Part shown: positions 1-64,000 of the stretch, piece after piece
How positions within the stretch are numbered: position 1 is the first letter of the stretch
How the letters are laid out: every line of letters starts with the position of its first letter
NCBI RefSeq assembly: GCF_026626665.1
Contig: NZ_JAPNKE010000002.1
Location: 1,357,204-1,421,203 of the forward strand
Origin: Nannocystis pusilla
GTDB lineage: Bacteria > Myxococcota_A > Polyangia > Nannocystales > Nannocystaceae
Length of the DNA: 64,000 nt
Direction: 5' to 3'
Notes under the pieces: generated by a model
Told to the model about the DNA's origin: nothing
The model's database searches: none
What the model saw: the letters and a program-made list of their open reading frames with translations, nothing else
Translations under genes and position numbers: made by a program

Positions 1-1164
1 AAGCTGCTGCGCGTCGAGCACAAGGGCGAGCAGTCGCAGGTGCTCGAGCAGGACGCCGGCACCGAGTTCTCCTACAACAACAGCTTCGTGTGCATCGAGG
101 CCAGGACGCCGTACCGGCCGCCGCGGATGACCCCGCGGCCGACGGTGCGGGGCGTGCAGACGGCCACCGTGGTCGGCCCGCCCAACGAGGAGATCTACGT
201 CGACGAGCACGCGCGGGTGAAGGTGCAGTTCCACTGGGACCGCAGCGACAAGTTCAGCGAGGACTCGTCGTGCTGGGTCCGCGTCAGTCAGCTGTGGGCC
301 GGCAACTCGTGGGGCGCGATGTTCATCCCGCGGATCGGCCACGAGGTGCTGGTCGACTTCATCGAGGGCGACCCGGATCGCCCGGTGATCGTCGGCCGGA
401 TCTACCACGGCCTCAACCTGCCGCCGTACCCGCTGCCGGAGCAGAAGACGAAGAGCACCATCAAGTCGGACACCTACCAGGGGGCCGGCTACAACGAGCT
501 GCGCTTCGAGGACCAGAAGGGGATCGAGCAGATCTTCATGCACGCGCAGCGCAACATGGACATCCGCGTCCTGCACGACCGGATGGAGAGCGTGCTGCAC
601 AACCGCCACCTGACCGTCGGCAGCAACGACGGCGGGGCCAAGATCGGCGACTACTACGAGAACATCTGGCGCGACCACCACTGGCGCATCGATCGCAACC
701 GCAACGAGCACGTCGGCGGCGACCTGCGGATCCGCGTCGGCGGCATCGACGGCGTCGGTCACGTCGACACCGTCATCGAGGGCAACCGCCGCGAGCTGGT
801 GATGCAGAGCCAGAGCCTCGAGGTCAAGGCCGACCTCAAGATCAAGATCGGCGGCGGTCACCACGAGCAGGTCCTGGGCGACGTCCACCGCAAGGTCACG
901 GGCCTGTTGTCGGTGGAGGCGCTCAAGGAGGTCCACTACAAGTCGTCCAAGGTCGTGATCGAGGCCTCGCAGGGGCTGACCATCCGCGGCCCCGGCGGCT
1001 TCATCACCATTCATTCAGGCGGCATCGACATCGTCGGCACGCTGGTGAAGATCAACAGCGGCGGCTCGGCGCTCACCGGCACGGCCGCCGGCCCGCTGAA
1101 CCCCGACGAGGCCAAGCCGGTCGAGCCCACCAAGCCCGACCCGGCCGACAGCGGCGGCATCTGA
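1..1164 (+). CDS. vgrG: Type VI secretion spike protein VgrG, C-terminal part (5' end lies outside the window)
   Basis: Frame 1 is open from base 1 and gives KLLRVEHKGEQSQVLEQDAGTEFSY...IYHGLNLPPYPLPEQKTKSTIKSDTYQGAGYNELRFEDQKGIEQIFMHAQRNMDIRV, which matches the VgrG gp27/gp5-like conserved region. A PAAR gene follows immediately. Confidence 0.85.
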   Translation, partial: KLLRVEHKGEQSQVLEQDAGTEFSYNNSFVCIEARTPYRPPRMTPRPTVRGVQTATVVGPPNEEIYVDEHARVKVQFHWDRSDKFSEDSSCWVRVSQLWAGNSWGAMFIPRIGHEVLVDFIEGDPDRPVIVGRIYHGLNLPPYPLPEQKTKSTIKSDTYQGAGYNELRFEDQKGIEQIFMHAQRNMDIRVLHDRMESVLHNRHLTVGSNDGGAKIGDYYENIWRDHHWRIDRNRNEHVGGDLRIRVGGIDGVGHVDTVIEGNRRELVMQSQSLEVKADLKIKIGGGHHEQVLGDVHRKVTGLLSVEALKEVHYKSSKVVIEASQGLTIRGPGGFITIHSGGIDIVGTLVKINSGGSALTGTAAGPLNPDEAKPVEPTKPDPADSGGI

Positions 1165-1179
1165 CCCGAGGGACACGTC

Positions 1180-1806
1180 ATGCCGCCCGCAGCCCGCATC
1201 ACTGACATGCACGTGTGCCCGGTGCCGACCCACGTCGGCGGCCCGGTGGTCGTCGGCGAGACCTCGGTGCTCATCGGCATGATGCCGGCCGCGCGCGAGG
1301 GCGACAAGCTGGTGTGCGCGACCGGCCCCGACAGCGTCGCTCGCGGCGAGCCGTCGGTGATCATCGGCAACAAGCCGGCCGCGCGCCTCGGCGACCCGAC
1401 CACCCACGGCGGCACGATCGTCGTCGGCTGTCCGACGGTGATCATCGGCTCGTCGGCTCAGGTCGAGGCGCTGCGCACCGACAAGCCCTTCTGCGAGGAG
1501 TGCGAGAAGAAGCGCAACACCACGCTGATCCTCGACCACCGCTACCACGACGACGATCCGGTGCAGGAGGCCGAGTACGAGGTCGAGCTGCGCGACGGCA
1601 CGATCCTCAAGGGCAAGCTCGACGCCAACGGCCAGGCCCGCATCGAGGGCGTGCCGCCCGAGCGGGCCCGCGTCCGCTACGGCCCCGACGTGCGCACGTG
1701 GGAGCGCAAGGACCAGACGCCGAACCCGACCTTCAAGGAAGACTTCTCCGACAGCGACGCCGACGCGCTCGTCGACGCCGTCACCGGCCAGGGACAGCAG
1801 CGATGA
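1180..1806 (+). CDS. PAAR-domain protein (T6SS spike tip) with a ~100-aa C-terminal extension
   Basis: PAAR motifs are present (ITDMHVCP, GEPSVIIG, PAARLGD). It starts 16 nt after the VgrG stop. Its stop overlaps the next start codon (ATGA). Confidence 0.85.
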   Translation: MPPAARITDMHVCPVPTHVGGPVVVGETSVLIGMMPAAREGDKLVCATGPDSVARGEPSVIIGNKPAARLGDPTTHGGTIVVGCPTVIIGSSAQVEALRTDKPFCEECEKKRNTTLILDHRYHDDDPVQEAEYEVELRDGTILKGKLDANGQARIEGVPPERARVRYGPDVRTWERKDQTPNPTFKEDFSDSDADALVDAVTGQGQQR

Positions 1807-3206
1807 GCGGCGGCGAGTACATGCGCGCCATCACCGACGTCGGTGAGTGGATCTGGGGCCTCGTCCGCGGCGGGTTCAACGAGCAGCAGTCGATCAGCCA
1901 GATCATCGTCGACGCCATCATCGGCATGATCCCCGTGGTCGGCGACGTCACCGCGGTGCGCGACCTCCTGGCGGTGGTCATCCGCCTCGCCGACCACCCC
2001 GAGCGGCGCCAGGAGACCATGCAGTGGGTCGAGCTGGCGATCTGCCTGTTCGCGCTGATCCCGGTGGCGGGCGGCGCGATCAAGGGGGTCGGCCGGCTGC
2101 TCGCGCGGGTCGGTCGCAACGCCGCCGACGCGGCGCCGGTGCTGCGCGAGGCGATCGAGCTGCTCAACCGGCTCGGCAACGGCAACGCGGTCCGCTTCAT
2201 CCGCGAGCTCGACCTGTCGCGCTACACCGCCGAGCTGCAGCGCCACTTCCGTCAGCTGGTCGGGCGCGTGACCACCACGGTCGACGCGATCCTGCGCCGC
2301 GGCCGGTGGGTGCTGCCGGACAGCATGACGGAGCGCCTGCGTCAGCTGCGAGCGGCGATGCAGGAGCTGCTGGCGCTCGGCGATCGCATGATCCCGCAGG
2401 CGGTGCGCGACCTGAATCAGTGGCTGCACACGGTCCAGCGCCACATCTACGCCGGGTCGTACCACGAGATCCCGTCGAGCCTGCGCGCCGAGACGCGGGA
2501 GCTCGAGCGCGGCCTCCTGCGCGAGCGCCGGCTGCCGCGGCCCGACGAGCTGCCGTTCCCGCCGTCGACGATCGCCAACTACCGCCACCGCGTCCCGTGG
2601 CCCGACCTGCGCCAGGGCGGCTTCCACAACCCGTCGCACAACCCGTACCGCAACATCCGCACCTTCAGCGGAAACCTGCAGGCGGTCGCGCTGCGGCACC
2701 CGCGGAAGATCTACCGCGTGATCGAGAACGCCGACGGCCGCGCGGGCGCCTTCTGGTCGCTCGAGAAGCCGGCGAGCGGCCGCGCGTGGCGCGAGGACTA
2801 CGCGGTGCTCGAGTCGTGGAACAGCGACGGCCACTACATCGAGTTCGAGATCCCGCCGAACATGACGCTCTACGTGTGGCAGGGCAAGGTGGCGAGCCAG
2901 GTCGAGACCGACGCGGCGAAGGCGACCTACGGGCAGGTGCTGAACGGCGGCGCGCAGCAGCTGCTGATCGACCTGCGCCACCCGAGCAACGCGTGGGCGA
3001 TGAGCCACGTCGAGGCGCTGCCGCTGCACCCGACCGGCTGGCGCGATCACAGGGGCGTGAACGTGCCGAACGAGCAGACCCGTGCCATCCTGCTCGGGCA
3101 CGCCGAGCGCGCCGAGCGGGTCGGCGAATTCACGGCGGTCACGCGCGTCACGGGCGCGGCGGTCCGCGGCTCGCAGGCCGAGGAGAGGCGGCAGAGGCAG
3201 CAGTGA
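1803..3206 (+). CDS. Hypothetical protein, putative T6SS cargo effector/toxin (467 aa, no domain I recognise)
   Basis: The ATG at 1803 overlaps the PAAR stop. Its position after VgrG-PAAR is typical of an effector. The N-terminal region has hydrophobic helices (IIVDAIIGMIPVVGDVTAVRDLLAVV, LAICLFALIPVAGGAIKGV). The upstream part of ORF 1215..3206 is Arg-rich off-frame noise. Confidence 0.55.
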   Translation: MSGGEYMRAITDVGEWIWGLVRGGFNEQQSISQIIVDAIIGMIPVVGDVTAVRDLLAVVIRLADHPERRQETMQWVELAICLFALIPVAGGAIKGVGRLLARVGRNAADAAPVLREAIELLNRLGNGNAVRFIRELDLSRYTAELQRHFRQLVGRVTTTVDAILRRGRWVLPDSMTERLRQLRAAMQELLALGDRMIPQAVRDLNQWLHTVQRHIYAGSYHEIPSSLRAETRELERGLLRERRLPRPDELPFPPSTIANYRHRVPWPDLRQGGFHNPSHNPYRNIRTFSGNLQAVALRHPRKIYRVIENADGRAGAFWSLEKPASGRAWREDYAVLESWNSDGHYIEFEIPPNMTLYVWQGKVASQVETDAAKATYGQVLNGGAQQLLIDLRHPSNAWAMSHVEALPLHPTGWRDHRGVNVPNEQTRAILLGHAERAERVGEFTAVTRVTGAAVRGSQAEERRQRQQ

Positions 3207-4087
3207 CGGAGCTCCAGACCATCGTCCGGCCGTTCTCGCCGGCCGAGCTCGCTATCGACGCCACCACCCTCGCGCAGGTGTTCTATCGCCTGCGCCGATA
3301 CTCGTCGCTGACCTACGTCAAGCGCTGCACCGAGCTCGTGCAGAAGTTCAGCGCCGGCTTCGACGCGTGGGCCCGCAAGTCGGGGCCCGATCACACCCAG
3401 TTCGCCCGCAAGGCGCTGCAGACGGTGTATCCGCCGCTGGCGGCGCTCGAGCAGGTGCCGGGCCTTCTGCTCGGCAACCAGAAGACGCGGGCCTACGACG
3501 CGCTGATCCAGGCCGGCTTCCTCGCCGAGCTGCTCGGCCACGGCTTCGACGGCGGCATGCGCTGGGAGAAGTTCGGCTACAACTACGGCGAGCGGCCGAG
3601 CGTCGGCCTGTTCGCGTGGGCCGAGAAGGCGGTGGTGATGGCGGCGCAGATGCAGCGCACCGCCGAGGCCAAGTGGTCGCACACGCTCATGGCCCTGCAG
3701 CGCCCGGCGCCGCCGCACGCCCACCTCCAGCCGATGCCGCCGGCCGACGGCGTCGTCGTCGACCCGGACGAGGTCGTGCCGGTGACCGGGGTGTGGGTGC
3801 CGCTCGACGTGCCGAACGGCTGCCCGAACTACCTGGTCGAGGGCGTGCCGGCGCCGAAGCTGACGGTCGAGACCCAGCGCGTCGACTCCGAGGGCTACCC
3901 CGGCGACCCCGAGAACCCGCCGATCGCCGCGCGCACCGACTACGTGTACGGCGAGGTGCCGACCCGCTGGCAGCTGGCGTGGGACGACATCCGCTACCGC
4001 GCCGGCGTCGAGATCGACGAGCCCGAGTTCCTCGACGAGGAGACCGAACTCCCGGCCTGGCCGCCGGCCCATCCGCCTTCGCCATGA
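3203..4087 (+). CDS. Hypothetical protein, putative cognate immunity protein
   Basis: The GTG at 3203 overlaps the effector stop (GTGA). Coding-like composition runs from VTELQTIVRPFSPAEL to the stop. The upstream part of ORF 1847..4087 is Arg/Gly-rich noise. Confidence 0.5.
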   Translation: MTELQTIVRPFSPAELAIDATTLAQVFYRLRRYSSLTYVKRCTELVQKFSAGFDAWARKSGPDHTQFARKALQTVYPPLAALEQVPGLLLGNQKTRAYDALIQAGFLAELLGHGFDGGMRWEKFGYNYGERPSVGLFAWAEKAVVMAAQMQRTAEAKWSHTLMALQRPAPPHAHLQPMPPADGVVVDPDEVVPVTGVWVPLDVPNGCPNYLVEGVPAPKLTVETQRVDSEGYPGDPENPPIAARTDYVYGEVPTRWQLAWDDIRYRAGVEIDEPEFLDEETELPAWPPAHPPSP

Positions 4088-4983
4088 GCGCGAGCCCTGC
4101 CAAGAGCCCTCCGTACGCCGGACCGCCCAACCTCGAGGGACCCGCGCCGCGACTGGTCGTCGAGGTGCTGTGGGGGCCCGAGCAGGGCAAGAAGGCGGTG
4201 ATCGCCGCGGGCGGGGCGGTCACGGTCGGGCGCGACGCGGCGGCCGGCCTGTGCCTGGCCCACGACGAGGCGCTGGCGCCGATCCACCTGCAGATCGAGT
4301 GGGACGGGCGGGTCGCCGCGGTGCAGGCGCTGGTGAACGAACGGACATGTCTCGACGGACAGCCGATGCGCGAGGGCAGGAGCGGCCACGGCGGCTGGGT
4401 GCGCGCCGGCGCGTCCGACCTGGCGCTGGCGATCGAGCGCCACACGCGGCCCGATCCGCCGCCGACGCCGGCGAGGGTGGCCGCGGCCGCGCCGGCGATC
4501 GCGGCCCTGCGGGCGCTGCCCGGCCGGCTGTTCGCGGTCGCCGACGCGTCGCGCGACGAGCGGGTGCGCGTGCTCCTGCGCGAGTCGCCGGCCCGCTACC
4601 GCTCGCTGTTCGACGGCTGGCAGGGCGACGCGATCGCCGAGTCTGCGCCGTACCTGGTCGAGCTCGGGCCGCCGCACCCGGAGCTGCTCGAAGATCTGGT
4701 GGTCGAGGGCTGGCACACCGACGACGCCCGACGCGACGGCGACGGCGGCTGGGCGATCTTCCTGTCGGTGCCCGACGGCCGCGAGCTCGAGGCGGTGCGC
4801 CGCCACCTGCGCAAGTTCCTCATGGTCGAGCTCGATCGCGAGAAGGTCTACTTCCGCTTCTACGACCCGCGGGTGCTGCGGGCGTTCGTGCCGACCTGCA
4901 CCGCCGCCGAGCGGCGCGAGCTCCTCGGCGACATGGGGTGGCACATCACCTGTCCCGAAGGACTGCTGAGCTTCCGCGCCTGA
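4084..4983 (+). CDS. FHA-like domain / DUF4123 (T6SS adaptor-type) protein
   Basis: The ATG overlaps the upstream stop (ATGA). The N-terminus is FHA-like (VTVGRDAAAGLCLAHDEALAPIHLQIEWDGR...NERTCLDGQPM). The C-terminus carries the DUF4123 signature (WAIFLSVPDGRELEAVRRHLRKFLMVELDREKVYFRFYDPRVLRAFVP). Confidence 0.6.
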   Translation: MSASPAKSPPYAGPPNLEGPAPRLVVEVLWGPEQGKKAVIAAGGAVTVGRDAAAGLCLAHDEALAPIHLQIEWDGRVAAVQALVNERTCLDGQPMREGRSGHGGWVRAGASDLALAIERHTRPDPPPTPARVAAAAPAIAALRALPGRLFAVADASRDERVRVLLRESPARYRSLFDGWQGDAIAESAPYLVELGPPHPELLEDLVVEGWHTDDARRDGDGGWAIFLSVPDGRELEAVRRHLRKFLMVELDREKVYFRFYDPRVLRAFVPTCTAAERRELLGDMGWHITCPEGLLSFRA

Positions 4984-5105
4984 GCGGCCCGCGCGAGGCA
5001 GTCCTGCGAAGCTGCTGAGCTTCCGCGCCCGGGCGGCGCGCTCGGCAGTCCCGAAGCGCTGCCGAGCTCCCGCGGCCGAGCGGCGCGCGCGAGGTCTCGG
5101 TCCAC
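4950..5105. repeat. Imperfect tandem direct repeats (~45-50 bp unit, about 3 copies) just downstream of the DUF4123 gene
   Basis: GACTGCTGAGCTTCCGCGCCTGAGCGGCCCGCGCGAGGCAGTCCTGCGAAG recurs with variation as GCTGCTGAGCTTCCGCGCCCGGGCGGCGCGCTCGGCAGTCCCGAAGCG and GCTGCCGAGCTCCCGCGGCCGAGCGGCGCGCGCGAGG. Confidence 0.45.
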
Positions 5106-5718
5106 GCGCGGCGGAGGACGACCGCATCCGCCGGGTCGGGCCCCCGTTCGTGGCCTGCGAGGGCCGGCCCGCGGGCGCCGGACTCGACCGGTCGCGGCGC
5201 AACTTCACGCCGCGGGGCTTCCGACTCGCGGGTCCGCCGTCCGACTGCGTGCGAGCGTGACCCGCCGCGCACCTGCCGGAGTGACGCGGCCGGGCCCCGG
5301 CGGCCCCGTTTGCGCCGGGCCGAGCCACCCGGCCGGAGGCCCCGGGCTGCGCTCGCGCGACCCGGCGCTACGCTTGCCGCTGCGTGCCCGACCCGCGGCC
5401 GACAGCCGAGCGCGTGTTCTCCTGCCCGCCGGAGCCCCCCTTCGCGGGCCGGCCGCGGCCCCGCGGCGCTCGCACCGACGTGGCGCTCGGGACAGGTCGA
5501 GGGGCGAGGCGGGCCGGCGGAGCGCAGGCCGGGGCGGGCGACGCGGACCTGCGCGAAGGGACAGGTCGACGAGACCGGCGCGACCGCGACAGGAGCGATC
5601 TGTCCAGAGAGACATCTGTTCGCCGGCCGGTCCGCGGGCCCACGCCCGACGCGGCGAGCGACATGACCGATCGGACAGGCCTTCATCCGACCGCGGTCGC
5701 GCGCGAGGAGGCCGGGCC

Positions 5719-6699
5719 ATGAAGCTGCGGACGCGGGTGGCGGCGGCGCTGTTCGTGGTCGCGGCGCCGGTCCTGATAGGGGTGAGCGCGCTGCCGGAGC
5801 CGCTGCTCGGACGCACCGGCGCGCTGGCGCTCGGCTTCGGCCTCGGGATCTCGGCGGCGCTCGCGGTCGCCTGGCCGCTGCTCGGACGGATCCGCCAGCT
5901 CGCCGCGGCCGCCCGCGACGCCGCCGAGAGCGGCCATCGCCGCGAGATCGAGGTCGGCGGCGACGACGAGGTGGCCGAGCTGGCCCACAGCTTCAACGCG
6001 GCCGGCCGGGCCGTGCGCGACCACCTGGCCCGCGGCGAGCGGCGCAACGCGGCCCTGCGCGACGTCGTCGTCGACGCCACCCACGACGTCATGCTGCCGC
6101 TGACGGCCCTGCACGGCCACCTCGGCGACCTCGGCCCGGGCGCGGCGATCGCCGAGGTCCACCACATCGCCGGGCTGCTGCGCAACCTCGCGGCCGCGGC
6201 CGCGCTGGCGACCGAGGTCGCGCCGGCGCGGGCGGCGATCGACCTCAACGCGGTCCTGCTGCGCGTGGTGGTCCGCGCGACCGCGCCGGCGCGCAAGGCG
6301 GGGGTCGAGCTGGTGTCGGCGGTGCCCGAGGCGACGGTGTGGATCGACGGCGACGCCTTGCTCGTCGAGCAGGCGATCGTCAACGTGATCGACAACGCGG
6401 TCGCCTACAACTACCGCGGCGGCCACGTGGCCGCGGTGCTGGTCCGCCGCGGCCACGACGGCTTCGCCCTGCGCGTCGAGGACGACGGCCCGGGGGTGAG
6501 GCCCGACGAGCTGCCGCGCCTGACCGAACGCTACTTCCGCGGCGCCCACGGCCAGCAGGTCCGACCCGGCGGGCGCGGGCTCGGCCTCCACGTCGTCGCC
6601 CGCGTGGCCGAGGCCCACGGCTTCTCGCTCGAGCTGGCCCGCGGCCCCTACGGCGGGCTGTGCGTCGAGCTGCGCGGCCGCCGGCGCGCGACCCGGTGA
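5719..6699 (+). CDS. Sensor histidine kinase (two N-terminal TM helices, HAMP, HisKA, HATPase_c)
   Basis: MKLRTRVAAALFVVAAPVLIG TM; H-box region (DATHDVMLPLTAL); N/G boxes (IVNVIDNAVAYN, DDGPGV, GGRGLGLHVV). No response regulator is adjacent. Confidence 0.8.
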   Translation: MKLRTRVAAALFVVAAPVLIGVSALPEPLLGRTGALALGFGLGISAALAVAWPLLGRIRQLAAAARDAAESGHRREIEVGGDDEVAELAHSFNAAGRAVRDHLARGERRNAALRDVVVDATHDVMLPLTALHGHLGDLGPGAAIAEVHHIAGLLRNLAAAAALATEVAPARAAIDLNAVLLRVVVRATAPARKAGVELVSAVPEATVWIDGDALLVEQAIVNVIDNAVAYNYRGGHVAAVLVRRGHDGFALRVEDDGPGVRPDELPRLTERYFRGAHGQQVRPGGRGLGLHVVARVAEAHGFSLELARGPYGGLCVELRGRRRATR

Positions 6700-6783
6700 G
6701 CGGAAGGACATGTCCGCGGCGGCATGTTCGGAAGGTCATGTCCGCAGGTGCATGTCCGGAAAGACATGCTCCTGCGGACAGCC

Positions 6784-7521
6784 TCAGCGGTTGTCGAGCG
6801 CGACCCGGCGGAAGGACCCGCACCCGCCGGCCGACGGGGCGCCCGGCGTGGCGAAGCACGGGATGCCCGGGTCCGGCCCGTCGACGACGACGTTGCAGCG
6901 CCAGCTCCAGCCGTCGCCGACGGCGACGTCGTCGGGGACGGTCGAGACGAGCCGGAACGTCGCGCGCTGGGCCGGCGGCAAGCTCGTGACCTCGCGCGCG
7001 TCGCGGTCCTCTGCGTCGAGGATGACGTTGCCGCCCGCGGGCGCGAAGCCGACGAGGCCGACGTCGTGGAGCGCCAGCGGCACCTCGCAGCCGTTGTGCA
7101 GCTCCACGACGGCCCGCGGCGGGGCGCCGCGGATCGCCCGCAGCTCGACGCCGAGGCAGTTCACGACCCGGCGCCGCTCCTCCTCCGCGAACTGGCGCTC
7201 GACCTCGGCCCGCCGCGCCTCGGCGGCGCGATCGTCGAGCACGACCGCGACGATGTAGCCGCCCGCCAGCAGCACGTGCATGACGACGGGCCCCCAGGTG
7301 CGCCGGCCGACCCACAGCATGAGGAAGGTCGTCAACAGCGCGTAGGCGACGAGGATCTCGAGCGTGAAGACGGCGGCGAGGCCGAGGAGAACGGACTCAC
7401 CGCGCGGCAGGCCGAGCAGGACCTCGCCGAACACGTAGAGGTAGAGGACGACCAGCGCCACGAGGGCCAGGCCGTGGAGCTGCCAGGCGCGACGCGTGTC
7501 GCGGCGGTCGGGCGCCGTCAC
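6784..7521 (-). CDS. Hypothetical membrane protein
   Basis: The GTG start at 7521 overlaps the stop of the upstream lipoprotein gene (GTGA). TM helices LHGLALVALVVLYLYVF, LLGLAAVFTLEILVAYALLTTFLMLWV, VVMHVLLAGGYIVAVVL. The 5' part of ORF 6784..7680 overlaps the neighbouring gene and is discarded. Confidence 0.5.
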   Translation of the reverse strand: MTAPDRRDTRRAWQLHGLALVALVVLYLYVFGEVLLGLPRGESVLLGLAAVFTLEILVAYALLTTFLMLWVGRRTWGPVVMHVLLAGGYIVAVVLDDRAAEARRAEVERQFAEEERRRVVNCLGVELRAIRGAPPRAVVELHNGCEVPLALHDVGLVGFAPAGGNVILDAEDRDAREVTSLPPAQRATFRLVSTVPDDVAVGDGWSWRCNVVVDGPDPGIPCFATPGAPSAGGCGSFRRVALDNR

Positions 7522-8162
7522 TGCTGCGGCGGGGCGGCCGCCAGCGCGTTGCGGAACTCGGGGGTCTGGGCCAGCTTGACCGAGCCGTCGAGGGTGGCGT
7601 CGCCGAAGGCCTGCAGGAAGTTGCTCTCCTCCTGGCTGCGGCCCCAGCGGCTGCTCTTGCCGGCGATCGGGCCCTGCCACAGCGTCGTGCTGTTGCGGTC
7701 GATGAGCCAGCCCTGGGCCATCAGCGCGGCCTGGTAGGTGTTGCCCTCGACGATCCAGAACTGGTCGAGCTGCAGCTGCAGGGTGTGCGTCGCGGCCTGC
7801 GGATCGGCGGTGACCGGGAAGCCGAGCGCGGCGAGCTCCTTGGCGAACACGTTGCGGACGTACTCGGTCGGGACCTGGCCGCCGGCGGCGTTGTAGACCG
7901 GCAGGTCGGGGTTGGCGTCCTCGCTGACCCCGAGCAGGTGCGGATCGGTCACCTGCCGCTTGTCGACGATCTGGGCGATGAAGATGAGGGTGCCCGGGGG
8001 GACCGCCGCGAGGCCCGCGACCTTCGACGGATCGGCCTTCTCGCTCGGCGAATAGACCAGCGGGAAGGAGATGATGTCGGGCGACGAGGCGCAGGCGCCT
8101 GCGGTCAGCGCGGCGGAGAGGAGGCCGCAGGCGAGGAGCGAGGAGCGAGCGCGGTGCTGCAT
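7518..8162 (-). CDS. Hypothetical lipoprotein
   Basis: Signal peptide plus lipobox MQHRARSSLLACGLLSAALTAGAC. Coding-like composition. Confidence 0.6.
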   Translation of the reverse strand: MQHRARSSLLACGLLSAALTAGACASSPDIISFPLVYSPSEKADPSKVAGLAAVPPGTLIFIAQIVDKRQVTDPHLLGVSEDANPDLPVYNAAGGQVPTEYVRNVFAKELAALGFPVTADPQAATHTLQLQLDQFWIVEGNTYQAALMAQGWLIDRNSTTLWQGPIAGKSSRWGRSQEESNFLQAFGDATLDGSVKLAQTPEFRNALAAAPPQQ

Positions 8163-8362
8163 GGCGGGGTCACAGTAGCACCCCGCGCCGGGCCCGGCGA
8201 CGCGGCCCGCCGCAGCCGCAGGCAGTGCAAACGGTGACGCCGATCACCGCGCGCCGCGGCGGGCGCGCAGGCGAACGCAACTGCGGTTAACAACGTTCAA
8301 AAGCCCACCAGGGGCCGATCGCGGCCGGCTGCGGGCTGCAGACAAGCAGAGCGTGCAGGGGT

Positions 8363-9995
8363 ATGGTCGCGGTGGTGCTCGTCAACCTCGACGCGATCGA
8401 CTGGAAGTCCCTGCGCCACGCCTACGGAGAGGCGAGCGACGTGCCGAAGCTGATCCGCGCGCTCGTCAGCGATCACCCCGGCAAGCGGGAGGGCGCGCTC
8501 GACGCGTTGTTCTCGACGATCTGGCACCAGGGCACGGTGTACTCGGCGAGCCCCGCCGCGGTGCCGTTCCTGGTCGAGCTGCTCGAGGCCGACCAGCAGG
8601 AGGATCTGCCGGCGATCCTCGAGCTGCTGGCGCACCTCGCCACCGGCACGCCCGACGAGGACGCCGAGGCGCTGCCCAACGCCGCCACCGCCGCGCGCGA
8701 GGCCGTGTCGAAGGGGATCTCCGTCTACGCGCGCCGCCTCGGCCACCCCGAGCCGGCGGTCCGCGTGGCCGCGGCGTACTTGCTCGGGCTGTTCGCGGTC
8801 GAGGCGGCCCGCGCCCCGCTCGCCGCGGCCGTCGAGGACGACTCCGAGCCGGCGGTCCGCGCCGTGGCAGCGTTCGCGCTCGGCTGCATCGCCGACCCGG
8901 CCCGCGCCGACGCGCTGCGCGAGCGGCTGGTCGACATCAGCGAGCACCCCGCGGTGCGCCTCTACGCCGGCCTCGGCCTGTCGCGCGGCGGCGCCCCTGG
9001 AAGGCCCGCAGTTCGCCGCGCTCGCCGAGTTGGTCGAAGACGTCGATCTGTTCGGCCAGCTCGACGAGCTCCACGACAACGCCGCGCGCATGAGCTACGG
9101 CCCGCTCGCCGACGGCCTCCTGCGCCTGCCCGCGGCGGCGCGCCTGCGCCTGGCCCCCGCGCTCGGGCGTGCCCTCGAGGCGGTCCGCGGCCGCGACGCG
9201 CTCGGCCTGGCCACCGCGCTGCTCGGGCTCACCTTCGCCGACGCGAGCGTGCCCGCGGGGGCCGGCGCGGAGGTCCTCGGCGAGGTCCAGCGCCAGGTGC
9301 TGGCGAGCCTCGTGCGCGCGCCGGCGGCCTGGCGCTACGCCAACATCGGCACCGCGCTGGCCGACATCGGCCTCGCGCCGGAGCTGACCGAGCGCGCCCC
9401 GCTGGCCGAGTGGCTCGGCGTCGACGCCGGCGAGCTGGCCGAGGACGACGAGGACGACGAGGGCGACGAGGCCGGCGAGGGCGACGAGGACGACGAGGAC
9501 GGCGGCGTCGACGTCGAGGCGCCCGAGCCCGACCTCGGTGAGCTCGACCGGATCGGCCGCTTCGTCGCCTGTCTCGACGGCCAGGACTGGCGCGAGGCCC
9601 GGCAGTGGTTCGCCTTCTATCAGCAGATGCGCGGAGTCGCCCGCGTCGAGCCGCCGGCGATCGGCCGCTACTTCGGCGCCCACGCCAACCTCGAGGCCGG
9701 CTACTGGCTGTACGACCGCGAGCTGTCGCGCTCCCTCGGCACCTGCGTCCCGCTCGAGCACATCCGCCTGGCCGTCGGGCGCAAGGACTCCGACGATCAG
9801 GTGGCCCTGCGGATCCGCGTCGACGACGGCTGCCTCGACGCCGTCCTCGCCGCGATCGTCCGCCACCAGGACCGCGTCACCCCGACCGACTTCACCGCCC
9901 TGGCGATCGACCTCATCGGCGCCGCCCCCGAGGTGTTGCTGGAGACCGGCCGAGCCCAGCGCGCCCGCCTCGGTCGCGCTGCCGGCAGCGCCTGA
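8363..9995 (+). CDS. HEAT-repeat (PBS-lyase-like) protein with an acidic linker; apparent -1 frameshift near 8990-9000
   Basis: HEAT-like repeats run to ...EHPAVRLYAGLGLSRGG in the frame of ORF 8363..9541. Sensible sequence then continues only in the frame of ORF 9030..9995 (APLEGPQFAALAELVEDVDLFGQLDEL...). The junction lies in a GCCCCTGG homopolymer run. Confidence 0.5.
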
Positions 9996-10980
9996 CGGGC
10001 AGGGCCGCCGCGTCGGGCCGTCCATCCCATTGAAGAGCAGGAGACGGGCCGTCGCCGGGGGCCCCGCGGCGGTCCGCGTCTTGGATGGTGGCGGGGCCGT
10101 CGGGCCCGCGTGGCTGTCACTCTTGGCGACGCGAACGACGGATGGGTGGCGTCGCGTCGGCCCGACGGGTCGGGCGGCCGTCTCCTACTTTTAGGGTCAA
10201 AGAGGGCAGAAGGTCTGCGTCGCCGTGGCTTGGGGGCCCGTCGGGTCCGTATGGCCGTCTCCTACTTTTATGGTGGGAGAGGGGGACTGGCCGGTCGACC
10301 TCGCATGGCCGTGCACTACGGGCAGAGGGAGACGGCGCCTGGCGGGACCATGCCAGTCGGTCGGGCCCGGTGGCTGTGAACCGCTGGATCGATGGAGGCG
10401 GCTCCTGTCACCGACGGGACCGCTGAATTGCCGCTCCTTTCGCTCGCTACATGCCCTTCCGCGAGCGCCGGGGGCCTGCGAGGGTGGACCACCACGAGGG
10501 GTTCTTCCGGGGGTGCCGCCCCGCATGTCTCCGGGGACATATGGTGACAGTCGCGGCGGGCGGCAATCCTCGGATGTCTCTCGGAACATGTGTCCTTTTC
10601 GCCGCGAAATATTTTCCTGCACCTCGCGCGCCAGCCGCTGGCGGACGGGCGCCGCGGCGCTCTCGCGGGTCCGGCGGTTCGACCGCCGGGCCCCGCGAGC
10701 GCGGACGGGGTATGGCGAATCATCGCATGTCTCGAGAGACATCCCAACGCCGAGGCCGGCGGCTGCGGCGGTCCGCGCGCGGCGAGCTCGGCGGTCCGCA
10801 GCATTCGCATGACTCGAAGGACATCGCCATAGAAGTGTTCCTGCGTTCGAGTCGCAGGTGCGGGTGTGCGGCGGCCTGGTCCAAAGACCTTGCACCTCCG
10901 CAAGCCCGACCGCGGCTGCAGAGTGTGCACGGCGCGGCGCACTATCGCCGGCGACGCGTCGCGCATAGAGTCCGGCTCCC

Positions 10981-13215
10981 ATGCGTAGGATTGTTCTGCC
11001 TCTCCCCCTCTCGGTCGCCCTCGCGACCCTCGCCGCTTGCGGCGACGATGCGACCGTCGACACCACCGCGTCGACCTCCGAGACCTCGACCACCGACGAC
11101 TCCACCAGCACGAGCCCGGGTCCGACCAGCGACGCGCCGACCACCGGCGTGCCGACCACGACCGACGCGACGACGTCGACGAGCACGACCGACGCGACCA
11201 GCACGACGACGGACGACACGACGACCACCACGTCGACGACGGACGACACGACGACGACGACGACCGACACGACCGACACGACCACCGCCGCCGACAACTG
11301 CGGCGACGGCGTGATCGAGGATCCCGAGGTGTGTGACGGCGCCGCGCTGGCCGATCAGGACTGCGTCAGCCAGGGCTTCGACAGCGGCACCCTCGCGTGC
11401 GCGGCCGATTGCAGCGCGTTCGACATCAGCGGGTGCGTCCTGGCCTCGTGCGGCAACGGCTCGATCGAGGGCGAAGAGGCGTGCGACGGCGAGGACCTGG
11501 CCGGGCAAGACTGCGTGTCGCAGGGCTTCGAGAGCGGCACCCTGACGTGCATGGAGAACACCTGCGTGTTCGAGCTGGGCGGGTGCTTCACCTGCGGCGA
11601 CGGCAACATCTCGGGCACCGAGGTGTGCGACGGCACCGAGGTCGGCGGCGAGGACTGCGTCAGCCAGGGCTTCGAGACCGGTCAGATCGCCTGCGCAGCC
11701 GACTGCAGCGCGCTCGACACCAGCGACTGCAGCACCTGCGGCGACAACGCCCTGAGCGGCGCCGAGGAGTGCGACGGCGCCCTGCTCGGCGCCGCCACCT
11801 GTCAGACGCAGGGCGCCGACTACGGCACCCTCAAGTGCTCGGCCGACTGCGGCTTCGACCTCTCGGCGTGCATCACCGCCGTCTCCGAGATGGAGCCGAA
11901 CGACGACGGCATGGTCGCCACCAGCACCAACGACTTCAGCGCCGCCAACGCCAACGGCCCGTTCACCGGCGACACGCTGATCAAGGCGAAGATCACCCCG
12001 GTCGGCGACGACGACGTGTTCGCCGTGCAGAACACCGGCGACGGCTACGCCACGCTGCGGCTCGAGACCTTCAGCATCGAGGGCCCGGGCACCTGCACCA
12101 CCATCGACACGGTGATCGACATCCGCACCGCCGCCAACGTGCTCCTCGTCACCGACGATCAGAGCGGCATCAACAACTGCTCGCTCATCACCAACTACCC
12201 GCTGGCGCCGGGCGAGACCGTCTACGTGCGGGTGTACGACTACCTCGACAACACCGTCATCGACAACTACCTGCTCGACATCCAGCTCGACCCGGTCATT
12301 TGCGGCGATGGGGCGCTCGGCCCCGGCGAGCAGTGCGACGACGGCAACGGGGCCAACGGCGACGGCTGCAGCGACGTTTGCAAGGTCGAGGGCGCGACCG
12401 CCGAGATCGAGCCCAACAACACCAACGCGCAGGCCGACGGGACCGGGATCGTGTCGACCGGCAACTCGCTGTTCGCCGGCGCGATCACGCCGGTCGCCGA
12501 CGTCGACCGCTACCGCCTCGACCTCGCCGCCGCGAGCTTCCTGCGCCTCGAGAGCTTCACCGCGCTGAACGACTGCGCCGGCATCAACACGGTGCTGCGG
12601 CTGTTCGACAGCAACAACGTCTCGATCATCGCCGACACCGCCAACTCGGGCATCAGCAACTGCTCGTCGCTGGTGTTCCCGGTGCCCGCCGGCACCAGCT
12701 ACATCCACCTCGAGGAGAACGGCAACAACGCCGTCATCAACAGCTACTTCCTCCAGGCCGCGGTGCTGTCCGACGCGGGCGCCGAGACCGAGCCGAACGA
12801 GACCCTCGCGGCCGCCAACGTCAACCTGCAGAACGGCTCCGACCTGCAGGTGTTCGGCGACCACGCGGTCAACACCGACTCCGACTACTACCGCATCGAC
12901 GTCCCGGTGGCCGGCAGCTCGCTGCGCCTCGAGATCATCGAGGGCGACCGCACCGTCGAGACGTGCGAGAGCAACGGCGTCGACTCGCGCCTGACCCTGT
13001 ACACCGCGGGCGGCGTCGAGATCGCCAACGACGACGACGACGGCCGCGGCTTCTGCTCGATGATCGACGGCACCGGCAACACGCCGCTGGACGCCGGCGC
13101 GCACAACCTGGCCGCCGGGACCTACTACGTCCAGGTGCGCGCGTCGACGTTCTCGCAGAACGGCGCCGCCGGCCAGTTCATCTACCGGCTGGCCGCCACC
13201 GTGCGCAAGCCGTGA
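10981..13215 (+). CDS. Secreted lipoprotein: Thr/Ser-rich linker, about 6 Myxococcus cysteine-rich repeats, three pre-peptidase C-terminal (PPC)-like domains
   Basis: Signal peptide plus lipobox (LATLAAC). Repeated CGDGxxxxxExCDG...DCxxQGF units. EPNDD / EPNNT / EPNET ... YY modules typical of PPC domains. Confidence 0.8.
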   Translation: MRRIVLPLPLSVALATLAACGDDATVDTTASTSETSTTDDSTSTSPGPTSDAPTTGVPTTTDATTSTSTTDATSTTTDDTTTTTSTTDDTTTTTTDTTDTTTAADNCGDGVIEDPEVCDGAALADQDCVSQGFDSGTLACAADCSAFDISGCVLASCGNGSIEGEEACDGEDLAGQDCVSQGFESGTLTCMENTCVFELGGCFTCGDGNISGTEVCDGTEVGGEDCVSQGFETGQIACAADCSALDTSDCSTCGDNALSGAEECDGALLGAATCQTQGADYGTLKCSADCGFDLSACITAVSEMEPNDDGMVATSTNDFSAANANGPFTGDTLIKAKITPVGDDDVFAVQNTGDGYATLRLETFSIEGPGTCTTIDTVIDIRTAANVLLVTDDQSGINNCSLITNYPLAPGETVYVRVYDYLDNTVIDNYLLDIQLDPVICGDGALGPGEQCDDGNGANGDGCSDVCKVEGATAEIEPNNTNAQADGTGIVSTGNSLFAGAITPVADVDRYRLDLAAASFLRLESFTALNDCAGINTVLRLFDSNNVSIIADTANSGISNCSSLVFPVPAGTSYIHLEENGNNAVINSYFLQAAVLSDAGAETEPNETLAAANVNLQNGSDLQVFGDHAVNTDSDYYRIDVPVAGSSLRLEIIEGDRTVETCESNGVDSRLTLYTAGGVEIANDDDDGRGFCSMIDGTGNTPLDAGAHNLAAGTYYVQVRASTFSQNGAAGQFIYRLAATVRKP

Positions 13216-13336
13216 CGCCGGGCGCCCGCTCCGGGCGCGCCGCTCACGAACGACGGCCATGTCCTGCGGGACATGGCCGTTCGGCCATTGTCGAACGGAC
13301 ATGTCGCCGCGGACACGGCCGCCGCGCCGGCCCGAC

Positions 13337-13669
13337 CTACGGGATCTTGCGCAGCCGGACGTCGCCGGCGGGCCCGGCGATGTCGGTGAAGATGCCGGAC
13401 AGGCTGGTCGGGCTCTCGACCTTGCCGACGTAGAGCGCGTGGTAGCCGGTCTTCTCGTTGACCTGGCGGATCGAGAACAGGGTCCCGCGCGGCGACGAGT
13501 ACAGCGTGCCCTGGAAGTGGCTCGGGTCGTCGCCGGGGAACACGTAGCGGCCGACGAAGTGCTCGGGGTCGAGCTGGATGATGATCAGCTCGGACGGCAC
13601 TGTCGTGGGCGCGAGCTGCCCGTTGAGGGTCCGATCGAAGCTGAATTCCCAACGTCCGCTGAGGTCCAT
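13337..13669 (-). CDS. Hypothetical small protein (110 aa)
   Basis: Coding-like composition (MDLSGRWEFSFDRTLNGQLAPTTVPSELIIIQLDPEHFVGRYVF...). The overlapping ORFs are Arg-rich noise. Confidence 0.5.
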   Translation of the reverse strand: MDLSGRWEFSFDRTLNGQLAPTTVPSELIIIQLDPEHFVGRYVFPGDDPSHFQGTLYSSPRGTLFSIRQVNEKTGYHALYVGKVESPTSLSGIFTDIAGPAGDVRLRKIP

Positions 13670-13765
13670 AGGGGCTCCCGAGGCCCGACCGTAGGCGCCC
13701 GCACGGCGCCAGTCAATGCCCCCGCGCGCGCGTTCGCCAGCGCGCGCGGCGGGGCGGCCGCGGCA

Positions 13766-15076
13766 CTAGTTGTCCTCGTTCGGCTGGACGCTCTCGCGGT
13801 AGCTGACGAGCGGCTTGTCGTCGTCGAGCAGGGTGCCGATGAAGTCGCCGAGGTCGACGCCCTGCTCCTCGATCTCCGTGTCGAGGTACGAGATGATCGA
13901 CACGCAGTGGCTGTCGTTGAGGCCGCGCCAGTAGGGCAGGTAGTACGCCATGTTCGGGTGCGGTTCGTACAGCGCGGTCATGAGGTCGGTGTCCTCGGCC
14001 CAGTACTCGAGGATCTTCTCCTTCGTCATGTCCGGGTAGAAGCGCTCGTACGAGTAGCGCGAGTAGTTGAAGTCGCGCTGGAAGAACACGGTGCTGAGGC
14101 GGTCGTCGGGGTAGAGCGCGGCGAGGTGGGTGTTCAGCACGCCGAAGTCGTCGTCGATCTCGTAGCCGGGCGGCAGCTCGCTGAACACCGAGTCCACGTT
14201 CCACGAGGAGCGGATCTTCTCGTGCAGCTTGGAGGACCAGCCGCCGCTCGGGAAGATCGGGCCCGAGTCGTCCATCAGGTAGCCGCGCTGGGCGTCGATG
14301 CGCGAGCGGAAGAAGTGGTAGTTGATGAGCGAGCCGGCCCCGCCCGCGCTGCAGCCGGTGACGAACAGCCGGTCGGTGCCCGGGAACTGGGTCGCCATCC
14401 AGTCGGTCGCCGCGATCACGTTGTTGTGACCGTTGTGGTGGAACTCGAGGTCGGGCTCGACGCCCTCGGGGTCCTGGTAGACGATCACGTTGTTGCCCGT
14501 GTGCACGTCGCCGGTGCAGTAGGGCATGAACACCAGGTTCCAGTCCTTGGTGAGGCCCTCGACGTCGCGGCGCATCAGCGGCGACAGGTTCTTCGTCAGC
14601 GGGTCGTAGAGGAGGTCGTCGGGGACGCCGTCCGGGTGCGCGGCGCCGAGGTCGGCCTTGCCGGAGCAGGTGTCGAAGTCCCAACAGGCGCCGCCCGGCT
14701 CGAGCATCACCAGCAGGTCCTTGGCGCCCTCGTGCCAGTTGACGAAGATCTTGTACTGGCTGCCGTTGCCGCACACCGCTCCCTCGAGCGGGACCGTGAT
14801 CCACTGGTCGTAGGCGGGCGGCTCGATCGGCCCGCCCGTGGTGGTATCGCTGGTGGTCGTGTCGGAAGAGGTGGTGGTCGGCGCGTCCGTCGTGCCGTCG
14901 GTGGTGGTCCCGCTGGTCGGCTCGGCGGTGGTCCCGGTCGGACTCGTCGACGTGTCCGTGTCCGGGATCACCGCGGTCCCGCTCCCCGTGGTGCCGTCGT
15001 CGCCGCAGCCCGTAAACAGCGCCAAAACACCCACGAGCGCGAGCCCGTCTCGCGACAACCTTTTCTCGAAGTTCAT
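13766..15076 (-). CDS. Pectin acetylesterase (PAE/Notum)-family lipoprotein
   Basis: MNFEKRLSRDGLALVGVLALFTGC lipobox; Thr-rich linker; GCSAGG motif with conserved Cys pattern. A GGAGCGG RBS precedes the ATG at 15076. Confidence 0.7.
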   Translation of the reverse strand: MNFEKRLSRDGLALVGVLALFTGCGDDGTTGSGTAVIPDTDTSTSPTGTTAEPTSGTTTDGTTDAPTTTSSDTTTSDTTTGGPIEPPAYDQWITVPLEGAVCGNGSQYKIFVNWHEGAKDLLVMLEPGGACWDFDTCSGKADLGAAHPDGVPDDLLYDPLTKNLSPLMRRDVEGLTKDWNLVFMPYCTGDVHTGNNVIVYQDPEGVEPDLEFHHNGHNNVIAATDWMATQFPGTDRLFVTGCSAGGAGSLINYHFFRSRIDAQRGYLMDDSGPIFPSGGWSSKLHEKIRSSWNVDSVFSELPPGYEIDDDFGVLNTHLAALYPDDRLSTVFFQRDFNYSRYSYERFYPDMTKEKILEYWAEDTDLMTALYEPHPNMAYYLPYWRGLNDSHCVSIISYLDTEIEEQGVDLGDFIGTLLDDDKPLVSYRESVQPNEDN

Positions 15077-15255
15077 GCCACCGCTCCTCAGGTCGTCCAC
15101 GGTAGCAAAACTCACCTGCCGTTCGCGAGACCCCGGAAACGCTGTGTTTCGTGCGTTTCCACGGCGAGTAGAAACCCCTCGCGCGATACTGCCCGATCAC
15201 ACCCACAGGGGCCCACCGCTTGGTCAGGCCTCGCTCGTAGTGCCATGGTAGGGCG

Positions 15256-16752
<1,497 letters not shown>

Positions 16753-16988
16753 GCGGAAGCGAGGAGGGCCCGGGTCGCCGCTCCGGGACGCGGGGCTGCG
16801 AGGGACGTCGGGCCTCGGCGGCCGCTTCGGCGAGCTTCATGCGGCGCGGACGTCGAGGGCGGCGAGGCTTCACGGGTCGCGTGCTCGGCTCGACAGGCGC
16901 CGGAAGGTCCGGGATGTCTGCACGGACATGTCCGGTGGAGCATGTCGTATCATTTATGTCTCTATGGACATGCTTTAAAGCATGTCCC

Positions 16989-17708
16989 TCAGAACCGGCC
17001 GGCGAGCGACAGGCCGACGAAGCGGGGGGTCACGCTCGGCTCGAGCCGCAGCTCGCTCAGGCGCGAGACCCGGACGGCGCGGGCGTACGAGACGCCGTAG
17101 GCGAGCAGGCCGGCGCCGGCGACGGTGAGCGACTGGCCGGCGGCGGTCAGCACCAGCCAGGCGCTCCAGCGGTCGCGGACGCAGCTCTCCGTCAGCGTGC
17201 CCTCCTGGCGGCAGCTCTCGGCCCCGAACCTGTCGCGCCACAGGGCCACCCGCGAGCCGACGTACATCGCCAGGCCGAGGGCGAGCAGACCGGCGCCGCC
17301 GCCGAGGTAGGCCGGGGCGATCTTCTCGCGGCGCTCGTGCCGGGCCCGGTTCCACGCCGTGAAGCGGCCGCGCACGGTCCCGCCGCCGGCCGCCAGCCCG
17401 ATCGCGGCGAAGTTGAACAGCGGGGCCACGGTCGAGAAGCCGAGGTAGCGCAGCGACTCGTCGACGCAGCCGGTGACCGTGACCTGCAGCTCGGGGAAGA
17501 CGAACTGCTGGCCGCCGCAGCCGCGGCGGAGGATGCCGATCCGCCACACGTGCGCGGCGAGCCCGAGGCCGCCCGCGACGCCGGCGCTGACCAGGAGGCC
17601 GAGGCCCGACAGAGGCATCGCCGGCGGCAGCTCGCGCGCGGGCGCGGGCGCGGGCCCGACCGGCCGGACGAGCGTGAGCGACACGAACAGGGCGAGCGCG
17701 GGCGACAT
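16989..17708 (-). CDS. Hypothetical membrane protein
   Basis: ATG at 17708 (MSPALALFVSLTLV...) with four predicted TM segments. The 5' extension of ORF 16989..18131 is translation of the tandem repeat array and is rejected. Confidence 0.45.
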   Translation of the reverse strand: MSPALALFVSLTLVRPVGPAPAPARELPPAMPLSGLGLLVSAGVAGGLGLAAHVWRIGILRRGCGGQQFVFPELQVTVTGCVDESLRYLGFSTVAPLFNFAAIGLAAGGGTVRGRFTAWNRARHERREKIAPAYLGGGAGLLALGLAMYVGSRVALWRDRFGAESCRQEGTLTESCVRDRWSAWLVLTAAGQSLTVAGAGLLAYGVSYARAVRVSRLSELRLEPSVTPRFVGLSLAGRF

Positions 17709-17939
17709 CGCCGCAAGGTGAGGGCGATCGCGGATCGACGCCAGCGCGCGCGGCGGTCCGCGAGGTCGCCGGAATCGTCGGTGTGCGCGGCGTCGCAGCG
17801 AGCAGGTGCGCGGCGCGAGGCGGGCGACCGGGCGGAGGAGGTCTCGAAGGACATGTCGATGACGCGGGCCGCAGTCGAGGCTCGGAGCTGGCGCAGCGGC
17901 GCGGCGACCAGGACGTGCCGTTCGTCGAGCGGCCGCGGC

Positions 17940-18140
17940 GCGACGTGGCGAAGAGGACATGTCAGAACGGCCATGGCGCGCGGGTGAGCCCGTGTGCCGA
18001 CGTGGCGAAGAGGACATGTCGGAACGGACATGGCGAACGGGTGAGCCCGCGGGCCGACGTGGCGAAGAGGACATGTCGGAACGGACATGGCGAACGGGTG
18101 AGCCCGCGGGCCGACGTGGCGAAGAGGACATGTCGGAGCG
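17940..18140. repeat. Tandem array (~62 bp unit, about 3.3 copies) built from the CATGTCC...GGACATG dyad motif
   Basis: GAAGAGGACATGTCGGAACGGACATGGCGAACGGGTGAGCCCGCGGGCCGACGTGGC repeated. It translates as the MSSSPRRPAGSPVRHVRSD x3 artefact on the minus strand and MSERTWRTGEPAGRRGEED x3 on the plus strand. Confidence 0.7.
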
Positions 18141-18182
18141 GACATGCGACCAGCGGTCCGCCCTGCCGAGCGGCGGCGCGGC

Positions 18183-19280
18183 TCAGATCTCCGGCGACTC
18201 GCAGGTCTCCTTCGGCGTGAGCGTGACGAAGGCGAGCAGGCCGTCCTCGCCGGCGATCAGCGCGCCGACGGTGCTGCCGCGGGAGACCACGCGAGCGCCG
18301 GCGCCGACCGGCGTGGGCTCGGCGAGCATGGAGGACTCGGGCCACCCGCCGAGCGTGCCGTCGTCGTAGAGGGCGGTGAAGATGTCGTAGACGCGGGCGA
18401 GGCCGAGGACCGGGATCGCAGGGTCGTCCGGGTAGAACGAGACCTCCTTGGCGGCCTGATGCAGGACCTTGCCGGTGGCGGTGACGACGGCGGCCTCGTC
18501 GTAGACCTCGGCGATCCGCACGAGGTCCTCGGTCGTGCCGGTGTCGACGCGGGCCCAGGTGAGGCCGGCGTCGACGCTGTGGACCGCCAGGCCGCCGTCG
18601 CCGACCGCGACCAGCGGACTGCCGGTGACGGCGCGGAACGAGCCGGTGGCGGCCGGATCGAGGGCGACCGGCTGCCAGGTCGCGCCGGCGTCGGCGGAGC
18701 GCACGATCACGCCGTCGCCGACGGCGACCCCGTGCAGCGAGAGCTCGCCGTCGACGATGAAGTTGAAGAACACGACGTCGCGCAGCGCGGCCTCGGTGCC
18801 GAGATCGACGGGGACCCAGGTGTCGCCGCCGTCATCGCTGCGGTGGGCGACACCGCCGTCGCCGACGACCATCCAGCGGTCGAGATCGATCCGCTCGACC
18901 CGCTTGAGGGCCGGATCTGCGGGCAGCGCGAGAGGATGGAACACGCCGCCGTCGTCGGGGCGGAACAGTCGACCGTCGGCGGTCAGGGCGAGCGCGGTCT
19001 TCGGGCCGAGCGCGGCGACCGAGACGAACTCGACCGCCTCGTCCGCCTTCAGCGGGGTGACGTCGAGGAGGTAGACGAAGTCCTCGCAGCCGGGGGTGCC
19101 CTCGGTGACCGTGGGCGACTCCTCGGTCGGGTCGGGCAGGCCGGTGGTCGGCGACGAGGTCGAGGACGACGAGGATGAGGAGGTCGAGCTCGACGATGCG
19201 CCGTCGGTGTCGGCGTCGGGTTTGGAGCAGGCGAGGGCCAGCGTCGGCAGCACGAGCAGGAGCGAGCGAAGCGAAGTCAT
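18183..19280 (-). CDS. BNR/Ycf48-like repeat lipoprotein (putative beta-propeller)
   Basis: MTSLRSLLLVLPTLALAC lipobox; poly-Ser linker; repeated DGGDTW / DAGATW / DAGLTW motifs. Confidence 0.7.
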   Translation of the reverse strand: MTSLRSLLLVLPTLALACSKPDADTDGASSSSTSSSSSSSTSSPTTGLPDPTEESPTVTEGTPGCEDFVYLLDVTPLKADEAVEFVSVAALGPKTALALTADGRLFRPDDGGVFHPLALPADPALKRVERIDLDRWMVVGDGGVAHRSDDGGDTWVPVDLGTEAALRDVVFFNFIVDGELSLHGVAVGDGVIVRSADAGATWQPVALDPAATGSFRAVTGSPLVAVGDGGLAVHSVDAGLTWARVDTGTTEDLVRIAEVYDEAAVVTATGKVLHQAAKEVSFYPDDPAIPVLGLARVYDIFTALYDDGTLGGWPESSMLAEPTPVGAGARVVSRGSTVGALIAGEDGLLAFVTLTPKETCESPEI

Positions 19281-19754
19281 GGCAGTCCCTTCAATTGGTC
19301 GAGAGCTGCCGGAGCTGTCAATCGCCGGCGACGCATCACGCGGGGCGCTGTGGTGATTGCCCGCGGTGGCGGTCGCGCCCGCGGCGCCTGCCAGACGCGG
19401 CGCACGGCCGACGGGCCTCCGGCGTGGGTCGGCGGCGCCCCAGCCGGGCTCGAATGCAGGCAGCGCCGCGTCTCCGTTCGCGCGCCGACCTGGCATGGCA
19501 ATGACTGGACTCCGCACTCGCGGTGAATGTCCATGTAGACATGTTCGATGGGACAGATCGGAGGCGGCTCTTCGTATGCCGCGGCGACGGCCGTGGCCGA
19601 GCGCTGCGGATGGGCGCGGCGCCGGCGTTCGCAGGAGTGTGGGCTGTCGGCGCGCGGATCGACGCGGCCCCGCGCTCGCATCCGCCCGGCAGCGCCCGCG
19701 GCCCGCGCGACCGTGCGCGTTCCCTCGGCCCGGCAAACGGCGGACAATGAGGCG

Positions 19755-42099: not shown

Positions 42100-43152
42100 T
42101 CACGCGGCGGTCGGAGGGTCTCGCCCAGCATGTTCAGACGGACCCGGGCGCGTTGTCGGCCGAGCTCTGCGAGCTCTTCGGCGTAGAAGAAGTCGGGCGC
42201 GCCGAAGGCCGGGCGCAGCTCGCTGATCCAGGCCGCGTCGGGGTCGTACTCGGCGAGGAAGATGCGGCCGACCCACTCGGGGTTGCGGCCCTGGAGCATC
42301 CGCAGCACGAAGTACGGCTTGCCCGCGATCTCCGTCACGCCGTCGACCAGGATCTTGCCGGGCGTCGCCGACATCGACGGGCCGCGGACGCTGCGACACA
42401 GCCCCGACAGCTGGCGGTAGGCGCCTTGATAGATCTGCAGCGCGCGCCAGCGGCACCTTGAAGTACTCCTTCGGCCCCGTGTCGCGCTCGATGAACATGT
42501 AGTAAGGGACAGCGCCGAGCCGCACCTGCGCGCGCCACAGGTCGGCCCACACGGCGGGGTCGTCGTTGACGCGGCGGACCAGCGGGGCCTGGCAGCGGAC
42601 CACCGCGCCGGAGTCGCGCACGCGCTGCAGCGCCGCGACTGCGGCCGGCGTGGCGAGCTCGCGCGGGTGGCTGTAGTGGGCCATCACCGCGACGTGCTTG
42701 CCGGCGGCCTGGATCTCGCCGAACAGGCGCAGCAGGTCGTCGGCGTCCGGATCGGTGAGGAACCGCGCCGGCCAGTAGGCGAGGGCCTTGGTGCCGAAGC
42801 GGATGTGCGCGAGGTTCGGCAGGTCGGCGCGCAGGAGCGGCTCGACGTAGCGCCGCAGCACGCTGGTGCGCATCACCAGCGGGTCGCCGCCGGTGAACAG
42901 GACGTCGGTGACCTCGGGGTGGTTTCGGAGGTACTCGACCAGGGTCTCGGCCTCGCGGGCCGCGAACTTGAGGTCTTCGAGGCCGACGAACTGGGCCCAG
43001 CGGAAGCAGTAGGTGCAGTACGCGTGGCAGGTCTGGCCCTGCGCCGGGAAGAACAGCACCGTCTGGCGGTACTTGTGCTGCAGGCCGCGCTGCACGGCGC
43101 CGGCCTCGATCGGCACGTTGAGGTCGATCTGGCCGGCGGGGTGCGGATTCAT
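42100..43152 (-). CDS. KamA-family radical SAM protein (lysine 2,3-aminomutase / EpmB-like); frameshift near 42450; 3' end uncertain
   Basis: CHAYCTYCFRW (CxxxCxxC); ...VPYYMFIERDTGPKEYF. Continuation in another frame: RGPSMSATPGKILVDGVTEIAGKPYFVL... Confidence 0.55.
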   Translation of the reverse strand: MNPHPAGQIDLNVPIEAGAVQRGLQHKYRQTVLFFPAQGQTCHAYCTYCFRWAQFVGLEDLKFAAREAETLVEYLRNHPEVTDVLFTGGDPLVMRTSVLRRYVEPLLRADLPNLAHIRFGTKALAYWPARFLTDPDADDLLRLFGEIQAAGKHVAVMAHYSHPRELATPAAVAALQRVRDSGAVVRCQAPLVRRVNDDPAVWADLWRAQVRLGAVPYYMFIERDTGPKEYFKVPLARAADLSRRLPPAVGAVSQRPRPVDVGDARQDPGRRRDGDRGQAVLRAADAPGPQPRVGRPHLPRRVRPRRGLDQRAAPGLRRARLLLRRRARRARPTTRPGPSEHAGRDPPTAA

Positions 43153-43896
43153 CGCCGCTGGATCGCCCGCGCCCGCGCCTGCAGCTCGGCCTCGCTGCCG
43201 CGGCGCACGAGGTCGACCAGCGCGCTCAGATCGGCGTCGCCCAGCATCTCCGGCTGAGGAATCGTCAATTGATAGATAGGGTCGTCGGGCGCGCGCGACC
43301 AATCGATCAGGTGCTCCAGCACGTAGGCGTTGACGCGGAACGGCAGGACCTGCGCGACCGCTCGCAGCCGCAGCCGCGCGTCGGCCGACAGGGCCGCCAA
43401 TTGAGGGATTGCATCGATGTCACGGGCGGTGAACGCCCGGTACGCACCTGATTTCAACGCGCCGTCCGGCATCCGACTCCACTCTCCATTGCGAGCGCCC
43501 GGGCGCCGAGGGCGCCGGACGAGTGAGTGTCTCTTGGGACAGGCGCGTTCGACCTCGGCGGAACACGACGCAAGCAGGCCGCGCTCGTCCGACGCCGGGC
43601 CACGCCCGCCGCGGGGATGATTGAGCCCCAACTTAACACGCAATCGAGGCTCACCGCAAGGCGAAATCGTCGTCGTCGACGCGTAATCGTATTGGCGAAC
43701 CGAGGTTCGCAGGACGTCGATTCGTCGATTACATCATCGTAACGACTTCAGGCGCCGGCGCGCGAATCGTGCGCGTGTTCTTCGGGACATGTCACGAGGG
43801 ACAGCACGGTTGCCGCGGCCGCGGGAGCGCGGTATACCGGCGGCCTGTGCGGGGCGGGGCCGATGCGGCCGCGCCTCGACGGAGGGAGAACGAAGC

Positions 43897-45522
43897 ATGT
43901 GTGGAATCCTCGCGGTCTTCGGGGCCGTCGACGACGCGCTCCTCTCGCAGGCGGTGGCCGCGAGCGAGCGCCTCAGCCACCGCGGCCCGGACGGCCACGG
44001 CGTGCATTATCTGCGGGGCAGGGGCGCGCTGATCCACCGGCGGCTGGCGATCATGGACCCGGCGTCGGGTCGACAGCCGCTGTTCGGCCGCGACGGCGGC
44101 GCGCTCGTCCACAACGGCGAGATTTACAACCACGCGGCGCTGCGGGCCGGGCTGCAGGCGGCGGGGCGGGTGTTCCGCAGCGGCTCCGACAGCGAGGTGC
44201 TGGTCCACCTCTACGAGGCCCGCGGCGACGCGTTCGTCGCCGAGCTCGACGGCGTGTTCGCGCTCGCGGCCATGCGCGACGACGACTGGGTGGTGGCGCG
44301 CGACCCGATCGGGGTAAAGCCGCTCTACTACGGCCGCGACCTCGCCGGCAACCTGTGGTTCTCCTCCGAGCTCAAGGTGCTGGTCGACCGCTGCGCGTGG
44401 TTCAAGGTGTTCCCGCCCGGGCACATCTACACCGGCCGGGGCGGGCTGCGCCGCTGGTATGAAAGGACATGGCTCGAAGGACAGGAGGATTTCCGCCGCG
44501 ACGCCGCCGGGCTGCGCGAGCGCTTCGAGGCCGCGGTCGACAAGCGGCTGATGAGCGACGTGCCGCTCGGCGTGCTGCTGTCGGGCGGGCTCGACTCGAG
44601 CCTGGTGGCGGCGCTGGCGGCCCGGCTGGCGCGGCGGCGCGACCCGGGCGCCACGCTGCAGTCGTTCGCGATCGGCGTCGACGGCGACTCGCCCGACCTG
44701 CGGGCGGCGCGAGAGGTCGCGGCGTTCATCGGCACCGAGCACCACGAGGTCCGGCTCGACCTCGACGACGGCGTCGAGGCGCTGCGCGCCATCATCTGGC
44801 ACACCGAGTCGTACGACATCCCGACGGTGCGCGCGAGCGTGCCGATGTACCGCCTGAGCCGCTACATCCGCGACCAGGGGGTCAAGGTCGTGCTCTCGGG
44901 CGAGGGCTCCGACGAGGTGTTCGGCGGCTACCTCTACTTCTACTTCGCCGAGGGCGAGGACGCGTTTCAGCGCGAGACGGTCGAGCGGGTCAAGAACCTC
45001 CACTTCAGCGACGTCCTGCGCGCCGACAAGAGCACGATGGCGCACGGGGTCGAGGCGCGGGTCCCGTTCCTCGACCTCGCGTTCCTCGATCTGGCGATGA
45101 CGATCGACCCGGCGCTGAAGCGCCCGCTGGCGCCCGGCGCCGGCCGCGAGGGGCGGATGGAGAAGGCGCTGCTGCGCGCGGCGTTCGCCGATCCCGCCGA
45201 TCCGCTGCTGCCGCCGGCGGTGCTGTGGCGGCAGAAGGAGCAGTTCTCCGACGGCGTCGGCTACGGCTGGGTCGAGCGGCTCAAGGCCCACGCGGAGGCG
45301 ACCGTGTCCGACCTGGAGATGGCCGAGGCCGGCGAGCGGTTCCCGCACGAGACGCCGACCACCAAGGAGGGCTACCTGTACCGCGCGCTGTTCTCGACGC
45401 TGTTTCCCGGCGACCACGCGGCCCGCTGTGTGCGACGATGGGTGCCGCGCTGGCAGGCCGACGCCGACAGCTCGGGGCGGGCCAACCCGCTTCACGCCAG
45501 CGCTGTCCGAAAGGCCAGGTGA
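43897..45522 (+). CDS. asnB: Asparagine synthase (glutamine-hydrolysing)
   Basis: MCGILAVFG N-terminal Cys. SGGLDSS PP-loop. The overall pattern matches AsnB. Confidence 0.85.
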   Translation: MCGILAVFGAVDDALLSQAVAASERLSHRGPDGHGVHYLRGRGALIHRRLAIMDPASGRQPLFGRDGGALVHNGEIYNHAALRAGLQAAGRVFRSGSDSEVLVHLYEARGDAFVAELDGVFALAAMRDDDWVVARDPIGVKPLYYGRDLAGNLWFSSELKVLVDRCAWFKVFPPGHIYTGRGGLRRWYERTWLEGQEDFRRDAAGLRERFEAAVDKRLMSDVPLGVLLSGGLDSSLVAALAARLARRRDPGATLQSFAIGVDGDSPDLRAAREVAAFIGTEHHEVRLDLDDGVEALRAIIWHTESYDIPTVRASVPMYRLSRYIRDQGVKVVLSGEGSDEVFGGYLYFYFAEGEDAFQRETVERVKNLHFSDVLRADKSTMAHGVEARVPFLDLAFLDLAMTIDPALKRPLAPGAGREGRMEKALLRAAFADPADPLLPPAVLWRQKEQFSDGVGYGWVERLKAHAEATVSDLEMAEAGERFPHETPTTKEGYLYRALFSTLFPGDHAARCVRRWVPRWQADADSSGRANPLHASAVRKAR

Positions 45523-45525
45523 ATC

Positions 45526-46797
45526 GTGCAAGGACGTCCCAGCCTCAACCTCCAGGTCCGCGGCCTCTCGCCGTCGGCCACGGTGTCGATCAACGAGCGC
45601 AGCAACGACCTGATGGCCGCCGGCCGCGAGGTGTTCAAGCTCGGCCTCGGCCAGTCGCCGTTCCCCGTGCCCGACAGCGTGATCGAGGCGCTGCGGGCCC
45701 ACGCGGCGCGCAAGGAGTACATGCCGGTGCGCGGGCTGCCGGCCCTGCGCGACGCGGTCGCCGCCTATCACCAGCGCAGCGTCGGCGGCGAGCGCGAGTA
45801 CAGCGGCGAGCACGTGCTGGTCGGTCCGGGCAGCAAGGAGCTGATGTTCATCACCCAGCTGGCGTTCTACGGCGACCTCGTGCTGCCGTCGCCGGCGTGG
45901 GTGTCGTACTCGCCGCAGGCGCGGATCATCGGCCGACAGGTGGTGTGGCTGCCGACGCGCGCGGAGGACGGGTGGAAGCTGCGGCCCGCCGACATCGACG
46001 CGCTGTGCCGCCGCGACTCGGGGCGCCCGCGGGTGCTCATCCTCAACTACCCGTCGAACCCGACCGGCCAGACCTACGAGGCCGACGAGCTGGCGGCGCT
46101 GGCCGAGGTCCTGCGCGCCCACGAGGTCCTGGTGGTGTCCGACGAGATCTACGGCGAGCTCCACCACGACGGCGCGCACACGTCGATCGCCCGCTTCTAC
46201 CCCGAGGGCACGATCATCAGCTCGGGCCTCAGCAAGTGGTGCGGGGCCGGCGGCTGGCGGCTCGGCACGTTCCTGTTCCCGCGCGAGCTCGAGTGGCTGC
46301 AGCGGGCGATGATCGCGGTCGCCAGCGAGACGTACACGTCGACCAGCGCGCCGATCCAGTGCGCCGCGGTGACCGCGTTCGCGTTCGGGCGCGACATCGC
46401 CGCCTACGTGGCCCACGAGCAGGCGATCCTGAAGGCGCTCGGCGCGTGGTGTCACCAGCACCTGAGCGCCGGCGGCATCGCCTGCGCGGCGCCCCGCGGC
46501 GGGTTCTACCTGTTCCCGGAGTTCCACGGCCGCGCGGAGGCGCTGCGGCGGCGCGGCATCACCAGCGGGGAGGTGCTGTGCGAGCGCCTGCTCGAAGAGA
46601 CAGGTGTTGCCATTCTCCCGGGCAGCGACTTCGGCCGGCCCGCGGGGGACCTCACCGCGCGGCTCGCCTACGTCGACTTCGACGGCGCCGCGGCGCTCGC
46701 GGCCCACACCGGCCAGGCGATCGACGAGGCGTGGCTGCGGCGCTACATGCCGCGCGTGCTGACGGCGATCGAGCGCATCGTCGCGTTCGTCGCCTGA
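45526..46797 (+). CDS. PLP-dependent aminotransferase, class I/II
   Basis: LNYPSNPTGQ; SGLSKWCGAGGWRLG (PLP-Lys region). GTG start 4 nt after the asnB stop. Confidence 0.8.
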   Translation: MQGRPSLNLQVRGLSPSATVSINERSNDLMAAGREVFKLGLGQSPFPVPDSVIEALRAHAARKEYMPVRGLPALRDAVAAYHQRSVGGEREYSGEHVLVGPGSKELMFITQLAFYGDLVLPSPAWVSYSPQARIIGRQVVWLPTRAEDGWKLRPADIDALCRRDSGRPRVLILNYPSNPTGQTYEADELAALAEVLRAHEVLVVSDEIYGELHHDGAHTSIARFYPEGTIISSGLSKWCGAGGWRLGTFLFPRELEWLQRAMIAVASETYTSTSAPIQCAAVTAFAFGRDIAAYVAHEQAILKALGAWCHQHLSAGGIACAAPRGGFYLFPEFHGRAEALRRRGITSGEVLCERLLEETGVAILPGSDFGRPAGDLTARLAYVDFDGAAALAAHTGQAIDEAWLRRYMPRVLTAIERIVAFVA

Positions 46798-47269
46798 GGC
46801 GGCGAAGCTCGCCCCGTGGTACCCCGCGGAGGCAGGTGCGGGTAGCCGCGACGACGCGGGCGACGCGGCCCGCCGGTGAGCGCCGGCGGGGGCGCCGAGC
46901 ACGAGCGTGGTGACGCGGCCGGCGAGGAGCGAGCCGGACAGGTCGTCACGCGCGAGCGCACGCCCGCAGCGGCGGCGGCACTCCAGTCATCGCTTTTGCG
47001 AGCGGCCCCGACGTTGCGCACCGAGCCTGTCGTCGGACTCGCGAGCGAGGGACCACGCGGCCCGCCCGGCCGGAGCAGCGCGTTTGCAAGGACCGCGAGG
47101 TCGCGGCGGACCCGCCCGCGGCGACGGCCTCGGCCGCGAGGGCGGCAGGCTCGACCGGCCGATCGACGATTCTCGCCGGTCCAGGTGCGATGATTCGCGG
47201 GCCCGGTCGATTCGTTGCAGCACCAACGGATCGCGCTACGCTCCGGTCGGTCTTGCGGAGGAGAAAACC

Positions 47270-47530
47270 ATGGAGTTCATCTGGACATTGATCGTGGGCC
47301 TGATCGCGGGCGCGCTCGCCAAGCTGGTCATGCCGGGTAAGGATGCAGGCGGTATCGTCGCCACCATGCTCCTCGGCATCGCCGGCTCGTTCGTCGCCGC
47401 CTTCCTGGGGCGCGCGCTCGGCTGGTACTCGCACGTCAACGAGGGCCCGGGCATCATCGCCTCGATCGTCGGTGCGCTGATCCTGCTCGGCATCTACCGC
47501 CTCGCCGTCGGCCGCGGCATCCGCGGCTGA
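47270..47530 (+). CDS. GlsB/YeaQ/YmgE-family stress membrane protein
   Basis: MEFIWTLIVGLIAGALAKLVMPG...; GGAGAAAACC RBS upstream. Confidence 0.75.
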   Translation: MEFIWTLIVGLIAGALAKLVMPGKDAGGIVATMLLGIAGSFVAAFLGRALGWYSHVNEGPGIIASIVGALILLGIYRLAVGRGIRG

Positions 47531-47589
47531 CCCCGGGCCTGCATCGCGCAGGCCGCTGAGTTCGCCGCCGGCGGGCGGACGCCCGGCTC

Positions 47590-49399
47590 TCATCGTGTGA
47601 GTAGTTCGTCGAGGGCCAGCATCCACTCGCCGGCGGGCGTCACCACCCACGCGCCCGCGGTCAGGCGGGCGCGCACGGCCGCCGCGGCTTCGACCGGCAG
47701 GGCGTCGACGATCGCCATCGGGGCGAGCTGAGCGTATGGGACATCGTCGGCCAACCGACGACAGCCCTCTGGCCACGCGGCCAGGGCGACCCGTCGACCC
47801 TGCCGGTCGAGGACCGGCTGCAGGCCCGGCACGTCGGCCGCGAGCAGCGCGTCGAGGGCGATGTCGTCCCAGGCGGCCGCCGCCTCGACGACGACGCCGT
47901 GGCCGGGCAGGCCTGAATCATCGGACATGACCCCAGGTTCCTGTCCCATGGGCTCTGTGCTCATGGACAGGTCCCGAAGGTCAGCCACGCGCCGGCGCAT
48001 GCGCGCGAGCAGGGCGGTCGCGTCCGGGCGGCGCGCGGGGTCGGGGTCGAGGGCGTCCTCGACGACCGCGCGGGCCTCGGGCGCGCTGCCGCCGAGGTTG
48101 CCGGCGACGAGCGCGACCAGCAGCGCGGCGGCGCCGTAGACGTCGCTGGCGGCGGTGGGGCCCGCCGGCGCGGACCTCGGGCGCGGTGATCGTGAGCAGC
48201 TCCTCGAGCGCGCCGGTGCGGGTGGCGATGAGCCCGGCGATCGCGTCGGCGCCGAACGGGCCGAGCAGCGGGCGCCCGGCGGCGTCGCACACGAGCTGGG
48301 CCGGCAGCAGCGAGCCGTGGACCAGGCCGCGCGCGTGGGCGGCGGCCAGGCCCTCGAGCAAAAAGGCGATCAGGGCCCGGGCCCGCGGCAGCGGCATGCC
48401 GGGCGGACGGATGAGCGCCCGCAGGTTGTTGCCGGCCTCCCAGGGCAGGATGAGGATGCCGGCGCGGGCGTCGAACTGGACGATGCCGCGGATCGCCGGG
48501 TGCTCCAACGCGGCGGCGGCGAGGGCCCGGCGGTGGAACGCCTCGAGCGCGTCCTGGACCGCGGGGTCGCCGGCGCCGCTCTCCTGCAGCTCGGCGAGGA
48601 GGAGGTGGATCTCGACCTCGGCGAGGGTGACGCGGTCGATGCCCTCGTAGGCCGCGCCGGAGAAGCTGGCCGGCAGCGAGGCGCGGACGAGGAAGCGCGC
48701 CGGCACCGGGGCGCCCTCGGGGGCCTCGCCGCGGCCTTGCAGGACGATCTGGGCCGCGAGGTCGTGGCCCAGGGCCCCGAGGCCGCGGGCCAGGAGGCGG
48801 CTCAAGGCGGCGCGGTCGGCCCCGCCGGCGCGGATGGCCGCCTGGGCCCGTCGCACCGCGGCCTCGGCGTCGCCGAGCTCCCACGACAGCTCGGCGGCGA
48901 GCTGCAAGGTCGGGCCGTGGCGCTCGGGCAGCGGCTCCAGCAGCGCCAGGGCCTCGCGCACGCGGTCGGCCTCGGCCAGCACGCGCGCGGCCCCGAGTCT
49001 GTCGCCGGCGCGCACGAGGGCGCGGGCGCGGGCCTCGGGGTCGTGGTCGCCGAGCGCCAAGATCCGGGCCGCGTCGGCGTGCCGACCCTTGCGCTGCAGC
49101 AGGGCGGCGGCCTGCTGGCGGGTGTCGGCGTCGGCGGCGGCGAACACCGCGATGATGCGGTCGACGACGTCGGGCCGGCCGAGCTCGATCGCCGCGCGCA
49201 GGGCGTCGAGCGGGCGGCCGGCGCGGGCGTAGTGCTCGCAGGCGCCGGCGAACTCCCAGATCTGCTCGAGCACCCAGCCGGCCGCGGCGTGCCGGCCCGC
49301 CAGCGCGAGCGCGTGGGCGAGGGCCTCGTGCCGCCCCTGGGCGAGCATGCGCTGCTCGTCGTCGGTCAGCGGCTCGGGCGGGGCCGGGACGGCCGCCAA
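47590..49399 (-). CDS. TPR-like N-terminus plus protein-kinase-like domain that is probably a pseudokinase (HGSLLPAQL in place of HRDLKPxN); frameshift near 48160
   Basis: ORF 47981..49399 (…LAAAHARGLVHGSLLPAQLVCDAAGRPLLGPFG…TAPEVRAGGP) continues in the frame of ORF 47590..48000 (TAASDVYGAAALLVALVAG…MRRRVADL…). Confidence 0.5.
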
Positions 49400-49400
49400 C

Positions 49401-50846
49401 TCAGTGCTCCTCCGCGAACAGGTCGCGCGCGAGCTCGCGGTAGAACTCGAGGTGGTCGAACTTGACGTCGGTGACGCCGAGCAGCTGCCCGACCTCGTCG
49501 ATGTGGTCGGCGATCATCTCGCCGCGGTAGTCGCCCCACTGGGCGCTCTCGACGGTGACGAGGCCGTCGTTGTCGCCGCGCGCGAGCTGCAGCACGGTGT
49601 AGCCGAGGCTGATCAGCGGGTCGACCAGGTCCTGGCAGTGATTGCCGGGGATGAGGAAGCCGGCGGCGTCGCAGGTGCGGCCGGTGTAGCTGATGTACTT
49701 CACGCGCGGGTCGTCGGGGTTCGAGGGGTTGAACTCGTCCTGCATGTAGTGCTCGCTGAGCGAGTAGAACGAGGCCTCGGCGTCGGACTTCTGCTGGGCC
49801 GAGACGGCGCCGACGAAGTTGAGGAGGAAGCCGAGCGCGGCCTCGACTCCGCCCGGCGCGAGGCCGAGGGCGAGGTCGGTGATGTACGTGCCGCGGTGCG
49901 GGCTGGCGATCGTGACGACCGCGGAGACGCGGTCGCCGTAGCCGTGGCTGGCGACCACGGCCCGCGAGTCGATGCCGCCCTGGCTGTGGCCGAGCAGGTC
50001 GAGCTTGCGCGCGCGCTGGGCCACCAGGAACTCGTCGAGCTGCTCGGCGAGCTGGCCCGAGCGCACGGTGGTGCTGTTGTACGGGTCGAGGACGGCGACC
50101 TCGACCGGGAAGCCGAGCGACTCGAGCTCGGCGGTGACGCCGTAGAAGTAGGTGATGGGGCCTATCGCCTCGAAGCCGGTCCAGCCGTGGACGAGCACGA
50201 TCGGGAAGCGGGTGGTCTCGCGCCCGCAGCCGATCGAGCACACGAACTCGAGGTTGTAGTCGCTCGGCGCGTCGGGGCTGTCCGATCGGACATGCACCGC
50301 GAACTCGCCCGAGCGCGGGACGGCGAAGATGGCCTCGGCCGGGGCCTCGCCGCTGACCAGCGGGGGCGCCAGCGCGGCCTGCCACACCAGCGCGCCCGGC
50401 TCGTCGGGGTAGGCGACGGTGGCCCGCAGCGGGCCGGCGCCGTCGGTGCGGGTGAGGCGGATCTGCCACGAGCTCTCGTCGGGGAAGGCGACGTACCAGC
50501 GGTGCTCGCTGCAGGCCGGCAAGGTCTCGCCCTTCACGTCCTCGCCGACGCCGAGGTAGTCGCGCTCGACCAGCGTCCATTGATTCGGGTCGCAGGCGGG
50601 CTCGCCGGTGGTGGTGGTGCCGGTGGTCTGGCCGTGGCCGCCGCTGCCGTCGTCGCCGGTGCCCGTGCCGGTGGTGGTCGGCGGGGCGTCGGGCGGGCCG
50701 TCCGTGGCGTCGCTGCCGGGGACGTCGGAGTCTGTCCCTTCGGACATCCCCGCGCCGGCGCCGGGGCCCTGGGCGTCGCCGCAGGCGAGGGTCACGAGCG
50801 AGACCGCGAGCGCGGCGGTGAGCGCGGGCGAGCGTAGGGACGACAC
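49401..50846 (-). CDS. Secreted triacylglycerol-lipase-family lipoprotein (alpha/beta hydrolase)
   Basis: Lipobox SLVTLAC; Thr/Gly linker; nucleophile elbow GHSQGG. Its stop is 2 nt from the start of the pseudokinase gene. Confidence 0.7.
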   Translation of the reverse strand: MSSLRSPALTAALAVSLVTLACGDAQGPGAGAGMSEGTDSDVPGSDATDGPPDAPPTTTGTGTGDDGSGGHGQTTGTTTTGEPACDPNQWTLVERDYLGVGEDVKGETLPACSEHRWYVAFPDESSWQIRLTRTDGAGPLRATVAYPDEPGALVWQAALAPPLVSGEAPAEAIFAVPRSGEFAVHVRSDSPDAPSDYNLEFVCSIGCGRETTRFPIVLVHGWTGFEAIGPITYFYGVTAELESLGFPVEVAVLDPYNSTTVRSGQLAEQLDEFLVAQRARKLDLLGHSQGGIDSRAVVASHGYGDRVSAVVTIASPHRGTYITDLALGLAPGGVEAALGFLLNFVGAVSAQQKSDAEASFYSLSEHYMQDEFNPSNPDDPRVKYISYTGRTCDAAGFLIPGNHCQDLVDPLISLGYTVLQLARGDNDGLVTVESAQWGDYRGEMIADHIDEVGQLLGVTDVKFDHLEFYRELARDLFAEEH

Positions 50847-50986
50847 GCGTCGACTGTAGCAGCGAGGGCGCGGGCTCCGGGAGTGCGCGCCGCCGCAATG
50901 TGCGCTGGCGCCGGCCCGGGCGCCCGCCCTTGCGGGGGTTGCTGCGGGGCTTTGCCCGGGGCGGCGCCTGGGCTATAGCCGGGCCC

Positions 50987-51703
50987 ATGACCGCGACGAG
51001 CCGCTCCAAGCTGTTCTCCGGCGCCGCGGAGGCGCTGTTCGACGTGCGCGACGGGGCCCAGGTGGCCGTGGGTGGGTTCGGCCTGTGCGGCAACCCGGAG
51101 GCGTGCATCCAGGCGCTGGCGGCCTCGGGGGCGAAGGACCTCGTGATCGTGTCGAACAACTGCGGCAACCAGGGTCAGGGCCTGGCGGTGCTGCTGCAAC
51201 GAAGGCTGGTGGCGCGGGTGATCTGCAGCTTCGTCGGCGGCAACCCGGATCTGGAGCAGCAGATGCTCTCGGGCCAGGTCCAGGTCGAGCTCAACCCGCA
51301 GGGCACCCTGGCCGAACGCCTGCGCGCCGGCGGGTCGGGCATCCCGGCGTTCTTCACGCCGACCGGGGCCGGCACGGTGGTGTCCGAGGGCAAGGAGGTC
51401 CGTGAGTTCGCCGGTCGCCCGTGCGTGCTCGAGACGGCGCTCCAGCCCGACTTCGCCATCGTCCGCGCCGAGGTCGGCGACCCGCTCGGCAACCTCCGCT
51501 TCTATCGCACGGCCCGCAACTTCAACCCGCTGGCGGCGATGGCGGCGCGGGTCACGATCGCCGAGGTCGACCGCCTCGTCGACGTCGGCGAGCTCGACCC
51601 GGACGATGTCCACCTGCCTGGAATCTTCGTTCAGCGGGTGATCCACGTGCCCGAGCACAAGAACGTGATCGAGTACCGCACGACCCGCCCCCGCGCCGGT
51701 TGA
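50987..51703 (+). CDS. scoA: 3-oxoacid CoA-transferase, subunit A
   Basis: VAVGGFGLCGNPE and ENGxG-like motifs; ~238 aa. No B subunit is adjacent. Confidence 0.8.
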   Translation: MTATSRSKLFSGAAEALFDVRDGAQVAVGGFGLCGNPEACIQALAASGAKDLVIVSNNCGNQGQGLAVLLQRRLVARVICSFVGGNPDLEQQMLSGQVQVELNPQGTLAERLRAGGSGIPAFFTPTGAGTVVSEGKEVREFAGRPCVLETALQPDFAIVRAEVGDPLGNLRFYRTARNFNPLAAMAARVTIAEVDRLVDVGELDPDDVHLPGIFVQRVIHVPEHKNVIEYRTTRPRAG

Positions 51704-51846
51704 CCGGCGGCCGCGGCGCTGGCCCCAGGCCCGCAGCAGGCCCCGCAGGCCCGCTCGGCGGGGCGTCCGCGCGCCTTCGCCGGTTTTTGTCAATTTTGCG
51801 AGATCGCGGCTAGCCTCACCGGGCCGGAAGGATAGGCGAGGGTCAC

Positions 51847-52440
51847 ATGACGGAGGACATGCTCGAAGACATCGAGGTCGAATCGACCATCCCGCGCGCC
51901 CTGGTGATCCTGGCCGAAGGGGCAGAGGAAGCCGAGGCCGTGATCGTGGTCGACATCCTCCGCCGCGGCGGGATCGACGTGGTGTTCGCGGGGCTCAACG
52001 GCGACAGCCCGGTCCTGTGCGGCCGCAAGATGAAGCTCATCCCCGACATCGCGCTGTCGGCGGTGACCGGCCACTTCCAGGCGATCGTGCTGCCGGGCGG
52101 GGCCGAAGGCGCCCGCCGCCTCGGCAGCTCCGAGGCGGTCGGCGAGCGCCTCCGCCACGCTGTCACCGACGGCCTGGTCGTCGGGGCCATCTGCGCGGCC
52201 CCGCTGGCCCTCTTGGCCCACCAGGTGTTCGCCGGCAAGGCGATGACCTGCCACCCCAGCGTGGCCTCGCGGATCGCGATGTACGGCAAGCTGGTCCAAA
52301 AGCCAGTCGTCGAGGACGGCCAGCTCGTCACGAGCCAGGGCCTCGGCACGGCGATCATGTTCGGGCTGACGCTGGTCCGCAGGATCATGGGCGACGTCCG
52401 CGCGGCGGACGTCGAGCGCGGCCTCACGCTGCCGCGCTGA
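51847..52440 (+). CDS. DJ-1/PfpI-family protein
   Basis: ALVILAEGAEEAEAVIVVDILRRGG...ICAAPLAL (nucleophile Cys elbow). Confidence 0.8.
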   Translation: MTEDMLEDIEVESTIPRALVILAEGAEEAEAVIVVDILRRGGIDVVFAGLNGDSPVLCGRKMKLIPDIALSAVTGHFQAIVLPGGAEGARRLGSSEAVGERLRHAVTDGLVVGAICAAPLALLAHQVFAGKAMTCHPSVASRIAMYGKLVQKPVVEDGQLVTSQGLGTAIMFGLTLVRRIMGDVRAADVERGLTLPR

Positions 52441-52466
52441 GGTCCGCGGACGCTGCGAGCGTAGCG

Positions 52467-52889
52467 ATGCGCACCAGGCAGCAGCGGCTCGCCGACTTCG
52501 CCGAGCGCGTGCAGATGGATGAGGATGCACCGGCTTGGCCCGGGCTGGGTCGTTGCGTGACGGTGCATCCGATGGCTGACGAGGCGGCTCTGCTCGCGCG
52601 GCTGGGGCTCGCTCCCGCTGCGTGCGTGGCGGTGGATCTGTACTGGGAGTACGCGGGCGACGTCGCGTTCGTGCAGCTCGCGACGACGCGGTACTGGCCG
52701 GATCGGCCGCCCGGGTTCTATGCCCGCAGGTCGGCGGCGGGTCACGTCAACCTGGTGGCGATCGTCCCCGACGACGTGGTGAGCTCTGCGACGGTCGAGC
52801 GAGCGCTGCGGCGGTTCGCAGCGGTGAAGATCGTCAGGTCGCGTCTCGGCGATGCGCTGGCGCCGTTGCCGGCATTGGCCGACGAATGA
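52467..52889 (+). CDS. Hypothetical protein (141 aa)
   Basis: ATG 27 nt after the DJ-1 stop; coding-like composition. Confidence 0.45.
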   Translation: MRTRQQRLADFAERVQMDEDAPAWPGLGRCVTVHPMADEAALLARLGLAPAACVAVDLYWEYAGDVAFVQLATTRYWPDRPPGFYARRSAAGHVNLVAIVPDDVVSSATVERALRRFAAVKIVRSRLGDALAPLPALADE

Positions 52890-52893
52890 GGGA

Positions 52894-53481
52894 TCACGCG
52901 GTCGCGCCGATCGTGCGGGCGAGCGCGGGCGAGAGCGGGTAGGGCTTCTCGGGCGGCAGGAGGGCTTTGGCCCGCGCTTCGTGGCCGCTCTTGAGGTGGC
53001 CGTGGATCTTGCGCACGAGCGGGGTGAGGTCGGTGATGTCGACGGTCCACGCGTCGGCGAAGCGATCGATGACGTGGCGCGAGAGGCCGACCTGGATGCT
53101 GCCCTGCTGCAGGTCGGCGCCGCGGAGCGAGCGCTCGGGGTCCCACTGGATGTGGACGGCGGCGGCGGCGAACCGTTCGCGCCACTCGTCGGGGTCGCGA
53201 TGAAGCCGCGGATCGTGGCTGGTGAGCACGCCGGCGGCGAGCGCCTCCTCCCAGCCGGCGCGGGAGATCCGTACGGCCAGGACGTGCTCCTGGCCGGATT
53301 TCCGCGCCCAGTTGCTGCGCTCCATCAGCCACAAGAACGAGGGCTTGATCCACGTCATGCGCGTCCGCGAAAACGGCGGCACGAAGCGCTTGGCGGCCAG
53401 CGCCGGCCGGGCGATCGCGGGGCCGTACGCCTGGTAGACGACGATCGTGCGGGCGTCGAAGTCGGCGCGGATCTGGTTCAT
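52894..53481 (-). CDS. DUF4291-family protein
   Basis: MNQIRADFDARTIVVYQAYGPAIARPALAAKRFVPPFSRTRMTWIKPSFLWLMERSNW... Confidence 0.6.
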   Translation of the reverse strand: MNQIRADFDARTIVVYQAYGPAIARPALAAKRFVPPFSRTRMTWIKPSFLWLMERSNWARKSGQEHVLAVRISRAGWEEALAAGVLTSHDPRLHRDPDEWRERFAAAAVHIQWDPERSLRGADLQQGSIQVGLSRHVIDRFADAWTVDITDLTPLVRKIHGHLKSGHEARAKALLPPEKPYPLSPALARTIGATA

Positions 53482-53534
53482 GGCGGCCGGCGAGGGTCGC
53501 ACGCCGGGCCGGCCGCTGCCACCGGGGCGGGCGC

Positions 53535-54173
53535 TCAGGAGGCGGGCGGGCCCTGGACGTCGGGGGCGTAGTGCGCGAGCGAGGCCTGCAGCAGGCCGGC
53601 GATCTCGTCGGCGGTGGCGGTGCCCGAGGCGGCCGCGGCGGCGGCCCAGGCGTGCGCGGACTGGCGCGAGAACTCCTGGACCTCGCGCGAGTTGGCGGCG
53701 GCGGCCGGGTCTTCGACGACGTGGCCGCGCAGGTACTGATCGAGGCCGAGCAGGCCGCCGTCCCAGCCGGGGCCGACGAACAGCGAGCCGGCGCCGCTGC
53801 CCGCGAGCTCGATCGGGACGTTGTGCTCGACCTCGAGGTTCGTGGTGTCGCCCTCGCCCGCGGCCAGCCGCACCTCGACGACGCTGGTCTCGCCGCCCCA
53901 GGTCAGCTTCAAGAGGCGCGGGGGATCGCAGCGGAGGATGTCGCCGCCGGCGTTGCCCTTGAGCTGGAACTTGCCGCCCTCGCGCAGGTCGCCGCTGAGC
54001 TGCGCGAACCACCGCTTGACCCGCTCGGGGTCGGTGATGGCCTCCCACACGTCGGCCGGGGTGCTGTCGTAGGTGCGGCGCAGCAGCACCGAGATGCCCT
54101 GGCCGCCGGCGGCGGTGGGCCGGCGGGCGACGTCGCGGTGAATGGCGTCGATCTGGTGGACGATGTCGATCAT
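53535..54173 (-). CDS. SRPBCC-family protein (Aha1/AHSA1-like)
   Basis: ...YDSTPADVWEAITDPERVKRWF... Shares a 4-bp ATGA overlap with the upstream arsR-family gene. Confidence 0.7.
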   Translation of the reverse strand: MIDIVHQIDAIHRDVARRPTAAGGQGISVLLRRTYDSTPADVWEAITDPERVKRWFAQLSGDLREGGKFQLKGNAGGDILRCDPPRLLKLTWGGETSVVEVRLAAGEGDTTNLEVEHNVPIELAGSGAGSLFVGPGWDGGLLGLDQYLRGHVVEDPAAAANSREVQEFSRQSAHAWAAAAAASGTATADEIAGLLQASLAHYAPDVQGPPAS

Positions 54174-54529
54174 GTGTCTTCGCTCTCCGTGGCTTGGGCC
54201 TTCAATCGTCGTTCACGTTTGCCGCGCGCGATCTCGGTGGCCAGCGCGTCCAGGCGCTGCTCCCAATAATGGCGGAATGGCGCGAGCCAATCGTCGACCT
54301 CCTGCAGCCGCTCGGGAGTGACTGCATAGAGGCGACGGGTGCCCTCGGGCCGCACCGTGGCGAATCCGTGGTCCCGCAGGACCCGCAGGTGCTGGGATAC
54401 CGCCGGTTGAGAGATGCCGAATTGGTCCTGGATCACCTTGGTGATGGCGCCCGAGGATTGCTCGCCGTCGGCGAGCAACTCGAGGATCCGGCGCCGCACC
54501 GGGTCGCCCAGGATGTCGAACGCGTGCAC
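54170..54529 (-). CDS. ArsR/SmtB-family transcriptional regulator
   Basis: GTG start. AFDILGDPVRRRILELLADGEQSSGAITKVIQDQFGISQPAVSQHLRVLRDHGF (winged HTH). Confidence 0.75.
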   Translation of the reverse strand: MHAFDILGDPVRRRILELLADGEQSSGAITKVIQDQFGISQPAVSQHLRVLRDHGFATVRPEGTRRLYAVTPERLQEVDDWLAPFRHYWEQRLDALATEIARGKRERRLKAQATESEDT

Positions 54530-54534
54530 TGCGC

Positions 54535-54595
54535 CGGTAAGTATCAAGGTTAGCTTATATAAGTCAACGTTTAAATTGATTCGGGCCTGTGGGCG
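54535..54595 (-). promoter_or_regulatory. AT-rich promoter/operator of the arsR gene: TTGACT-17 bp-GATACT with a near-palindrome TTGACTTATATAAGCTAA
   Basis: Only AT-rich stretch in the region, 10-50 nt upstream of the GTG start. The dyad symmetry is typical of ArsR autoregulatory operators. Confidence 0.45.
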
Positions 54596-54995
54596 AGAAT
54601 AGGCGGCTGGAACGGCAGTGTGCGAAAACGAGCGCGAGCAAAAACGCCCGTATCGAAGGCCGGCGATGGAGGCTCGCGGCTGAGAGGGGGTCGCTCGGCT
54701 CACGCGTGACGGGCAGTCGTCGGCGACCGGGGGCGCCTGGCGAATGCTCGGTGCTCGCGCACGCCAATCGCCGACAGAATGGAGCGTCGGCCGGACGGAG
54801 AGTGACGCTGCATTCGCCGATCTCGGTGTCGCTACATGCATGGCGACGAGCTCGGCAGCCGCGGGACGACGCCTCCGAATCAGCGCACCGCCGAGGCGGG
54901 CGCGTCGCGTGAATGCGCGGCTCGTCCGGCCGAACCCACGCGCTGCGATTCGGGCGAGGCCGGCCGCGCGGGCGCGCGACCGGCGAGGGACAAAT

Positions 54996-57097
54996 TCACT
55001 TCGCGGGCGCGGCCCGGCGGGCGAACTCGAGGTCGAGGCGGACGCGGCCGCCGACGACGTCGGCGGCGAGGCGGAAGCCGCGGCCGGTGAGCCACGACTG
55101 CAAGAAGCCGGCGTCGCGCGGGCCGTCGTCGAAGCTGCCGATCAGGCGCCACAGGTCGGGCAGCTCGCCGTAGAACGCGGGGTTCGTCTCCTTGTCGCGC
55201 TCGACGTCGGCGAGCAGCCACTTGAGGCGGTCCTGGCCGTCGGCGGCGGCGATCCAGCCGAACTCGACGTCCTTGTCGCCGAGGCGCACGGTGCCGGGGT
55301 CGGTGACGAGGTAGACCTGCACCGGGGCCTCGGCCTCGGACAGCCCGGCCGCCTCCACCTTGGCGTCGACGCCGGTGACCGTGACCGGCGAGAAGCGCAT
55401 CGACGACAGGCCGACGAGCGAGCGGAACAACGCGAGGTCCTGGCCCTGCACGCGCGAGTAGGCGACGTAGTCGGTCTGCACGCCGCGGTCGCCGATCTGC
55501 AGGCTGCGCAGGCTGCCGCCGAAGCCCTCGACGCGGCCGAGGATGTCGAGCACGGTGCGGATGATGCCGGCCTCCATGCCCTTCTGCTCGCGACCCCAGC
55601 GCTCGATCATGCCGAGCGCGCTCGGCCAGGTCTCGAGCATGAGGACGGCCGGGCCGAAGTCGCCGGCGTTCTCGATCGCCTCGCTGAAGGCCCGCTCGTC
55701 GCGGCCGTAGAGGCCGATCGCCAGCTCGCCGAGGCCGGCCAGCGGCGGCAGGCCGAGCTGCGCCAGCAGGCCAGGGCGCCGTCGCACAGGCCGGCGAGGC
55801 TGGGCACGCCGACGCCGGCGGCGGCGCGCGAGAATGTCTTTTCGGCCAGGTCGGCGGCGGCGGGGTCGGCTGGCTCCCAGGACATGGTCATCTGGACAGT
55901 CTCGGGATCGACCGCGGCCTCGAGGCGCACGCCGGAGAACAGCCGCCTCGTCTCGCGCAGCTGCTCGAGCGCGGCCCGCTGCCCGAGCGCCCGCGAGACT
56001 TTCTCCGCCCGCTGCCCGGGCTCGTACCAGCGCAGGTCGCGGACGGTGTCGGCGATCTCGTAGACCTCGGACACCGCGGGCAGGGCGGCGGCGTCGGCGT
56101 AGGCCGCGAAGTCGCCGCGCAGGGTCGCCAGCACCGGCAGCTTGGCGGGGCCGGCCGCGAGGCCGTTGGTGACGGTGGTGACGCGATCGGGGTCCCACGC
56201 CGCGCCGGTGCCGGCGGGGAAGAAGAACAGGTCGAGGACGACCGCGGCGGCCTCCTTGCGCGCGACCAGCAGGGCGCCGGCGTCGCCGAAGCAGAACTCG
56301 CTCGGGCCGATCTGGCCGCACAGGGTCGCGATCTCCGGCGGCCGCTCCTTGTGGACCATCCGCGTCAGCAGGGCCGGCAGGGCGGAGGGATCCTTGGCGG
56401 GCAGGTGGACGCGGTTGTGGAAGGCGAGGCTACCTGCCCCTCGGGCCATGGCCTCCTGGTCAGGTGACGGGGCGTCGGGCGGCGGCGGCTTCCACGGCTC
56501 GGGGATCGGCGTGACCGGCTGGACCGGCGCCGAGTCCAAATAAGGCTGCGGCGGGCTCGGCGGGGCCGGCGGCGCGGGCGGCGGCCGCACCGGGCGCGGG
56601 GACGGCCAGGGGGCGACGTCCGCCGGCGTGGTCGCGGCCGCGGGGAACGGGTTCGGCAGGTCCGGCGCGCTGCCGATCCGCTGCAGGGCCTCGCGCACGC
56701 CGGGCATGGTGACGGCGATCGGCCGCGCGATCGTGACTGTGACGTGGGCGTCGGGGTCGAGGCCGAGGCGGGCGGCGACGTCGTCGACGCGCGGGTCGAA
56801 GCCGAGGTCGACGCCGGCGCGGGAGACCTCGCGCGCGGTGTCCGGATCCAGCGGCAGCGACTGCAGGTACTTCTGGATCGCACCTGGCTTCAAGGCCATG
56901 TAGACGAAACCACCGGCGACGTACCCCGGGCCCTGGCCGACGGTCGCGCGCTCGAGCGGCGGCATGCGGGCGTGGATCGCCCGCAGCGCGGGATCGGTGG
57001 GGTCGTCGGGGGCCCCGGCGCCGCCGCGGCCGCAGGCGAGGGCGAGGACGGCGGCGAGACCGAGGCCGAGGCGAGGACGCGCGAAGGCGTGAGGCAT
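54996..57097 (-). CDS. Large hypothetical lipoprotein (~700 aa) with Pro-rich segment; frameshift near 55770 in a C-run
   Basis: MPHAFARPRLGLGLAAVLALAC lipobox (frame of ORF 55607..57097). It continues as ...LAGLGELAIGLYGRDERAF... in the frame of ORF 54996..56321. Confidence 0.5.
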
Positions 57098-57267
57098 CGG
57101 CCGAGGATACGCCGAGCGCCCGGCGGCAAACAGCCCTCGCCCTGGGACCGTCGATTCGTCGCACCCGCGGCGACGCGCGAGCGAGCCGCGAGCGCTCGAA
57201 AACGGTCGCGGCCGCGCCGTCCAGGCGACGATGCGGACGGAGCGGCCGGGTCACGCGAGCGCGCGAG

Positions 57268-57840
57268 CTATTTGGCGCACCAGATCTCGTACTCGACGAG
57301 CATGCCCGGGATCGCCAGGGCGTCGACGATCCGCAGGGTTCCGGCCGCCGGCTTGATGTTCACGGGGGCGAAGTAGTCGGCGAACAGGCCGAGGATCGCG
57401 TTGAACTCGCCGTCGGTGACGTCGGTCGTCATCGTGAATTCGATGCGGATGATGTCCTTGCGGTCGTAGCCGGCGTCGTCGAGATATTCGTCGAAGTGGT
57501 CGAGGATGTACTGCGTCTGCCCGACGGCGTCGCCGGGGAACATGATCTGACCGTTCGAGTCGTGCGCGCCGTGGCCGGCGATGAGGAACAGCTCGTCGAT
57601 GTTCCGCAGCTTGAGGCCCCAATTGAAGATAGCCCCGAAGTCGGGCGCCTCCGGGTTCGGCACCGCGATCTTCTTGAAGTCGCCGTTATTGTTATTACCG
57701 TTGCCGTTGCCGTTGCCGTGACCCCAGCCGTTGCCGTTGCCGTTACCGTGACCCCAGCCGTTACCCGATACTACTTGAGGCGCCGCGATCGACATCGAGA
57801 GCGCGAGGAGAATCGTCGAAATGAATACTGGCCGCTGCAT
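57268..57840 (-). CDS. RidA/YjgF-family protein with N-terminal signal peptide and a (GNG)n/GNGWGHG repeat
   Basis: MQRPVFISTILLALSMSIAAP; GNGWGHGNGNGNGWGHGNGNGNGNNNNG; RidA core ...IRIEFTMTTD...IPGMLVEYEIWCAK. GC is lower than in surrounding DNA. Confidence 0.65.
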   Translation of the reverse strand: MQRPVFISTILLALSMSIAAPQVVSGNGWGHGNGNGNGWGHGNGNGNGNNNNGDFKKIAVPNPEAPDFGAIFNWGLKLRNIDELFLIAGHGAHDSNGQIMFPGDAVGQTQYILDHFDEYLDDAGYDRKDIIRIEFTMTTDVTDGEFNAILGLFADYFAPVNIKPAAGTLRIVDALAIPGMLVEYEIWCAK

Positions 57841-58353
57841 CCCACACCTCCAACCAGGACACGTTACGGCGCCGGTGATACTCGTGTCAATCGCCGTCGA
57901 TGCGCATGCATCAACTTTGGGGCAGCGCCGCGTACCTTGCTTCACTTCACCCACGGCGGCTGACAGGTGGTTTCGGGCGCAGGCCGGGTTCATGGCGCAT
58001 CTGTCGGCGCGCCGAGGATTCACCTATGATCATTGTTTCGCGGGGCGGCAGATGCCGGCCCGCGCGGCTCACTCTCGGGCCGGGCCTGTCCACAGCCGCG
58101 TGCGACGAATCGCGGGCGAGGGCGCGCCCCACAATGTATATAGTGCGAGCGCTCGTCGGCGAATCCGGGGGCGCGCAAATGTCAATCGAGGACGTCGCAC
58201 CGCGTGGGTCGTGACGCCCCTCGTCGATGGCGGTCGACCCCGCGCGCGGTCACCTGTCCGGCGCCCTCGGCCGTGGCGGAAGAGACATGTTTTCAGCGCT
58301 TCCGCGCGGCCCGGACGACCCCGGACGCGGCCGTCCGGATATGCTCGCCTGCG

Positions 58354-58641
58354 ATGTACTTCGTGCTCCGCTACGAACTCGTCGACGATTACCTCGAACG
58401 CCGTACGCCGCTGCGGCCCGAACACCTGGCGCTGGCCCGCGCGGCCGTCGAGCGCGGCGAGCTGCGGCTCGGCGGCGCGCTGGCCGAGCCGGCCGACGAA
58501 GCCCTGCTGGTGTTCCGCGGGCCCGACCCGTCCGCCGCGGAGGCGTTCGCCCACGCCGATCCTTACGTCCGGGAAGGGCTGGTCCGCCGCTGGACCGTGA
58601 GGCCCTGGACGGTCGTGATCGGGGCCGACTTCGCGGGCTGA
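58354..58641 (+). CDS. YciI-family protein
   Basis: MYFVLRYELVDDYLERRTPLRPEHLALARAAVERGELRLGGAL... Confidence 0.7.
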   Translation: MYFVLRYELVDDYLERRTPLRPEHLALARAAVERGELRLGGALAEPADEALLVFRGPDPSAAEAFAHADPYVREGLVRRWTVRPWTVVIGADFAG

Positions 58642-59335
58642 AGACCGGCGAGCGCGGCGAGGCCAGGGCCCTGCGAGGTTGGCCGCCCGGCGGCGGCCTG
58701 AGCTGCTCTGCTCGGTTGCCAGGGGCGATGCGGCGCGTGCGTCGCGGCGCTCCGGCTCGTGGTGGCGGCGCTGGGGCTCGCTCCGGGACGACGCTGCAGC
58801 CCTGCAGACGCCGTCGTGAGGACGGGCCTCACGAAGATGCCTGGTCGATCGGACAGGCCCTCGAACGAGGCGGCGGTCGGCGCACTTCGAGGTGAGCGCC
58901 GACTGGGCCCCGCGGCGACCGCAGACGGAGGGCCGTCGCGGCGCTTCGAGGCAGGCGTCGCCTCGGTCCGCGGCGCACGGAGACGGGAAAGCTGGGCGGT
59001 GCGTCGAGGCGGACGTCGTCGTGGTCCGCGGCGCCCGGCGCGAGGGCCGTGCAGCGCATCGAGGTCGTACCGGCCCGTGGCGATGCGTCCGGTGCTTCGA
59101 CGGTGAATCCAGTGAGCTCTCCCTGTCCCAGGTCATGACGGGTCGAGGCAGACGTCGCCGCGGTCCGCGGTGAGGCGCGGAGCAATGGCCGCACGCGACA
59201 TGACCGAAGGGACAGCCTCTCGCGCACGCAGCCGGGGGCTGCACGTTTTTGCAGGGGCGACGGACGAGCCGACCCCCGGCGAGGGTCGATGGGCGCTTGA
59301 CAAACATGCTTTCCATCGTGGAAAGAATACGCGTC

Positions 59336-60445
59336 ATGTCCGAAAGCGAGCCGAACCGGGTGCGGGCGGTGCGAGAGGCCCGTGGTCTGTCGCAGAGCGA
59401 GCTCGCGGCGGCGGCCAGCCTGTCGCGGCAGAGCGTGGGGGCGATCGAGGCCGGGCGGGCGACGCCCGCGGTCGACGTGGCGCTGCGGCTGGCGCGGGCG
59501 CTGGATTGTCGGGTCGAGGAGCTGTTCGCGCTCGCGGACGCGGAGCTGCGCGTCGAAGCCGAGCCGGTCGGGCCGGTGCAGGCCGGTCGGGTCGCGCTGG
59601 CCCACCTCGGCGGGCGCTGGGTGACGTATCCGCTGGCGGGCGAGGCGATGCGGCTGGCGGCCGACGCGATCGTGGCGGAGCCGCCGAAGCGACGCGGGCG
59701 GGTCCAGGTCGAGCTGGTGCGGCCGCGGGCCGAGGCGCAGGACAACCTGATCGTCATGGGCTGCGCGGCGGCGCTGGGGGTGCTGGCCGATCGCCTGAGC
59801 GGGCGCGCGGGGGCGGGGCGGGTGATGTGGCTGCCGCGCTCGAGCACGCAGGCGCTGGCGGCGTTGGCGGCCGAGCACACGCACGTGGCCGGGGTGCACC
59901 TGATCGACGGGCGCACCGGCGAGGCCAACGTGCCCGACGTCCGCAAGCACGCGGCCGGGGCGATCGTGCTGATCACTCTGGCGCGGTGGGAGGCGGGGCT
60001 GCTGCTGGCGCCCGGTAATCCGCGGAAGATCCGCGGCGCGGCCGACCTCGGGCGCCGGGGATTGCGGCTGGTCGCGCGCGAGACCGGCTCGGGCTCGCGG
60101 CGGCTGCTCGAGCGCGAGCTCTTGCGCGCGGGCCTGTCGGCGGCGCTGGCCGGGGCGGCGCCGGTGCGGGCGAGCGGTCACCTCGAGGTGGCGCAGGCGA
60201 TCGCCAGCGGGGCGGGCGAGGTCGGCGTGGCCACGCGCGACGCCGCGATCGCGTTCGGCCTCGAGTTCGTGCCGCTGGCCGAGGAGCGCTACGACCTGGC
60301 GATCCCGCGGGCCCTGCTGGCCGACCCGCGGCTGGAACGATTCCTCGACGCGATGACCTCGGCGGCGTTCCGCCGCGAGCTGTCGTCGCTCGGCTACGAC
60401 GTGCGCGGCTGCGGCGACCGCGTGGCGGAGCTCGACGCCGCCTGA
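59336..60445 (+). CDS. XRE-family HTH transcriptional regulator fused to a periplasmic-binding-protein-like domain
   Basis: VRAVREARGLSQSELAAAASLSRQSVGAIEAGRATPAVDVALRLARAL HTH, then a type 2 PBP-like fold. Confidence 0.7.
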   Translation: MSESEPNRVRAVREARGLSQSELAAAASLSRQSVGAIEAGRATPAVDVALRLARALDCRVEELFALADAELRVEAEPVGPVQAGRVALAHLGGRWVTYPLAGEAMRLAADAIVAEPPKRRGRVQVELVRPRAEAQDNLIVMGCAAALGVLADRLSGRAGAGRVMWLPRSSTQALAALAAEHTHVAGVHLIDGRTGEANVPDVRKHAAGAIVLITLARWEAGLLLAPGNPRKIRGAADLGRRGLRLVARETGSGSRRLLERELLRAGLSAALAGAAPVRASGHLEVAQAIASGAGEVGVATRDAAIAFGLEFVPLAEERYDLAIPRALLADPRLERFLDAMTSAAFRRELSSLGYDVRGCGDRVAELDAA

Positions 60446-60459
60446 CCTTGGAGCAGATC

Positions 60460-61446
60460 ATGAAGACACGCGTGTGGACGATGACTGCGGCGCTGGCGGC
60501 CTGTGTGCCGCAGGCCGCGACGACCGCGACCGAGAGCGAGGCGGGTACGGACGCCACGCGGGCCGCGAGCGAGGCGACCGCCGACGCGCCGACGACGGAC
60601 GCGACGACCGGGGCGCCGGCGCAGTGCGAGACGTTCCCGACGTACCGCATCGACGTGCAGGCCGAGCCCAACGGGCTCTACTACCGTGTCGACGAGCAGA
60701 AGCTGTACATCGCCGACGACGACAACAACCGCGTGCTGGTGCGCGACGAGGACGGGGCGACGGAGGTGTTCGCGGAGATCCCGAACCCCTCCGGCGATCC
60801 CGGCTCCGACGGCCTCGGCGACCTCGACTTCGCCGCCGACGGCACGCTCTACCTGCCGCGCTTCGGCTTCGGGATGCCCGGGCTGGGGGCGATCTTCCGC
60901 CTCGGGCCCGACGGCGAGGCAGAGGCGCTCGCGGGCGTCGACGACGAGTGGCGCCGCGTCGGCCTCGACTACGACGACGCGCGCGGGCTGCTCTACGTGG
61001 CCACGTATTCGCGCGACGCCGACGACGTGTACACCGGCTGGATCGCCAGCGTCGATCCGGTCGCCGGCGTCGAGACGATGATCGTCGGCGGCCTCAGCAA
61101 GCCGGTCGGGATCGCGGTGCTCGGCGACACCCTGTTCGTCGGCGACCAGTCACAGCGGCAATTGTTCAAACTCGATCTGAAGGCCGCGGCGCCGGCGTTG
61201 ACGCTGGTGTCGGACGAGTTCGAGTCGCTCGACCTGATGGAGACGACGCCCGACGGGGCACTGCTGGTGCTGTCGTACGACACCGCCAACAGCACCGGCC
61301 GCGTCTATCGCGTGACCGGGGACGGGACGATCTCGACGGTCGCGGAGGGCGACTGGGAGCCGCGCGGGATCGCCTTCGACGGGGTCAGCCGGATCTTCGT
61401 GTCCGCCCGCGACACCCAGCAGATCGTGGTCATGCCGGCCTGTTGA
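60460..61446 (+). CDS. Beta-propeller lipoprotein (NHL/SMP-30/strictosidine-synthase-like)
   Basis: MKTRVWTMTAALAAC lipobox; repeated ...LYIADDDNNRVLV..., ...LLYVATYS..., ...TLFVGDQSQRQLFKLD... blades. Confidence 0.6.
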   Translation: MKTRVWTMTAALAACVPQAATTATESEAGTDATRAASEATADAPTTDATTGAPAQCETFPTYRIDVQAEPNGLYYRVDEQKLYIADDDNNRVLVRDEDGATEVFAEIPNPSGDPGSDGLGDLDFAADGTLYLPRFGFGMPGLGAIFRLGPDGEAEALAGVDDEWRRVGLDYDDARGLLYVATYSRDADDVYTGWIASVDPVAGVETMIVGGLSKPVGIAVLGDTLFVGDQSQRQLFKLDLKAAAPALTLVSDEFESLDLMETTPDGALLVLSYDTANSTGRVYRVTGDGTISTVAEGDWEPRGIAFDGVSRIFVSARDTQQIVVMPAC

Positions 61447-61452
61447 GCGCCC

Positions 61453-62823
61453 GTGGACGCGACGACCTTCATCCTCGCCGCGGCGCTGGGGGCCGCCCCG
61501 GCCGACGAGATCACCAGCGTCCCGGTGCCCGAGAGCCGCGAGGCGGCGCCGCGGGTGCCGGCGGCGGCCGGCGGCGGCAGTGCCCCGGAGGACATGTCTG
61601 AAGCGACAGGTCCTCGGGGGCCTGTCGTCGAGACCACCTCGACCGCCGTGCAGGGGACGGGCGAACCTGGCGGCGCCGTCCCGGCGGGTCCCGTCCCGGC
61701 GGGCCCTGTCGCGCCGACGGGCGCTCCCGCCCGGGATGCCTCGAAGGACATGCCCTCGGGGACAGCCAGGCCGCCGCTGCGCGAGCGGCTGCAGTTCTTC
61801 CCGTACGGGTGGATCCGCACCGACGCGACCGGGTACTCGGCGCCGCGCGAGGGCTACAGCAACATCAGCCTGGCGGGGGCGCGGATCGGCGGCGGGGTCC
61901 AGATCGGGCCGGTCACCGCGTTCGTGACGATCGAGGCGGCGCAGGCCAAGGGGCCGCAGCTGTTCGACGCGTTCATCGCCTGGGCCGCGGCGCCGCGGCT
62001 GCGGCTGCGCGCCGGCCAGTTCAAGGCGCCGTTCGGCCTGCGCTTCAACGCGCCCGACCTGGTCGACGAGCTGCCGCGCGCGCCGCTGTCGATGCTGGCG
62101 GCCACGCCCGGGCGACAGGTCGGGCTCGAGGTGGCCTACGACTTCTGGCGCTGGGCCGAGGTCACCGCCGCGGTGTTCTCCGGCATCGGCCAGAACCGCG
62201 AGGCCAACAACACCAAGATCGCGTTCGCCGGCAAGGTGCAGCTGAGTCCGCTGGCGTTCCTGCGGCGCGGCCCGCAGCTCCTGCTGGTCGCGTCGGTGTT
62301 CGCCTACCACAAGACCAACGGCTTCACGCCGACGGTGACCACCGCGTTCGCCTTCGACTTCTTCCACGGCCTGCCGAGCACGGGCGCGTCGCGCCGCTTC
62401 ACCGCCGGCGGCGGGCTGTTCTGGCGCTTCCTCTCGGCCCGCGGCGAGTTCTTCTACACCTACGACTCGCGCGAGCGCGACACCGACGGCGACCCCTTCA
62501 CGCCCGGCGACCCGCTGCCCCAGCTGATCGGCGCCGGCGGTTACGCCCAGGTCGGCGCGGTGGTGACGGGCCAGGACAAGGACCCGGCGACGCTGCTGCC
62601 GCGGCTGGCGAGCCGCCGCGTGCGCGACAGCGCGGTCGAGCTGTCGGCCCGCTTCGAGCGCTTCCGCGTCGGCGCCCGCGACGTGGTCGGCAACGGCATC
62701 ACCGCGACGTCGGCCGGCGTGAACTGGGTGCTGCTGCAGCACCTGCGGGTGTTCGCGGCGGTGAACTGGCAGCGCCTGGAGACCGCGATCCCCGAGATCC
62801 CCGCGCCACCTCGTGGGGCGTGA
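61453..62823 (+). CDS. Phosphate-selective porin O/P-like outer-membrane protein; start uncertain
   Basis: Beta-barrel-like C-terminal region (...FKAPFGLRFNAPDLVDEL...GVNWVLLQHLRVFAAVNWQRL). Starting at 61453 gives a signal-like MDATTFILAAALGAAPA, but dyad-motif copies lie at 61590-61760. The alternative start is 61748. Confidence 0.5.
   Translation: MDATTFILAAALGAAPADEITSVPVPESREAAPRVPAAAGGGSAPEDMSEATGPRGPVVETTSTAVQGTGEPGGAVPAGPVPAGPVAPTGAPARDASKDMPSGTARPPLRERLQFFPYGWIRTDATGYSAPREGYSNISLAGARIGGGVQIGPVTAFVTIEAAQAKGPQLFDAFIAWAAAPRLRLRAGQFKAPFGLRFNAPDLVDELPRAPLSMLAATPGRQVGLEVAYDFWRWAEVTAAVFSGIGQNREANNTKIAFAGKVQLSPLAFLRRGPQLLLVASVFAYHKTNGFTPTVTTAFAFDFFHGLPSTGASRRFTAGGGLFWRFLSARGEFFYTYDSRERDTDGDPFTPGDPLPQLIGAGGYAQVGAVVTGQDKDPATLLPRLASRRVRDSAVELSARFERFRVGARDVVGNGITATSAGVNWVLLQHLRVFAAVNWQRLETAIPEIPAPPRGA
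61590..61760. repeat. Dyad-motif copies (GGAGGACATGTCTGAAGCGACAGGTCC ... GAAGGACATGCCCTCGGGGACAG)
   Basis: Same CATGTCC/GGACA(G/T)G half-sites seen at the other loci. Confidence 0.5.
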
Positions 62824-62869
62824 CCGGCGGTATCGCCGGCTTCTTCCTCGGCCGCGCCGGGCGCGGCGA

Positions 62870-63060
62870 TTGACGTGTCCGAAGGGGCATGTTCATCAGG
62901 ACAGGATTGGGCGTCGCGGGCGAATTCGTCGGCGTCGCGCGGGCGTCACGGCGGGGCGACGCGTGGTGCGAGGTCGACCTGTCCGTGAGGCCATGTCGCT
63001 CCTCTCCCGGAGATCGGGGGGACATGGTCTTCAAAGCATGTCCGGAAGTGCATGCGTGAG
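62870..63060. repeat. Dyad-motif cluster in the intergenic region (GACGTGTCCGAAGGGGCATGTTCATCAGGACAGG ... GGGGACATGGTCTTCAAAGCATGTCCGGAAGTGCATGC)
   Basis: Three or more half-site pairs. Confidence 0.55.
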
Positions 63061-63351
63061 GCAATTGTCGCGCCACGGACCCTGAGATCGGGCGGCGCTC
63101 CGCGGGCCTCCGCCTGCATGCGCGGCGTCCGTGCGGCCCCGATGCGGGGATGTCCGGGAGGACAGGTTGTGCCGCGGTTGCGAAGACGCGCGGGGACGCC
63201 CGAGTGGGCGCTGAAGGGCGCTTCGGGCCGCCCGCGGGCGCGCACCTGCGTTCGCCGAACAGCCCGCGGGACTCGCCCAGGCGCGCTCCCGGGCCTTTCG
63301 GGGCGGCCGGCGCGGCGTGTTACGCGGCCGACATGGTGTACCCTGCCGGGC

Positions 63352-64000: not shown

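Follow-up and report, generated by a model that had tools for sequence, protein, structure and literature searches.

At the start of the window, which is the whole 64,000-nt stretch of Nannocystis pusilla contig NZ_JAPNKE010000002.1 analyzed here, genes for T6SS spike proteins lie beside a gene whose 467-aa product belongs to no Pfam or NCBIfam family. What does this protein do, and how would the spike carry it? A first-pass annotation had read five consecutive plus-strand genes at this locus, and the open reading frames, their translations, and GC3 confirm them:

1 to 1164, plus strand: 3′ part of vgrG (tssI), the C-terminal 387 codons; the 5′ end lies beyond the window
1169 to 1174, plus strand: GAGGGA, a Shine-Dalgarno-like motif (direct sequence reading) within the 15-nt vgrG-PAAR spacer, 5 nt 5′ of the PAAR start codon
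1180 to 1806, plus strand: PAAR gene, 208 aa
1803 to 3206, plus strand: cargo effector gene, 467 aa; its ATG overlaps the PAAR stop codon (ATGA)
3203 to 4087, plus strand: immunity gene, 294 aa; its GTG start overlaps the effector stop codon (GTGA)
4084 to 4983, plus strand: adaptor/chaperone gene, 299 aa; its ATG overlaps the immunity stop codon (ATGA)

GC3 is 0.94 to 0.98 in each of the five proposed frames, the frame with high GC3 changes near 1800, 3200, and 4080, and an independent GC3-based gene caller returned the same five intervals. Three junctions are 4-nt overlaps (ATGA at 1803 to 1806, GTGA at 3203 to 3206, and ATGA at 4084 to 4087). The first-pass annotation had counted four such overlaps, but the vgrG stop codon (1162 to 1164) and the PAAR ATG (1180) are separated by the spacer and do not overlap. 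We found the same gene order and overlaps in four Nannocystis genomes and eight metagenome contigs, and the 4-nt overlaps joining VgrG, effector, and immunity genes appeared again in Enterobacter; given this recurrence, the arrangement is not a product of chance. Judged from the sequence, the start/stop overlaps that join the last four genes fit coupled, stoichiometric translation. In the window, vgrG is cut at its 5′ end. In the near-identical relative L001 it is complete, and the genes ahead of it are unrelated and lie on the other strand. This indicates an orphan vgrG island rather than a core T6SS locus. The cassette is a genuine five-gene T6SS “ammunition” operon encoding a spike and its cargo.

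The identities first assigned to the VgrG, PAAR, and adaptor proteins hold. The C-terminal half of VgrG in the window (GC3 0.98) matches TIGR03361 at 3.4e-99 (model positions 311 to 513 of 513), Gp5_trimer_C at 2.3e-28, and Phage_base_V at 1.6e-15, and in L001 the full-length homologue also matches Phage_GPD at 1.3e-83; together these matches place the protein in the VgrG/TssI family. The window VgrG carries no C-terminal docking extension. The PAAR protein is a spike-tip protein by its match to PF05488 (residues 16 to 81; 2.5e-22, 79.3 bits versus a cutoff of 27), and it consists of a core (residues ~1 to 100) and a C-terminal extension, with a GC3 of 0.95 in both halves. The extension has the following position:

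1516 to 1803, plus strand: PAAR C-terminal extension, residues ~113 to 208; five-stranded TTR/Ig-like beta-sandwich, then a terminal helix; proposed effector-docking domain

No Pfam family covers this extension. PAAR proteins often bear C-terminal toxins, and the first-pass annotation had offered the extension as either a second effector or an adaptor surface. The evidence separates these two readings. The extension is a small domain, a five-stranded beta-sandwich of ~55 residues plus a helix, and its structural matches are TTR/CnaB-like. Of 80 genome loci, 77 have a homologue of the extension fused to the effector or encoded directly upstream of it; the carrier is VgrG in 34 loci, the effector itself in 13, PAAR in 4, a small open reading frame in 6, and another protein of 200 to 700 aa in 7, and in the remaining 13 it is cut by a contig end. 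When we started instead from the extension motif in metagenomes, the effector was found within 400 nt in 68 of 72 loci. The domain also occurs on Hcp, as a free protein of 118 to 120 aa, or as the effector N-terminus. Because it pairs with the effector on such varied carriers, we read the extension as the effector’s dedicated docking module, and its role as the adaptor surface is strongly supported by these sequence comparisons; docking itself we infer from gene fusion, synteny, and analogy. The idea that the extension is itself a second toxin is extremely unlikely: beyond its fold and its mobility among VgrG tails, free proteins, and effector N-termini, it is nearly always partnered by one effector family, and the cassette lacks a second immunity gene.

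The effector (GC3 0.97) had been described as lacking a nameable domain, and a search agrees, since no named family was found. It has 221 homologues at E ≤ 1e-3, and the family is widespread (Myxococcota, Fibrobacterota, Holophaga, Burkholderiales, and Enterobacterales). Wherever a source supplies a name for a homologue, it is “hypothetical” or “uncharacterized protein,” and among the homologues listed the only precomputed Pfam domain is one Hcp match (P0081). As the first reading of the locus would predict, nearly all loci examined show these relatives adjoining, or fused to, VgrG, PAAR, or Hcp. An Enterobacter orthologue sits inside a core T6SS cluster in the order VgrG-effector-Imm71/72 with 4-nt overlaps, three Imm72 genes follow an orthologue that is fused to Hcp, and remote family members are fused to VgrG-PAAR or DUF4280. 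We divided the protein as follows:

1803 to 2507, plus strand: effector N-terminal helical delivery domain, residues 1 to 235; invariant N-terminal WxxG...G...Q..DA...P..G...RD motif
1899 to 2096, plus strand: hydrophobic helical hairpin, DUF4112-like, residues ~33 to 98; candidate membrane-insertion or chaperone-bound element
2520 to 3077, plus strand: effector C-terminal toxin domain, residues ~240 to 425; predicted TNT/Tne-type NAD(P)+ glycohydrolase-like fold; signature R305, W318, W329-R330, W359, Q366, G382-G383-x-x-Q386

An N-terminal delivery domain of ~120 aa had been proposed; its helical and hydrophobic character stands, but its size is ~235 aa. It is similar to the “clade domain” that tethers Acinetobacter Tse15 to VgrG. 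Kyte-Doolittle maxima of 2.05 are centered at residues ~43 and ~86 of the hairpin, and 39 of 40 family members have subthreshold matches to DUF4112. The hairpin also holds the invariant charged residues D37, R53, and D54 and is modeled within a helical bundle, which makes membrane insertion uncertain. WHIX effectors have a bipartite WHIX domain of ~450 aa with a WHxxxH motif (PMC12135965); the effector studied here lacks WHxxxH, and its ~235-aa N-domain has a different invariant motif.

The product of the next gene, which had been singled out as the immunity candidate, fits that role. Its domains are:

within 3203 to 4087, plus strand: Imm71-like domain, residues 24 to 127, and Imm72 domain, residues 182 to 274

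Imm72 scores 36.7 bits (cutoff 25) and Imm71 24.5 bits, just under its cutoff of 27, and the protein’s WDDIRY matches the WxDxRY motif (PMC3482391). Given these features and the 4-nt overlap directly 3′ of the effector, we assign it to the Imm71/Imm72 group. An immunity homologue lies downstream of the effector in 64 of 80 loci. The protein has no signal peptide and no hydrophobic segment, and by its sequence it is cytoplasmic, which points to a cytoplasmic toxin target.

What activity would such a toxin have? The effector has no significant match among PDB sequences or the Pfam TNT/Ntox families, and neither the window protein nor 40 homologues match the curated TNT family (PF14021) or a family covering Tse6/Tne2. 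The C-domain was modeled confidently, and the structures that match it best (Tne2, Tse6, Serratia Rhs1-CT, RDTND, AfNADase, and a TNT protein) are glycohydrolases without exception, so the predicted fold is of the ART-like TNT kind. Across the family, R305, W329, R330, G382, and G383 are invariant, and W318, W359, Q366, and Q386 are invariant or nearly so. A single remote member, P0241, links the family to TNT by sequence, with a toxin-profile match at 2e-21 and a colocated subthreshold Pfam TNT match at 3.8e-4. The C-domain is also found by itself at the C-terminal end of VgrG-PAAR, DUF4280, and DUF6861 carriers, which is how a toxin module behaves.

This last observation bears on a different reading, in which the N-terminal hydrophobic helices do the killing as a membrane-depolarizing or pore-forming effector and the C-domain is non-catalytic. 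The two hydrophobic helices, their DUF4112-like similarity to membrane proteins, and the high conservation of the helical N-domain speak for it. We nevertheless consider it very unlikely, because the C-domain travels without the helices and has invariant polar residues like those of an enzyme, the N-domain looks like a tethering domain, and a soluble immunity protein without a membrane segment would be unusual for a pore-former.

If the C-domain is enzymatic, it could use NAD+ as a cosubstrate rather than destroy it, as an ADP-ribosyltransferase acting on protein or RNA (compare Tre1, Tre23, TreTu, and TreThr). Such enzymes need a catalytic Glu, whereas the family alignment contains no invariant Asp or Glu in this domain, and the top structural matches are glycohydrolases throughout. 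In TNT-type NADases, a catalytic-site Gln is strictly conserved and aromatic residues stack on NAD (Gln1452 and Phe1386 in Rhs1-CT; PMC10539506), which suits GGxxQ. By motif, Q386 of GGxxQ, Q366, W318, and W359 are candidate counterparts of these Rhs1-CT residues. An R...WR...Q...GGxxQ signature lacking an invariant acid is more in keeping with a Gln-based NADase than with an ExE transferase, and the transferase reading is therefore unlikely.

The immunity families bring in a further candidate. The only published statement on Imm71 and Imm72 is their pairing with “Ntox48”: often fused, they neighbor this toxin in acidobacteria and beta- and gammaproteobacteria, for which the same paper predicted a BECR fold and RNase activity (PMC3482391). 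Compared by description, the Ntox48 pairs share with our cassette the immunity families, the phyletic pattern (Holophaga, Burkholderiales, and Enterobacterales), and the conserved “R, [RK], Q, Q” residues, which match R305, R330, Q366, and Q386. The C-domain model, however, has a TNT-type NADase fold, and we regard a BECR-fold RNase as highly improbable here. Based on predicted structure and motif logic, the effector is most likely an NAD-destroying antibacterial toxin, and it probably forms a new Tne subgroup within a known kind of system.

The last gene encodes the adaptor, with two recognizable regions:

within 4084 to 4983, plus strand: FHA-like N-domain, residues 27 to 96, and DUF4123, residues 149 to 278

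Both sequence (PF13503 at 8e-25, 87.8 bits versus a cutoff of 25.8) and location in a vgrG/effector cluster mark it as a DUF4123 adaptor. Matches to Yop-YscD_cpl (FHA-like; 1.4e-5) and the NCBIfam Tla1 chaperone (7.7e-7) fall under and far under their cutoffs, respectively. Homologues across Myxococcota combine PF00498 FHA with PF13503. Each of the four Nannocystis genomes has a DUF4123 gene accompanying the effector, as do two Polyangiaceae MAGs and metagenome contigs; such genes are absent from the orthologous proteobacterial cassettes, and the adaptor is thus not a general requirement. Tap-1/TEC, which loads TseL in Vibrio cholerae, and Tla1 are likewise PF13503 proteins of vgrG-effector clusters. 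Unlike these, the Nannocystis adaptor has the extra FHA-like N-terminal domain, an architecture common in Myxococcota, and it is encoded after the immunity gene, not between vgrG and the effector.

Among known T6SS NAD(P)+ glycohydrolase effectors, Tse6 (Tne1)/Tsi6/EagT6 of Pseudomonas aeruginosa and Tne2/Tni2 of P. protegens have a C-domain fold like the one predicted here, with no detectable sequence similarity to our effector. Tse6 and Tne2 join PAAR, transmembrane segments, and toxin in one polypeptide with a prePAAR motif and an Eag (DUF1795) chaperone, whereas the Nannocystis cassette has a separate PAAR protein, a cargo effector, and a DUF4123 chaperone; the effector has no PAAR domain and the cassette no DUF1795 gene, which sets it outside the prePAAR/Eag-dependent class. 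Imm71/Imm72 are unrelated to Tsi6 or Tni2. The Serratia marcescens toxins Rhs1-CT(Db10)/RhsI1 and Rhs1-CT(1036) (“Tne3/Tne4”; PMC10539506) are encapsulated in PAAR-fused Rhs cages, whereas the 467-aa effector is a cargo protein with no Rhs repeats. In Tse15-VgrG15 of Acinetobacter baumannii (PMC11461821) and VgrG1(TTR)-Tle1 of EAEC, the sandwich is on VgrG, whereas in the window it is on PAAR. The effector lacks the Rhs cage and autocleavage site of Tse15 and so is not a Tse15-type Rhs clade-domain effector; the interaction we propose is drawn by analogy.

On balance we favor an orphan T6SS vgrG island whose spike carries a docked NADase cargo, chaperoned by DUF4123 and neutralized by Imm71-Imm72. 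PAAR would cap the VgrG trimer and present its C-terminal TTR/Ig-like sandwich, on which the ~235-aa helical N-domain of the effector may dock non-covalently, probably through edge-strand augmentation of the kind known from VgrG1-Tle1 and VgrG15-Tse15, giving one effector per spike tip. In the producer, the DUF4123 protein would act as a non-secreted loading chaperone, probably shielding the hairpin, which after firing may help the C-domain reach the target cytoplasm. There, the predicted glycohydrolase would deplete NAD(P)+ and stop growth, with Q386 as the proposed catalytic glutamine, R305 and R330 as proposed NAD ligands, and W318/W359 as proposed aromatic ligands. In sister cells, cytoplasmic Imm71-Imm72 would bind and occlude the toxin. 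The first-pass annotation was thus essentially right, and modeling refines it with a predicted TNT/Tne-type NADase fold for the cargo.

The toxin-domain profile recovers 718 representative clusters from Myxococcota, Fibrobacterota, Acidobacteriota, and Beta- and Gammaproteobacteria. We tentatively suggest, at somewhat less than even odds, that the cassette represents a widespread, so far undescribed class of T6SS cargo effectors that co-inherits three parts: a TTR-like domain of ~90 aa for docking, a helical, clade-like tether that includes a hydrophobic hairpin, and a fifth TNT-type NADase lineage neutralized by Imm71-Imm72, with the docking domain having moved onto PAAR, VgrG, Hcp, a free-standing protein, and the effector. 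If so, the class would be a natural experiment showing that a single small domain is enough to determine which cargo is loaded, and the 2012 assignment of Imm71/72-linked toxins as Ntox48 BECR RNases would be wrong. The cassette does not overturn current understanding of the T6SS. It gives a large family of “hypothetical proteins” an immunity partner and a predicted activity that can be checked, the hydrolysis of NAD(P)+; some members of this family are encoded within the T6SS core clusters of Enterobacter, Pantoea, Cedecea, Burkholderia, and Paraburkholderia. The compact pair of docking domain and tether could explain cargo specificity and could act as a handle to load engineered cargo on the T6SS. 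For the predatory myxobacteria, it adds a predicted weapon to a poorly characterized T6SS armory.

The 5' end of the window falls within a gene, and five ORFs follow one another on the plus strand from there. Because a sequence of ~72% GC is full of spurious ORFs, we used the GC content of third codon positions (GC3) to verify the coding frames. GC3 was 0.94 to 0.98 for every one of the five genes, the high-GC3 frame changed at about 1800, 3200, and 4080, and a separately written GC3-based gene caller returned the same five intervals.

Genes and junctions of the cassette
1-1164, plus strand: gene 1, VgrG (TIGR03361, 3.4e-99; Gp5_trimer_C; Phage_base_V)
vgrG-PAAR spacer, plus strand: 15 nt with GAGGGA inside, read from the sequence
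1180-1806, plus strand: gene 2, PAAR (PF05488, 2.5e-22, residues 16-81), with ~100 more residues without a family
1803-1806, plus strand: PAAR/effector junction, 4-nt ATGA overlap
1803-3206, plus strand: gene 3, effector; no Pfam/NCBIfam family, weakly DUF4112-like at residues 34-93
3203-3206, plus strand: effector/immunity junction, 4-nt GTGA overlap
3203-4087, plus strand: gene 4, immunity; Imm72 over the Pfam cutoff, Imm71 slightly under it; WDDIRY present
4084-4087, plus strand: immunity/adaptor junction, 4-nt ATGA overlap
4084-4983, plus strand: gene 5, adaptor; FHA-like domain and DUF4123 (8e-25)

The ORFs, translations, GC3, and gene caller bear out the first-pass annotation of this arrangement in all but the number of overlapping junctions, which it gave as the last four; the three overlaps are exact, and the vgrG/PAAR junction is the 15-nt spacer. 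The nearest genomes are those of Nannocystis species. The proteins of L001, a near-identical Nannocystis relative, are 92 to 100% identical to those of the cassette, and the adaptor is 96% identical to an N. pusilla protein. The WDDIRY of the gene 4 product fits WxDxRY, which Zhang et al. (PMC3482391) list as the Imm72 motif, and hydropathy of this product revealed no signal peptide or hydrophobic segment. Taken together, the five genes very probably form a type VI secretion system (T6SS) spike/effector/immunity/adaptor operon.

Unrelated opposite-strand genes precede the complete vgrG in L001, and a histidine kinase gene comes after the cassette in the window; we therefore regard the locus as an auxiliary vgrG island rather than a core locus. 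The check proposed earlier, for the rest of vgrG and a T6SS core nearby, recovered the complete gene in L001 but no core locus, either adjoining the cassette in L001 or within ~8 kb downstream in the window. A 634-aa PPC (pre-peptidase C-terminal) protein with a weak DUF4215 match is encoded ~6 kb downstream (11311-13212); it is probably secreted and has no relation to the cassette. The 735-nt spacer behind the adaptor gene is ~80% GC without frame bias, and scans for Rfam families (window 1-8000), promoters, and terminators found no element in it. The first 32 nt of a 47-nt tandem repeat array (2.9 copies, 80% matches, 4952-5089) overlap the adaptor gene, whose 3' end is therefore repeated twice more in the spacer. 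The Nannocystis loci L002 and L004 have other repeats at the matching position.

A sequence search with the effector returned 221 homologues at E<=1e-3. Among those listed, every source-given name was "hypothetical" or "uncharacterized protein," and the only precomputed Pfam domain was an Hcp match in P0081. Their hosts are Nannocystis and other Myxococcota, Fibrobacterota, Burkholderiales, and Enterobacterales (Enterobacter, Yersinia mollaretii), to which a genome scan added Holophaga, Pantoea, Cedecea, and others. When the effector, 40 homologues, and 89 remote carriers of the toxin domain were scanned against Pfam/NCBIfam, neither effector domain matched a curated family, apart from sub-threshold DUF4112 matches and a single sub-threshold TNT match, in agreement with the initial failure to name any domain in the 467-aa protein. 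The first-pass annotation would have been undermined by homologues lacking vgrG/PAAR company; instead, the homologues are consistently linked to T6SS genes. In Enterobacter, the orthologue lies within a core T6SS cluster (TssM-TssA-TssF-TssG-TssJ-VgrG-effector-Imm71/72) and has a 4-nt overlap with its neighbor on either side, and in a Fibrobacteraceae metagenome-assembled genome (MAG) the orthologue forms a fusion with Hcp, and three Imm72 genes come in tandem after it.

Individual loci show further rearrangements. In the Fibrobacteraceae MAG locus (L084, 8001-13374), Hcp, docking domain, and effector form one 766-aa polypeptide, and the three genes behind it, Imm72-only and encoding 324 to 325 aa, look like an immunity array. 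The Enterobacter loci L081 to L083 (5452-11898) carry a truncated 409-aa VgrG fragment after the effector-immunity pair, and L083 has a VipA/VipB junction in place of the upstream VgrG, with only an 83-aa ORF before the effector; these features suggest recombination-driven cassette exchange. In L030 (Holophaga foetida; N-domain 10616-11275, C-domain 8781-9290) and L044 (Enterobacter sp.), the best matches of the N- and C-domains lie at separate places, which points to either a second effector copy or a rearrangement of modules within a locus.

Searches of solved structures by sequence gave only noise, both for the single effector protein and for the family profile. An AlphaFold2 model built on a 40-sequence alignment reached pLDDT >90 for residues ~240-425, and the top PDB match of this toxin domain in Foldseek was the toxin domain of Tse6. 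Rhs1-CT, Tne2, and Tse6 are NAD(P)+ glycohydrolases by experiment; apart from a single strictly conserved Gln and one aromatic residue, their sequences have little in common, and their immunity proteins are mutually unrelated (PMC10539506). Invariant or nearly invariant residues of the toxin domain are G290, R305, W318, W329, R330, A334-V335-L336, W359, G361, Q366, Q378, G382, G383, and Q386, and the R / WR / Q / GGxxQ core is also kept in 69 remoter carriers. The absence of any invariant acidic residue from this domain in the family alignment speaks against an ExE-type transferase. A toxin-domain profile matched 718 representative proteins at E<=1e-3, some of which bear the domain C-terminally on other T6SS vehicles (VgrG-PAAR fusion, DUF4280, DUF6861), and one carrier, P0241, has a co-located sub-threshold Pfam TNT match. 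Given the fold match, the invariant residues, the remote carriers, and the P0241 match, we take the toxin to be, probably, a TNT/Tne-type NAD(P)+ glycohydrolase, with a sequence link to known families that falls short of significance. A metagenomic protein of 1141 aa, P0186, unites VgrG (Phage_GPD, OB-fold) with a PAAR domain and, at the C-terminus, the same toxin core in a single chain, an all-in-one "specialized" form of the cassette. Zhang et al. (PMC3482391) described a neighbor of Imm71/Imm72, "Ntox48," as a predicted RNase of the BECR fold in which R, [RK], Q, and Q are conserved; they reported Ntox48-Imm71/Imm72 pairs from acidobacteria and from beta- and gamma-proteobacteria.

For the C-terminal extension of the PAAR protein, the options offered initially were a second effector or an adaptor surface. 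As sole query in a word-index homologue search, the extension retrieved at least seven proteins. In several effector homologues (P0052, P0066, P0068, and P0081), the segment N-terminal to the effector is clearly homologous to PAAR residues ~113-208. We tested the pairing from both ends, with tblastn against the retrieved effector loci and with a metagenome scan seeded by the extension motif. Among genome loci picked by the effector, 77 of 80 have the extension domain directly upstream of the effector or fused to it.

Carriers of the extension domain in genome loci
C-terminus of a full VgrG: 34 loci (Pfam-confirmed for L059 and L026)
Effector's own N-terminus: 13 loci (mostly Fibrobacterota)
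PAAR: 4 loci (all Nannocystis)
Small free-standing ORF: 6 loci
Other, 200 to 700 aa: 7 loci
Cut by contig end: 13 loci

Conversely, the effector N-domain lies <=400 nt downstream in 68 of 72 metagenome loci picked by the extension motif only, and two more have too little downstream sequence. The domain alone also exists as free proteins of 118 to 120 aa. Because the pairing holds from both ends, we read the extension as a dedicated docking module for the effector rather than a second toxin; from these sequence associations, this role is likely, and of the two options the adaptor surface is the one retained. Since extension and effector are fused in some relatives, we considered whether the cassette holds a single PAAR-effector gene split by a frameshift. 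This was rejected: the ATGA-overlap split is kept in four genomes of Nannocystis as well as in eight metagenome contigs, and the GC3 frame changes cleanly.

The linker between PAAR core and docking domain contains a CEEC motif (1492-1503, PAAR residues 105-108), kept in P0121, the one close PAAR-extension homologue examined, and absent from VgrG-borne and free-standing versions. In a Polyangiaceae MAG (L006, 6846-7649), a 267-aa ORF without Pfam family lies between the DUF4123 gene and a free-standing docking-domain gene, and L008 and L009 (~6991-8004) have docking-domain carriers of 326 to 337 aa, also without Pfam family; these may be further uncharacterized loading components.

Effector residues ~33-62 and ~74-98 make up a strongly hydrophobic hairpin (Kyte-Doolittle up to 2.05), which resembles DUF4112 membrane proteins, below threshold, in 39 of 40 family members. 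By analogy with Tse6, the hairpin may aid passage of the toxin across the target's inner membrane, and it may have to be shielded inside the producer. A DUF4123 gene goes with the effector across the Nannocystis-like clade and also, in an upstream position, in two Polyangiaceae MAGs, but none occurs in the proteobacterial effector cassettes examined; we therefore regard the adaptor as a lineage-specific accessory. The roles proposed here for hairpin and DUF4123 protein are tentative, plausible but somewhat short of probable. Myxococcota commonly carry FHA-DUF4123 fusions (Nannocystis, Hyalangium, Cystobacter, Sorangium; P0280-P0350). The FHA-like domain of the adaptor has a phosphorylation-signaling parallel in Fha/TagH of other T6SSs, which raises the possibility of a link between effector loading and signaling by Ser/Thr phosphorylation.

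The cassette lacks the defining motif of the WHIX class, those of the prePAAR/Eag class, and the defining features of the Rhs class, and these assignments were rejected. The system would work like a hybrid of known ones, with a predicted Tne-type NADase toxin as in Tse6, Tne2, and Rhs1-CT, loading by a TTR/Ig-like spike appendage as in VgrG1-Tle1 and VgrG15-Tse15, and adaptor help of the Tap-1/TEC type. Each single principle is already known, so we count the cassette as belonging to a known kind of system, with the effector probably representing one more Tne subgroup, paired with Imm71/72 immunity. Possibly notable to specialists is that one small docking domain occurs as part of PAAR, VgrG, Hcp, or the effector itself, or as a free protein, almost always with the same effector family.

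Follow-up and report, generated by a model that had tools for sequence, protein, structure and literature searches.

An FHA-DUF4123 protein ending a Nannocystis pusilla T6SS cassette is probably the adaptor of a deleted Tle1-like phospholipase module

A T6SS cassette of Nannocystis pusilla ends in a gene, here called FD, whose product combines an N-terminal FHA-fold domain with a DUF4123 domain. We propose that FD is an FHA-bearing adaptor of the Tap/Tec/Tla type that probably belonged to a second cargo module, made up of a small gene (f2) and a gene for a Tle1-like phospholipase, and that FD is now the last gene of its cassette because this module was deleted in the lineage of the window, the whole 64,000-nucleotide stretch of DNA analysed here. 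Two observations point to such a lost module: sister cassettes in which FD is followed by f2 and Tle1, and a scar 3' of FD in the window that still contains the 3' end of the Tle1 gene.

Results

The window opens inside vgrG, the start of which precedes it. The 3' part of this gene (1-1164, +) matches TIGR03361 (4.4e-95), Gp5_trimer_C (1.7e-28) and Phage_base_V (1.6e-15). It is followed by genes for a 208-aa PAAR protein with a C-terminal extension of ~110 aa (1180-1806, +; PF05488, 2.5e-22), a putative T6SS effector of 467 aa (EFF; 1803-3206, +), a fused Imm71/Imm72-type immunity protein (IMM; 3203-4087, +) and FD (4084-4983, +), and 4-bp overlaps link the genes from PAAR through FD. The place that the sequence-only reading gave to FD, at the cassette end behind the putative effector, is upheld by this order. 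A HAMP/HATPase histidine kinase gene (5719-6699, +) flanks the cassette on the outside, and this 3' neighbour is conserved in every Nannocystis locus with a readable flank (L001, L010, L011 and L012).

EFF matches no Pfam family above cutoff. Its N-terminal half is predicted to be helical and hydrophobic and its C-terminal domain to be alpha/beta; the AF2 model of the latter bears a weak resemblance to two NADase toxins, Tne2 (6b12, E=6.6e-4, TMt 0.56) and Tse6. The EFF family is widespread and includes one fusion to Hcp, and in the window clade the PAAR gene precedes EFF in every case. IMM matches Imm72 above cutoff (4.6e-9) and Imm71 with 3.2e-5, and its WDDIRY agrees with the Imm72 signature WxDxRY (PMC3482391).

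FD is a genuine gene of 299 aa. The ATG at 4084 overlaps the preceding stop codon (ATGA), the TGA stop occupies 4981-4983, and the GC3 of 0.94 is typical for coding sequence in a window of 72% GC. Moreover, the reading frame is unbroken in all six Nannocystis copies. Decay of FD was tested by dN/dS and is not indicated: the values for FD against L009-L012 (0.32-0.63) are indistinguishable from those for PAAR, EFF and IMM (0.14-0.78), although dS is compressed at a GC3 of ~0.97, so that these ratios are comparable between neighbouring genes only and weakly informative.

Residues 149-278 of FD (4528-4917, +) match the DUF4123 family PF13503 with E=8e-25 (87.8 bits against a Pfam cutoff of 25.8), which confirms an assignment made earlier from the RFYDPRVL signature. 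Of the DUF4123 motif set YLLLD / SPYxxLVxL / HLRxLLxV / LFRFYDPxVL described by Unterweger in 2015 (PMC4557670), the last appears as YFRFYDPRVL at residues 256-265, and the remaining ones are recognisable in LFAVAD, APYLVEL and HLRKFLMV. The best NCBIfam match is the Tle1 chaperone Tla1 (7.7e-7), which stays below cutoff with 29 bits versus an equivalog cutoff of 200 bits. A PDB sequence search for a DUF4123 structure found none. In P0068, a protein of two domains, DUF4123 is N-terminal and shares 50% identity with the FD domain; the C-terminus of FD lies ~20 residues past DUF4123, so FD does not have the architecture of DUF4123 plus an effector-specific C-terminal domain. Judged by the PF13503 match, the motifs and a vgrG/PAAR cassette context that is common to 80 related FD loci, FD belongs to the DUF4123 T6SS adaptors (Tap/Tec/Tla).

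The N-terminal module had been described as FHA-like over residues ~20-110, and both profile searches and the AF2 model indicate that residues ~23-117 (4150-4434, +) have an FHA fold. For this module, the only Pfam match of FD alone is a sub-threshold one to Yop-YscD_cpl, which Pfam places in the FHA clan (25.7 bits against a cutoff of 33.2; E=1.4e-5), and the single sequence matches FhaA (3po8) with E=1.2e-3. A profile built from 41 full-length homologues, by comparison with FHA structures, matches FhaA (3po8) with 1.6e-17, GarA with 3e-11 and Rad53 with 2e-5, and many FD homologues carry PF00498. The AF2 model (pLDDT 89.4, pTM 0.85) superposes on the FHA domains of FhaA, GarA, OdhI, YscD and PscD; the closest structure is 3po8, with a target-normalised TM-score of 0.86 and an rmsd of 2.3 A; 3poa/3oun reach 0.86 and 1.8 A, and the Foldseek match list consists mostly of FHA structures. 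Fha1/TagH is likewise a T6SS accessory protein with an FHA domain, but it combines FHA with T6SS_FHA_C and has no DUF4123. An origin of the FD domain from the TagH FHA was ruled out, since the TagH match scores below those to FhaA or GarA (28 bits versus 73 bits to FhaA).

The phosphothreonine (pThr) pocket of this domain has changed at most positions. FD keeps one of five canonical pThr/peptide contacts, the Arg of the GR motif (R53), together with the structural His; the SxxH Ser is Ala65, the following Ser is Pro66, and of the Thr and Asn of (T)NGT, the Asn is Glu and the Thr is lost or Asn. Even the remaining Arg varies: its equivalent is Ser in P0001, an orthologue 96% identical to FD, and among P0001 to P0027 it is replaced by Ser, Thr or Ala in 16 members, P0001 included. 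The SxxH Ser is Ala throughout the same set, save P0023 (Pro). From these substitutions the pocket is judged degenerate across the whole Nannocystis-like clade. Across the FD family (n=72), the GR Arg is present in 53 members, the SxxH Ser in 28 and the NGT Asn in five, and more distant members keep GR and SxxH; the Sorangium protein P0055 is a canonical member.

By analogy with the T3SS proteins YscD/PscD (4a0e, 4d9v, 6uid), the FHA domain of FD most likely binds a protein partner independently of phosphorylation. These proteins share with FD an FHA beta-sandwich within a part of a secretion apparatus, and their FHA domains likewise lack the canonical pThr residues. However, YscD belongs to another secretion system and has another architecture, being an inner-membrane ring protein, and by sequence the FD domain is nearer to FhaA/GarA-type domains than to YscD/PscD.

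The sequence-only reading had also described the window as rich in Ser/Thr kinases and suggested that Thr phosphorylation recruits or regulates FD. The first claim failed, as the 64 kb contain only two Hanks catalytic loops (24313, -, and 37049, +), 19-33 kb from FD and in genes that both look frameshifted. A third apparent frameshift lies at 8982-8998; all three may mark true pseudogenes or come from indels in the assembly. No kinase or phosphatase was found within the FD cassette. Around 80 FD loci, a strict catalytic-loop plus DFG motif, the stringency of which makes the count a lower bound, identified 8 kinase loops in 1.16 Mb, with a loop at most 8 kb away in 7 of the 80; this is no denser than in the window itself and indicates that kinase enrichment is absent near FD loci. 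With a degenerate pocket, a variable Arg and no kinase linkage, the second claim is not supported either.

The FHA-DUF4123 fusion recurs: at least 80 loci were recovered, in Myxococcota, Acidobacteriota and Planctomycetota. The fusion is already known from two papers, of 2015 and 2020. The 2015 paper lists FHA among the domains added to DUF4123 proteins and notes that the genes of these proteins occur 3' of vgrG or effector genes (PMC4557670), and FHA is the commonest such extra domain, at 1.1% (PMC7714669); the description of DUF4123 proteins as normally stand-alone was therefore overstated. Gene context was surveyed for 67 full-length FD genes, with genes called by a home-made start-trimming GC3 caller that is unreliable for surveyed loci below about 60% GC. 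In this set a short PAAR gene lies 5' of FD in 30 of the 66 loci having an upstream gene, and the 3' position is taken by f2 in 24 loci, another same-strand gene in 12 and vgrG in 5, with FD terminal in 24. FD is the last gene of the operon in about a third of the copies in other genomes.

The complete order vgrG-PAAR-EFF-Imm72-FD-f2-Tle1 is found in four relatives (L012 of N. radixulma, L093/94, L095 and L096/97). In these sister cassettes f2 is a gene of ~135 aa directly 3' of FD, and in one group of loci the gene after f2 encodes a T6SS Tle1-like phospholipase (PF09994, E=1e-18 to 6e-28). The f2 product is a homologue of the C-terminal region (residues ~185-300) of P0068, P0075, P0081 and P0118 (E=8.5e-38 to 1e-18), two-domain proteins whose DUF4123 domain occupies residues ~25-168; this homology rests on a profile search, the pairwise BLASTP match of f2 to P0068 being weak (E=0.004).

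In the window, FD is followed by a non-coding scar of 735 bp (4984-5718) that extends to the histidine kinase gene. The flanks of the scar match N. radixulma L012, with window 4700-4976 corresponding to L012 8587-8863 and window 5691-5999 to the start of the L012 histidine kinase gene, and ~2 kb are absent between them (about L012 8870-10919, where f2 and the larger part of the Tle1-like gene lie). Within the scar, window 5177-5465 corresponds to L012 10919-11215 (a 300-nt blastn match, 76%, E=7e-52), which spans the last ~85 bp of Tle1 and intergenic DNA. This match includes a fossil of the phospholipase C-terminus at 5192-5245 (+; SRRNFTPRGFRLAGPPSD), which aligns by tblastn with residues 388-405 of L012 Tle1 (67% identity, E=3e-5) and fits the clade motif ARRKFTPRRFRLKG.PP. 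Longer fossils persist in the scars of L010 (Tle1 residues 322-403, E=2.6e-8) and L001 (residues 366-405, E=1.8e-9). A weak match at 5111-5137 (+; AEDDRIRRV; tblastn E=0.04; blastn 41 nt, 83%, E=4e-4), which has a counterpart in the scars of L001 and L009, is no more than suggestive of an origin from the 5' end of f2. No f2 or Tle1 was found elsewhere in the 64-kb window by HMM search of the six-frame translation, and no Rfam family, promoter-like or terminator-like site was found in the scar. A 47-bp tandem repeat of 2.9 copies (4952-5089) has the 3' end of FD as its first copy; the L010 and L001 scars contain other lineage-specific repeats, and the intact L012 has no repeats of such class.

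Discussion

Our data favor a cassette in which one vgrG would have served two cargo modules, PAAR-EFF-IMM and FD-f2-Tle1-like phospholipase. In the FD subfamily, the usual effector-specific C-terminal domain would be encoded separately, as f2. [quoted passage not shown] A deletion of about 2 kb would then have removed f2 and the phospholipase gene from the window lineage. Having been made terminal in this way, FD appears to follow its effector; the gene order on which the sequence-only reading relied is correct, but its interpretation as an adaptor encoded after its own effector is probably not, as two tandem modules and a deletion fit best. Present-day FD may be idle, may serve cargo encoded elsewhere (in trans) or may help to load EFF. 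Its reading frame has stayed unbroken across a dS of ~0.2 after the deletion, which argues that FD retains some activity.

Two groups of known adaptors resemble FD. Tla1 (PA3293) of Pseudomonas aeruginosa is a DUF4123 protein of a vgrG island. It binds the C-terminus of VgrG4a through its N-terminal DUF4123 domain and, through a helical C-terminal domain, Tle1 (PMC13133936), a cargo that parallels the phospholipase of the sister cassettes. Tla1 unites these two domains in one polypeptide and has no FHA domain, whereas in FD the FHA domain is N-terminal and DUF4123 C-terminal, with the C-terminal domain split off as f2 and deleted with the lipase. The chimeric adaptors Tap-1, VasW and TecT share with FD the four DUF4123 motifs and a gene position after vgrG, and their effector-specific C-terminal segment has been proposed to co-segregate with the effector (PMC4557670), which parallels the loss of f2 together with Tle1; unlike in these proteins, the cargo-specific segment of FD is split off.

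It is possible, though unlikely, that FD is or became the adaptor for EFF, bridging EFF or PAAR-EFF to VgrG; the FHA domain would then bind the cargo, as a substitute for the C-terminal domain that FD lacks. The 4-bp overlaps that join PAAR-EFF-IMM-FD are consistent with this, the linkage is kept in loci whose FD is down to 53% identical to that of the window, and FD has remained unbroken after the loss of f2-Tle1. The position of FD behind a PAAR-toxin/immunity pair recurs in other genomes (L002, L041, L054/55 and L029), and FD is terminal in several. Additionally, in L044 the gene that immediately follows a PAAR-Ntox46 toxin encodes a fusion of DUF4123 with a Tsi6 immunity domain, and L093 encodes a Tsi6-DUF4123 protein next to a PAAR-Ntox46 gene, suggesting that adaptors could also act on an upstream PAAR-linked toxin. 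However, EFF appears to get by elsewhere without an adjoining DUF4123 gene: in Enterobacter T6SS clusters the EFF homologue lies directly 3' of vgrG and is followed by Imm71/72 with no DUF4123, and L092 likewise has none. Moreover, f2-Tle1 follows FD in all non-deleted relatives with enough downstream sequence, among named models FD comes closest to a Tle1 chaperone, and the DUF4123-associated effectors identified in a published survey include no PAAR-fused ones (PMC7714669).

Quite unlikely is a variant in which the pocket has diverged in function. The FD proteins that keep GR and SxxH (in Sorangium, Polyangium, Acidobacteriota and Planctomycetota) would dock on the spike in a pThr-dependent manner, with cargo loading gated by Ser/Thr kinases, and the Nannocystis FHA domain would have become a phospho-independent cargo binder that lets FD work on EFF without f2.

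A general accessory role for FD at the VgrG-PAAR spike, for example in assembly or stabilisation and tied to no neighbouring cargo, is considered very unlikely. The trio of vgrG, short PAAR and FD is indeed the commonest conserved core, and some loci have it with no same-strand cargo gene, such as L071 of Sorangium cellulosum So ce56. However, every characterised DUF4123 protein is an effector-specific adaptor (PMC4557670, PMC13133936). The frequency of f2 after FD (24/67 loci) also speaks against a general role, as does the homology of f2 with the second domain of two-domain DUF4123 proteins, the C-terminal part that is effector-specific in Tap-1 and Tla1. Furthermore, the several FD paralogues of a single genome adjoin different cargos.

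Finally, it is highly improbable that the FHA module binds phosphothreonine and that signalling by Hanks-type kinases thereby recruits or gates the loading of effectors: although its homology to FHA domains is genuine, distant members retain GR and SxxH, and T6SS is controlled by threonine phosphorylation through another FHA protein, Fha1/TagH (the TagH gene of the related cluster L093 is separate from FD), this idea is opposed by the loss of four contacts and the inconstant fifth, the rarity of the NGT Asn, the sparse and distant kinase genes, and a domain that is no copy of the TagH FHA.

The oddities of this locus come down to an architecture already on record, an FHA pocket that has degenerated and a deletion, and are of little consequence for the locus itself. 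With PAAR-linked and adaptor-linked modules behind one vgrG, the cargo of an adaptor is not identifiable from gene order alone. The searchable literature yielded no experimentally characterised FHA-bearing DUF4123 adaptor; across Myxococcota, Acidobacteriota and Planctomycetota, these proteins make up a large subfamily that awaits characterisation, and its recognition may aid T6SS annotation. In many of these adaptors the effector-specific C-terminal domain is encoded apart, by the small gene f2, which could mark the cargo genes.

FD encodes an FHA-DUF4123 adaptor of a known architecture

The window starts inside vgrG (to 1164, +; TIGR03361, 4e-95), which heads a plus-strand cassette of PAAR (1180-1806; Pfam/NCBIfam, 2.5e-22), the putative effector gene EFF (1803-3206, 467 aa), the Imm71/Imm72-type immunity gene IMM (3203-4087, 294 aa; Imm72 at 4.6e-9, above cutoff) and the gene of interest, FD (4084-4983), with 4-bp overlaps between successive genes from PAAR through FD. 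FD carries a DUF4123 domain at residues 149-278 (8e-25) and the RFYDPRVL signature, and residues 27-96 gave a sub-threshold Pfam match to Yop-YscD_cpl of the FHA clan (1.4e-5). The sequence-only reading had seen an FHA-like module fused to a T6SS adaptor domain behind an effector gene; that observation, both domain calls and the adaptor role hold, while the novelty, the meaning given to gene order and the phospho-regulation that it proposed do not.

Both homology and fold identify the N-terminal module as an FHA domain. Among 5.8 billion proteins searched, 136 were related to FD, the nearest being Nannocystis proteins (N. pusilla at 96% identity), and many full-length relatives carry PF00498 (FHA) and PF13503 together. 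Against solved FHA domains, the single FD sequence reached only 1.2e-3 with FhaA; a profile of 41 full-length relatives matched FhaA/Rv0020c (1.6e-17), GarA (3e-11), Rad53 (2e-5) and YscD (7e-3), so the profile searches supported the FHA fold. Moreover, the confident AF2 model (pLDDT 89.4, pTM 0.85) has beta strands from residues 24 to 117, and in Foldseek this domain superposes on FhaA, CT664, GarA, OdhI, MEK1, YscD and PscD, the best match being 3po8 (target-normalised TM 0.86, rmsd 2.3 A; 3poa/3oun, TM 0.86, 1.8 A). An origin of the domain as a copy of the T6SS TagH FHA domain was rejected.

The fusion itself is not new. Fha, ZapA or PWWP domains often occur in DUF4123 proteins, which are encoded downstream of either vgrG or a putative effector gene (Unterweger et al. 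2015, PMC4557670), and FHA is their commonest additional domain, at 1.1% (Liu et al. 2020, PMC7714669). When one genome of each species was scanned, FD had 507 relatives; in the best 80, all matches begin at about residue 20 and include the FHA part. These 80 come from Acidobacteriota, Planctomycetota and eight Myxococcota genera (Nannocystis, Sorangium, Polyangium, Cystobacter, Hyalangium, Chondromyces, Minicystis and Archangium). FD is a further member of a known but uncharacterised architecture, and the literature search brought up no study of an FHA-containing DUF4123 member.

The phosphothreonine pocket is degenerate and nothing links FD to a kinase

In an alignment with FhaA and GarA, FD retains the structural histidine and the arginine of the GR motif (R53). 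Ala65 stands in place of the SxxH serine, with Pro66 after it, and (T)NGT has become (N)ERT, with Asn replaced by Glu and Thr lost or replaced by Asn. Of the 72 full-length relatives compared, 53 have the Arg, 28 the Ser and five the NGT Asn. Throughout the Nannocystis-like clade (P0001-P0027) the SxxH serine is Ala, save for Pro in P0023, and 16 members have Ser, Thr or Ala for the GR arginine, including P0001, with 96% identity to FD. An arginine needed for phosphothreonine binding would not differ between orthologues this close. The FHA and DUF4123 domains are similarly conserved (dN/dS 0.23-0.59 versus 0.22-0.49). Judged from these residues, FD is probably not a phosphothreonine reader, and its FHA domain is probably still a binding module, but not a canonical phosphothreonine one.

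The suggested regulation by Hanks-type kinases fares no better, and nothing links FD to any kinase. Hanks catalytic loops occur twice in the 64-kb window, 19 kb away from FD at 24313 (-) and 33 kb away at 37049 (+), and in both genes the DFG/activation segment lies in a different frame from the catalytic loop. By a strict motif count, 80 related loci held 8 kinase loops in 1.16 Mb, or 0.44 per 64 kb versus two in the window. A HEAT-repeat gene (8363-9995) is also apparently frameshifted, at ~8982-8998: it is 98% identical to a 540-aa N. pusilla protein but split over two frames. These three genes are either pseudogenes or assembly indel errors.

The terminal position of FD points to loss of f2 and Tle1

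Among the surveyed loci, the vgrG-PAAR-EFF-IMM-FD layout is restricted to a Nannocystis-like clade. In every clade relative outside the deleted lineage with enough downstream sequence, FD is followed by f2, a gene of ~135 aa, and a Tle1-like phospholipase gene: N. radixulma (L012), L096/97, L095 (two Tle1 copies) and L093/94, where the cassette lies inside the main T6SS cluster and tssE-F-G-tagH follow. Both genes are missing from the window, N. pusilla (L001), RBIL2 (L009), N. punicea (L010) and N. bainbridge (L011).

Nucleotide alignment located the break. The FD 3' end (window 4700-4976) matches L012 8587-8863 at 88%, the next ~2 kb of L012 are absent, and homology resumes at window 5177-5465 (L012 10919-11215; 76%, E=7e-52), starting ~85 bp ahead of the Tle1 stop codon and followed by a histidine kinase start. 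At 5192-5245 the peptide SRRNFTPRGFRLAGPPSD corresponds to the conserved C-terminal end of Tle1, ARRKFTPRRFRLKG.PP; longer Tle1 fossils occur in the L010 (E=2.6e-8) and L001 (1.8e-9) scars, and for f2 there is a weak candidate fossil at 5111-5137. The missing ~2 kb and the Tle1 fossil mark the 735-bp gap 4984-5718 as a putative deletion scar, and FD would be last because f2 and Tle1 were deleted, which removes the significance ascribed to its place behind the effector gene.

The scars are non-coding and ~80% GC, and each lineage has a different tandem repeat, with periods of 47 to 103 bp (L010, 8961-9922; L001, 11385-11656). In the window a 47-bp unit is repeated 2.9 times (4952-5089), its first copy being the last ~30 bp of FD; intact L012 has no tandem repeat of this class. 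The window cassette is an orphan island adjoining the histidine kinase, whereas in the metagenomic relative L093 (12893-17325) the whole vgrG-PAAR-EFF-Imm72-FD-f2-Tle1 cassette forms part of the main T6SS cluster, directly ahead of tssE-tssF-tssG and a TagH-type gene that combines FHA with T6SS_FHA_C.

FD and f2 resemble a classical adaptor split in two

Genes in all loci were called with a GC3-based caller, and families were labelled with HMMs built for this analysis. The commonest layout is vgrG, a short PAAR gene, FD, f2 and a gene of 450-600 aa, which in one group is the Tle1-like phospholipase (PF09994, 1e-18 to 6e-28), consistent with the best NCBIfam hit of FD, the Tle1 chaperone Tla1. 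The surveyed loci contain 31 f2 members; f2 adjoins FD in 24 of 67 loci, for example directly downstream at L012 8877-9281, L022 8927-9340 and L048 8855-9277.

Although f2 falls outside every Pfam family, an f2 HMM aligns with residues ~185-300 of four DUF4123 proteins that have two domains (P0068, P0075, P0081 and P0118; 8.5e-38 to 1e-18), whose DUF4123 domain (residues ~25-168) is 50% identical to that of FD. This homology suggests that FD and f2 are a classical adaptor split into two genes and extended at its N-terminus by an FHA domain. In Tla1 (PMC13133936) and Tap-1 (PMC4557670), the DUF4123 part touches the C-terminal end of VgrG, and effector specificity lies in the C-terminal part; there both parts belong to one protein, unlike in FD-f2.

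FD probably still has a role

All six Nannocystis copies of FD are intact, and by dN/dS the gene evolves as the adjacent genes do, which argues that it probably still has a role. That this role is to act on the upstream PAAR-EFF-IMM module seems unlikely. In its favour are this retention and the recurrence of operon-terminal FD genes (about one third of FD genes elsewhere), several of them after PAAR-toxin/immunity pairs (L002, L041, L054/55 and L029). Additionally, paralogous Nannocystis-type loci encode a fusion of DUF4123 with the Tsi6 immunity domain beside a PAAR-Ntox46 toxin, directly after the Tse6-like toxin gene in N. bainbridge (L044 7704-8822) and beside it in L093 (2693-3838, -). 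EFF and IMM, for their part, are a separate PAAR-linked module. The EFF family is widespread and unannotated (Myxococcota, Fibrobacteria, Burkholderia, Yersinia, Enterobacter; it includes one Hcp fusion), and a fused Imm71/Imm72 immunity gene is always next downstream (window; L089-L091, 7001-9672). In Enterobacter, EFF lies immediately 3' of vgrG in a T6SS cluster, followed by the Imm71/Imm72 gene; neither this cluster nor L092 has a DUF4123 gene beside EFF.

The AF2 model of EFF is moderate (pLDDT 77.5, pTM 0.43), with a helical, hydrophobic N-terminal half that weakly matches DUF4112 and a well-predicted C-terminal domain, whose modelled fold has a weak similarity to two NADase toxins, Tne2 (E=6.6e-4, TMt 0.56) and Tse6. 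Imm71/72 were paired with Ntox48 by Zhang et al. 2012; for EFF, both the NADase and the Ntox48 assignment are candidates only.

Minicystis (L041) has a PAAR-toxin gene, then Tsi6, then FHA-DUF4123. Judged from layout, RBIL2 L060 (a 340-aa PAAR protein, then a 371-aa DUF4123 protein) is probably of the Tsi6-DUF4123 kind. Several FD loci also have a 780-850-aa gene convergent with or upstream of the cassette: those at L071 8853-11204 (-) and L022 2990-5542 share similar N-terminal sequence, that at L041 9052-11601 (-) was likened by size and position, and that at L004 15372-17843 (-) is annotated DUF2169, another T6SS adaptor family.

Follow-up and report, generated by a model that had tools for sequence, protein, structure and literature searches.

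Copies of the repeat in the window

The 64-kb stretch of Nannocystis DNA analysed here (the window) carries numerous copies of a short palindromic repeat, many of them in arrays that lie just past the ends of genes. An array of five to six units with a 14-bp phase and a 28-bp super-period (6706-6780; by TRF, period 28 in 2.7 copies and period 14 in 4.9 copies) fills the convergent gap between a histidine-kinase gene (5257-6699, + strand) and an ORF at 6784-7521 (- strand), beginning 7 nt past the stop codon of the former; its folding z-scores are -4.7 (+ strand) and -5.4 (- strand). Between the convergent genes at 10981-13215 (+) and 13337-13669 (-) is a five-unit array (13255-13320) whose spacers are mirror images (TGCG/CCGC, GTTC/GAAC), so that the entire array is one long palindrome; it folds as a single long stem, at -54.5 kcal/mol (z -4.9) on the + strand and -61.9 kcal/mol (z -6.1) on the - strand. 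Two further convergent gaps are occupied: that between the genes at 15256-16752 (+) and 16989-17708 (-), by an array (16910-16989) in which the unit at 16924 is perfect and positions 16964-16989 form an 11-bp hairpin; and that between the genes at 40539-41939 (+) and 42100-43152 (-), by a 60-bp repeat in 1.9 copies that contains variant units (GGACAGGTCC / GGACAGGCCA) (41971-42089).

Other copies lie downstream of single genes. The region at 17849-18149, downstream of the gene at 18183-19253 (-), consists of a lone unit at 17849 followed by a 57-bp tandem repeat in 3.8 copies (17933-18146; TRF period 57, 92% matches), each of which holds three phased units. The region at 22458-22606 contains two arrays (22458-22513 and 22555-22606), each abutting the stop codon of a small - strand ORF; because the two ORFs have similar C-termini, ORF and array appear to have been copied as one block. 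Downstream of the gene at 37156-37803 (+), the region at 37830-37929 comprises a perfect hairpin with a 12-bp stem and compensated arms, ACGGACATGGCC-CGAA-GGCCATGTCCGT (37828-37855), and a second copy (37906-37929). A two-unit copy (38834-38857) lies 8 nt past the stop of the gene at 38865-39314 (-), and an array (47923-47974) just past that of the gene at 47981-49399 (-). The region at 62871-63169, downstream of a porin-like gene, has three arrays (62871-62894, 62975-63043 and 63146-63169), the first opening 48 nt after the stop.

Copies also occur inside genes, namely two-unit copies with 4 mismatches within a PEGA-domain ORF (21858-21881, in 21462-22463, -) and a kinase-like ORF (23173-23196, in 22945-24261, -), and copies at 61576-61769 in the porin-like ORF (61453-62823, +). 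The latter, at 61576-61627 (three units, 42 nt) and 61746-61769, are in frame in a Pro/Ala/Gly-rich N-terminal region and read ..EDMSEATGPRGPV.. and ..KDMPSGT... Two degenerate copies are in divergent gaps: one of two to three units at 19523-19560, between genes at 18183-19253 (-) and 19755-21041 (+), and one at 34194-34231, between genes at 32791-33966 (-) and 34538-34918 (+). Among the few copies truly near a 5' end is a two-unit copy with 2 mismatches (30763-30786) directly upstream of a possible ATG of the - strand ORF ending at 29766; it has no fold signal of its own (z -0.55). A degenerate three-unit copy (43771-43808) precedes by about 90 nt the true start of asnB (MCGIL, at 43897), and this illustrates that, as an earlier reading of the window made from the sequence alone (the sequence-only reading) had supposed, short ORFs that open with MS..RTCP are a side effect of the ATG within the palindrome.

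Repeat unit and lineage

The core word, GGACATGTCC, occurs 30 times in the window with at most one mismatch, as compared with 1.82 expected, and none of 100 shuffles reached 30. Thus the motif is present beyond chance, as the sequence-only reading had held, and it was found at nearly all of the sites listed there, a few of which (10490-10600, 44460-44485, 51845-51880 and 59200-59340) are weak or degenerate. The true unit is a dyad of two 10-bp cores separated by exactly four unconserved bases: GGACATGTCC-N4-GGACATGTCC has 11, 26, 49 and 71 matches in the window at up to 3, 4, 5 and 6 mismatches, respectively, where 0, 0.07, 0.33 and 2.5 are expected; CATG-to-CATG spacings peak sharply at 14 (21 pairs), 28 (9) and 42 (6); and 86% of good units lie +/-14 bp from another unit. 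A spacer of 4 to 6 nt, as first proposed, is not borne out, inasmuch as the partner distance is exactly 14 bp start-to-start in 138 of 149 partner units. Most copies in the window are degenerate, CATGTCC-N(3-8)-GGACATG occurring exactly in only two places.

In general form the dyad is nnn-GGACATGTCC-N4-GGACATGTCC-n'n'n', which permits a 10- to 13-bp stem with an unconserved 4-nt loop and has weak AA...TT flanks in which only one or two positions reach about 40% A or T. Each arm is itself palindromic and the element is identical on both strands. Extended arrays of dyads, with a phase of 14 or 28 bp, are common.

A scan of the genomes of 185,579 species matched at least 107 stretches; among the matches listed, the repeat is found almost only in Nannocystis (100 of 107 stretches being from Nannocystis, Nannocystaceae or a related Myxococcales MAG). 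Dyad density is 0.25-0.54 per kb in each Nannocystis lineage sampled, including loci picked independently of the motif; extrapolated to a genome of 12-13 Mb, this corresponds to thousands of copies. No Rfam family or publication on the dyad was found, in agreement with the sequence-only reading, which did not recognise it as a described element.

Position relative to genes

The element sits mostly just 3' of genes, above all in convergent gaps. On a gene map from our own codon-bias caller, some of whose context assignments are wrong, elements occupy 46-50% of convergent, 15-18% of tandem and 10% of divergent gaps, at 5.35 (range 3.2-5.4), 1.18 and 0.58 (range 0.2-0.6) hits per kb, respectively. 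That about 10% of divergent gaps hold copies too is counted against the explanation preferred below. In tandem gaps the elements lie a median of 43 nt past the upstream stop and 186 nt ahead of the next start, with 71 of 92 closer to the stop. The placement given by the sequence-only reading--between genes or at their 5' ends--was right in its first part, the copies being mostly extragenic, and wrong in its second, as they cluster past stop codons and in convergent gaps. The dyad is over 20 times denser in intergenic than in coding DNA. Density within ORFs is about 0.1 per kb, itself about 100 times chance.

The genes beside elements are functionally unrelated; no recurrent gene family and no fixed distance from element to start codon were found there. 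Canonical hairpin-plus-U-tract terminators are not enriched (5 versus 4.2 expected). The 3'-end enrichment could reflect tolerance instead of function.

Hairpin potential and arm covariation

Folding z-scores of arrays range from -2.7 to -6.1. Base pairs between units exceed those expected under independence, whereas pairs inside one unit do not, and the excess reaches the unconserved flank positions 11-13 (90 versus 61.8, 80 versus 59.3 and 74 versus 55.3). Among 148 isolated copies, pairing cells make up 79.1% (74.8 +/- 0.6 in shuffles) and double changes number 164 against 96.9; in both respects none of 500 shuffles reaches the observed value, and all slid controls are lower. When copies are divided by context, paired cells number 1473 versus 1396.8 expected in convergent gaps and 1102 versus 1050.9 in tandem gaps (both p < 0.0005), but 552 versus 549.9 in ORFs (p 0.42; a small sample of 69) and 240 versus 234.7 in divergent gaps (p 0.19; a small sample of 29). 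Hence covariation between the arms reaches significance only in copies that lie downstream of genes, which points to a hairpin role at 3' ends. The covariation could, nevertheless, stem from templated repair in quasi-palindromes, with coding constraint hiding it in ORFs.

Sense-strand mismatches of the G-U and A-C types are about equal (106 versus 91); in tandem gaps, presumably transcribed in one direction, this counts mildly against an RNA-only function, since selection on such an RNA would not predict equality. No U-tract was found beside the stems, just the weak AA...TT flank.

Constraint on sequence, origin in place and array growth

Of 117 dyads selected by their outer bases alone, 84 have CATG/CATG at the centre. 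At sites orthologous between species the cores are kept while loops and flanks diverge, and rare codons ending in A or T (GGA, CAT, ACA, TGT) are kept across orthologues. Within three conserved proteins (a CusA-like gene, a pyrophosphatase-like gene and the L085 site) the motif takes the place of homologous codons with length unchanged; at L085, five equal-length orthologues have 0, 2, 3, 4 and 8 mismatches. In-gene copies are, judging from these alignments, substitutions rather than insertions. No target-site duplications were found around elements.

Arrays differ between species, some being present in one and missing or different in another. L041 and L090 differ in array length by whole units (a 23-nt alignment gap), and in L090 the alternation of the spacers (TGGC/GAAC/TGGC) suggests that blocks of two units, 28 bp long, were duplicated; tandem periods of 28 bp and 57 bp are seen in the window. 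Non-complementary CCTG/CCTG direct pairs are also present.

Interpretation

The explanation preferred here, which we give about an even chance of being right, is that of a REP/BIME-like hairpin at gene 3' ends, derived from a HIP1- or DUS-like word that is kept by a sequence-specific process; both the mechanism of upkeep and the 3'-end role are what we infer from sequence. In a first layer, a putative sequence-specific DNA process (candidates are a protein reading the CATG-centred palindrome, methylation-linked repair or some other biased process) would create and maintain the 24-bp word at any site in the genome where it is tolerated; this would account for the constant CATG centre, the rigid 4-nt spacing and the in-gene copies arising by substitution without length change or arm covariation. 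In a second layer, a word behind a gene would be transcribed as a stable stem-loop able to serve either convergent transcript, and the stem would then be held complementary. Being palindromes themselves, the arms are direct as well as inverted repeats, so that replication slippage would readily lengthen the dyad into 14/28-bp arrays; the whole-unit differences in array length, the 28-bp and 57-bp tandem periods and the non-complementary CCTG/CCTG direct pairs favour such slippage.

The foremost alternative, unlikely though deserving consideration, is that only the first of these layers exists: a driven DNA word, propagated perhaps by methyltransferase-linked short-patch repair or by biased DNA uptake and recombination, whose hairpin and 3' location are side effects of tolerance. 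The substituted, length-neutral copies in conserved genes, their roughly 100-fold excess over chance in ORFs, the CATG centre retained as sequence, the strand symmetry and the rare A/T-ending codons kept in orthologues all favour it, as does the precedent of the cyanobacterial word HIP1 (GCGATCGC), which occurs inside and between ORFs, is conserved at orthologous sites beyond codon need, arises in place and has a methyltransferase-linked repair model (PMC5861425, PMC4390886). These traits of occurrence, conservation and origin are shared by the dyad, which, like HIP1 and alternate highly iterated cyanobacterial palindromes, is short, GC-rich, hyper-abundant and clade-specific. HIP1, however, consists of one 8-mer that is distributed rather evenly over coding DNA, whereas the dyad spans 24 bp with fixed spacing, is more than 20 times denser intergenically, is concentrated at 3' ends and shows arm covariation there. 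The uptake words DUS/USS, which form inverted pairs in terminators of Neisseria and Haemophilus, likewise resemble the dyad in being conserved, about 10 bp long and restricted to one family, in occurring at about 0.5-1 per kb and in building up by substitution, also within genes. Inverted DUS/USS pairs behind genes form terminator-like hairpins. Yet DUS/USS are non-palindromic, mainly single and variably spaced if paired, whereas single dyad units are rare, nearly all being paired at exactly 4 nt, unlike HIP1, DUS or USS. Both this pairing and the intergenic excess speak against a driven word alone, as does arm complementarity that exceeds independence, extends into unconserved flanks and is specific to copies downstream of genes; such complementarity is not expected of a pure double-strand word.

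Improbable, in our judgement, is a putative double-stranded DNA-binding array--for a nucleoid-associated protein, a gyrase-type BIME function or a CRP/FNR-type dimer on TGTCC-N4-GGACA--that would act on chromosome topology where convergent transcription collides. Rigid 4-nt spacing with free spacer sequence, conserved palindromic half-sites, strand symmetry, enrichment in convergent gaps and the presence of copies inside genes would suit such an array; however, flank positions 11-13 are complementary yet unconserved, which argues for base pairing rather than protein contacts, and a 14-bp phase would rotate each site by about 120 degrees around the helix relative to the one before.

Quite improbable is a classical REP/REPIN (as defined in PMC5581495), that is, a non-autonomous mobile dyad that a single-copy RAYT transposase (Y1/HUH) multiplies by reading the single-stranded DNA hairpin. 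Like the REP, BIME and REPIN elements of Enterobacteria, Pseudomonas and Stenotrophomonas, the dyad is a short, abundant, lineage-specific palindrome, mainly extragenic, found as single copies, hairpin-forming doublets or clusters, and passed on vertically at orthologous sites; also, some of its arrays seen in one species are missing from another or differ there. REPs show the same bias toward 3' ends and convergent gaps; the roles reported for these elements include mRNA 3' stabilisation, termination and gyrase/IHF binding. The density of the dyad is several times that of REPs in E. coli. Against a classical REP/REPIN stand the perfectly palindromic arms of the dyad, which leave the element without orientation and its strands indistinguishable; the rigid 4-nt spacer and 14-bp phasing; weak AA/TT flanks in place of a conserved 5' tag of the GTAG/CGTC type by the stem; and copies that arose within ORFs by substitution. 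Moreover, a tblastn search that used E. coli RayT as query and covered some 920 kb, of which about 860 kb came from Nannocystis and was enriched for perfect copies, found nothing convincing, the best match (E = 0.08) being a methyltransferase-like ORF, although this sample is well under 2% of the genomes and a single-copy RAYT is easily missed. Of the three options in the sequence-only reading, a REP/MITE-like family is the closest as regards REP anatomy and distribution; its MITE or transposon aspect finds no support, as neither target-site duplications nor a transposase or recurrent flanking gene family nearby were found and in-gene copies show no change in length.

The other two options, an operator of a global transcription regulator or a 5'-leader RNA element, are together very improbable: a few copies do lie near starts (30763, 43771) and the 5-N4-5 geometry recalls FNR-type boxes, but divergent, promoter-containing gaps are the least occupied and convergent gaps the most, tandem-gap elements hug the upstream stop, thousands of extrapolated copies lie beside unrelated genes at no fixed distance from start codons, and covariation is confined to the wrong gene end for a leader.

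Two other known systems invite comparison. Bidirectional intrinsic terminators are likewise symmetric hairpins between convergent genes with, as in the dyad, A-rich 5' and T-rich 3' flanks (weak in the dyad), but the dyad lacks a real U/A tract, and its stem sequence is common genome-wide whereas ordinary terminator stems are idiosyncratic. Rickettsia palindromic elements (RPE) are in-frame, translated palindromic repeats in protein-coding genes; the dyad, too, is translated in frame within genuine ORFs. RPEs are, however, insertions of 100-150 bp that lengthen the protein, whereas the three in-ORF dyads tested swap homologous codons.

The element, which as far as could be found has no earlier description, is a relative of the REP elements of bacteria and of HIP1 in cyanobacteria. 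Under the REP/BIME-like explanation preferred here, it would probably set or safeguard the 3' ends of mRNAs, blocking 3' exonucleases and/or assisting termination, in a genome with no enrichment of canonical hairpin-plus-U-tract terminators.

Abundance and anatomy of the motif

With up to one mismatch allowed, the window holds 30 copies of the 10-bp palindrome GGACATGTCC (here termed the unit), as against 1.82 copies expected from dinucleotide-preserving shuffles (n = 100), none of which reached 30. Hence the recurrent inverted repeat that had been reported from a sequence-only reading, as lying far above chance, is real. The motif as it was then written (CATGTCC-N4-6-GGACATG) is likewise present, but as an exact string it matches only twice, because the copies are mostly degenerate; most of the sites cited hold, a few are weak, and, when placed in a 14-bp register, they turn out to be arrays of two to six units, each a 10-bp palindrome plus four variable bases. 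Distances between CATG tetranucleotides within the window peak at 14 bp (21 pairs), 28 bp (9 pairs) and 42 bp (6 pairs) over a background of 0-3. Periods of 14 and 28 bp at 6701-6777, and a 57-bp repeat in 3.8 copies at 17933-18146, were picked up independently by Tandem Repeats Finder. (Other tandem repeats lack the motif: a 47-bp repeat in 2.9 copies at 4952-5089, a 58-bp repeat in 2.7 copies at 58910-59064, and, at 11122-11296, a coding 12-30-bp repeat rich in GAC/ACG.)

The sequence logo consists of GGACATGTCC, a 4-nt spacer without conservation and a second GGACATGTCC. Such two-unit copies (GGACATGTCC-N4-GGACATGTCC; termed dyads) number 11, 26, 49 and 71 in the window at up to 3, 4, 5 and 6 mismatches, where 0, 0.07, 0.33 and 2.5 are expected. 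When seeded matches are left out, 86% of good units are accompanied by a second one (≤4 mismatches) at +/-14 bp, and 138 of 149 partner units lie exactly 14 bp away. The repeating unit is the dyad, not the single palindrome.

Pairing between the arms

Complementarity exceeds independence at positions that would pair between the two units, and not at positions within a unit; a hairpin centred on the unit, rather than on the spacer, was rejected as the general form because no covariation is seen there. Among 148 isolated copies, 79.1% of cells are paired, compared with 74.8 +/- 0.6 in shuffles, and changes on both sides number 164 as against 96.9; none of 500 shuffles attains either value, and all slid controls fall below them. 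In isolated dyads the excess pairing reaches three bases past the core (90 vs 61.8, 80 vs 59.3 and 74 vs 55.3; permutation p ≤ 0.003 at each position), where no sequence preference exists. Arms of 10-13 nt and a spacer of 4 nt are short for an inverted doublet; nonetheless, by their covariation, the arms of the dyad behave as a stem. Despite this pairing, the centre of the dyad is kept as sequence: CATG is found in both arms of 84 of the 117 dyads that were selected solely by their outer GGA..TCC bases.

The dyad is the same on both strands. Its flanks are weakly AA...TT; its loop logo, when oriented by transcription, is symmetric under reverse complement and shows no GNRA-type preference; no T-run (U-tract) follows the stem in the sense orientation; and, because G-U and A-C mismatches on the sense strand are about equally frequent (106 and 91), no RNA-strand asymmetry is apparent. 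Arrays, in which a dyad is extended into a phased run of units, fold well on either strand (z from -2.7 to -6.1). A generic census gave 132 hairpins vs about 113 expected, so that there is no enrichment of hairpins as such; only those bearing the motif stand out, by virtue of their stem length. One array in the window, at 13255-13320, differs from the general pattern in forming a nested, unit-centred palindrome; because its spacers are mirrored, a single continuous stem runs along the whole of it.

Position relative to genes

Genes were mapped using a codon-bias gene caller built for this analysis, and every gap holding the match by which a locus had been selected was left out of the occupancy counts. 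Convergent gaps are occupied most often (33 of 72, or 46%; 5.35 hits per kb), followed by tandem gaps (31 of 201, or 15%; 1.18 hits per kb) and divergent gaps (10 of 102, or 10%; 0.58 hits per kb); for the window alone the corresponding occupancies are 50%, 18% and 10%. (A convergent-gap occupancy of 80% was rejected as inflated, because each locus had been chosen for a perfect copy, and was corrected to 46-50%.) Within tandem gaps the median element lies 43 nt past the upstream stop and 186 nt ahead of the next start, and 71 of 92 elements are nearer to the stop than to the start; several elements directly abut a stop codon. The genes beside elements are functionally unrelated, encoding a histidine kinase, a protease, a GMC oxidoreductase, asparagine synthase, a porin-like protein, kinases and others. 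Clustering of 718 neighbouring ORFs returned kinases, histidine kinases, short-chain dehydrogenases (SDR) and ECF sigma factors as recurrent families, and no gene family tied to the elements was found among them.

The earlier proposal that these elements sit at gene 5' ends and might serve as operators therefore fails on gap occupancy, on proximity to the upstream stop and on the unrelatedness of the neighbouring genes. Overlaps with start codons had also been described; the MS..RTCP mini-ORFs in question are artefacts of the palindrome's internal ATG, and asnB starts at MCGIL (43897), about 90 nt past the motif. More generally, in Nannocystis genomes the dyad gives rise to false ORF starts (ATG-TCC) and to artefacts of assembly and annotation. 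At 22458-22620 two adjacent small ORFs on the minus strand have near-identical C-terminal codons, each followed directly by a motif array, which suggests that one duplication copied gene and array together; the ORF at 22607-22843 is TPR-like.

Arm pairing also depends on genomic context, in that complementarity rises above independence only in copies downstream of genes. Paired counts are 1473 for convergent gaps (1396.8 expected) and 1102 for tandem gaps (1050.9 expected), each with p < 0.0005, as compared with 552 inside ORFs (549.9 expected; p = 0.42, in a small sample of n = 69) and 240 in divergent gaps (234.7 expected; p = 0.19, in a small sample of n = 29). A two-layer model, in which a DNA-level process makes the word and the hairpin functions only behind genes, predicts this pattern, the in-ORF and divergent samples being small. 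Covariation behind genes versus none inside them offers a means of separating the question of how the word is made from that of what the hairpin does.

Occurrence in other genomes

A scan for GACATGTCC-N4-GGACATGTC in one genome per species (185,579 species) matched at least 107 stretches. Among the 107 matches listed, 100 are from Nannocystis (exedens, bainbridge, radixulma, punicea, RBIL2 and several MAGs), from one Nannocystaceae MAG or from one Myxococcales MAG, and the other seven are single matches in unrelated bacteria, around which no further copies occur within an 8-kb block each. Because three Pseudomonas loci (L077, L099 and L104) consist of mutually alignable DNA (blastn alignments of 2.0-4.5 kb) and their blocks hold no further copies, these matches are probably a single conserved site and not members of a repeat family. 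This near-absence outside the clade, among the 107 matches listed, makes the dyad a simple sequence marker for the group.

Within about 800 kb of scan loci, CATG pairs spaced by 14, 28 and 42 bp number 330, 123 and 90, and dyad density is 0.25-0.54 per kb in every lineage sampled; four loci fetched for an unrelated reason have 0.33 dyads per kb and the window has 0.41 per kb. From this shared periodicity and density across lineages it follows that the window is a typical piece of a Nannocystis-type genome. The window also encodes DUF4215 proteins and matches, at 99.9% identity, a contig from the assembly of run ERR2215891. Extrapolation from density, rather than a count, suggests that a 12-13 Mb genome would contain several thousand dyads.

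The DUF4215 Cys-rich repeat, which is typical of myxobacteria, occurs in the proteins encoded at 10981-13215 and 25011-26240; these, together with those at 26365-27471 and 27781-28788, form a paralogous family, the last three members of which lie in a row. Unusually for a bacterium, the window also has an ORF for a vault-like protein, at 31247-32755 on the minus strand, which matches two Pfam domains of the major vault protein, MVP_shoulder (2.8e-09) and Vault_3 (3e-06). At its gathering threshold, Rfam returned tRNA matches only for the window: a tRNA-Leu(CAA) at 27505-27575 (minus strand), called by ARAGORN as well, and a 49.9-bit match to model positions 4-67 at 31106-31171 (minus strand), which ARAGORN did not call and which may be a fragment or pseudogene.

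Evolution of the dyad and copies inside genes

Between RBIL2 and N. exedens (about 90-95% identity over 8 kb) the cores of orthologous dyads are kept while their loops and flanks have changed, one orthologous copy retaining 19 of 20 core bases and 0 of 4 loop bases. The same holds for other species pairs, including those whose intergenic flanks barely align. Some arrays are confined to one species, and between two of the comparison loci (L041 and L090) array length differs by whole units (a 23-nt alignment gap). The spacers of the L090 array alternate TGGC/GAAC/TGGC, which points to blocks of 28 bp (two units) having been duplicated.

Some 17% of dyads fall within ORFs, with normal codon bias on either side, at roughly 100 times the chance density; intergenic dyads are far denser. 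Translation reads through the in-ORF copies in frame (giving GHVP.DMS,.DMS..TCP or WTCP.GHV), and the third-position GC of the ORF falls within the element alone. Genuine ORFs contain such in-frame dyads at 61576-61627 and 61746-61769 in the window and, in loci from other genomes, at L051:6140, L010:5791, L057:6039, L019:2880 and, within L085 (from N. punicea), at 7744, 7088, 7049 and 4877.

That these copies are in-frame insertions, in the manner of RPEs, was rejected, inasmuch as homologue alignments show three tested cases without length change. In a CusA-type transporter, EHAPKDMSE aligns without gaps to the EHAPPDLS. of some 50 relatives. A second copy, with one mismatch in 20, lies in the conserved NYGFIPGT segment of a pyrophosphatase-like protein; it encodes GHVPGVMS, which aligns without gaps to GFIPGTLE (PDB 1qez) and to SIPGLMSD (Myxococcus homologues). 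For one site in a large hypothetical protein, compared across five orthologues of equal length, the mismatches number 0 (punicea), 2 (exedens), 3 (ILAH1), 4 (bainbridge) and 8 in a distant relative, which effectively has no dyad. Rare codons, at the few sites concerned, are retained: GGA CAT GTC in three of four pyrophosphatase-like orthologues, and those at the L085 site. At about 7040-7120 of L085 and in its orthologues (L114-L116), a peptide run (GHAQKDMS...GHAPKDTS...GHAP) varies in length between species, which indicates expansion of the array within the coding region. As the gapless, equal-length homologue alignments show, the word is made in place by substitution and lengthened by slippage, rather than pasted in. 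No flanking direct repeats (k = 3-5, 25 offsets) of the kind that target-site duplication leaves were found, and derivation from a MITE or transposon is not supported, for this reason and because the in-ORF copies entail no length change.

Possible mechanisms and comparison with known repeats

The reading preferred here, which we hold to be about as likely as not, is that behind genes the dyad is a stem-loop that defines or protects the 3' end, the word itself arising from a sequence-specific DNA-level process. Such a process would create the word wherever it is tolerated, and arm pairing would be maintained just where the word is transcribed at a gene end. There it would form a stable stem-loop in transcripts from either strand, acting as a barrier to 3'-exonucleases, as an aid to termination, or both. 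Such a role would be of consequence where a genome has no excess of canonical hairpin-plus-U-tract terminators, as here: a consensus scan for terminators and promoters stayed at chance level, with 5 terminators found vs 4.2 expected. Because each arm is itself a palindrome, the arms are also direct repeats, and slippage could therefore lengthen dyads in steps of 14 or 28 bp; non-complementary CCTG/CCTG direct pairs fit slippage. Unlike a canonical intrinsic terminator, in which a U-tract follows a GC-rich hairpin, the dyad has no T-run downstream. This lack of a U-tract and of G-U/A-C asymmetry, tandem gaps included, counts against the preferred reading, as does the consideration that 3' enrichment could reflect tolerance alone.

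The best placed of the alternatives, though a doubtful one, is a purely driven word of the HIP1 or DUS type whose hairpin is incidental. With cyanobacterial HIP1 (PMC5861425, PMC4390886) and with DUS/USS the dyad shares an in-place origin and a presence inside ORFs, and like HIP-type palindromes, which have a cognate (orphan) DNA methyltransferase (PMC4390886), it is over-represented both within and between ORFs. However, its intergenic bias is much stronger than that reported for HIP1; unlike either class, the dyad is obligate, with a fixed spacing and a strongly 3'-intergenic bias; and, whereas the DUS/USS word is predominantly single-copy, here 86% of units come in pairs with the spacing fixed at 14 bp. 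A double-stranded array bound by a protein is unlikely; the conserved centre and the equivalence of the strands speak for it, the arm pairing at unconserved flank positions against it.

In anatomy and placement the dyad most resembles REP/BIME/REPIN elements, with which it shares a short imperfect palindrome, strongly over-represented in extragenic space, and an inverted doublet that forms a hairpin. REPs reportedly carry a conserved GTAG/CGTC-type tetranucleotide tag beside the stem, which orients the element; this tag is absent from the dyad, whose flanks are weakly AA...TT and whose strands are symmetric. In REPIN systems a single-copy RAYT (Y1 transposase) gene is flanked by the repeats (PMC5581495). 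A tblastn search with E. coli RayT over about 920 kb, of which about 860 kb was Nannocystis DNA and which amounts to well under 2% of the genomes, gave a best E of 0.08, and this weak match, in L015, was rejected as a methyltransferase-like ORF. With neither an orientation tag nor insertional behaviour, a REPIN mobilised by RAYT is quite unlikely. Least of all is the dyad to be seen as an operator or 5'-leader element, a highly improbable reading given that divergent gaps have the lowest occupancy and that the adjoining genes are unrelated.

The dyad belongs with the highly iterated or repetitive extragenic palindromes, and no description of it was found in the literature searched (on the sequence string, on REPs in myxobacteria, and on Nannocystis palindromes or repeats), the string itself leading to p53 papers only. 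The initial impression that this is not a described element is thus borne out there and by the Rfam search.

Implications

What hyper-abundant short palindromes (REP, HIP1, DUS) do, and how they arise, has long been debated. Here features of all three classes are combined in one element, and so in a single testable system, in a genus that can be cultured and for which complete genomes exist. A bolder and rather unlikely proposal is that a sequence-specific 'writer' in Nannocystis installs and maintains the 24-bp dyad chromosome-wide by substitution, even in conserved enzyme cores, and that the word has been co-opted as a near-universal, orientation-free 3'-end hairpin replacing ordinary terminators. 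Candidate processes for such a writer would be methylation-linked short-patch repair or a biased uptake/recombination drive. If true, one system would unite molecular drive of the HIP1/DUS type with RNA function of the REP type. Separately from this proposal, transcription units may have their ends marked by the dyad, in organisms that are mined for natural-product gene clusters.

What the first reader, a model, noticed from the sequence alone, without database searches (positions are those of the whole stretch)
17940..18140. 62-bp tandem array of the dyad motif creates long spurious ORFs on both strands
Three to four near-identical units of GAAGAGGACATGTCGGAACGGACATGGCGAACGGGTGAGCCCGCGGGCCGACGTGGC occur. 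There are no unique spacers, so this is not CRISPR. It lies between two convergent genes and extends ORFs 16989..18131(-) and 17959..18369(+) with repeated peptides. Tandem amplification of a putative binding site suggests either a strong regulatory hub or replication slippage of a small mobile unit. The copy number may vary between strains.
Basis: seen in the sequence. Interest (0 to 1): 0.5.

Follow-up and report, generated by a model that had tools for sequence, protein, structure and literature searches.

The report
Strain-specific tandem amplification of palindromic boxes
A 57-bp block of a short palindromic repeat that marks gene ends throughout the myxobacterial genus Nannocystis has been duplicated in place to about four copies in this strain only; it is non-coding and ordinary, but the repeat family behind it appears undescribed.

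Summary
The tandem array is real: 17933..18146, period 57 bp (not 62), 3.8 copies, far beyond chance. The window is Nannocystis pusilla.

- **Flanking genes:** both run on the minus strand (BNR lipoprotein 18183..19280; 239-aa hypothetical 16989..17708). The array lies after one gene's stop and upstream of the next, not between convergent genes.
- **ORFs:** both long ORFs through it are spurious. 57 = 19 codons, there is no GC3 signal, and orthologues start at 17708.
- **Unit structure:** each unit is four 14-bp-phased "boxes" (consensus GGACATGTCC + 4 nt). This box is the most intergenic-enriched motif in the genus. It occupies 84% of convergent spacers and clusters just after stop codons.
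- **Strain comparison:** four other N. pusilla-group genomes carry exactly one copy at this site. N. punicea and N. exedens show independent amplifications (82 bp x4, ~113 bp x2) in the same spacer.
- **Origin:** the unit occurs nowhere else, so this is in-situ duplication, a VNTR-like higher-order repeat. It is not a mobile insertion, a CRISPR, or a gene-specific regulatory hub.
- **Family:** it behaves like REP/BIME clusters but lacks the GTAG/CGTC tag, U-tracts and any RNA-specific signature.

The parts
17933..18146 (.). 57-bp x 3.8 tandem array, a higher-order repeat. On the + strand each unit reads [CGACGTGGCG]aaga[GGACATGTCG]gaac[GGACATGGCG]aacg[GGTGAGCCCG]cgggc, i.e. four boxes in 14-bp phase.
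   Evidence: TRF, the repeat finder D1, copy matrix, box parsing.
18090..18146 (-). Copy 1, next to gene A's stop. It is the copy that aligns with the single copy in other strains.
18033..18089 (-). Copy 2, 56/57 identical to copy 1.
17976..18032 (-). Copy 3, 53/57 identical to copy 2.
17919..17975 (-). Copy 4, diverged (40/57). Its first ~35 nt are conserved. Its tail keeps the ancestral unique flank (gtcgcgccgcggccgc) seen in single-copy strains, followed by a box-like CGGCACGTCC exactly one period downstream.
18183..19280 (-). Gene A: BNR/Ycf48-like lipoprotein, 365 aa, with lipobox LALAC. Its stop codon lies 37 nt before the array.
   Evidence: Translation; Pfam PSII_BNR/BNR; GC3 frame plot; 365-aa orthologue in L117.
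16989..17708 (-). Gene B: Nannocystis-restricted hypothetical protein, 239 aa. This is the true start; the array is not part of it.
   Evidence: Homologues are 232-239 aa; 100% identical to P0010/MCY1005147.1; gene caller; frame plot.
17709..18131 (-). Spurious N-terminal extension of gene B's ORF through the array (19-aa repeated peptide SDMSSSPRRPAGSPVRHVR).
   Evidence: Third-position GC is 0.57-0.65 here against 0.97-1.00 in the gene. Orthologues lack it. 57 = 19 codons keeps the frame open.
17959..18369 (+). Spurious shadow ORF. It is antisense to gene A's 3' end and shares its third codon positions, then runs through the array.
17840..17858 (-). Single box/half-hairpin CGACATGTCCttcgAGACC, conserved in all N. 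pusilla-group strains. It marks the distal edge of the conserved ~170-nt region upstream of gene B.
   Evidence: Alignment; strain comparison.
16905..16988. Box run that begins 1 nt after gene B's stop codon in the convergent spacer. All eight Nannocystis genomes compared carry a run of 3-9 boxes (by the criterion) starting 0-7 nt after that stop, of differing sequence.

Best explanation
**What it is**
The array is a strain-specific, in-situ tandem amplification (a VNTR-like higher-order repeat) of a four-box block. The block belongs to a genus-wide Nannocystis family of 10-bp palindromic boxes (GGACATGTCC) set in strict 14-bp phase.

**Shown**
- The ancestral state, kept in four related strains, is one box pair (TCGCATGTCC-N4-CGACATGTCC-tcttcgcca) about 36 nt after the stop of the BNR-lipoprotein gene.
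- In this strain that pair plus ~27 nt of its local downstream flank has been duplicated to about 3.8 copies.
- The youngest, near-identical copies lie next to gene A. The oldest copy lies at the gene-B side.

**Inferred**
- The first duplication arose by slipped-strand mispairing or unequal recombination between two box-like direct repeats exactly 57 nt apart (CGCCATGTCC and CGGCACGTCC).
- Further copies arose by misalignment between the 57-bp copies.

**Function**
- The array is non-coding and is not a dedicated regulator of this locus.
- It adds extra copies of an element whose normal place is the 3' end of genes. The family sits immediately after stop codons and fills most convergent spacers.
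- I take the family to be a bidirectional gene-end element (transcription end or insulator, REP/BIME-like).
- On present evidence it is read at the level of sequence and spacing, most simply by a dimeric factor on double-stranded DNA, rather than as a free RNA hairpin.
- The extra copies here are most likely neutral, or at most strengthen the separation of gene A's transcript from gene B's conserved promoter-proximal region.
For: **Array and context**
- Array and copy gradient.
- Both neighbours on the minus strand: and gene tables.
- Single copy in L117 (99% gene-B identity), L001, L118 and L119 (94%), with spacers of 251-297 nt against 477 nt here. The N-terminal extension of P0018 reads through a single-copy spacer as well.
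- The unit's non-box half is homologous to the unique flank of L117.
- The unit is absent elsewhere.
- Independent amplifications occur in the same spacer in N. punicea (82 bp x3.4-4) and N. exedens (~113 bp x2).
- Comparable box- or hairpin-bearing arrays occur elsewhere in the genus: L008, L012, L015, L083, L103.

**Family**
- ACATGTC/CATGTCC are the top intergenic-enriched 7-mers, 10-13x.
- GGACATGTC with up to one mismatch occurs 85 times against 13.7 expected.
- Box spacing is strictly 14/28/42/56 bp.
- 71 of 85 convergent spacers are occupied, at 14.7 boxes/kb. Tandem spacers have 3.3/kb, divergent 1.6/kb, coding 1.2/kb. In tandem spacers boxes are skewed to the upstream stop.
- A run starts 0-7 nt after gene B's stop in all eight genomes compared.
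- 55 of 110 pattern hits among 185,579 species are Nannocystis/Nannocystaceae.

**Sequence-level rather than RNA-level constraint**
- Boxes are conserved while the 4-nt spacers are free.
- Flanks are strand-symmetric.
- G.U = 42 against A.C = 41 on the sense strand.

**Precedent**
REP dimers reiterated in tandem together with flanking DNA are known for REP families (PMC3733652, read).
Against: - No transcript, termination or binding data exist, so the function is inferred from position only.
- One stem pair does covary across the loop (arm position 3 with 8: 44 Watson-Crick pairs against 28.3 expected; top mutual-information cell).
- Some runs fold into very stable hairpins (z = -7.4, -5.0, -6.8). 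An RNA or cruciform role is therefore not excluded.
- The 57-bp period breaks the 14-bp phase by 1 nt per unit, so the array is not a perfect extension of a box run.
- The periods of other arrays (77, 82, 97, 105, 121, 143) are not multiples of 14. Box-to-box slippage is therefore not a general rule.
- The array has been seen in one assembly only.
Confidence: 0.8

Rival explanations
1. RNA-level REP-like element. The boxes act as hairpins in the 3' UTR of gene A's transcript, as a terminator or a block to 3'-exonucleases. The amplification multiplies those hairpins.
For: - Placement is at 3' ends and in convergent spacers, as for REPs (PMC3733652).
- Canonical box pairs fold strongly (-23.8 kcal/mol, z = -6.8; whole runs z = -5 to -7.4).
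- The outer stem pair covaries.
Against: - There is no G.U over A.C bias on the sense strand (42 v 41).
- Flanks are strand-symmetric.
- Spacers show no complementarity (z = 0.4).
- No covariation appears in the loose set.
- No U-tract follows.
- The array unit folds weakly on the sense strand (z = -1.0), and the whole spacer gives z = -1.05.
- There is no Rfam match.
Confidence: 0.3
2. Regulatory hub. The array is a battery of operator sites for a transcription factor that controls gene B (or gene A).
For: - The boxes are 10-bp palindromes, conserved at the sequence level with fixed spacing.
- The array lies upstream of gene B.
Against: - The same box is in 84% of convergent spacers and just after stops genome-wide. 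It is not locus-specific.
- Close relatives manage with one copy.
- The conserved ~170 nt proximal to gene B's ATG lies outside the array.
- No sigma-70-like promoter is found in the spacer.
Confidence: 0.08
3. Insertion and local multiplication of a small mobile element (MITE- or REPIN-like).
For: - The box family is abundant and dispersed.
- REP-type elements can be mobilised by RAYTs (PMC2817692).
Against: - The 57-bp unit and both its halves occur only in the array and not in viral contigs. Metagenome matches are unrelated chance hits.
- The box pair is orthologous to the single copy at the same position in relatives, and the rest of the unit is local flank.
- Runs elsewhere share only the box consensus, not spacers or ends.
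- There is no GTAG/CGTC tag.
Confidence: 0.03
4. Assembly artefact: a single copy wrongly expanded.
For: The array has been seen in one assembly only. The tandem junction was not found in metagenomes.
Against: - The copies differ by 1, 4 and 17 substitutions in an ordered gradient.
- The array is only 214 bp.
- Comparable arrays exist at the same spacer in the complete N. punicea chromosome and elsewhere in the genus.
Confidence: 0.05
5. The repeats encode a repetitive N-terminal domain of gene B.
For: An open frame of 380 aa starts with ATG, and the period is divisible by 3.
Against: - There is no third-position GC signal in the array.
- All homologues cover only the C-terminal 54-77% of the query, and the best are 232-239 aa.
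- The identical public protein is 239 aa.
- Relatives lack the repeats.
Confidence: 0.02

Closest known systems
[quoted passage not shown]
   Same: - Short extragenic palindromes in high copy.
- Regularly spaced clusters.
- Preference for convergent and unidirectional spacers downstream of genes.
- Local tandem amplification of a dimer plus flank.
- Rapid turnover between strains.
   Different: - No GTAG or CGTC terminal tag.
- The unit is a self-palindromic 10-mer in strict 14-bp phase, with runs that rarely exceed six boxes.
- No G.U bias or other RNA signature.
- RAYT association is unknown.
- The host is a myxobacterium, a group not mentioned in the two REP/RAYT survey papers I read.
VNTR / bacterial minisatellite
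   Same: A head-to-tail repeat with a 57-bp unit, intergenic, whose copy number differs between closely related strains (1 v 3.8).
   Different: The unit is itself built from a dispersed, apparently functional motif in 14-bp phase, so this is a higher-order repeat. No population survey of alleles exists.
Conserved-sequence terminator-like hairpins (TRIT of Mycobacterium tuberculosis, PMC3152330; inverted DUS pairs of Neisseria, from my own knowledge)
   Same: A lineage-specific, sequence-conserved palindrome concentrated just after stop codons in a genome poor in canonical U-tract terminators.
   Different: It occurs as phased multi-box runs, has no U-tract, and its termination activity is untested. 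It is far more depleted in coding DNA than uptake sequences usually are.
CRISPR array
   Same: Short palindromic repeats at regular intervals.
   Different: The copies abut one another with no unique spacers. The 4-nt inter-box spacers are far too short. Not a member.

Membership tests
VNTR / minisatellite | Head-to-tail copies of a unit of 10 bp or more | tested here: met
   TRF period 57, 3.8 copies, 92% matches; copy matrix.
VNTR / minisatellite | Copy number differs between strains at the same locus | tested here: met
   One copy in L117, L001, L118 and L119 against 3.8 here.
REP / BIME (RAYT-associated extragenic palindromes) | 20-40 nt imperfect palindrome, high copy, extragenic | tested here: met
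   - 24-nt box-N4-box units.
- 85 core matches against 13.7 expected.
- 10-13x intergenic enrichment.
REP / BIME (RAYT-associated extragenic palindromes) | Preferential location downstream of genes, in convergent and unidirectional spacers | tested here: met
   14.7 boxes/kb in convergent spacers, 3.3 in tandem, 1.6 in divergent, 1.2 in coding. 84% of convergent spacers are occupied.
REP / BIME (RAYT-associated extragenic palindromes) | Terminal GTAG or CGTC tetranucleotide tag | tested here: not met
   Tags in the 14 nt flanking 542 run ends are at or below background: GTAG 9 v 9.8 expected, CGTC 33 v 63.8.
REP / BIME (RAYT-associated extragenic palindromes) | A RAYT (IS200/IS605-type Y1 transposase) gene in the genome, flanked by the repeats | not testable with these tools
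REP / BIME (RAYT-associated extragenic palindromes) | Clusters of regularly spaced units (BIME) | tested here: met
   Spacing is strictly 14/28/42/56 bp, with runs of up to 6 boxes, rarely 7-9. Alternating orientation cannot be scored because the box is its own reverse complement.
Intrinsic (Rho-independent) terminator | Stable G+C-rich hairpin | tested here: inconclusive
   Canonical pairs and runs fold very well (z = -5 to -7.4). The array unit and the whole spacer do not (z about -1).
Intrinsic (Rho-independent) terminator | U-tract immediately after the hairpin | tested here: not met
   - No terminator-like site lies in the array, and only one in 16700..19600.
- Run-end flanks show only a slight A/T rise over 2-3 nt.
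CRISPR | Repeats separated by unique spacers of similar length | tested here: not met
   The units abut one another, and the whole 57 bp repeats.
MITE / small mobile unit | Copies of the same unit dispersed at unrelated loci | tested here: not met
   Both halves of the unit occur only in the array. There are none in viral contigs, and metagenome matches are unrelated.
Protein-coding repeat | Codon-position composition and homologues that contain the repeat | tested here: not met
   Third-position GC is 0.57-0.65 against at least 0.97 in the flanking genes. Homologues are 232-239 aa and lack it.
Operator array of a locus-specific transcription factor | Motif restricted to the promoters of a regulon | tested here: not met
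   The motif is in most gene-end spacers and is least dense in divergent (promoter-only) spacers.

The most novel reading that the evidence does not exclude
The GGACATGTCC boxes may be the binding sites of a dedicated, Nannocystis-specific DNA-binding factor that coats 14-bp-phased arrays at gene ends. Such a factor could act as a bidirectional roadblock terminator or as a topological insulator between convergent transcription units. That would be a gene-end marking system that does not rely on RNA hairpins or U-tracts. Under this reading the 57-bp array is a naturally occurring 'super-site' of about a dozen phased boxes that arose in one strain.
Probability: 0.2. Interest if true: 0.65.

Novelty: new variant of a known kind. 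Interest (0 to 1): 0.3.

Why it matters
**The array itself** matters little.
- It is a strain-variable, non-coding duplication.
- It can mislead gene callers. Public proteins P0002, P0004 and P0018 are extended into this spacer.
- It could serve as a typing marker.

**What it points to** matters more. Nannocystis, with 11-13 Mb genomes at 72% GC, carries a strikingly regular palindromic element at most gene ends, and I found no description of it.
- If the boxes prove to be protein-bound or terminator elements, they would explain how transcription units are delimited in a lineage that lacks canonical terminators.
- The natural 1-copy and 4-copy alleles of this spacer would be a ready-made test pair.

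Tried and rejected
- **Exact-protein look-ups.** Look-ups of gene A, gene B, the protease and P0010 found no record. The source contig itself could not be fetched.
- **Rfam.** At gathering thresholds only two tRNAs were found.
- **Folding the whole spacer.** Not significant, z = -1.05.
- **Promoter and terminator scan of the spacer.** Nothing in the array.
- **Literature.**
  - GGACATGTCC returns only p53 response-element papers, a coincidence.
  - Nothing turned up on Nannocystis or myxobacterial extragenic repeats.
- **Covariation across the 4-nt loop and within boxes.**
  - Absent in 123 loose instances.
  - Only one pair shows a signal in the stricter and larger sets.
- **Long nested hairpins.** The idea that whole runs are long nested hairpins with complementary spacers came from two window examples. 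It failed in 296 spacer pairs, z = 0.4.
- **Stable tetraloops.** UUCG/CGAA looked enriched in the small set but not in the large one.
- **Transcription polarity.** Flank composition and G.U v A.C show none.
- **Slippage rule.** A general rule that array periods are multiples of 14 is not borne out.
- **Metagenome scans.**
  - For the tandem junction: 0 hits.
  - For the conserved single-copy core: 8 unrelated chance hits.
- **Viral scan.** 0 hits.
- **Rejected readings.** CRISPR, MITE and coding repeat were considered and rejected (see membership table).

Full report
**Observation**

- Reading 17700..18500 and running Tandem Repeats Finder shows a head-to-tail array at 17933..18146. It has period 57, 3.8 copies, 92% matches and score 365.
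- The repeat finder gives the same copies at 57/57 spacing.
- On the minus strand, counting from 18146 downward, successive copies are 56/57, 53/57 and 40/57 identical. A fifth register is no longer similar.
- Sub-segments of the unit have zero expected chance matches in shuffles.
- There are no unique spacers.

**Organism and context**

- The window is about 72% G+C.
- The 380-aa ORF hits only nine proteins. All are from Nannocystis or unnamed assemblies, and all match only the C-terminal 54-77% of the query. The best hits are 232-239 aa.
- The 239-aa product of 16989..17708(-) is 100% identical to N. pusilla MCY1005147.1.
- A frame plot shows the typical third-position GC of 0.97-1.00 over roughly 17000..17600 and again over 18200..19100, in the phase of minus-strand genes. 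It collapses to 0.57-0.65 across the array.
- A codon-usage gene caller picks the same two genes independently.
- Gene A (18183..19280, -) is a BNR/Ycf48-like lipoprotein.
- Gene B (16989..17708, -) has no Pfam match.
- In seven orthologous loci both genes are called on one strand in this order.
- The array therefore lies in a unidirectional spacer, 37 nt after gene A's stop and 225 nt before gene B's ATG. It is not between convergent genes.
- The minus-strand ORF stays open because 57 = 19 codons.
- The plus-strand ORF is a shadow frame sharing gene A's third codon positions.

**The unit is a block of a genus-wide motif**

- GGACATGTC with up to one mismatch occurs 85 times in the window against 13.7 expected.
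- ACATGTC and CATGTCC are the most intergenic-enriched 7-mers, at 10-13x.
- The boxes recur at 14-bp phase.
- On the plus strand the 57-bp unit parses as [CGACGTGGCG]aaga[GGACATGTCG]gaac[GGACATGGCG]aacg[GGTGAGCCCG]cgggc. That is four boxes of 10+4 nt, the last one degenerate and one nucleotide long.
- The array is thus a higher-order repeat of the 14-bp element.

**Comparison with relatives**

- Four other N. pusilla-group genomes were compared: L117 (99% gene-B identity), and L001, L118 and L119 (94%).
- Each has exactly one box pair, TCGCATGTCC-N4-CGACATGTCC-tcttcgcca, at the same distance from gene A's stop.
- None has a tandem repeat there, and their spacers are 251-297 nt against 477 nt here.
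- The N-terminal extension of P0018 (MSVPTCP...) reads through a single-copy spacer too.
- The 27-nt non-box half of the unit is homologous to the unique sequence that follows the single copy in L117. The fourth, oldest copy still carries that ancestral flank, followed one period later by a box-like CGGCACGTCC.
- About 170 nt next to gene B's ATG is conserved and lies outside the array.
- N. punicea has an unrelated 82-bp x3.4-4 array in the same spacer. N. exedens has a ~113-bp duplication there. Both carry the GAC(C)TGTCC-N4-GGAC core.
- In 533 kb of Nannocystis DNA there are further long-period, low-copy arrays carrying the core, in L008, L012, L015, L083 and L103.
- The unit itself is found nowhere else in the window, in viral contigs or meaningfully in metagenomes.
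- This is in-situ amplification, varying between strains. It is not insertion of a mobile unit.

**The family**

Of these, 55 come from Nannocystis/Nannocystaceae. The other 55 come from unrelated taxa, nearly all with a single stretch each, as expected by chance.
- In 533 kb of Nannocystis sequence:
  - boxes are spaced strictly at 14/28/42/56 bp (166/70/59/22 pairs);
  - run lengths show a shoulder at 5-6 boxes, with only three longer runs;
  - runs share the box consensus G-G-[A>G>C]-C-A-T-G-[T~C]-C-C but not spacers or flanks.
- Placement is the strongest signal:
  - convergent spacers hold 14.7 boxes/kb, with 71 of 85 occupied;
  - tandem spacers hold 3.3/kb, skewed to the upstream stop (median 61 nt from the stop v 176 nt to the next start);
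  - divergent spacers hold 1.6/kb and coding sequence 1.2/kb.
- In all eight genomes compared a run starts 0-7 nt after gene B's stop. By the criterion these runs hold 3-9 boxes of different sequence. Presence and position are conserved while the content turns over.

**How the family might work**

An RNA-hairpin reading is attractive.
- Canonical pairs fold at -23.8 kcal/mol (z = -6.8), and two window runs fold at z = -7.4 and -5.0.
- One stem pair covaries (44 Watson-Crick pairs v 28.3 expected; top mutual-information cell).

The other tests for RNA-level selection failed.
- No covariation appears in a looser set.
- Spacers are not complementary (z = 0.4).
- Flanks are strand-symmetric relative to transcription.
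- G.U equals A.C on the sense strand (42 v 41).
- No U-tract follows.
- There is no Rfam family.
- The array unit and the spacer fold no better than shuffles on the sense strand.

What is conserved is the box sequence and its 14-bp phase. That fits recognition of sequence and spacing, most simply by a dimeric factor on duplex DNA. I regard this as inferred, not shown.

**Comparison with known kinds**

- The behaviour matches REP/BIME clusters. [quoted passage not shown]
- The family fails the tag that defines the two REP super-families: GTAG or CGTC at run ends is at or below background. RAYT association could not be tested.
- It is not a canonical intrinsic terminator (no U-tract), not CRISPR, not a MITE and not coding.
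- I found no description of it in the searchable literature.

**Verdict**

Slippage-type amplification and strain-variable copy number hold. The mobile unit and the locus-specific regulatory hub do not.
- The array itself is an ordinary, probably near-neutral VNTR-like expansion. Interest is low to moderate.
- The underlying gene-end box family is the more interesting object and deserves its own experimental test.

Noticed in passing
window-wide; e.g. 6706-6785, 13255-13320, 37830-37853, 47923-47988, 61576-61627: A genus-wide family of 10-bp palindromic boxes (GGACATGTCC) in strict 14-bp phase. Runs rarely exceed six boxes, occupy 84% of convergent spacers and start just after stop codons. The family appears undescribed.
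   Followed up: yes
window 13250-13325 and 6700-6790: Two box runs in convergent spacers fold as single long nested hairpins (-53.6 kcal/mol, z = -7.4; -48.2 kcal/mol, z = -5.0) because their 4-nt spacers happen to be complementary. This is not general across the family.
   Followed up: yes
window 22458-22606: Two four-box runs lie 97 bp apart. Each is followed by a near-identical 'tcagccaccg...ctcc(t)tg' segment that looks like the 3' end of a minus-strand gene. This suggests a duplication that carried a gene end together with its box run.
   Followed up: no
L002 3704-3978 (N. punicea) and L004 about 3750-3900 (N. exedens): Independent tandem amplifications (82 bp x3.4-4; ~113 bp x2) sit in the orthologous spacer. 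Their units are unrelated in sequence but carry the GACCTGTCC-N4-GGAC core. This spacer is a recurrent site of expansion.
   Followed up: partly
P0002 (300 aa), P0004 (320 aa), P0018 (317 aa): Public gene models of gene B orthologues are extended at the N-terminus into the box-bearing spacer. P0018 starts at the ATG inside a box (MSVPTCP). These are likely start-codon misannotations caused by the motif's ATG.
   Followed up: partly
adjacent box pairs in Nannocystis loci: Only the outer variable position covaries across the loop (arm position 3 with position 8 of the next box: G with C, A with T). The inner variable pair does not. No explanation so far.
   Followed up: partly
533 kb Nannocystis sample: The run-length distribution has a shoulder at 5-6 boxes (23 and 24 runs) and then drops to single cases of 7, 8 and 9. 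This suggests a preferred maximum size of about 80 bp.
   Followed up: no
window 16925-16946: The only terminator-like hit near the locus is itself a box pair (GACATGTCCGGTGGAGCATGTC) followed by a T-rich tail, in the convergent spacer downstream of the protease gene (15256..16752, +).
   Followed up: no
window 16989-17708 (-): Gene B belongs to a small protein family seen only in Nannocystis (nine hits in 5.8 billion clusters). It has no Pfam domain and a hydrophobic, Gly/Ala-rich sequence with conserved cysteines.
   Followed up: no
window 4952-5089, 41971-42089, 58910-59064: Other intergenic long-period tandem repeats (47 bp x2.9, 60 bp x1.9, 58 bp x2.7). The second contains box-like GGACAGG/CCTGTCC cores.
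   Followed up: no
window 27504-27576 (-) and 31106-31171 (-): Two tRNA genes, the only Rfam matches in the window.
   Followed up: no
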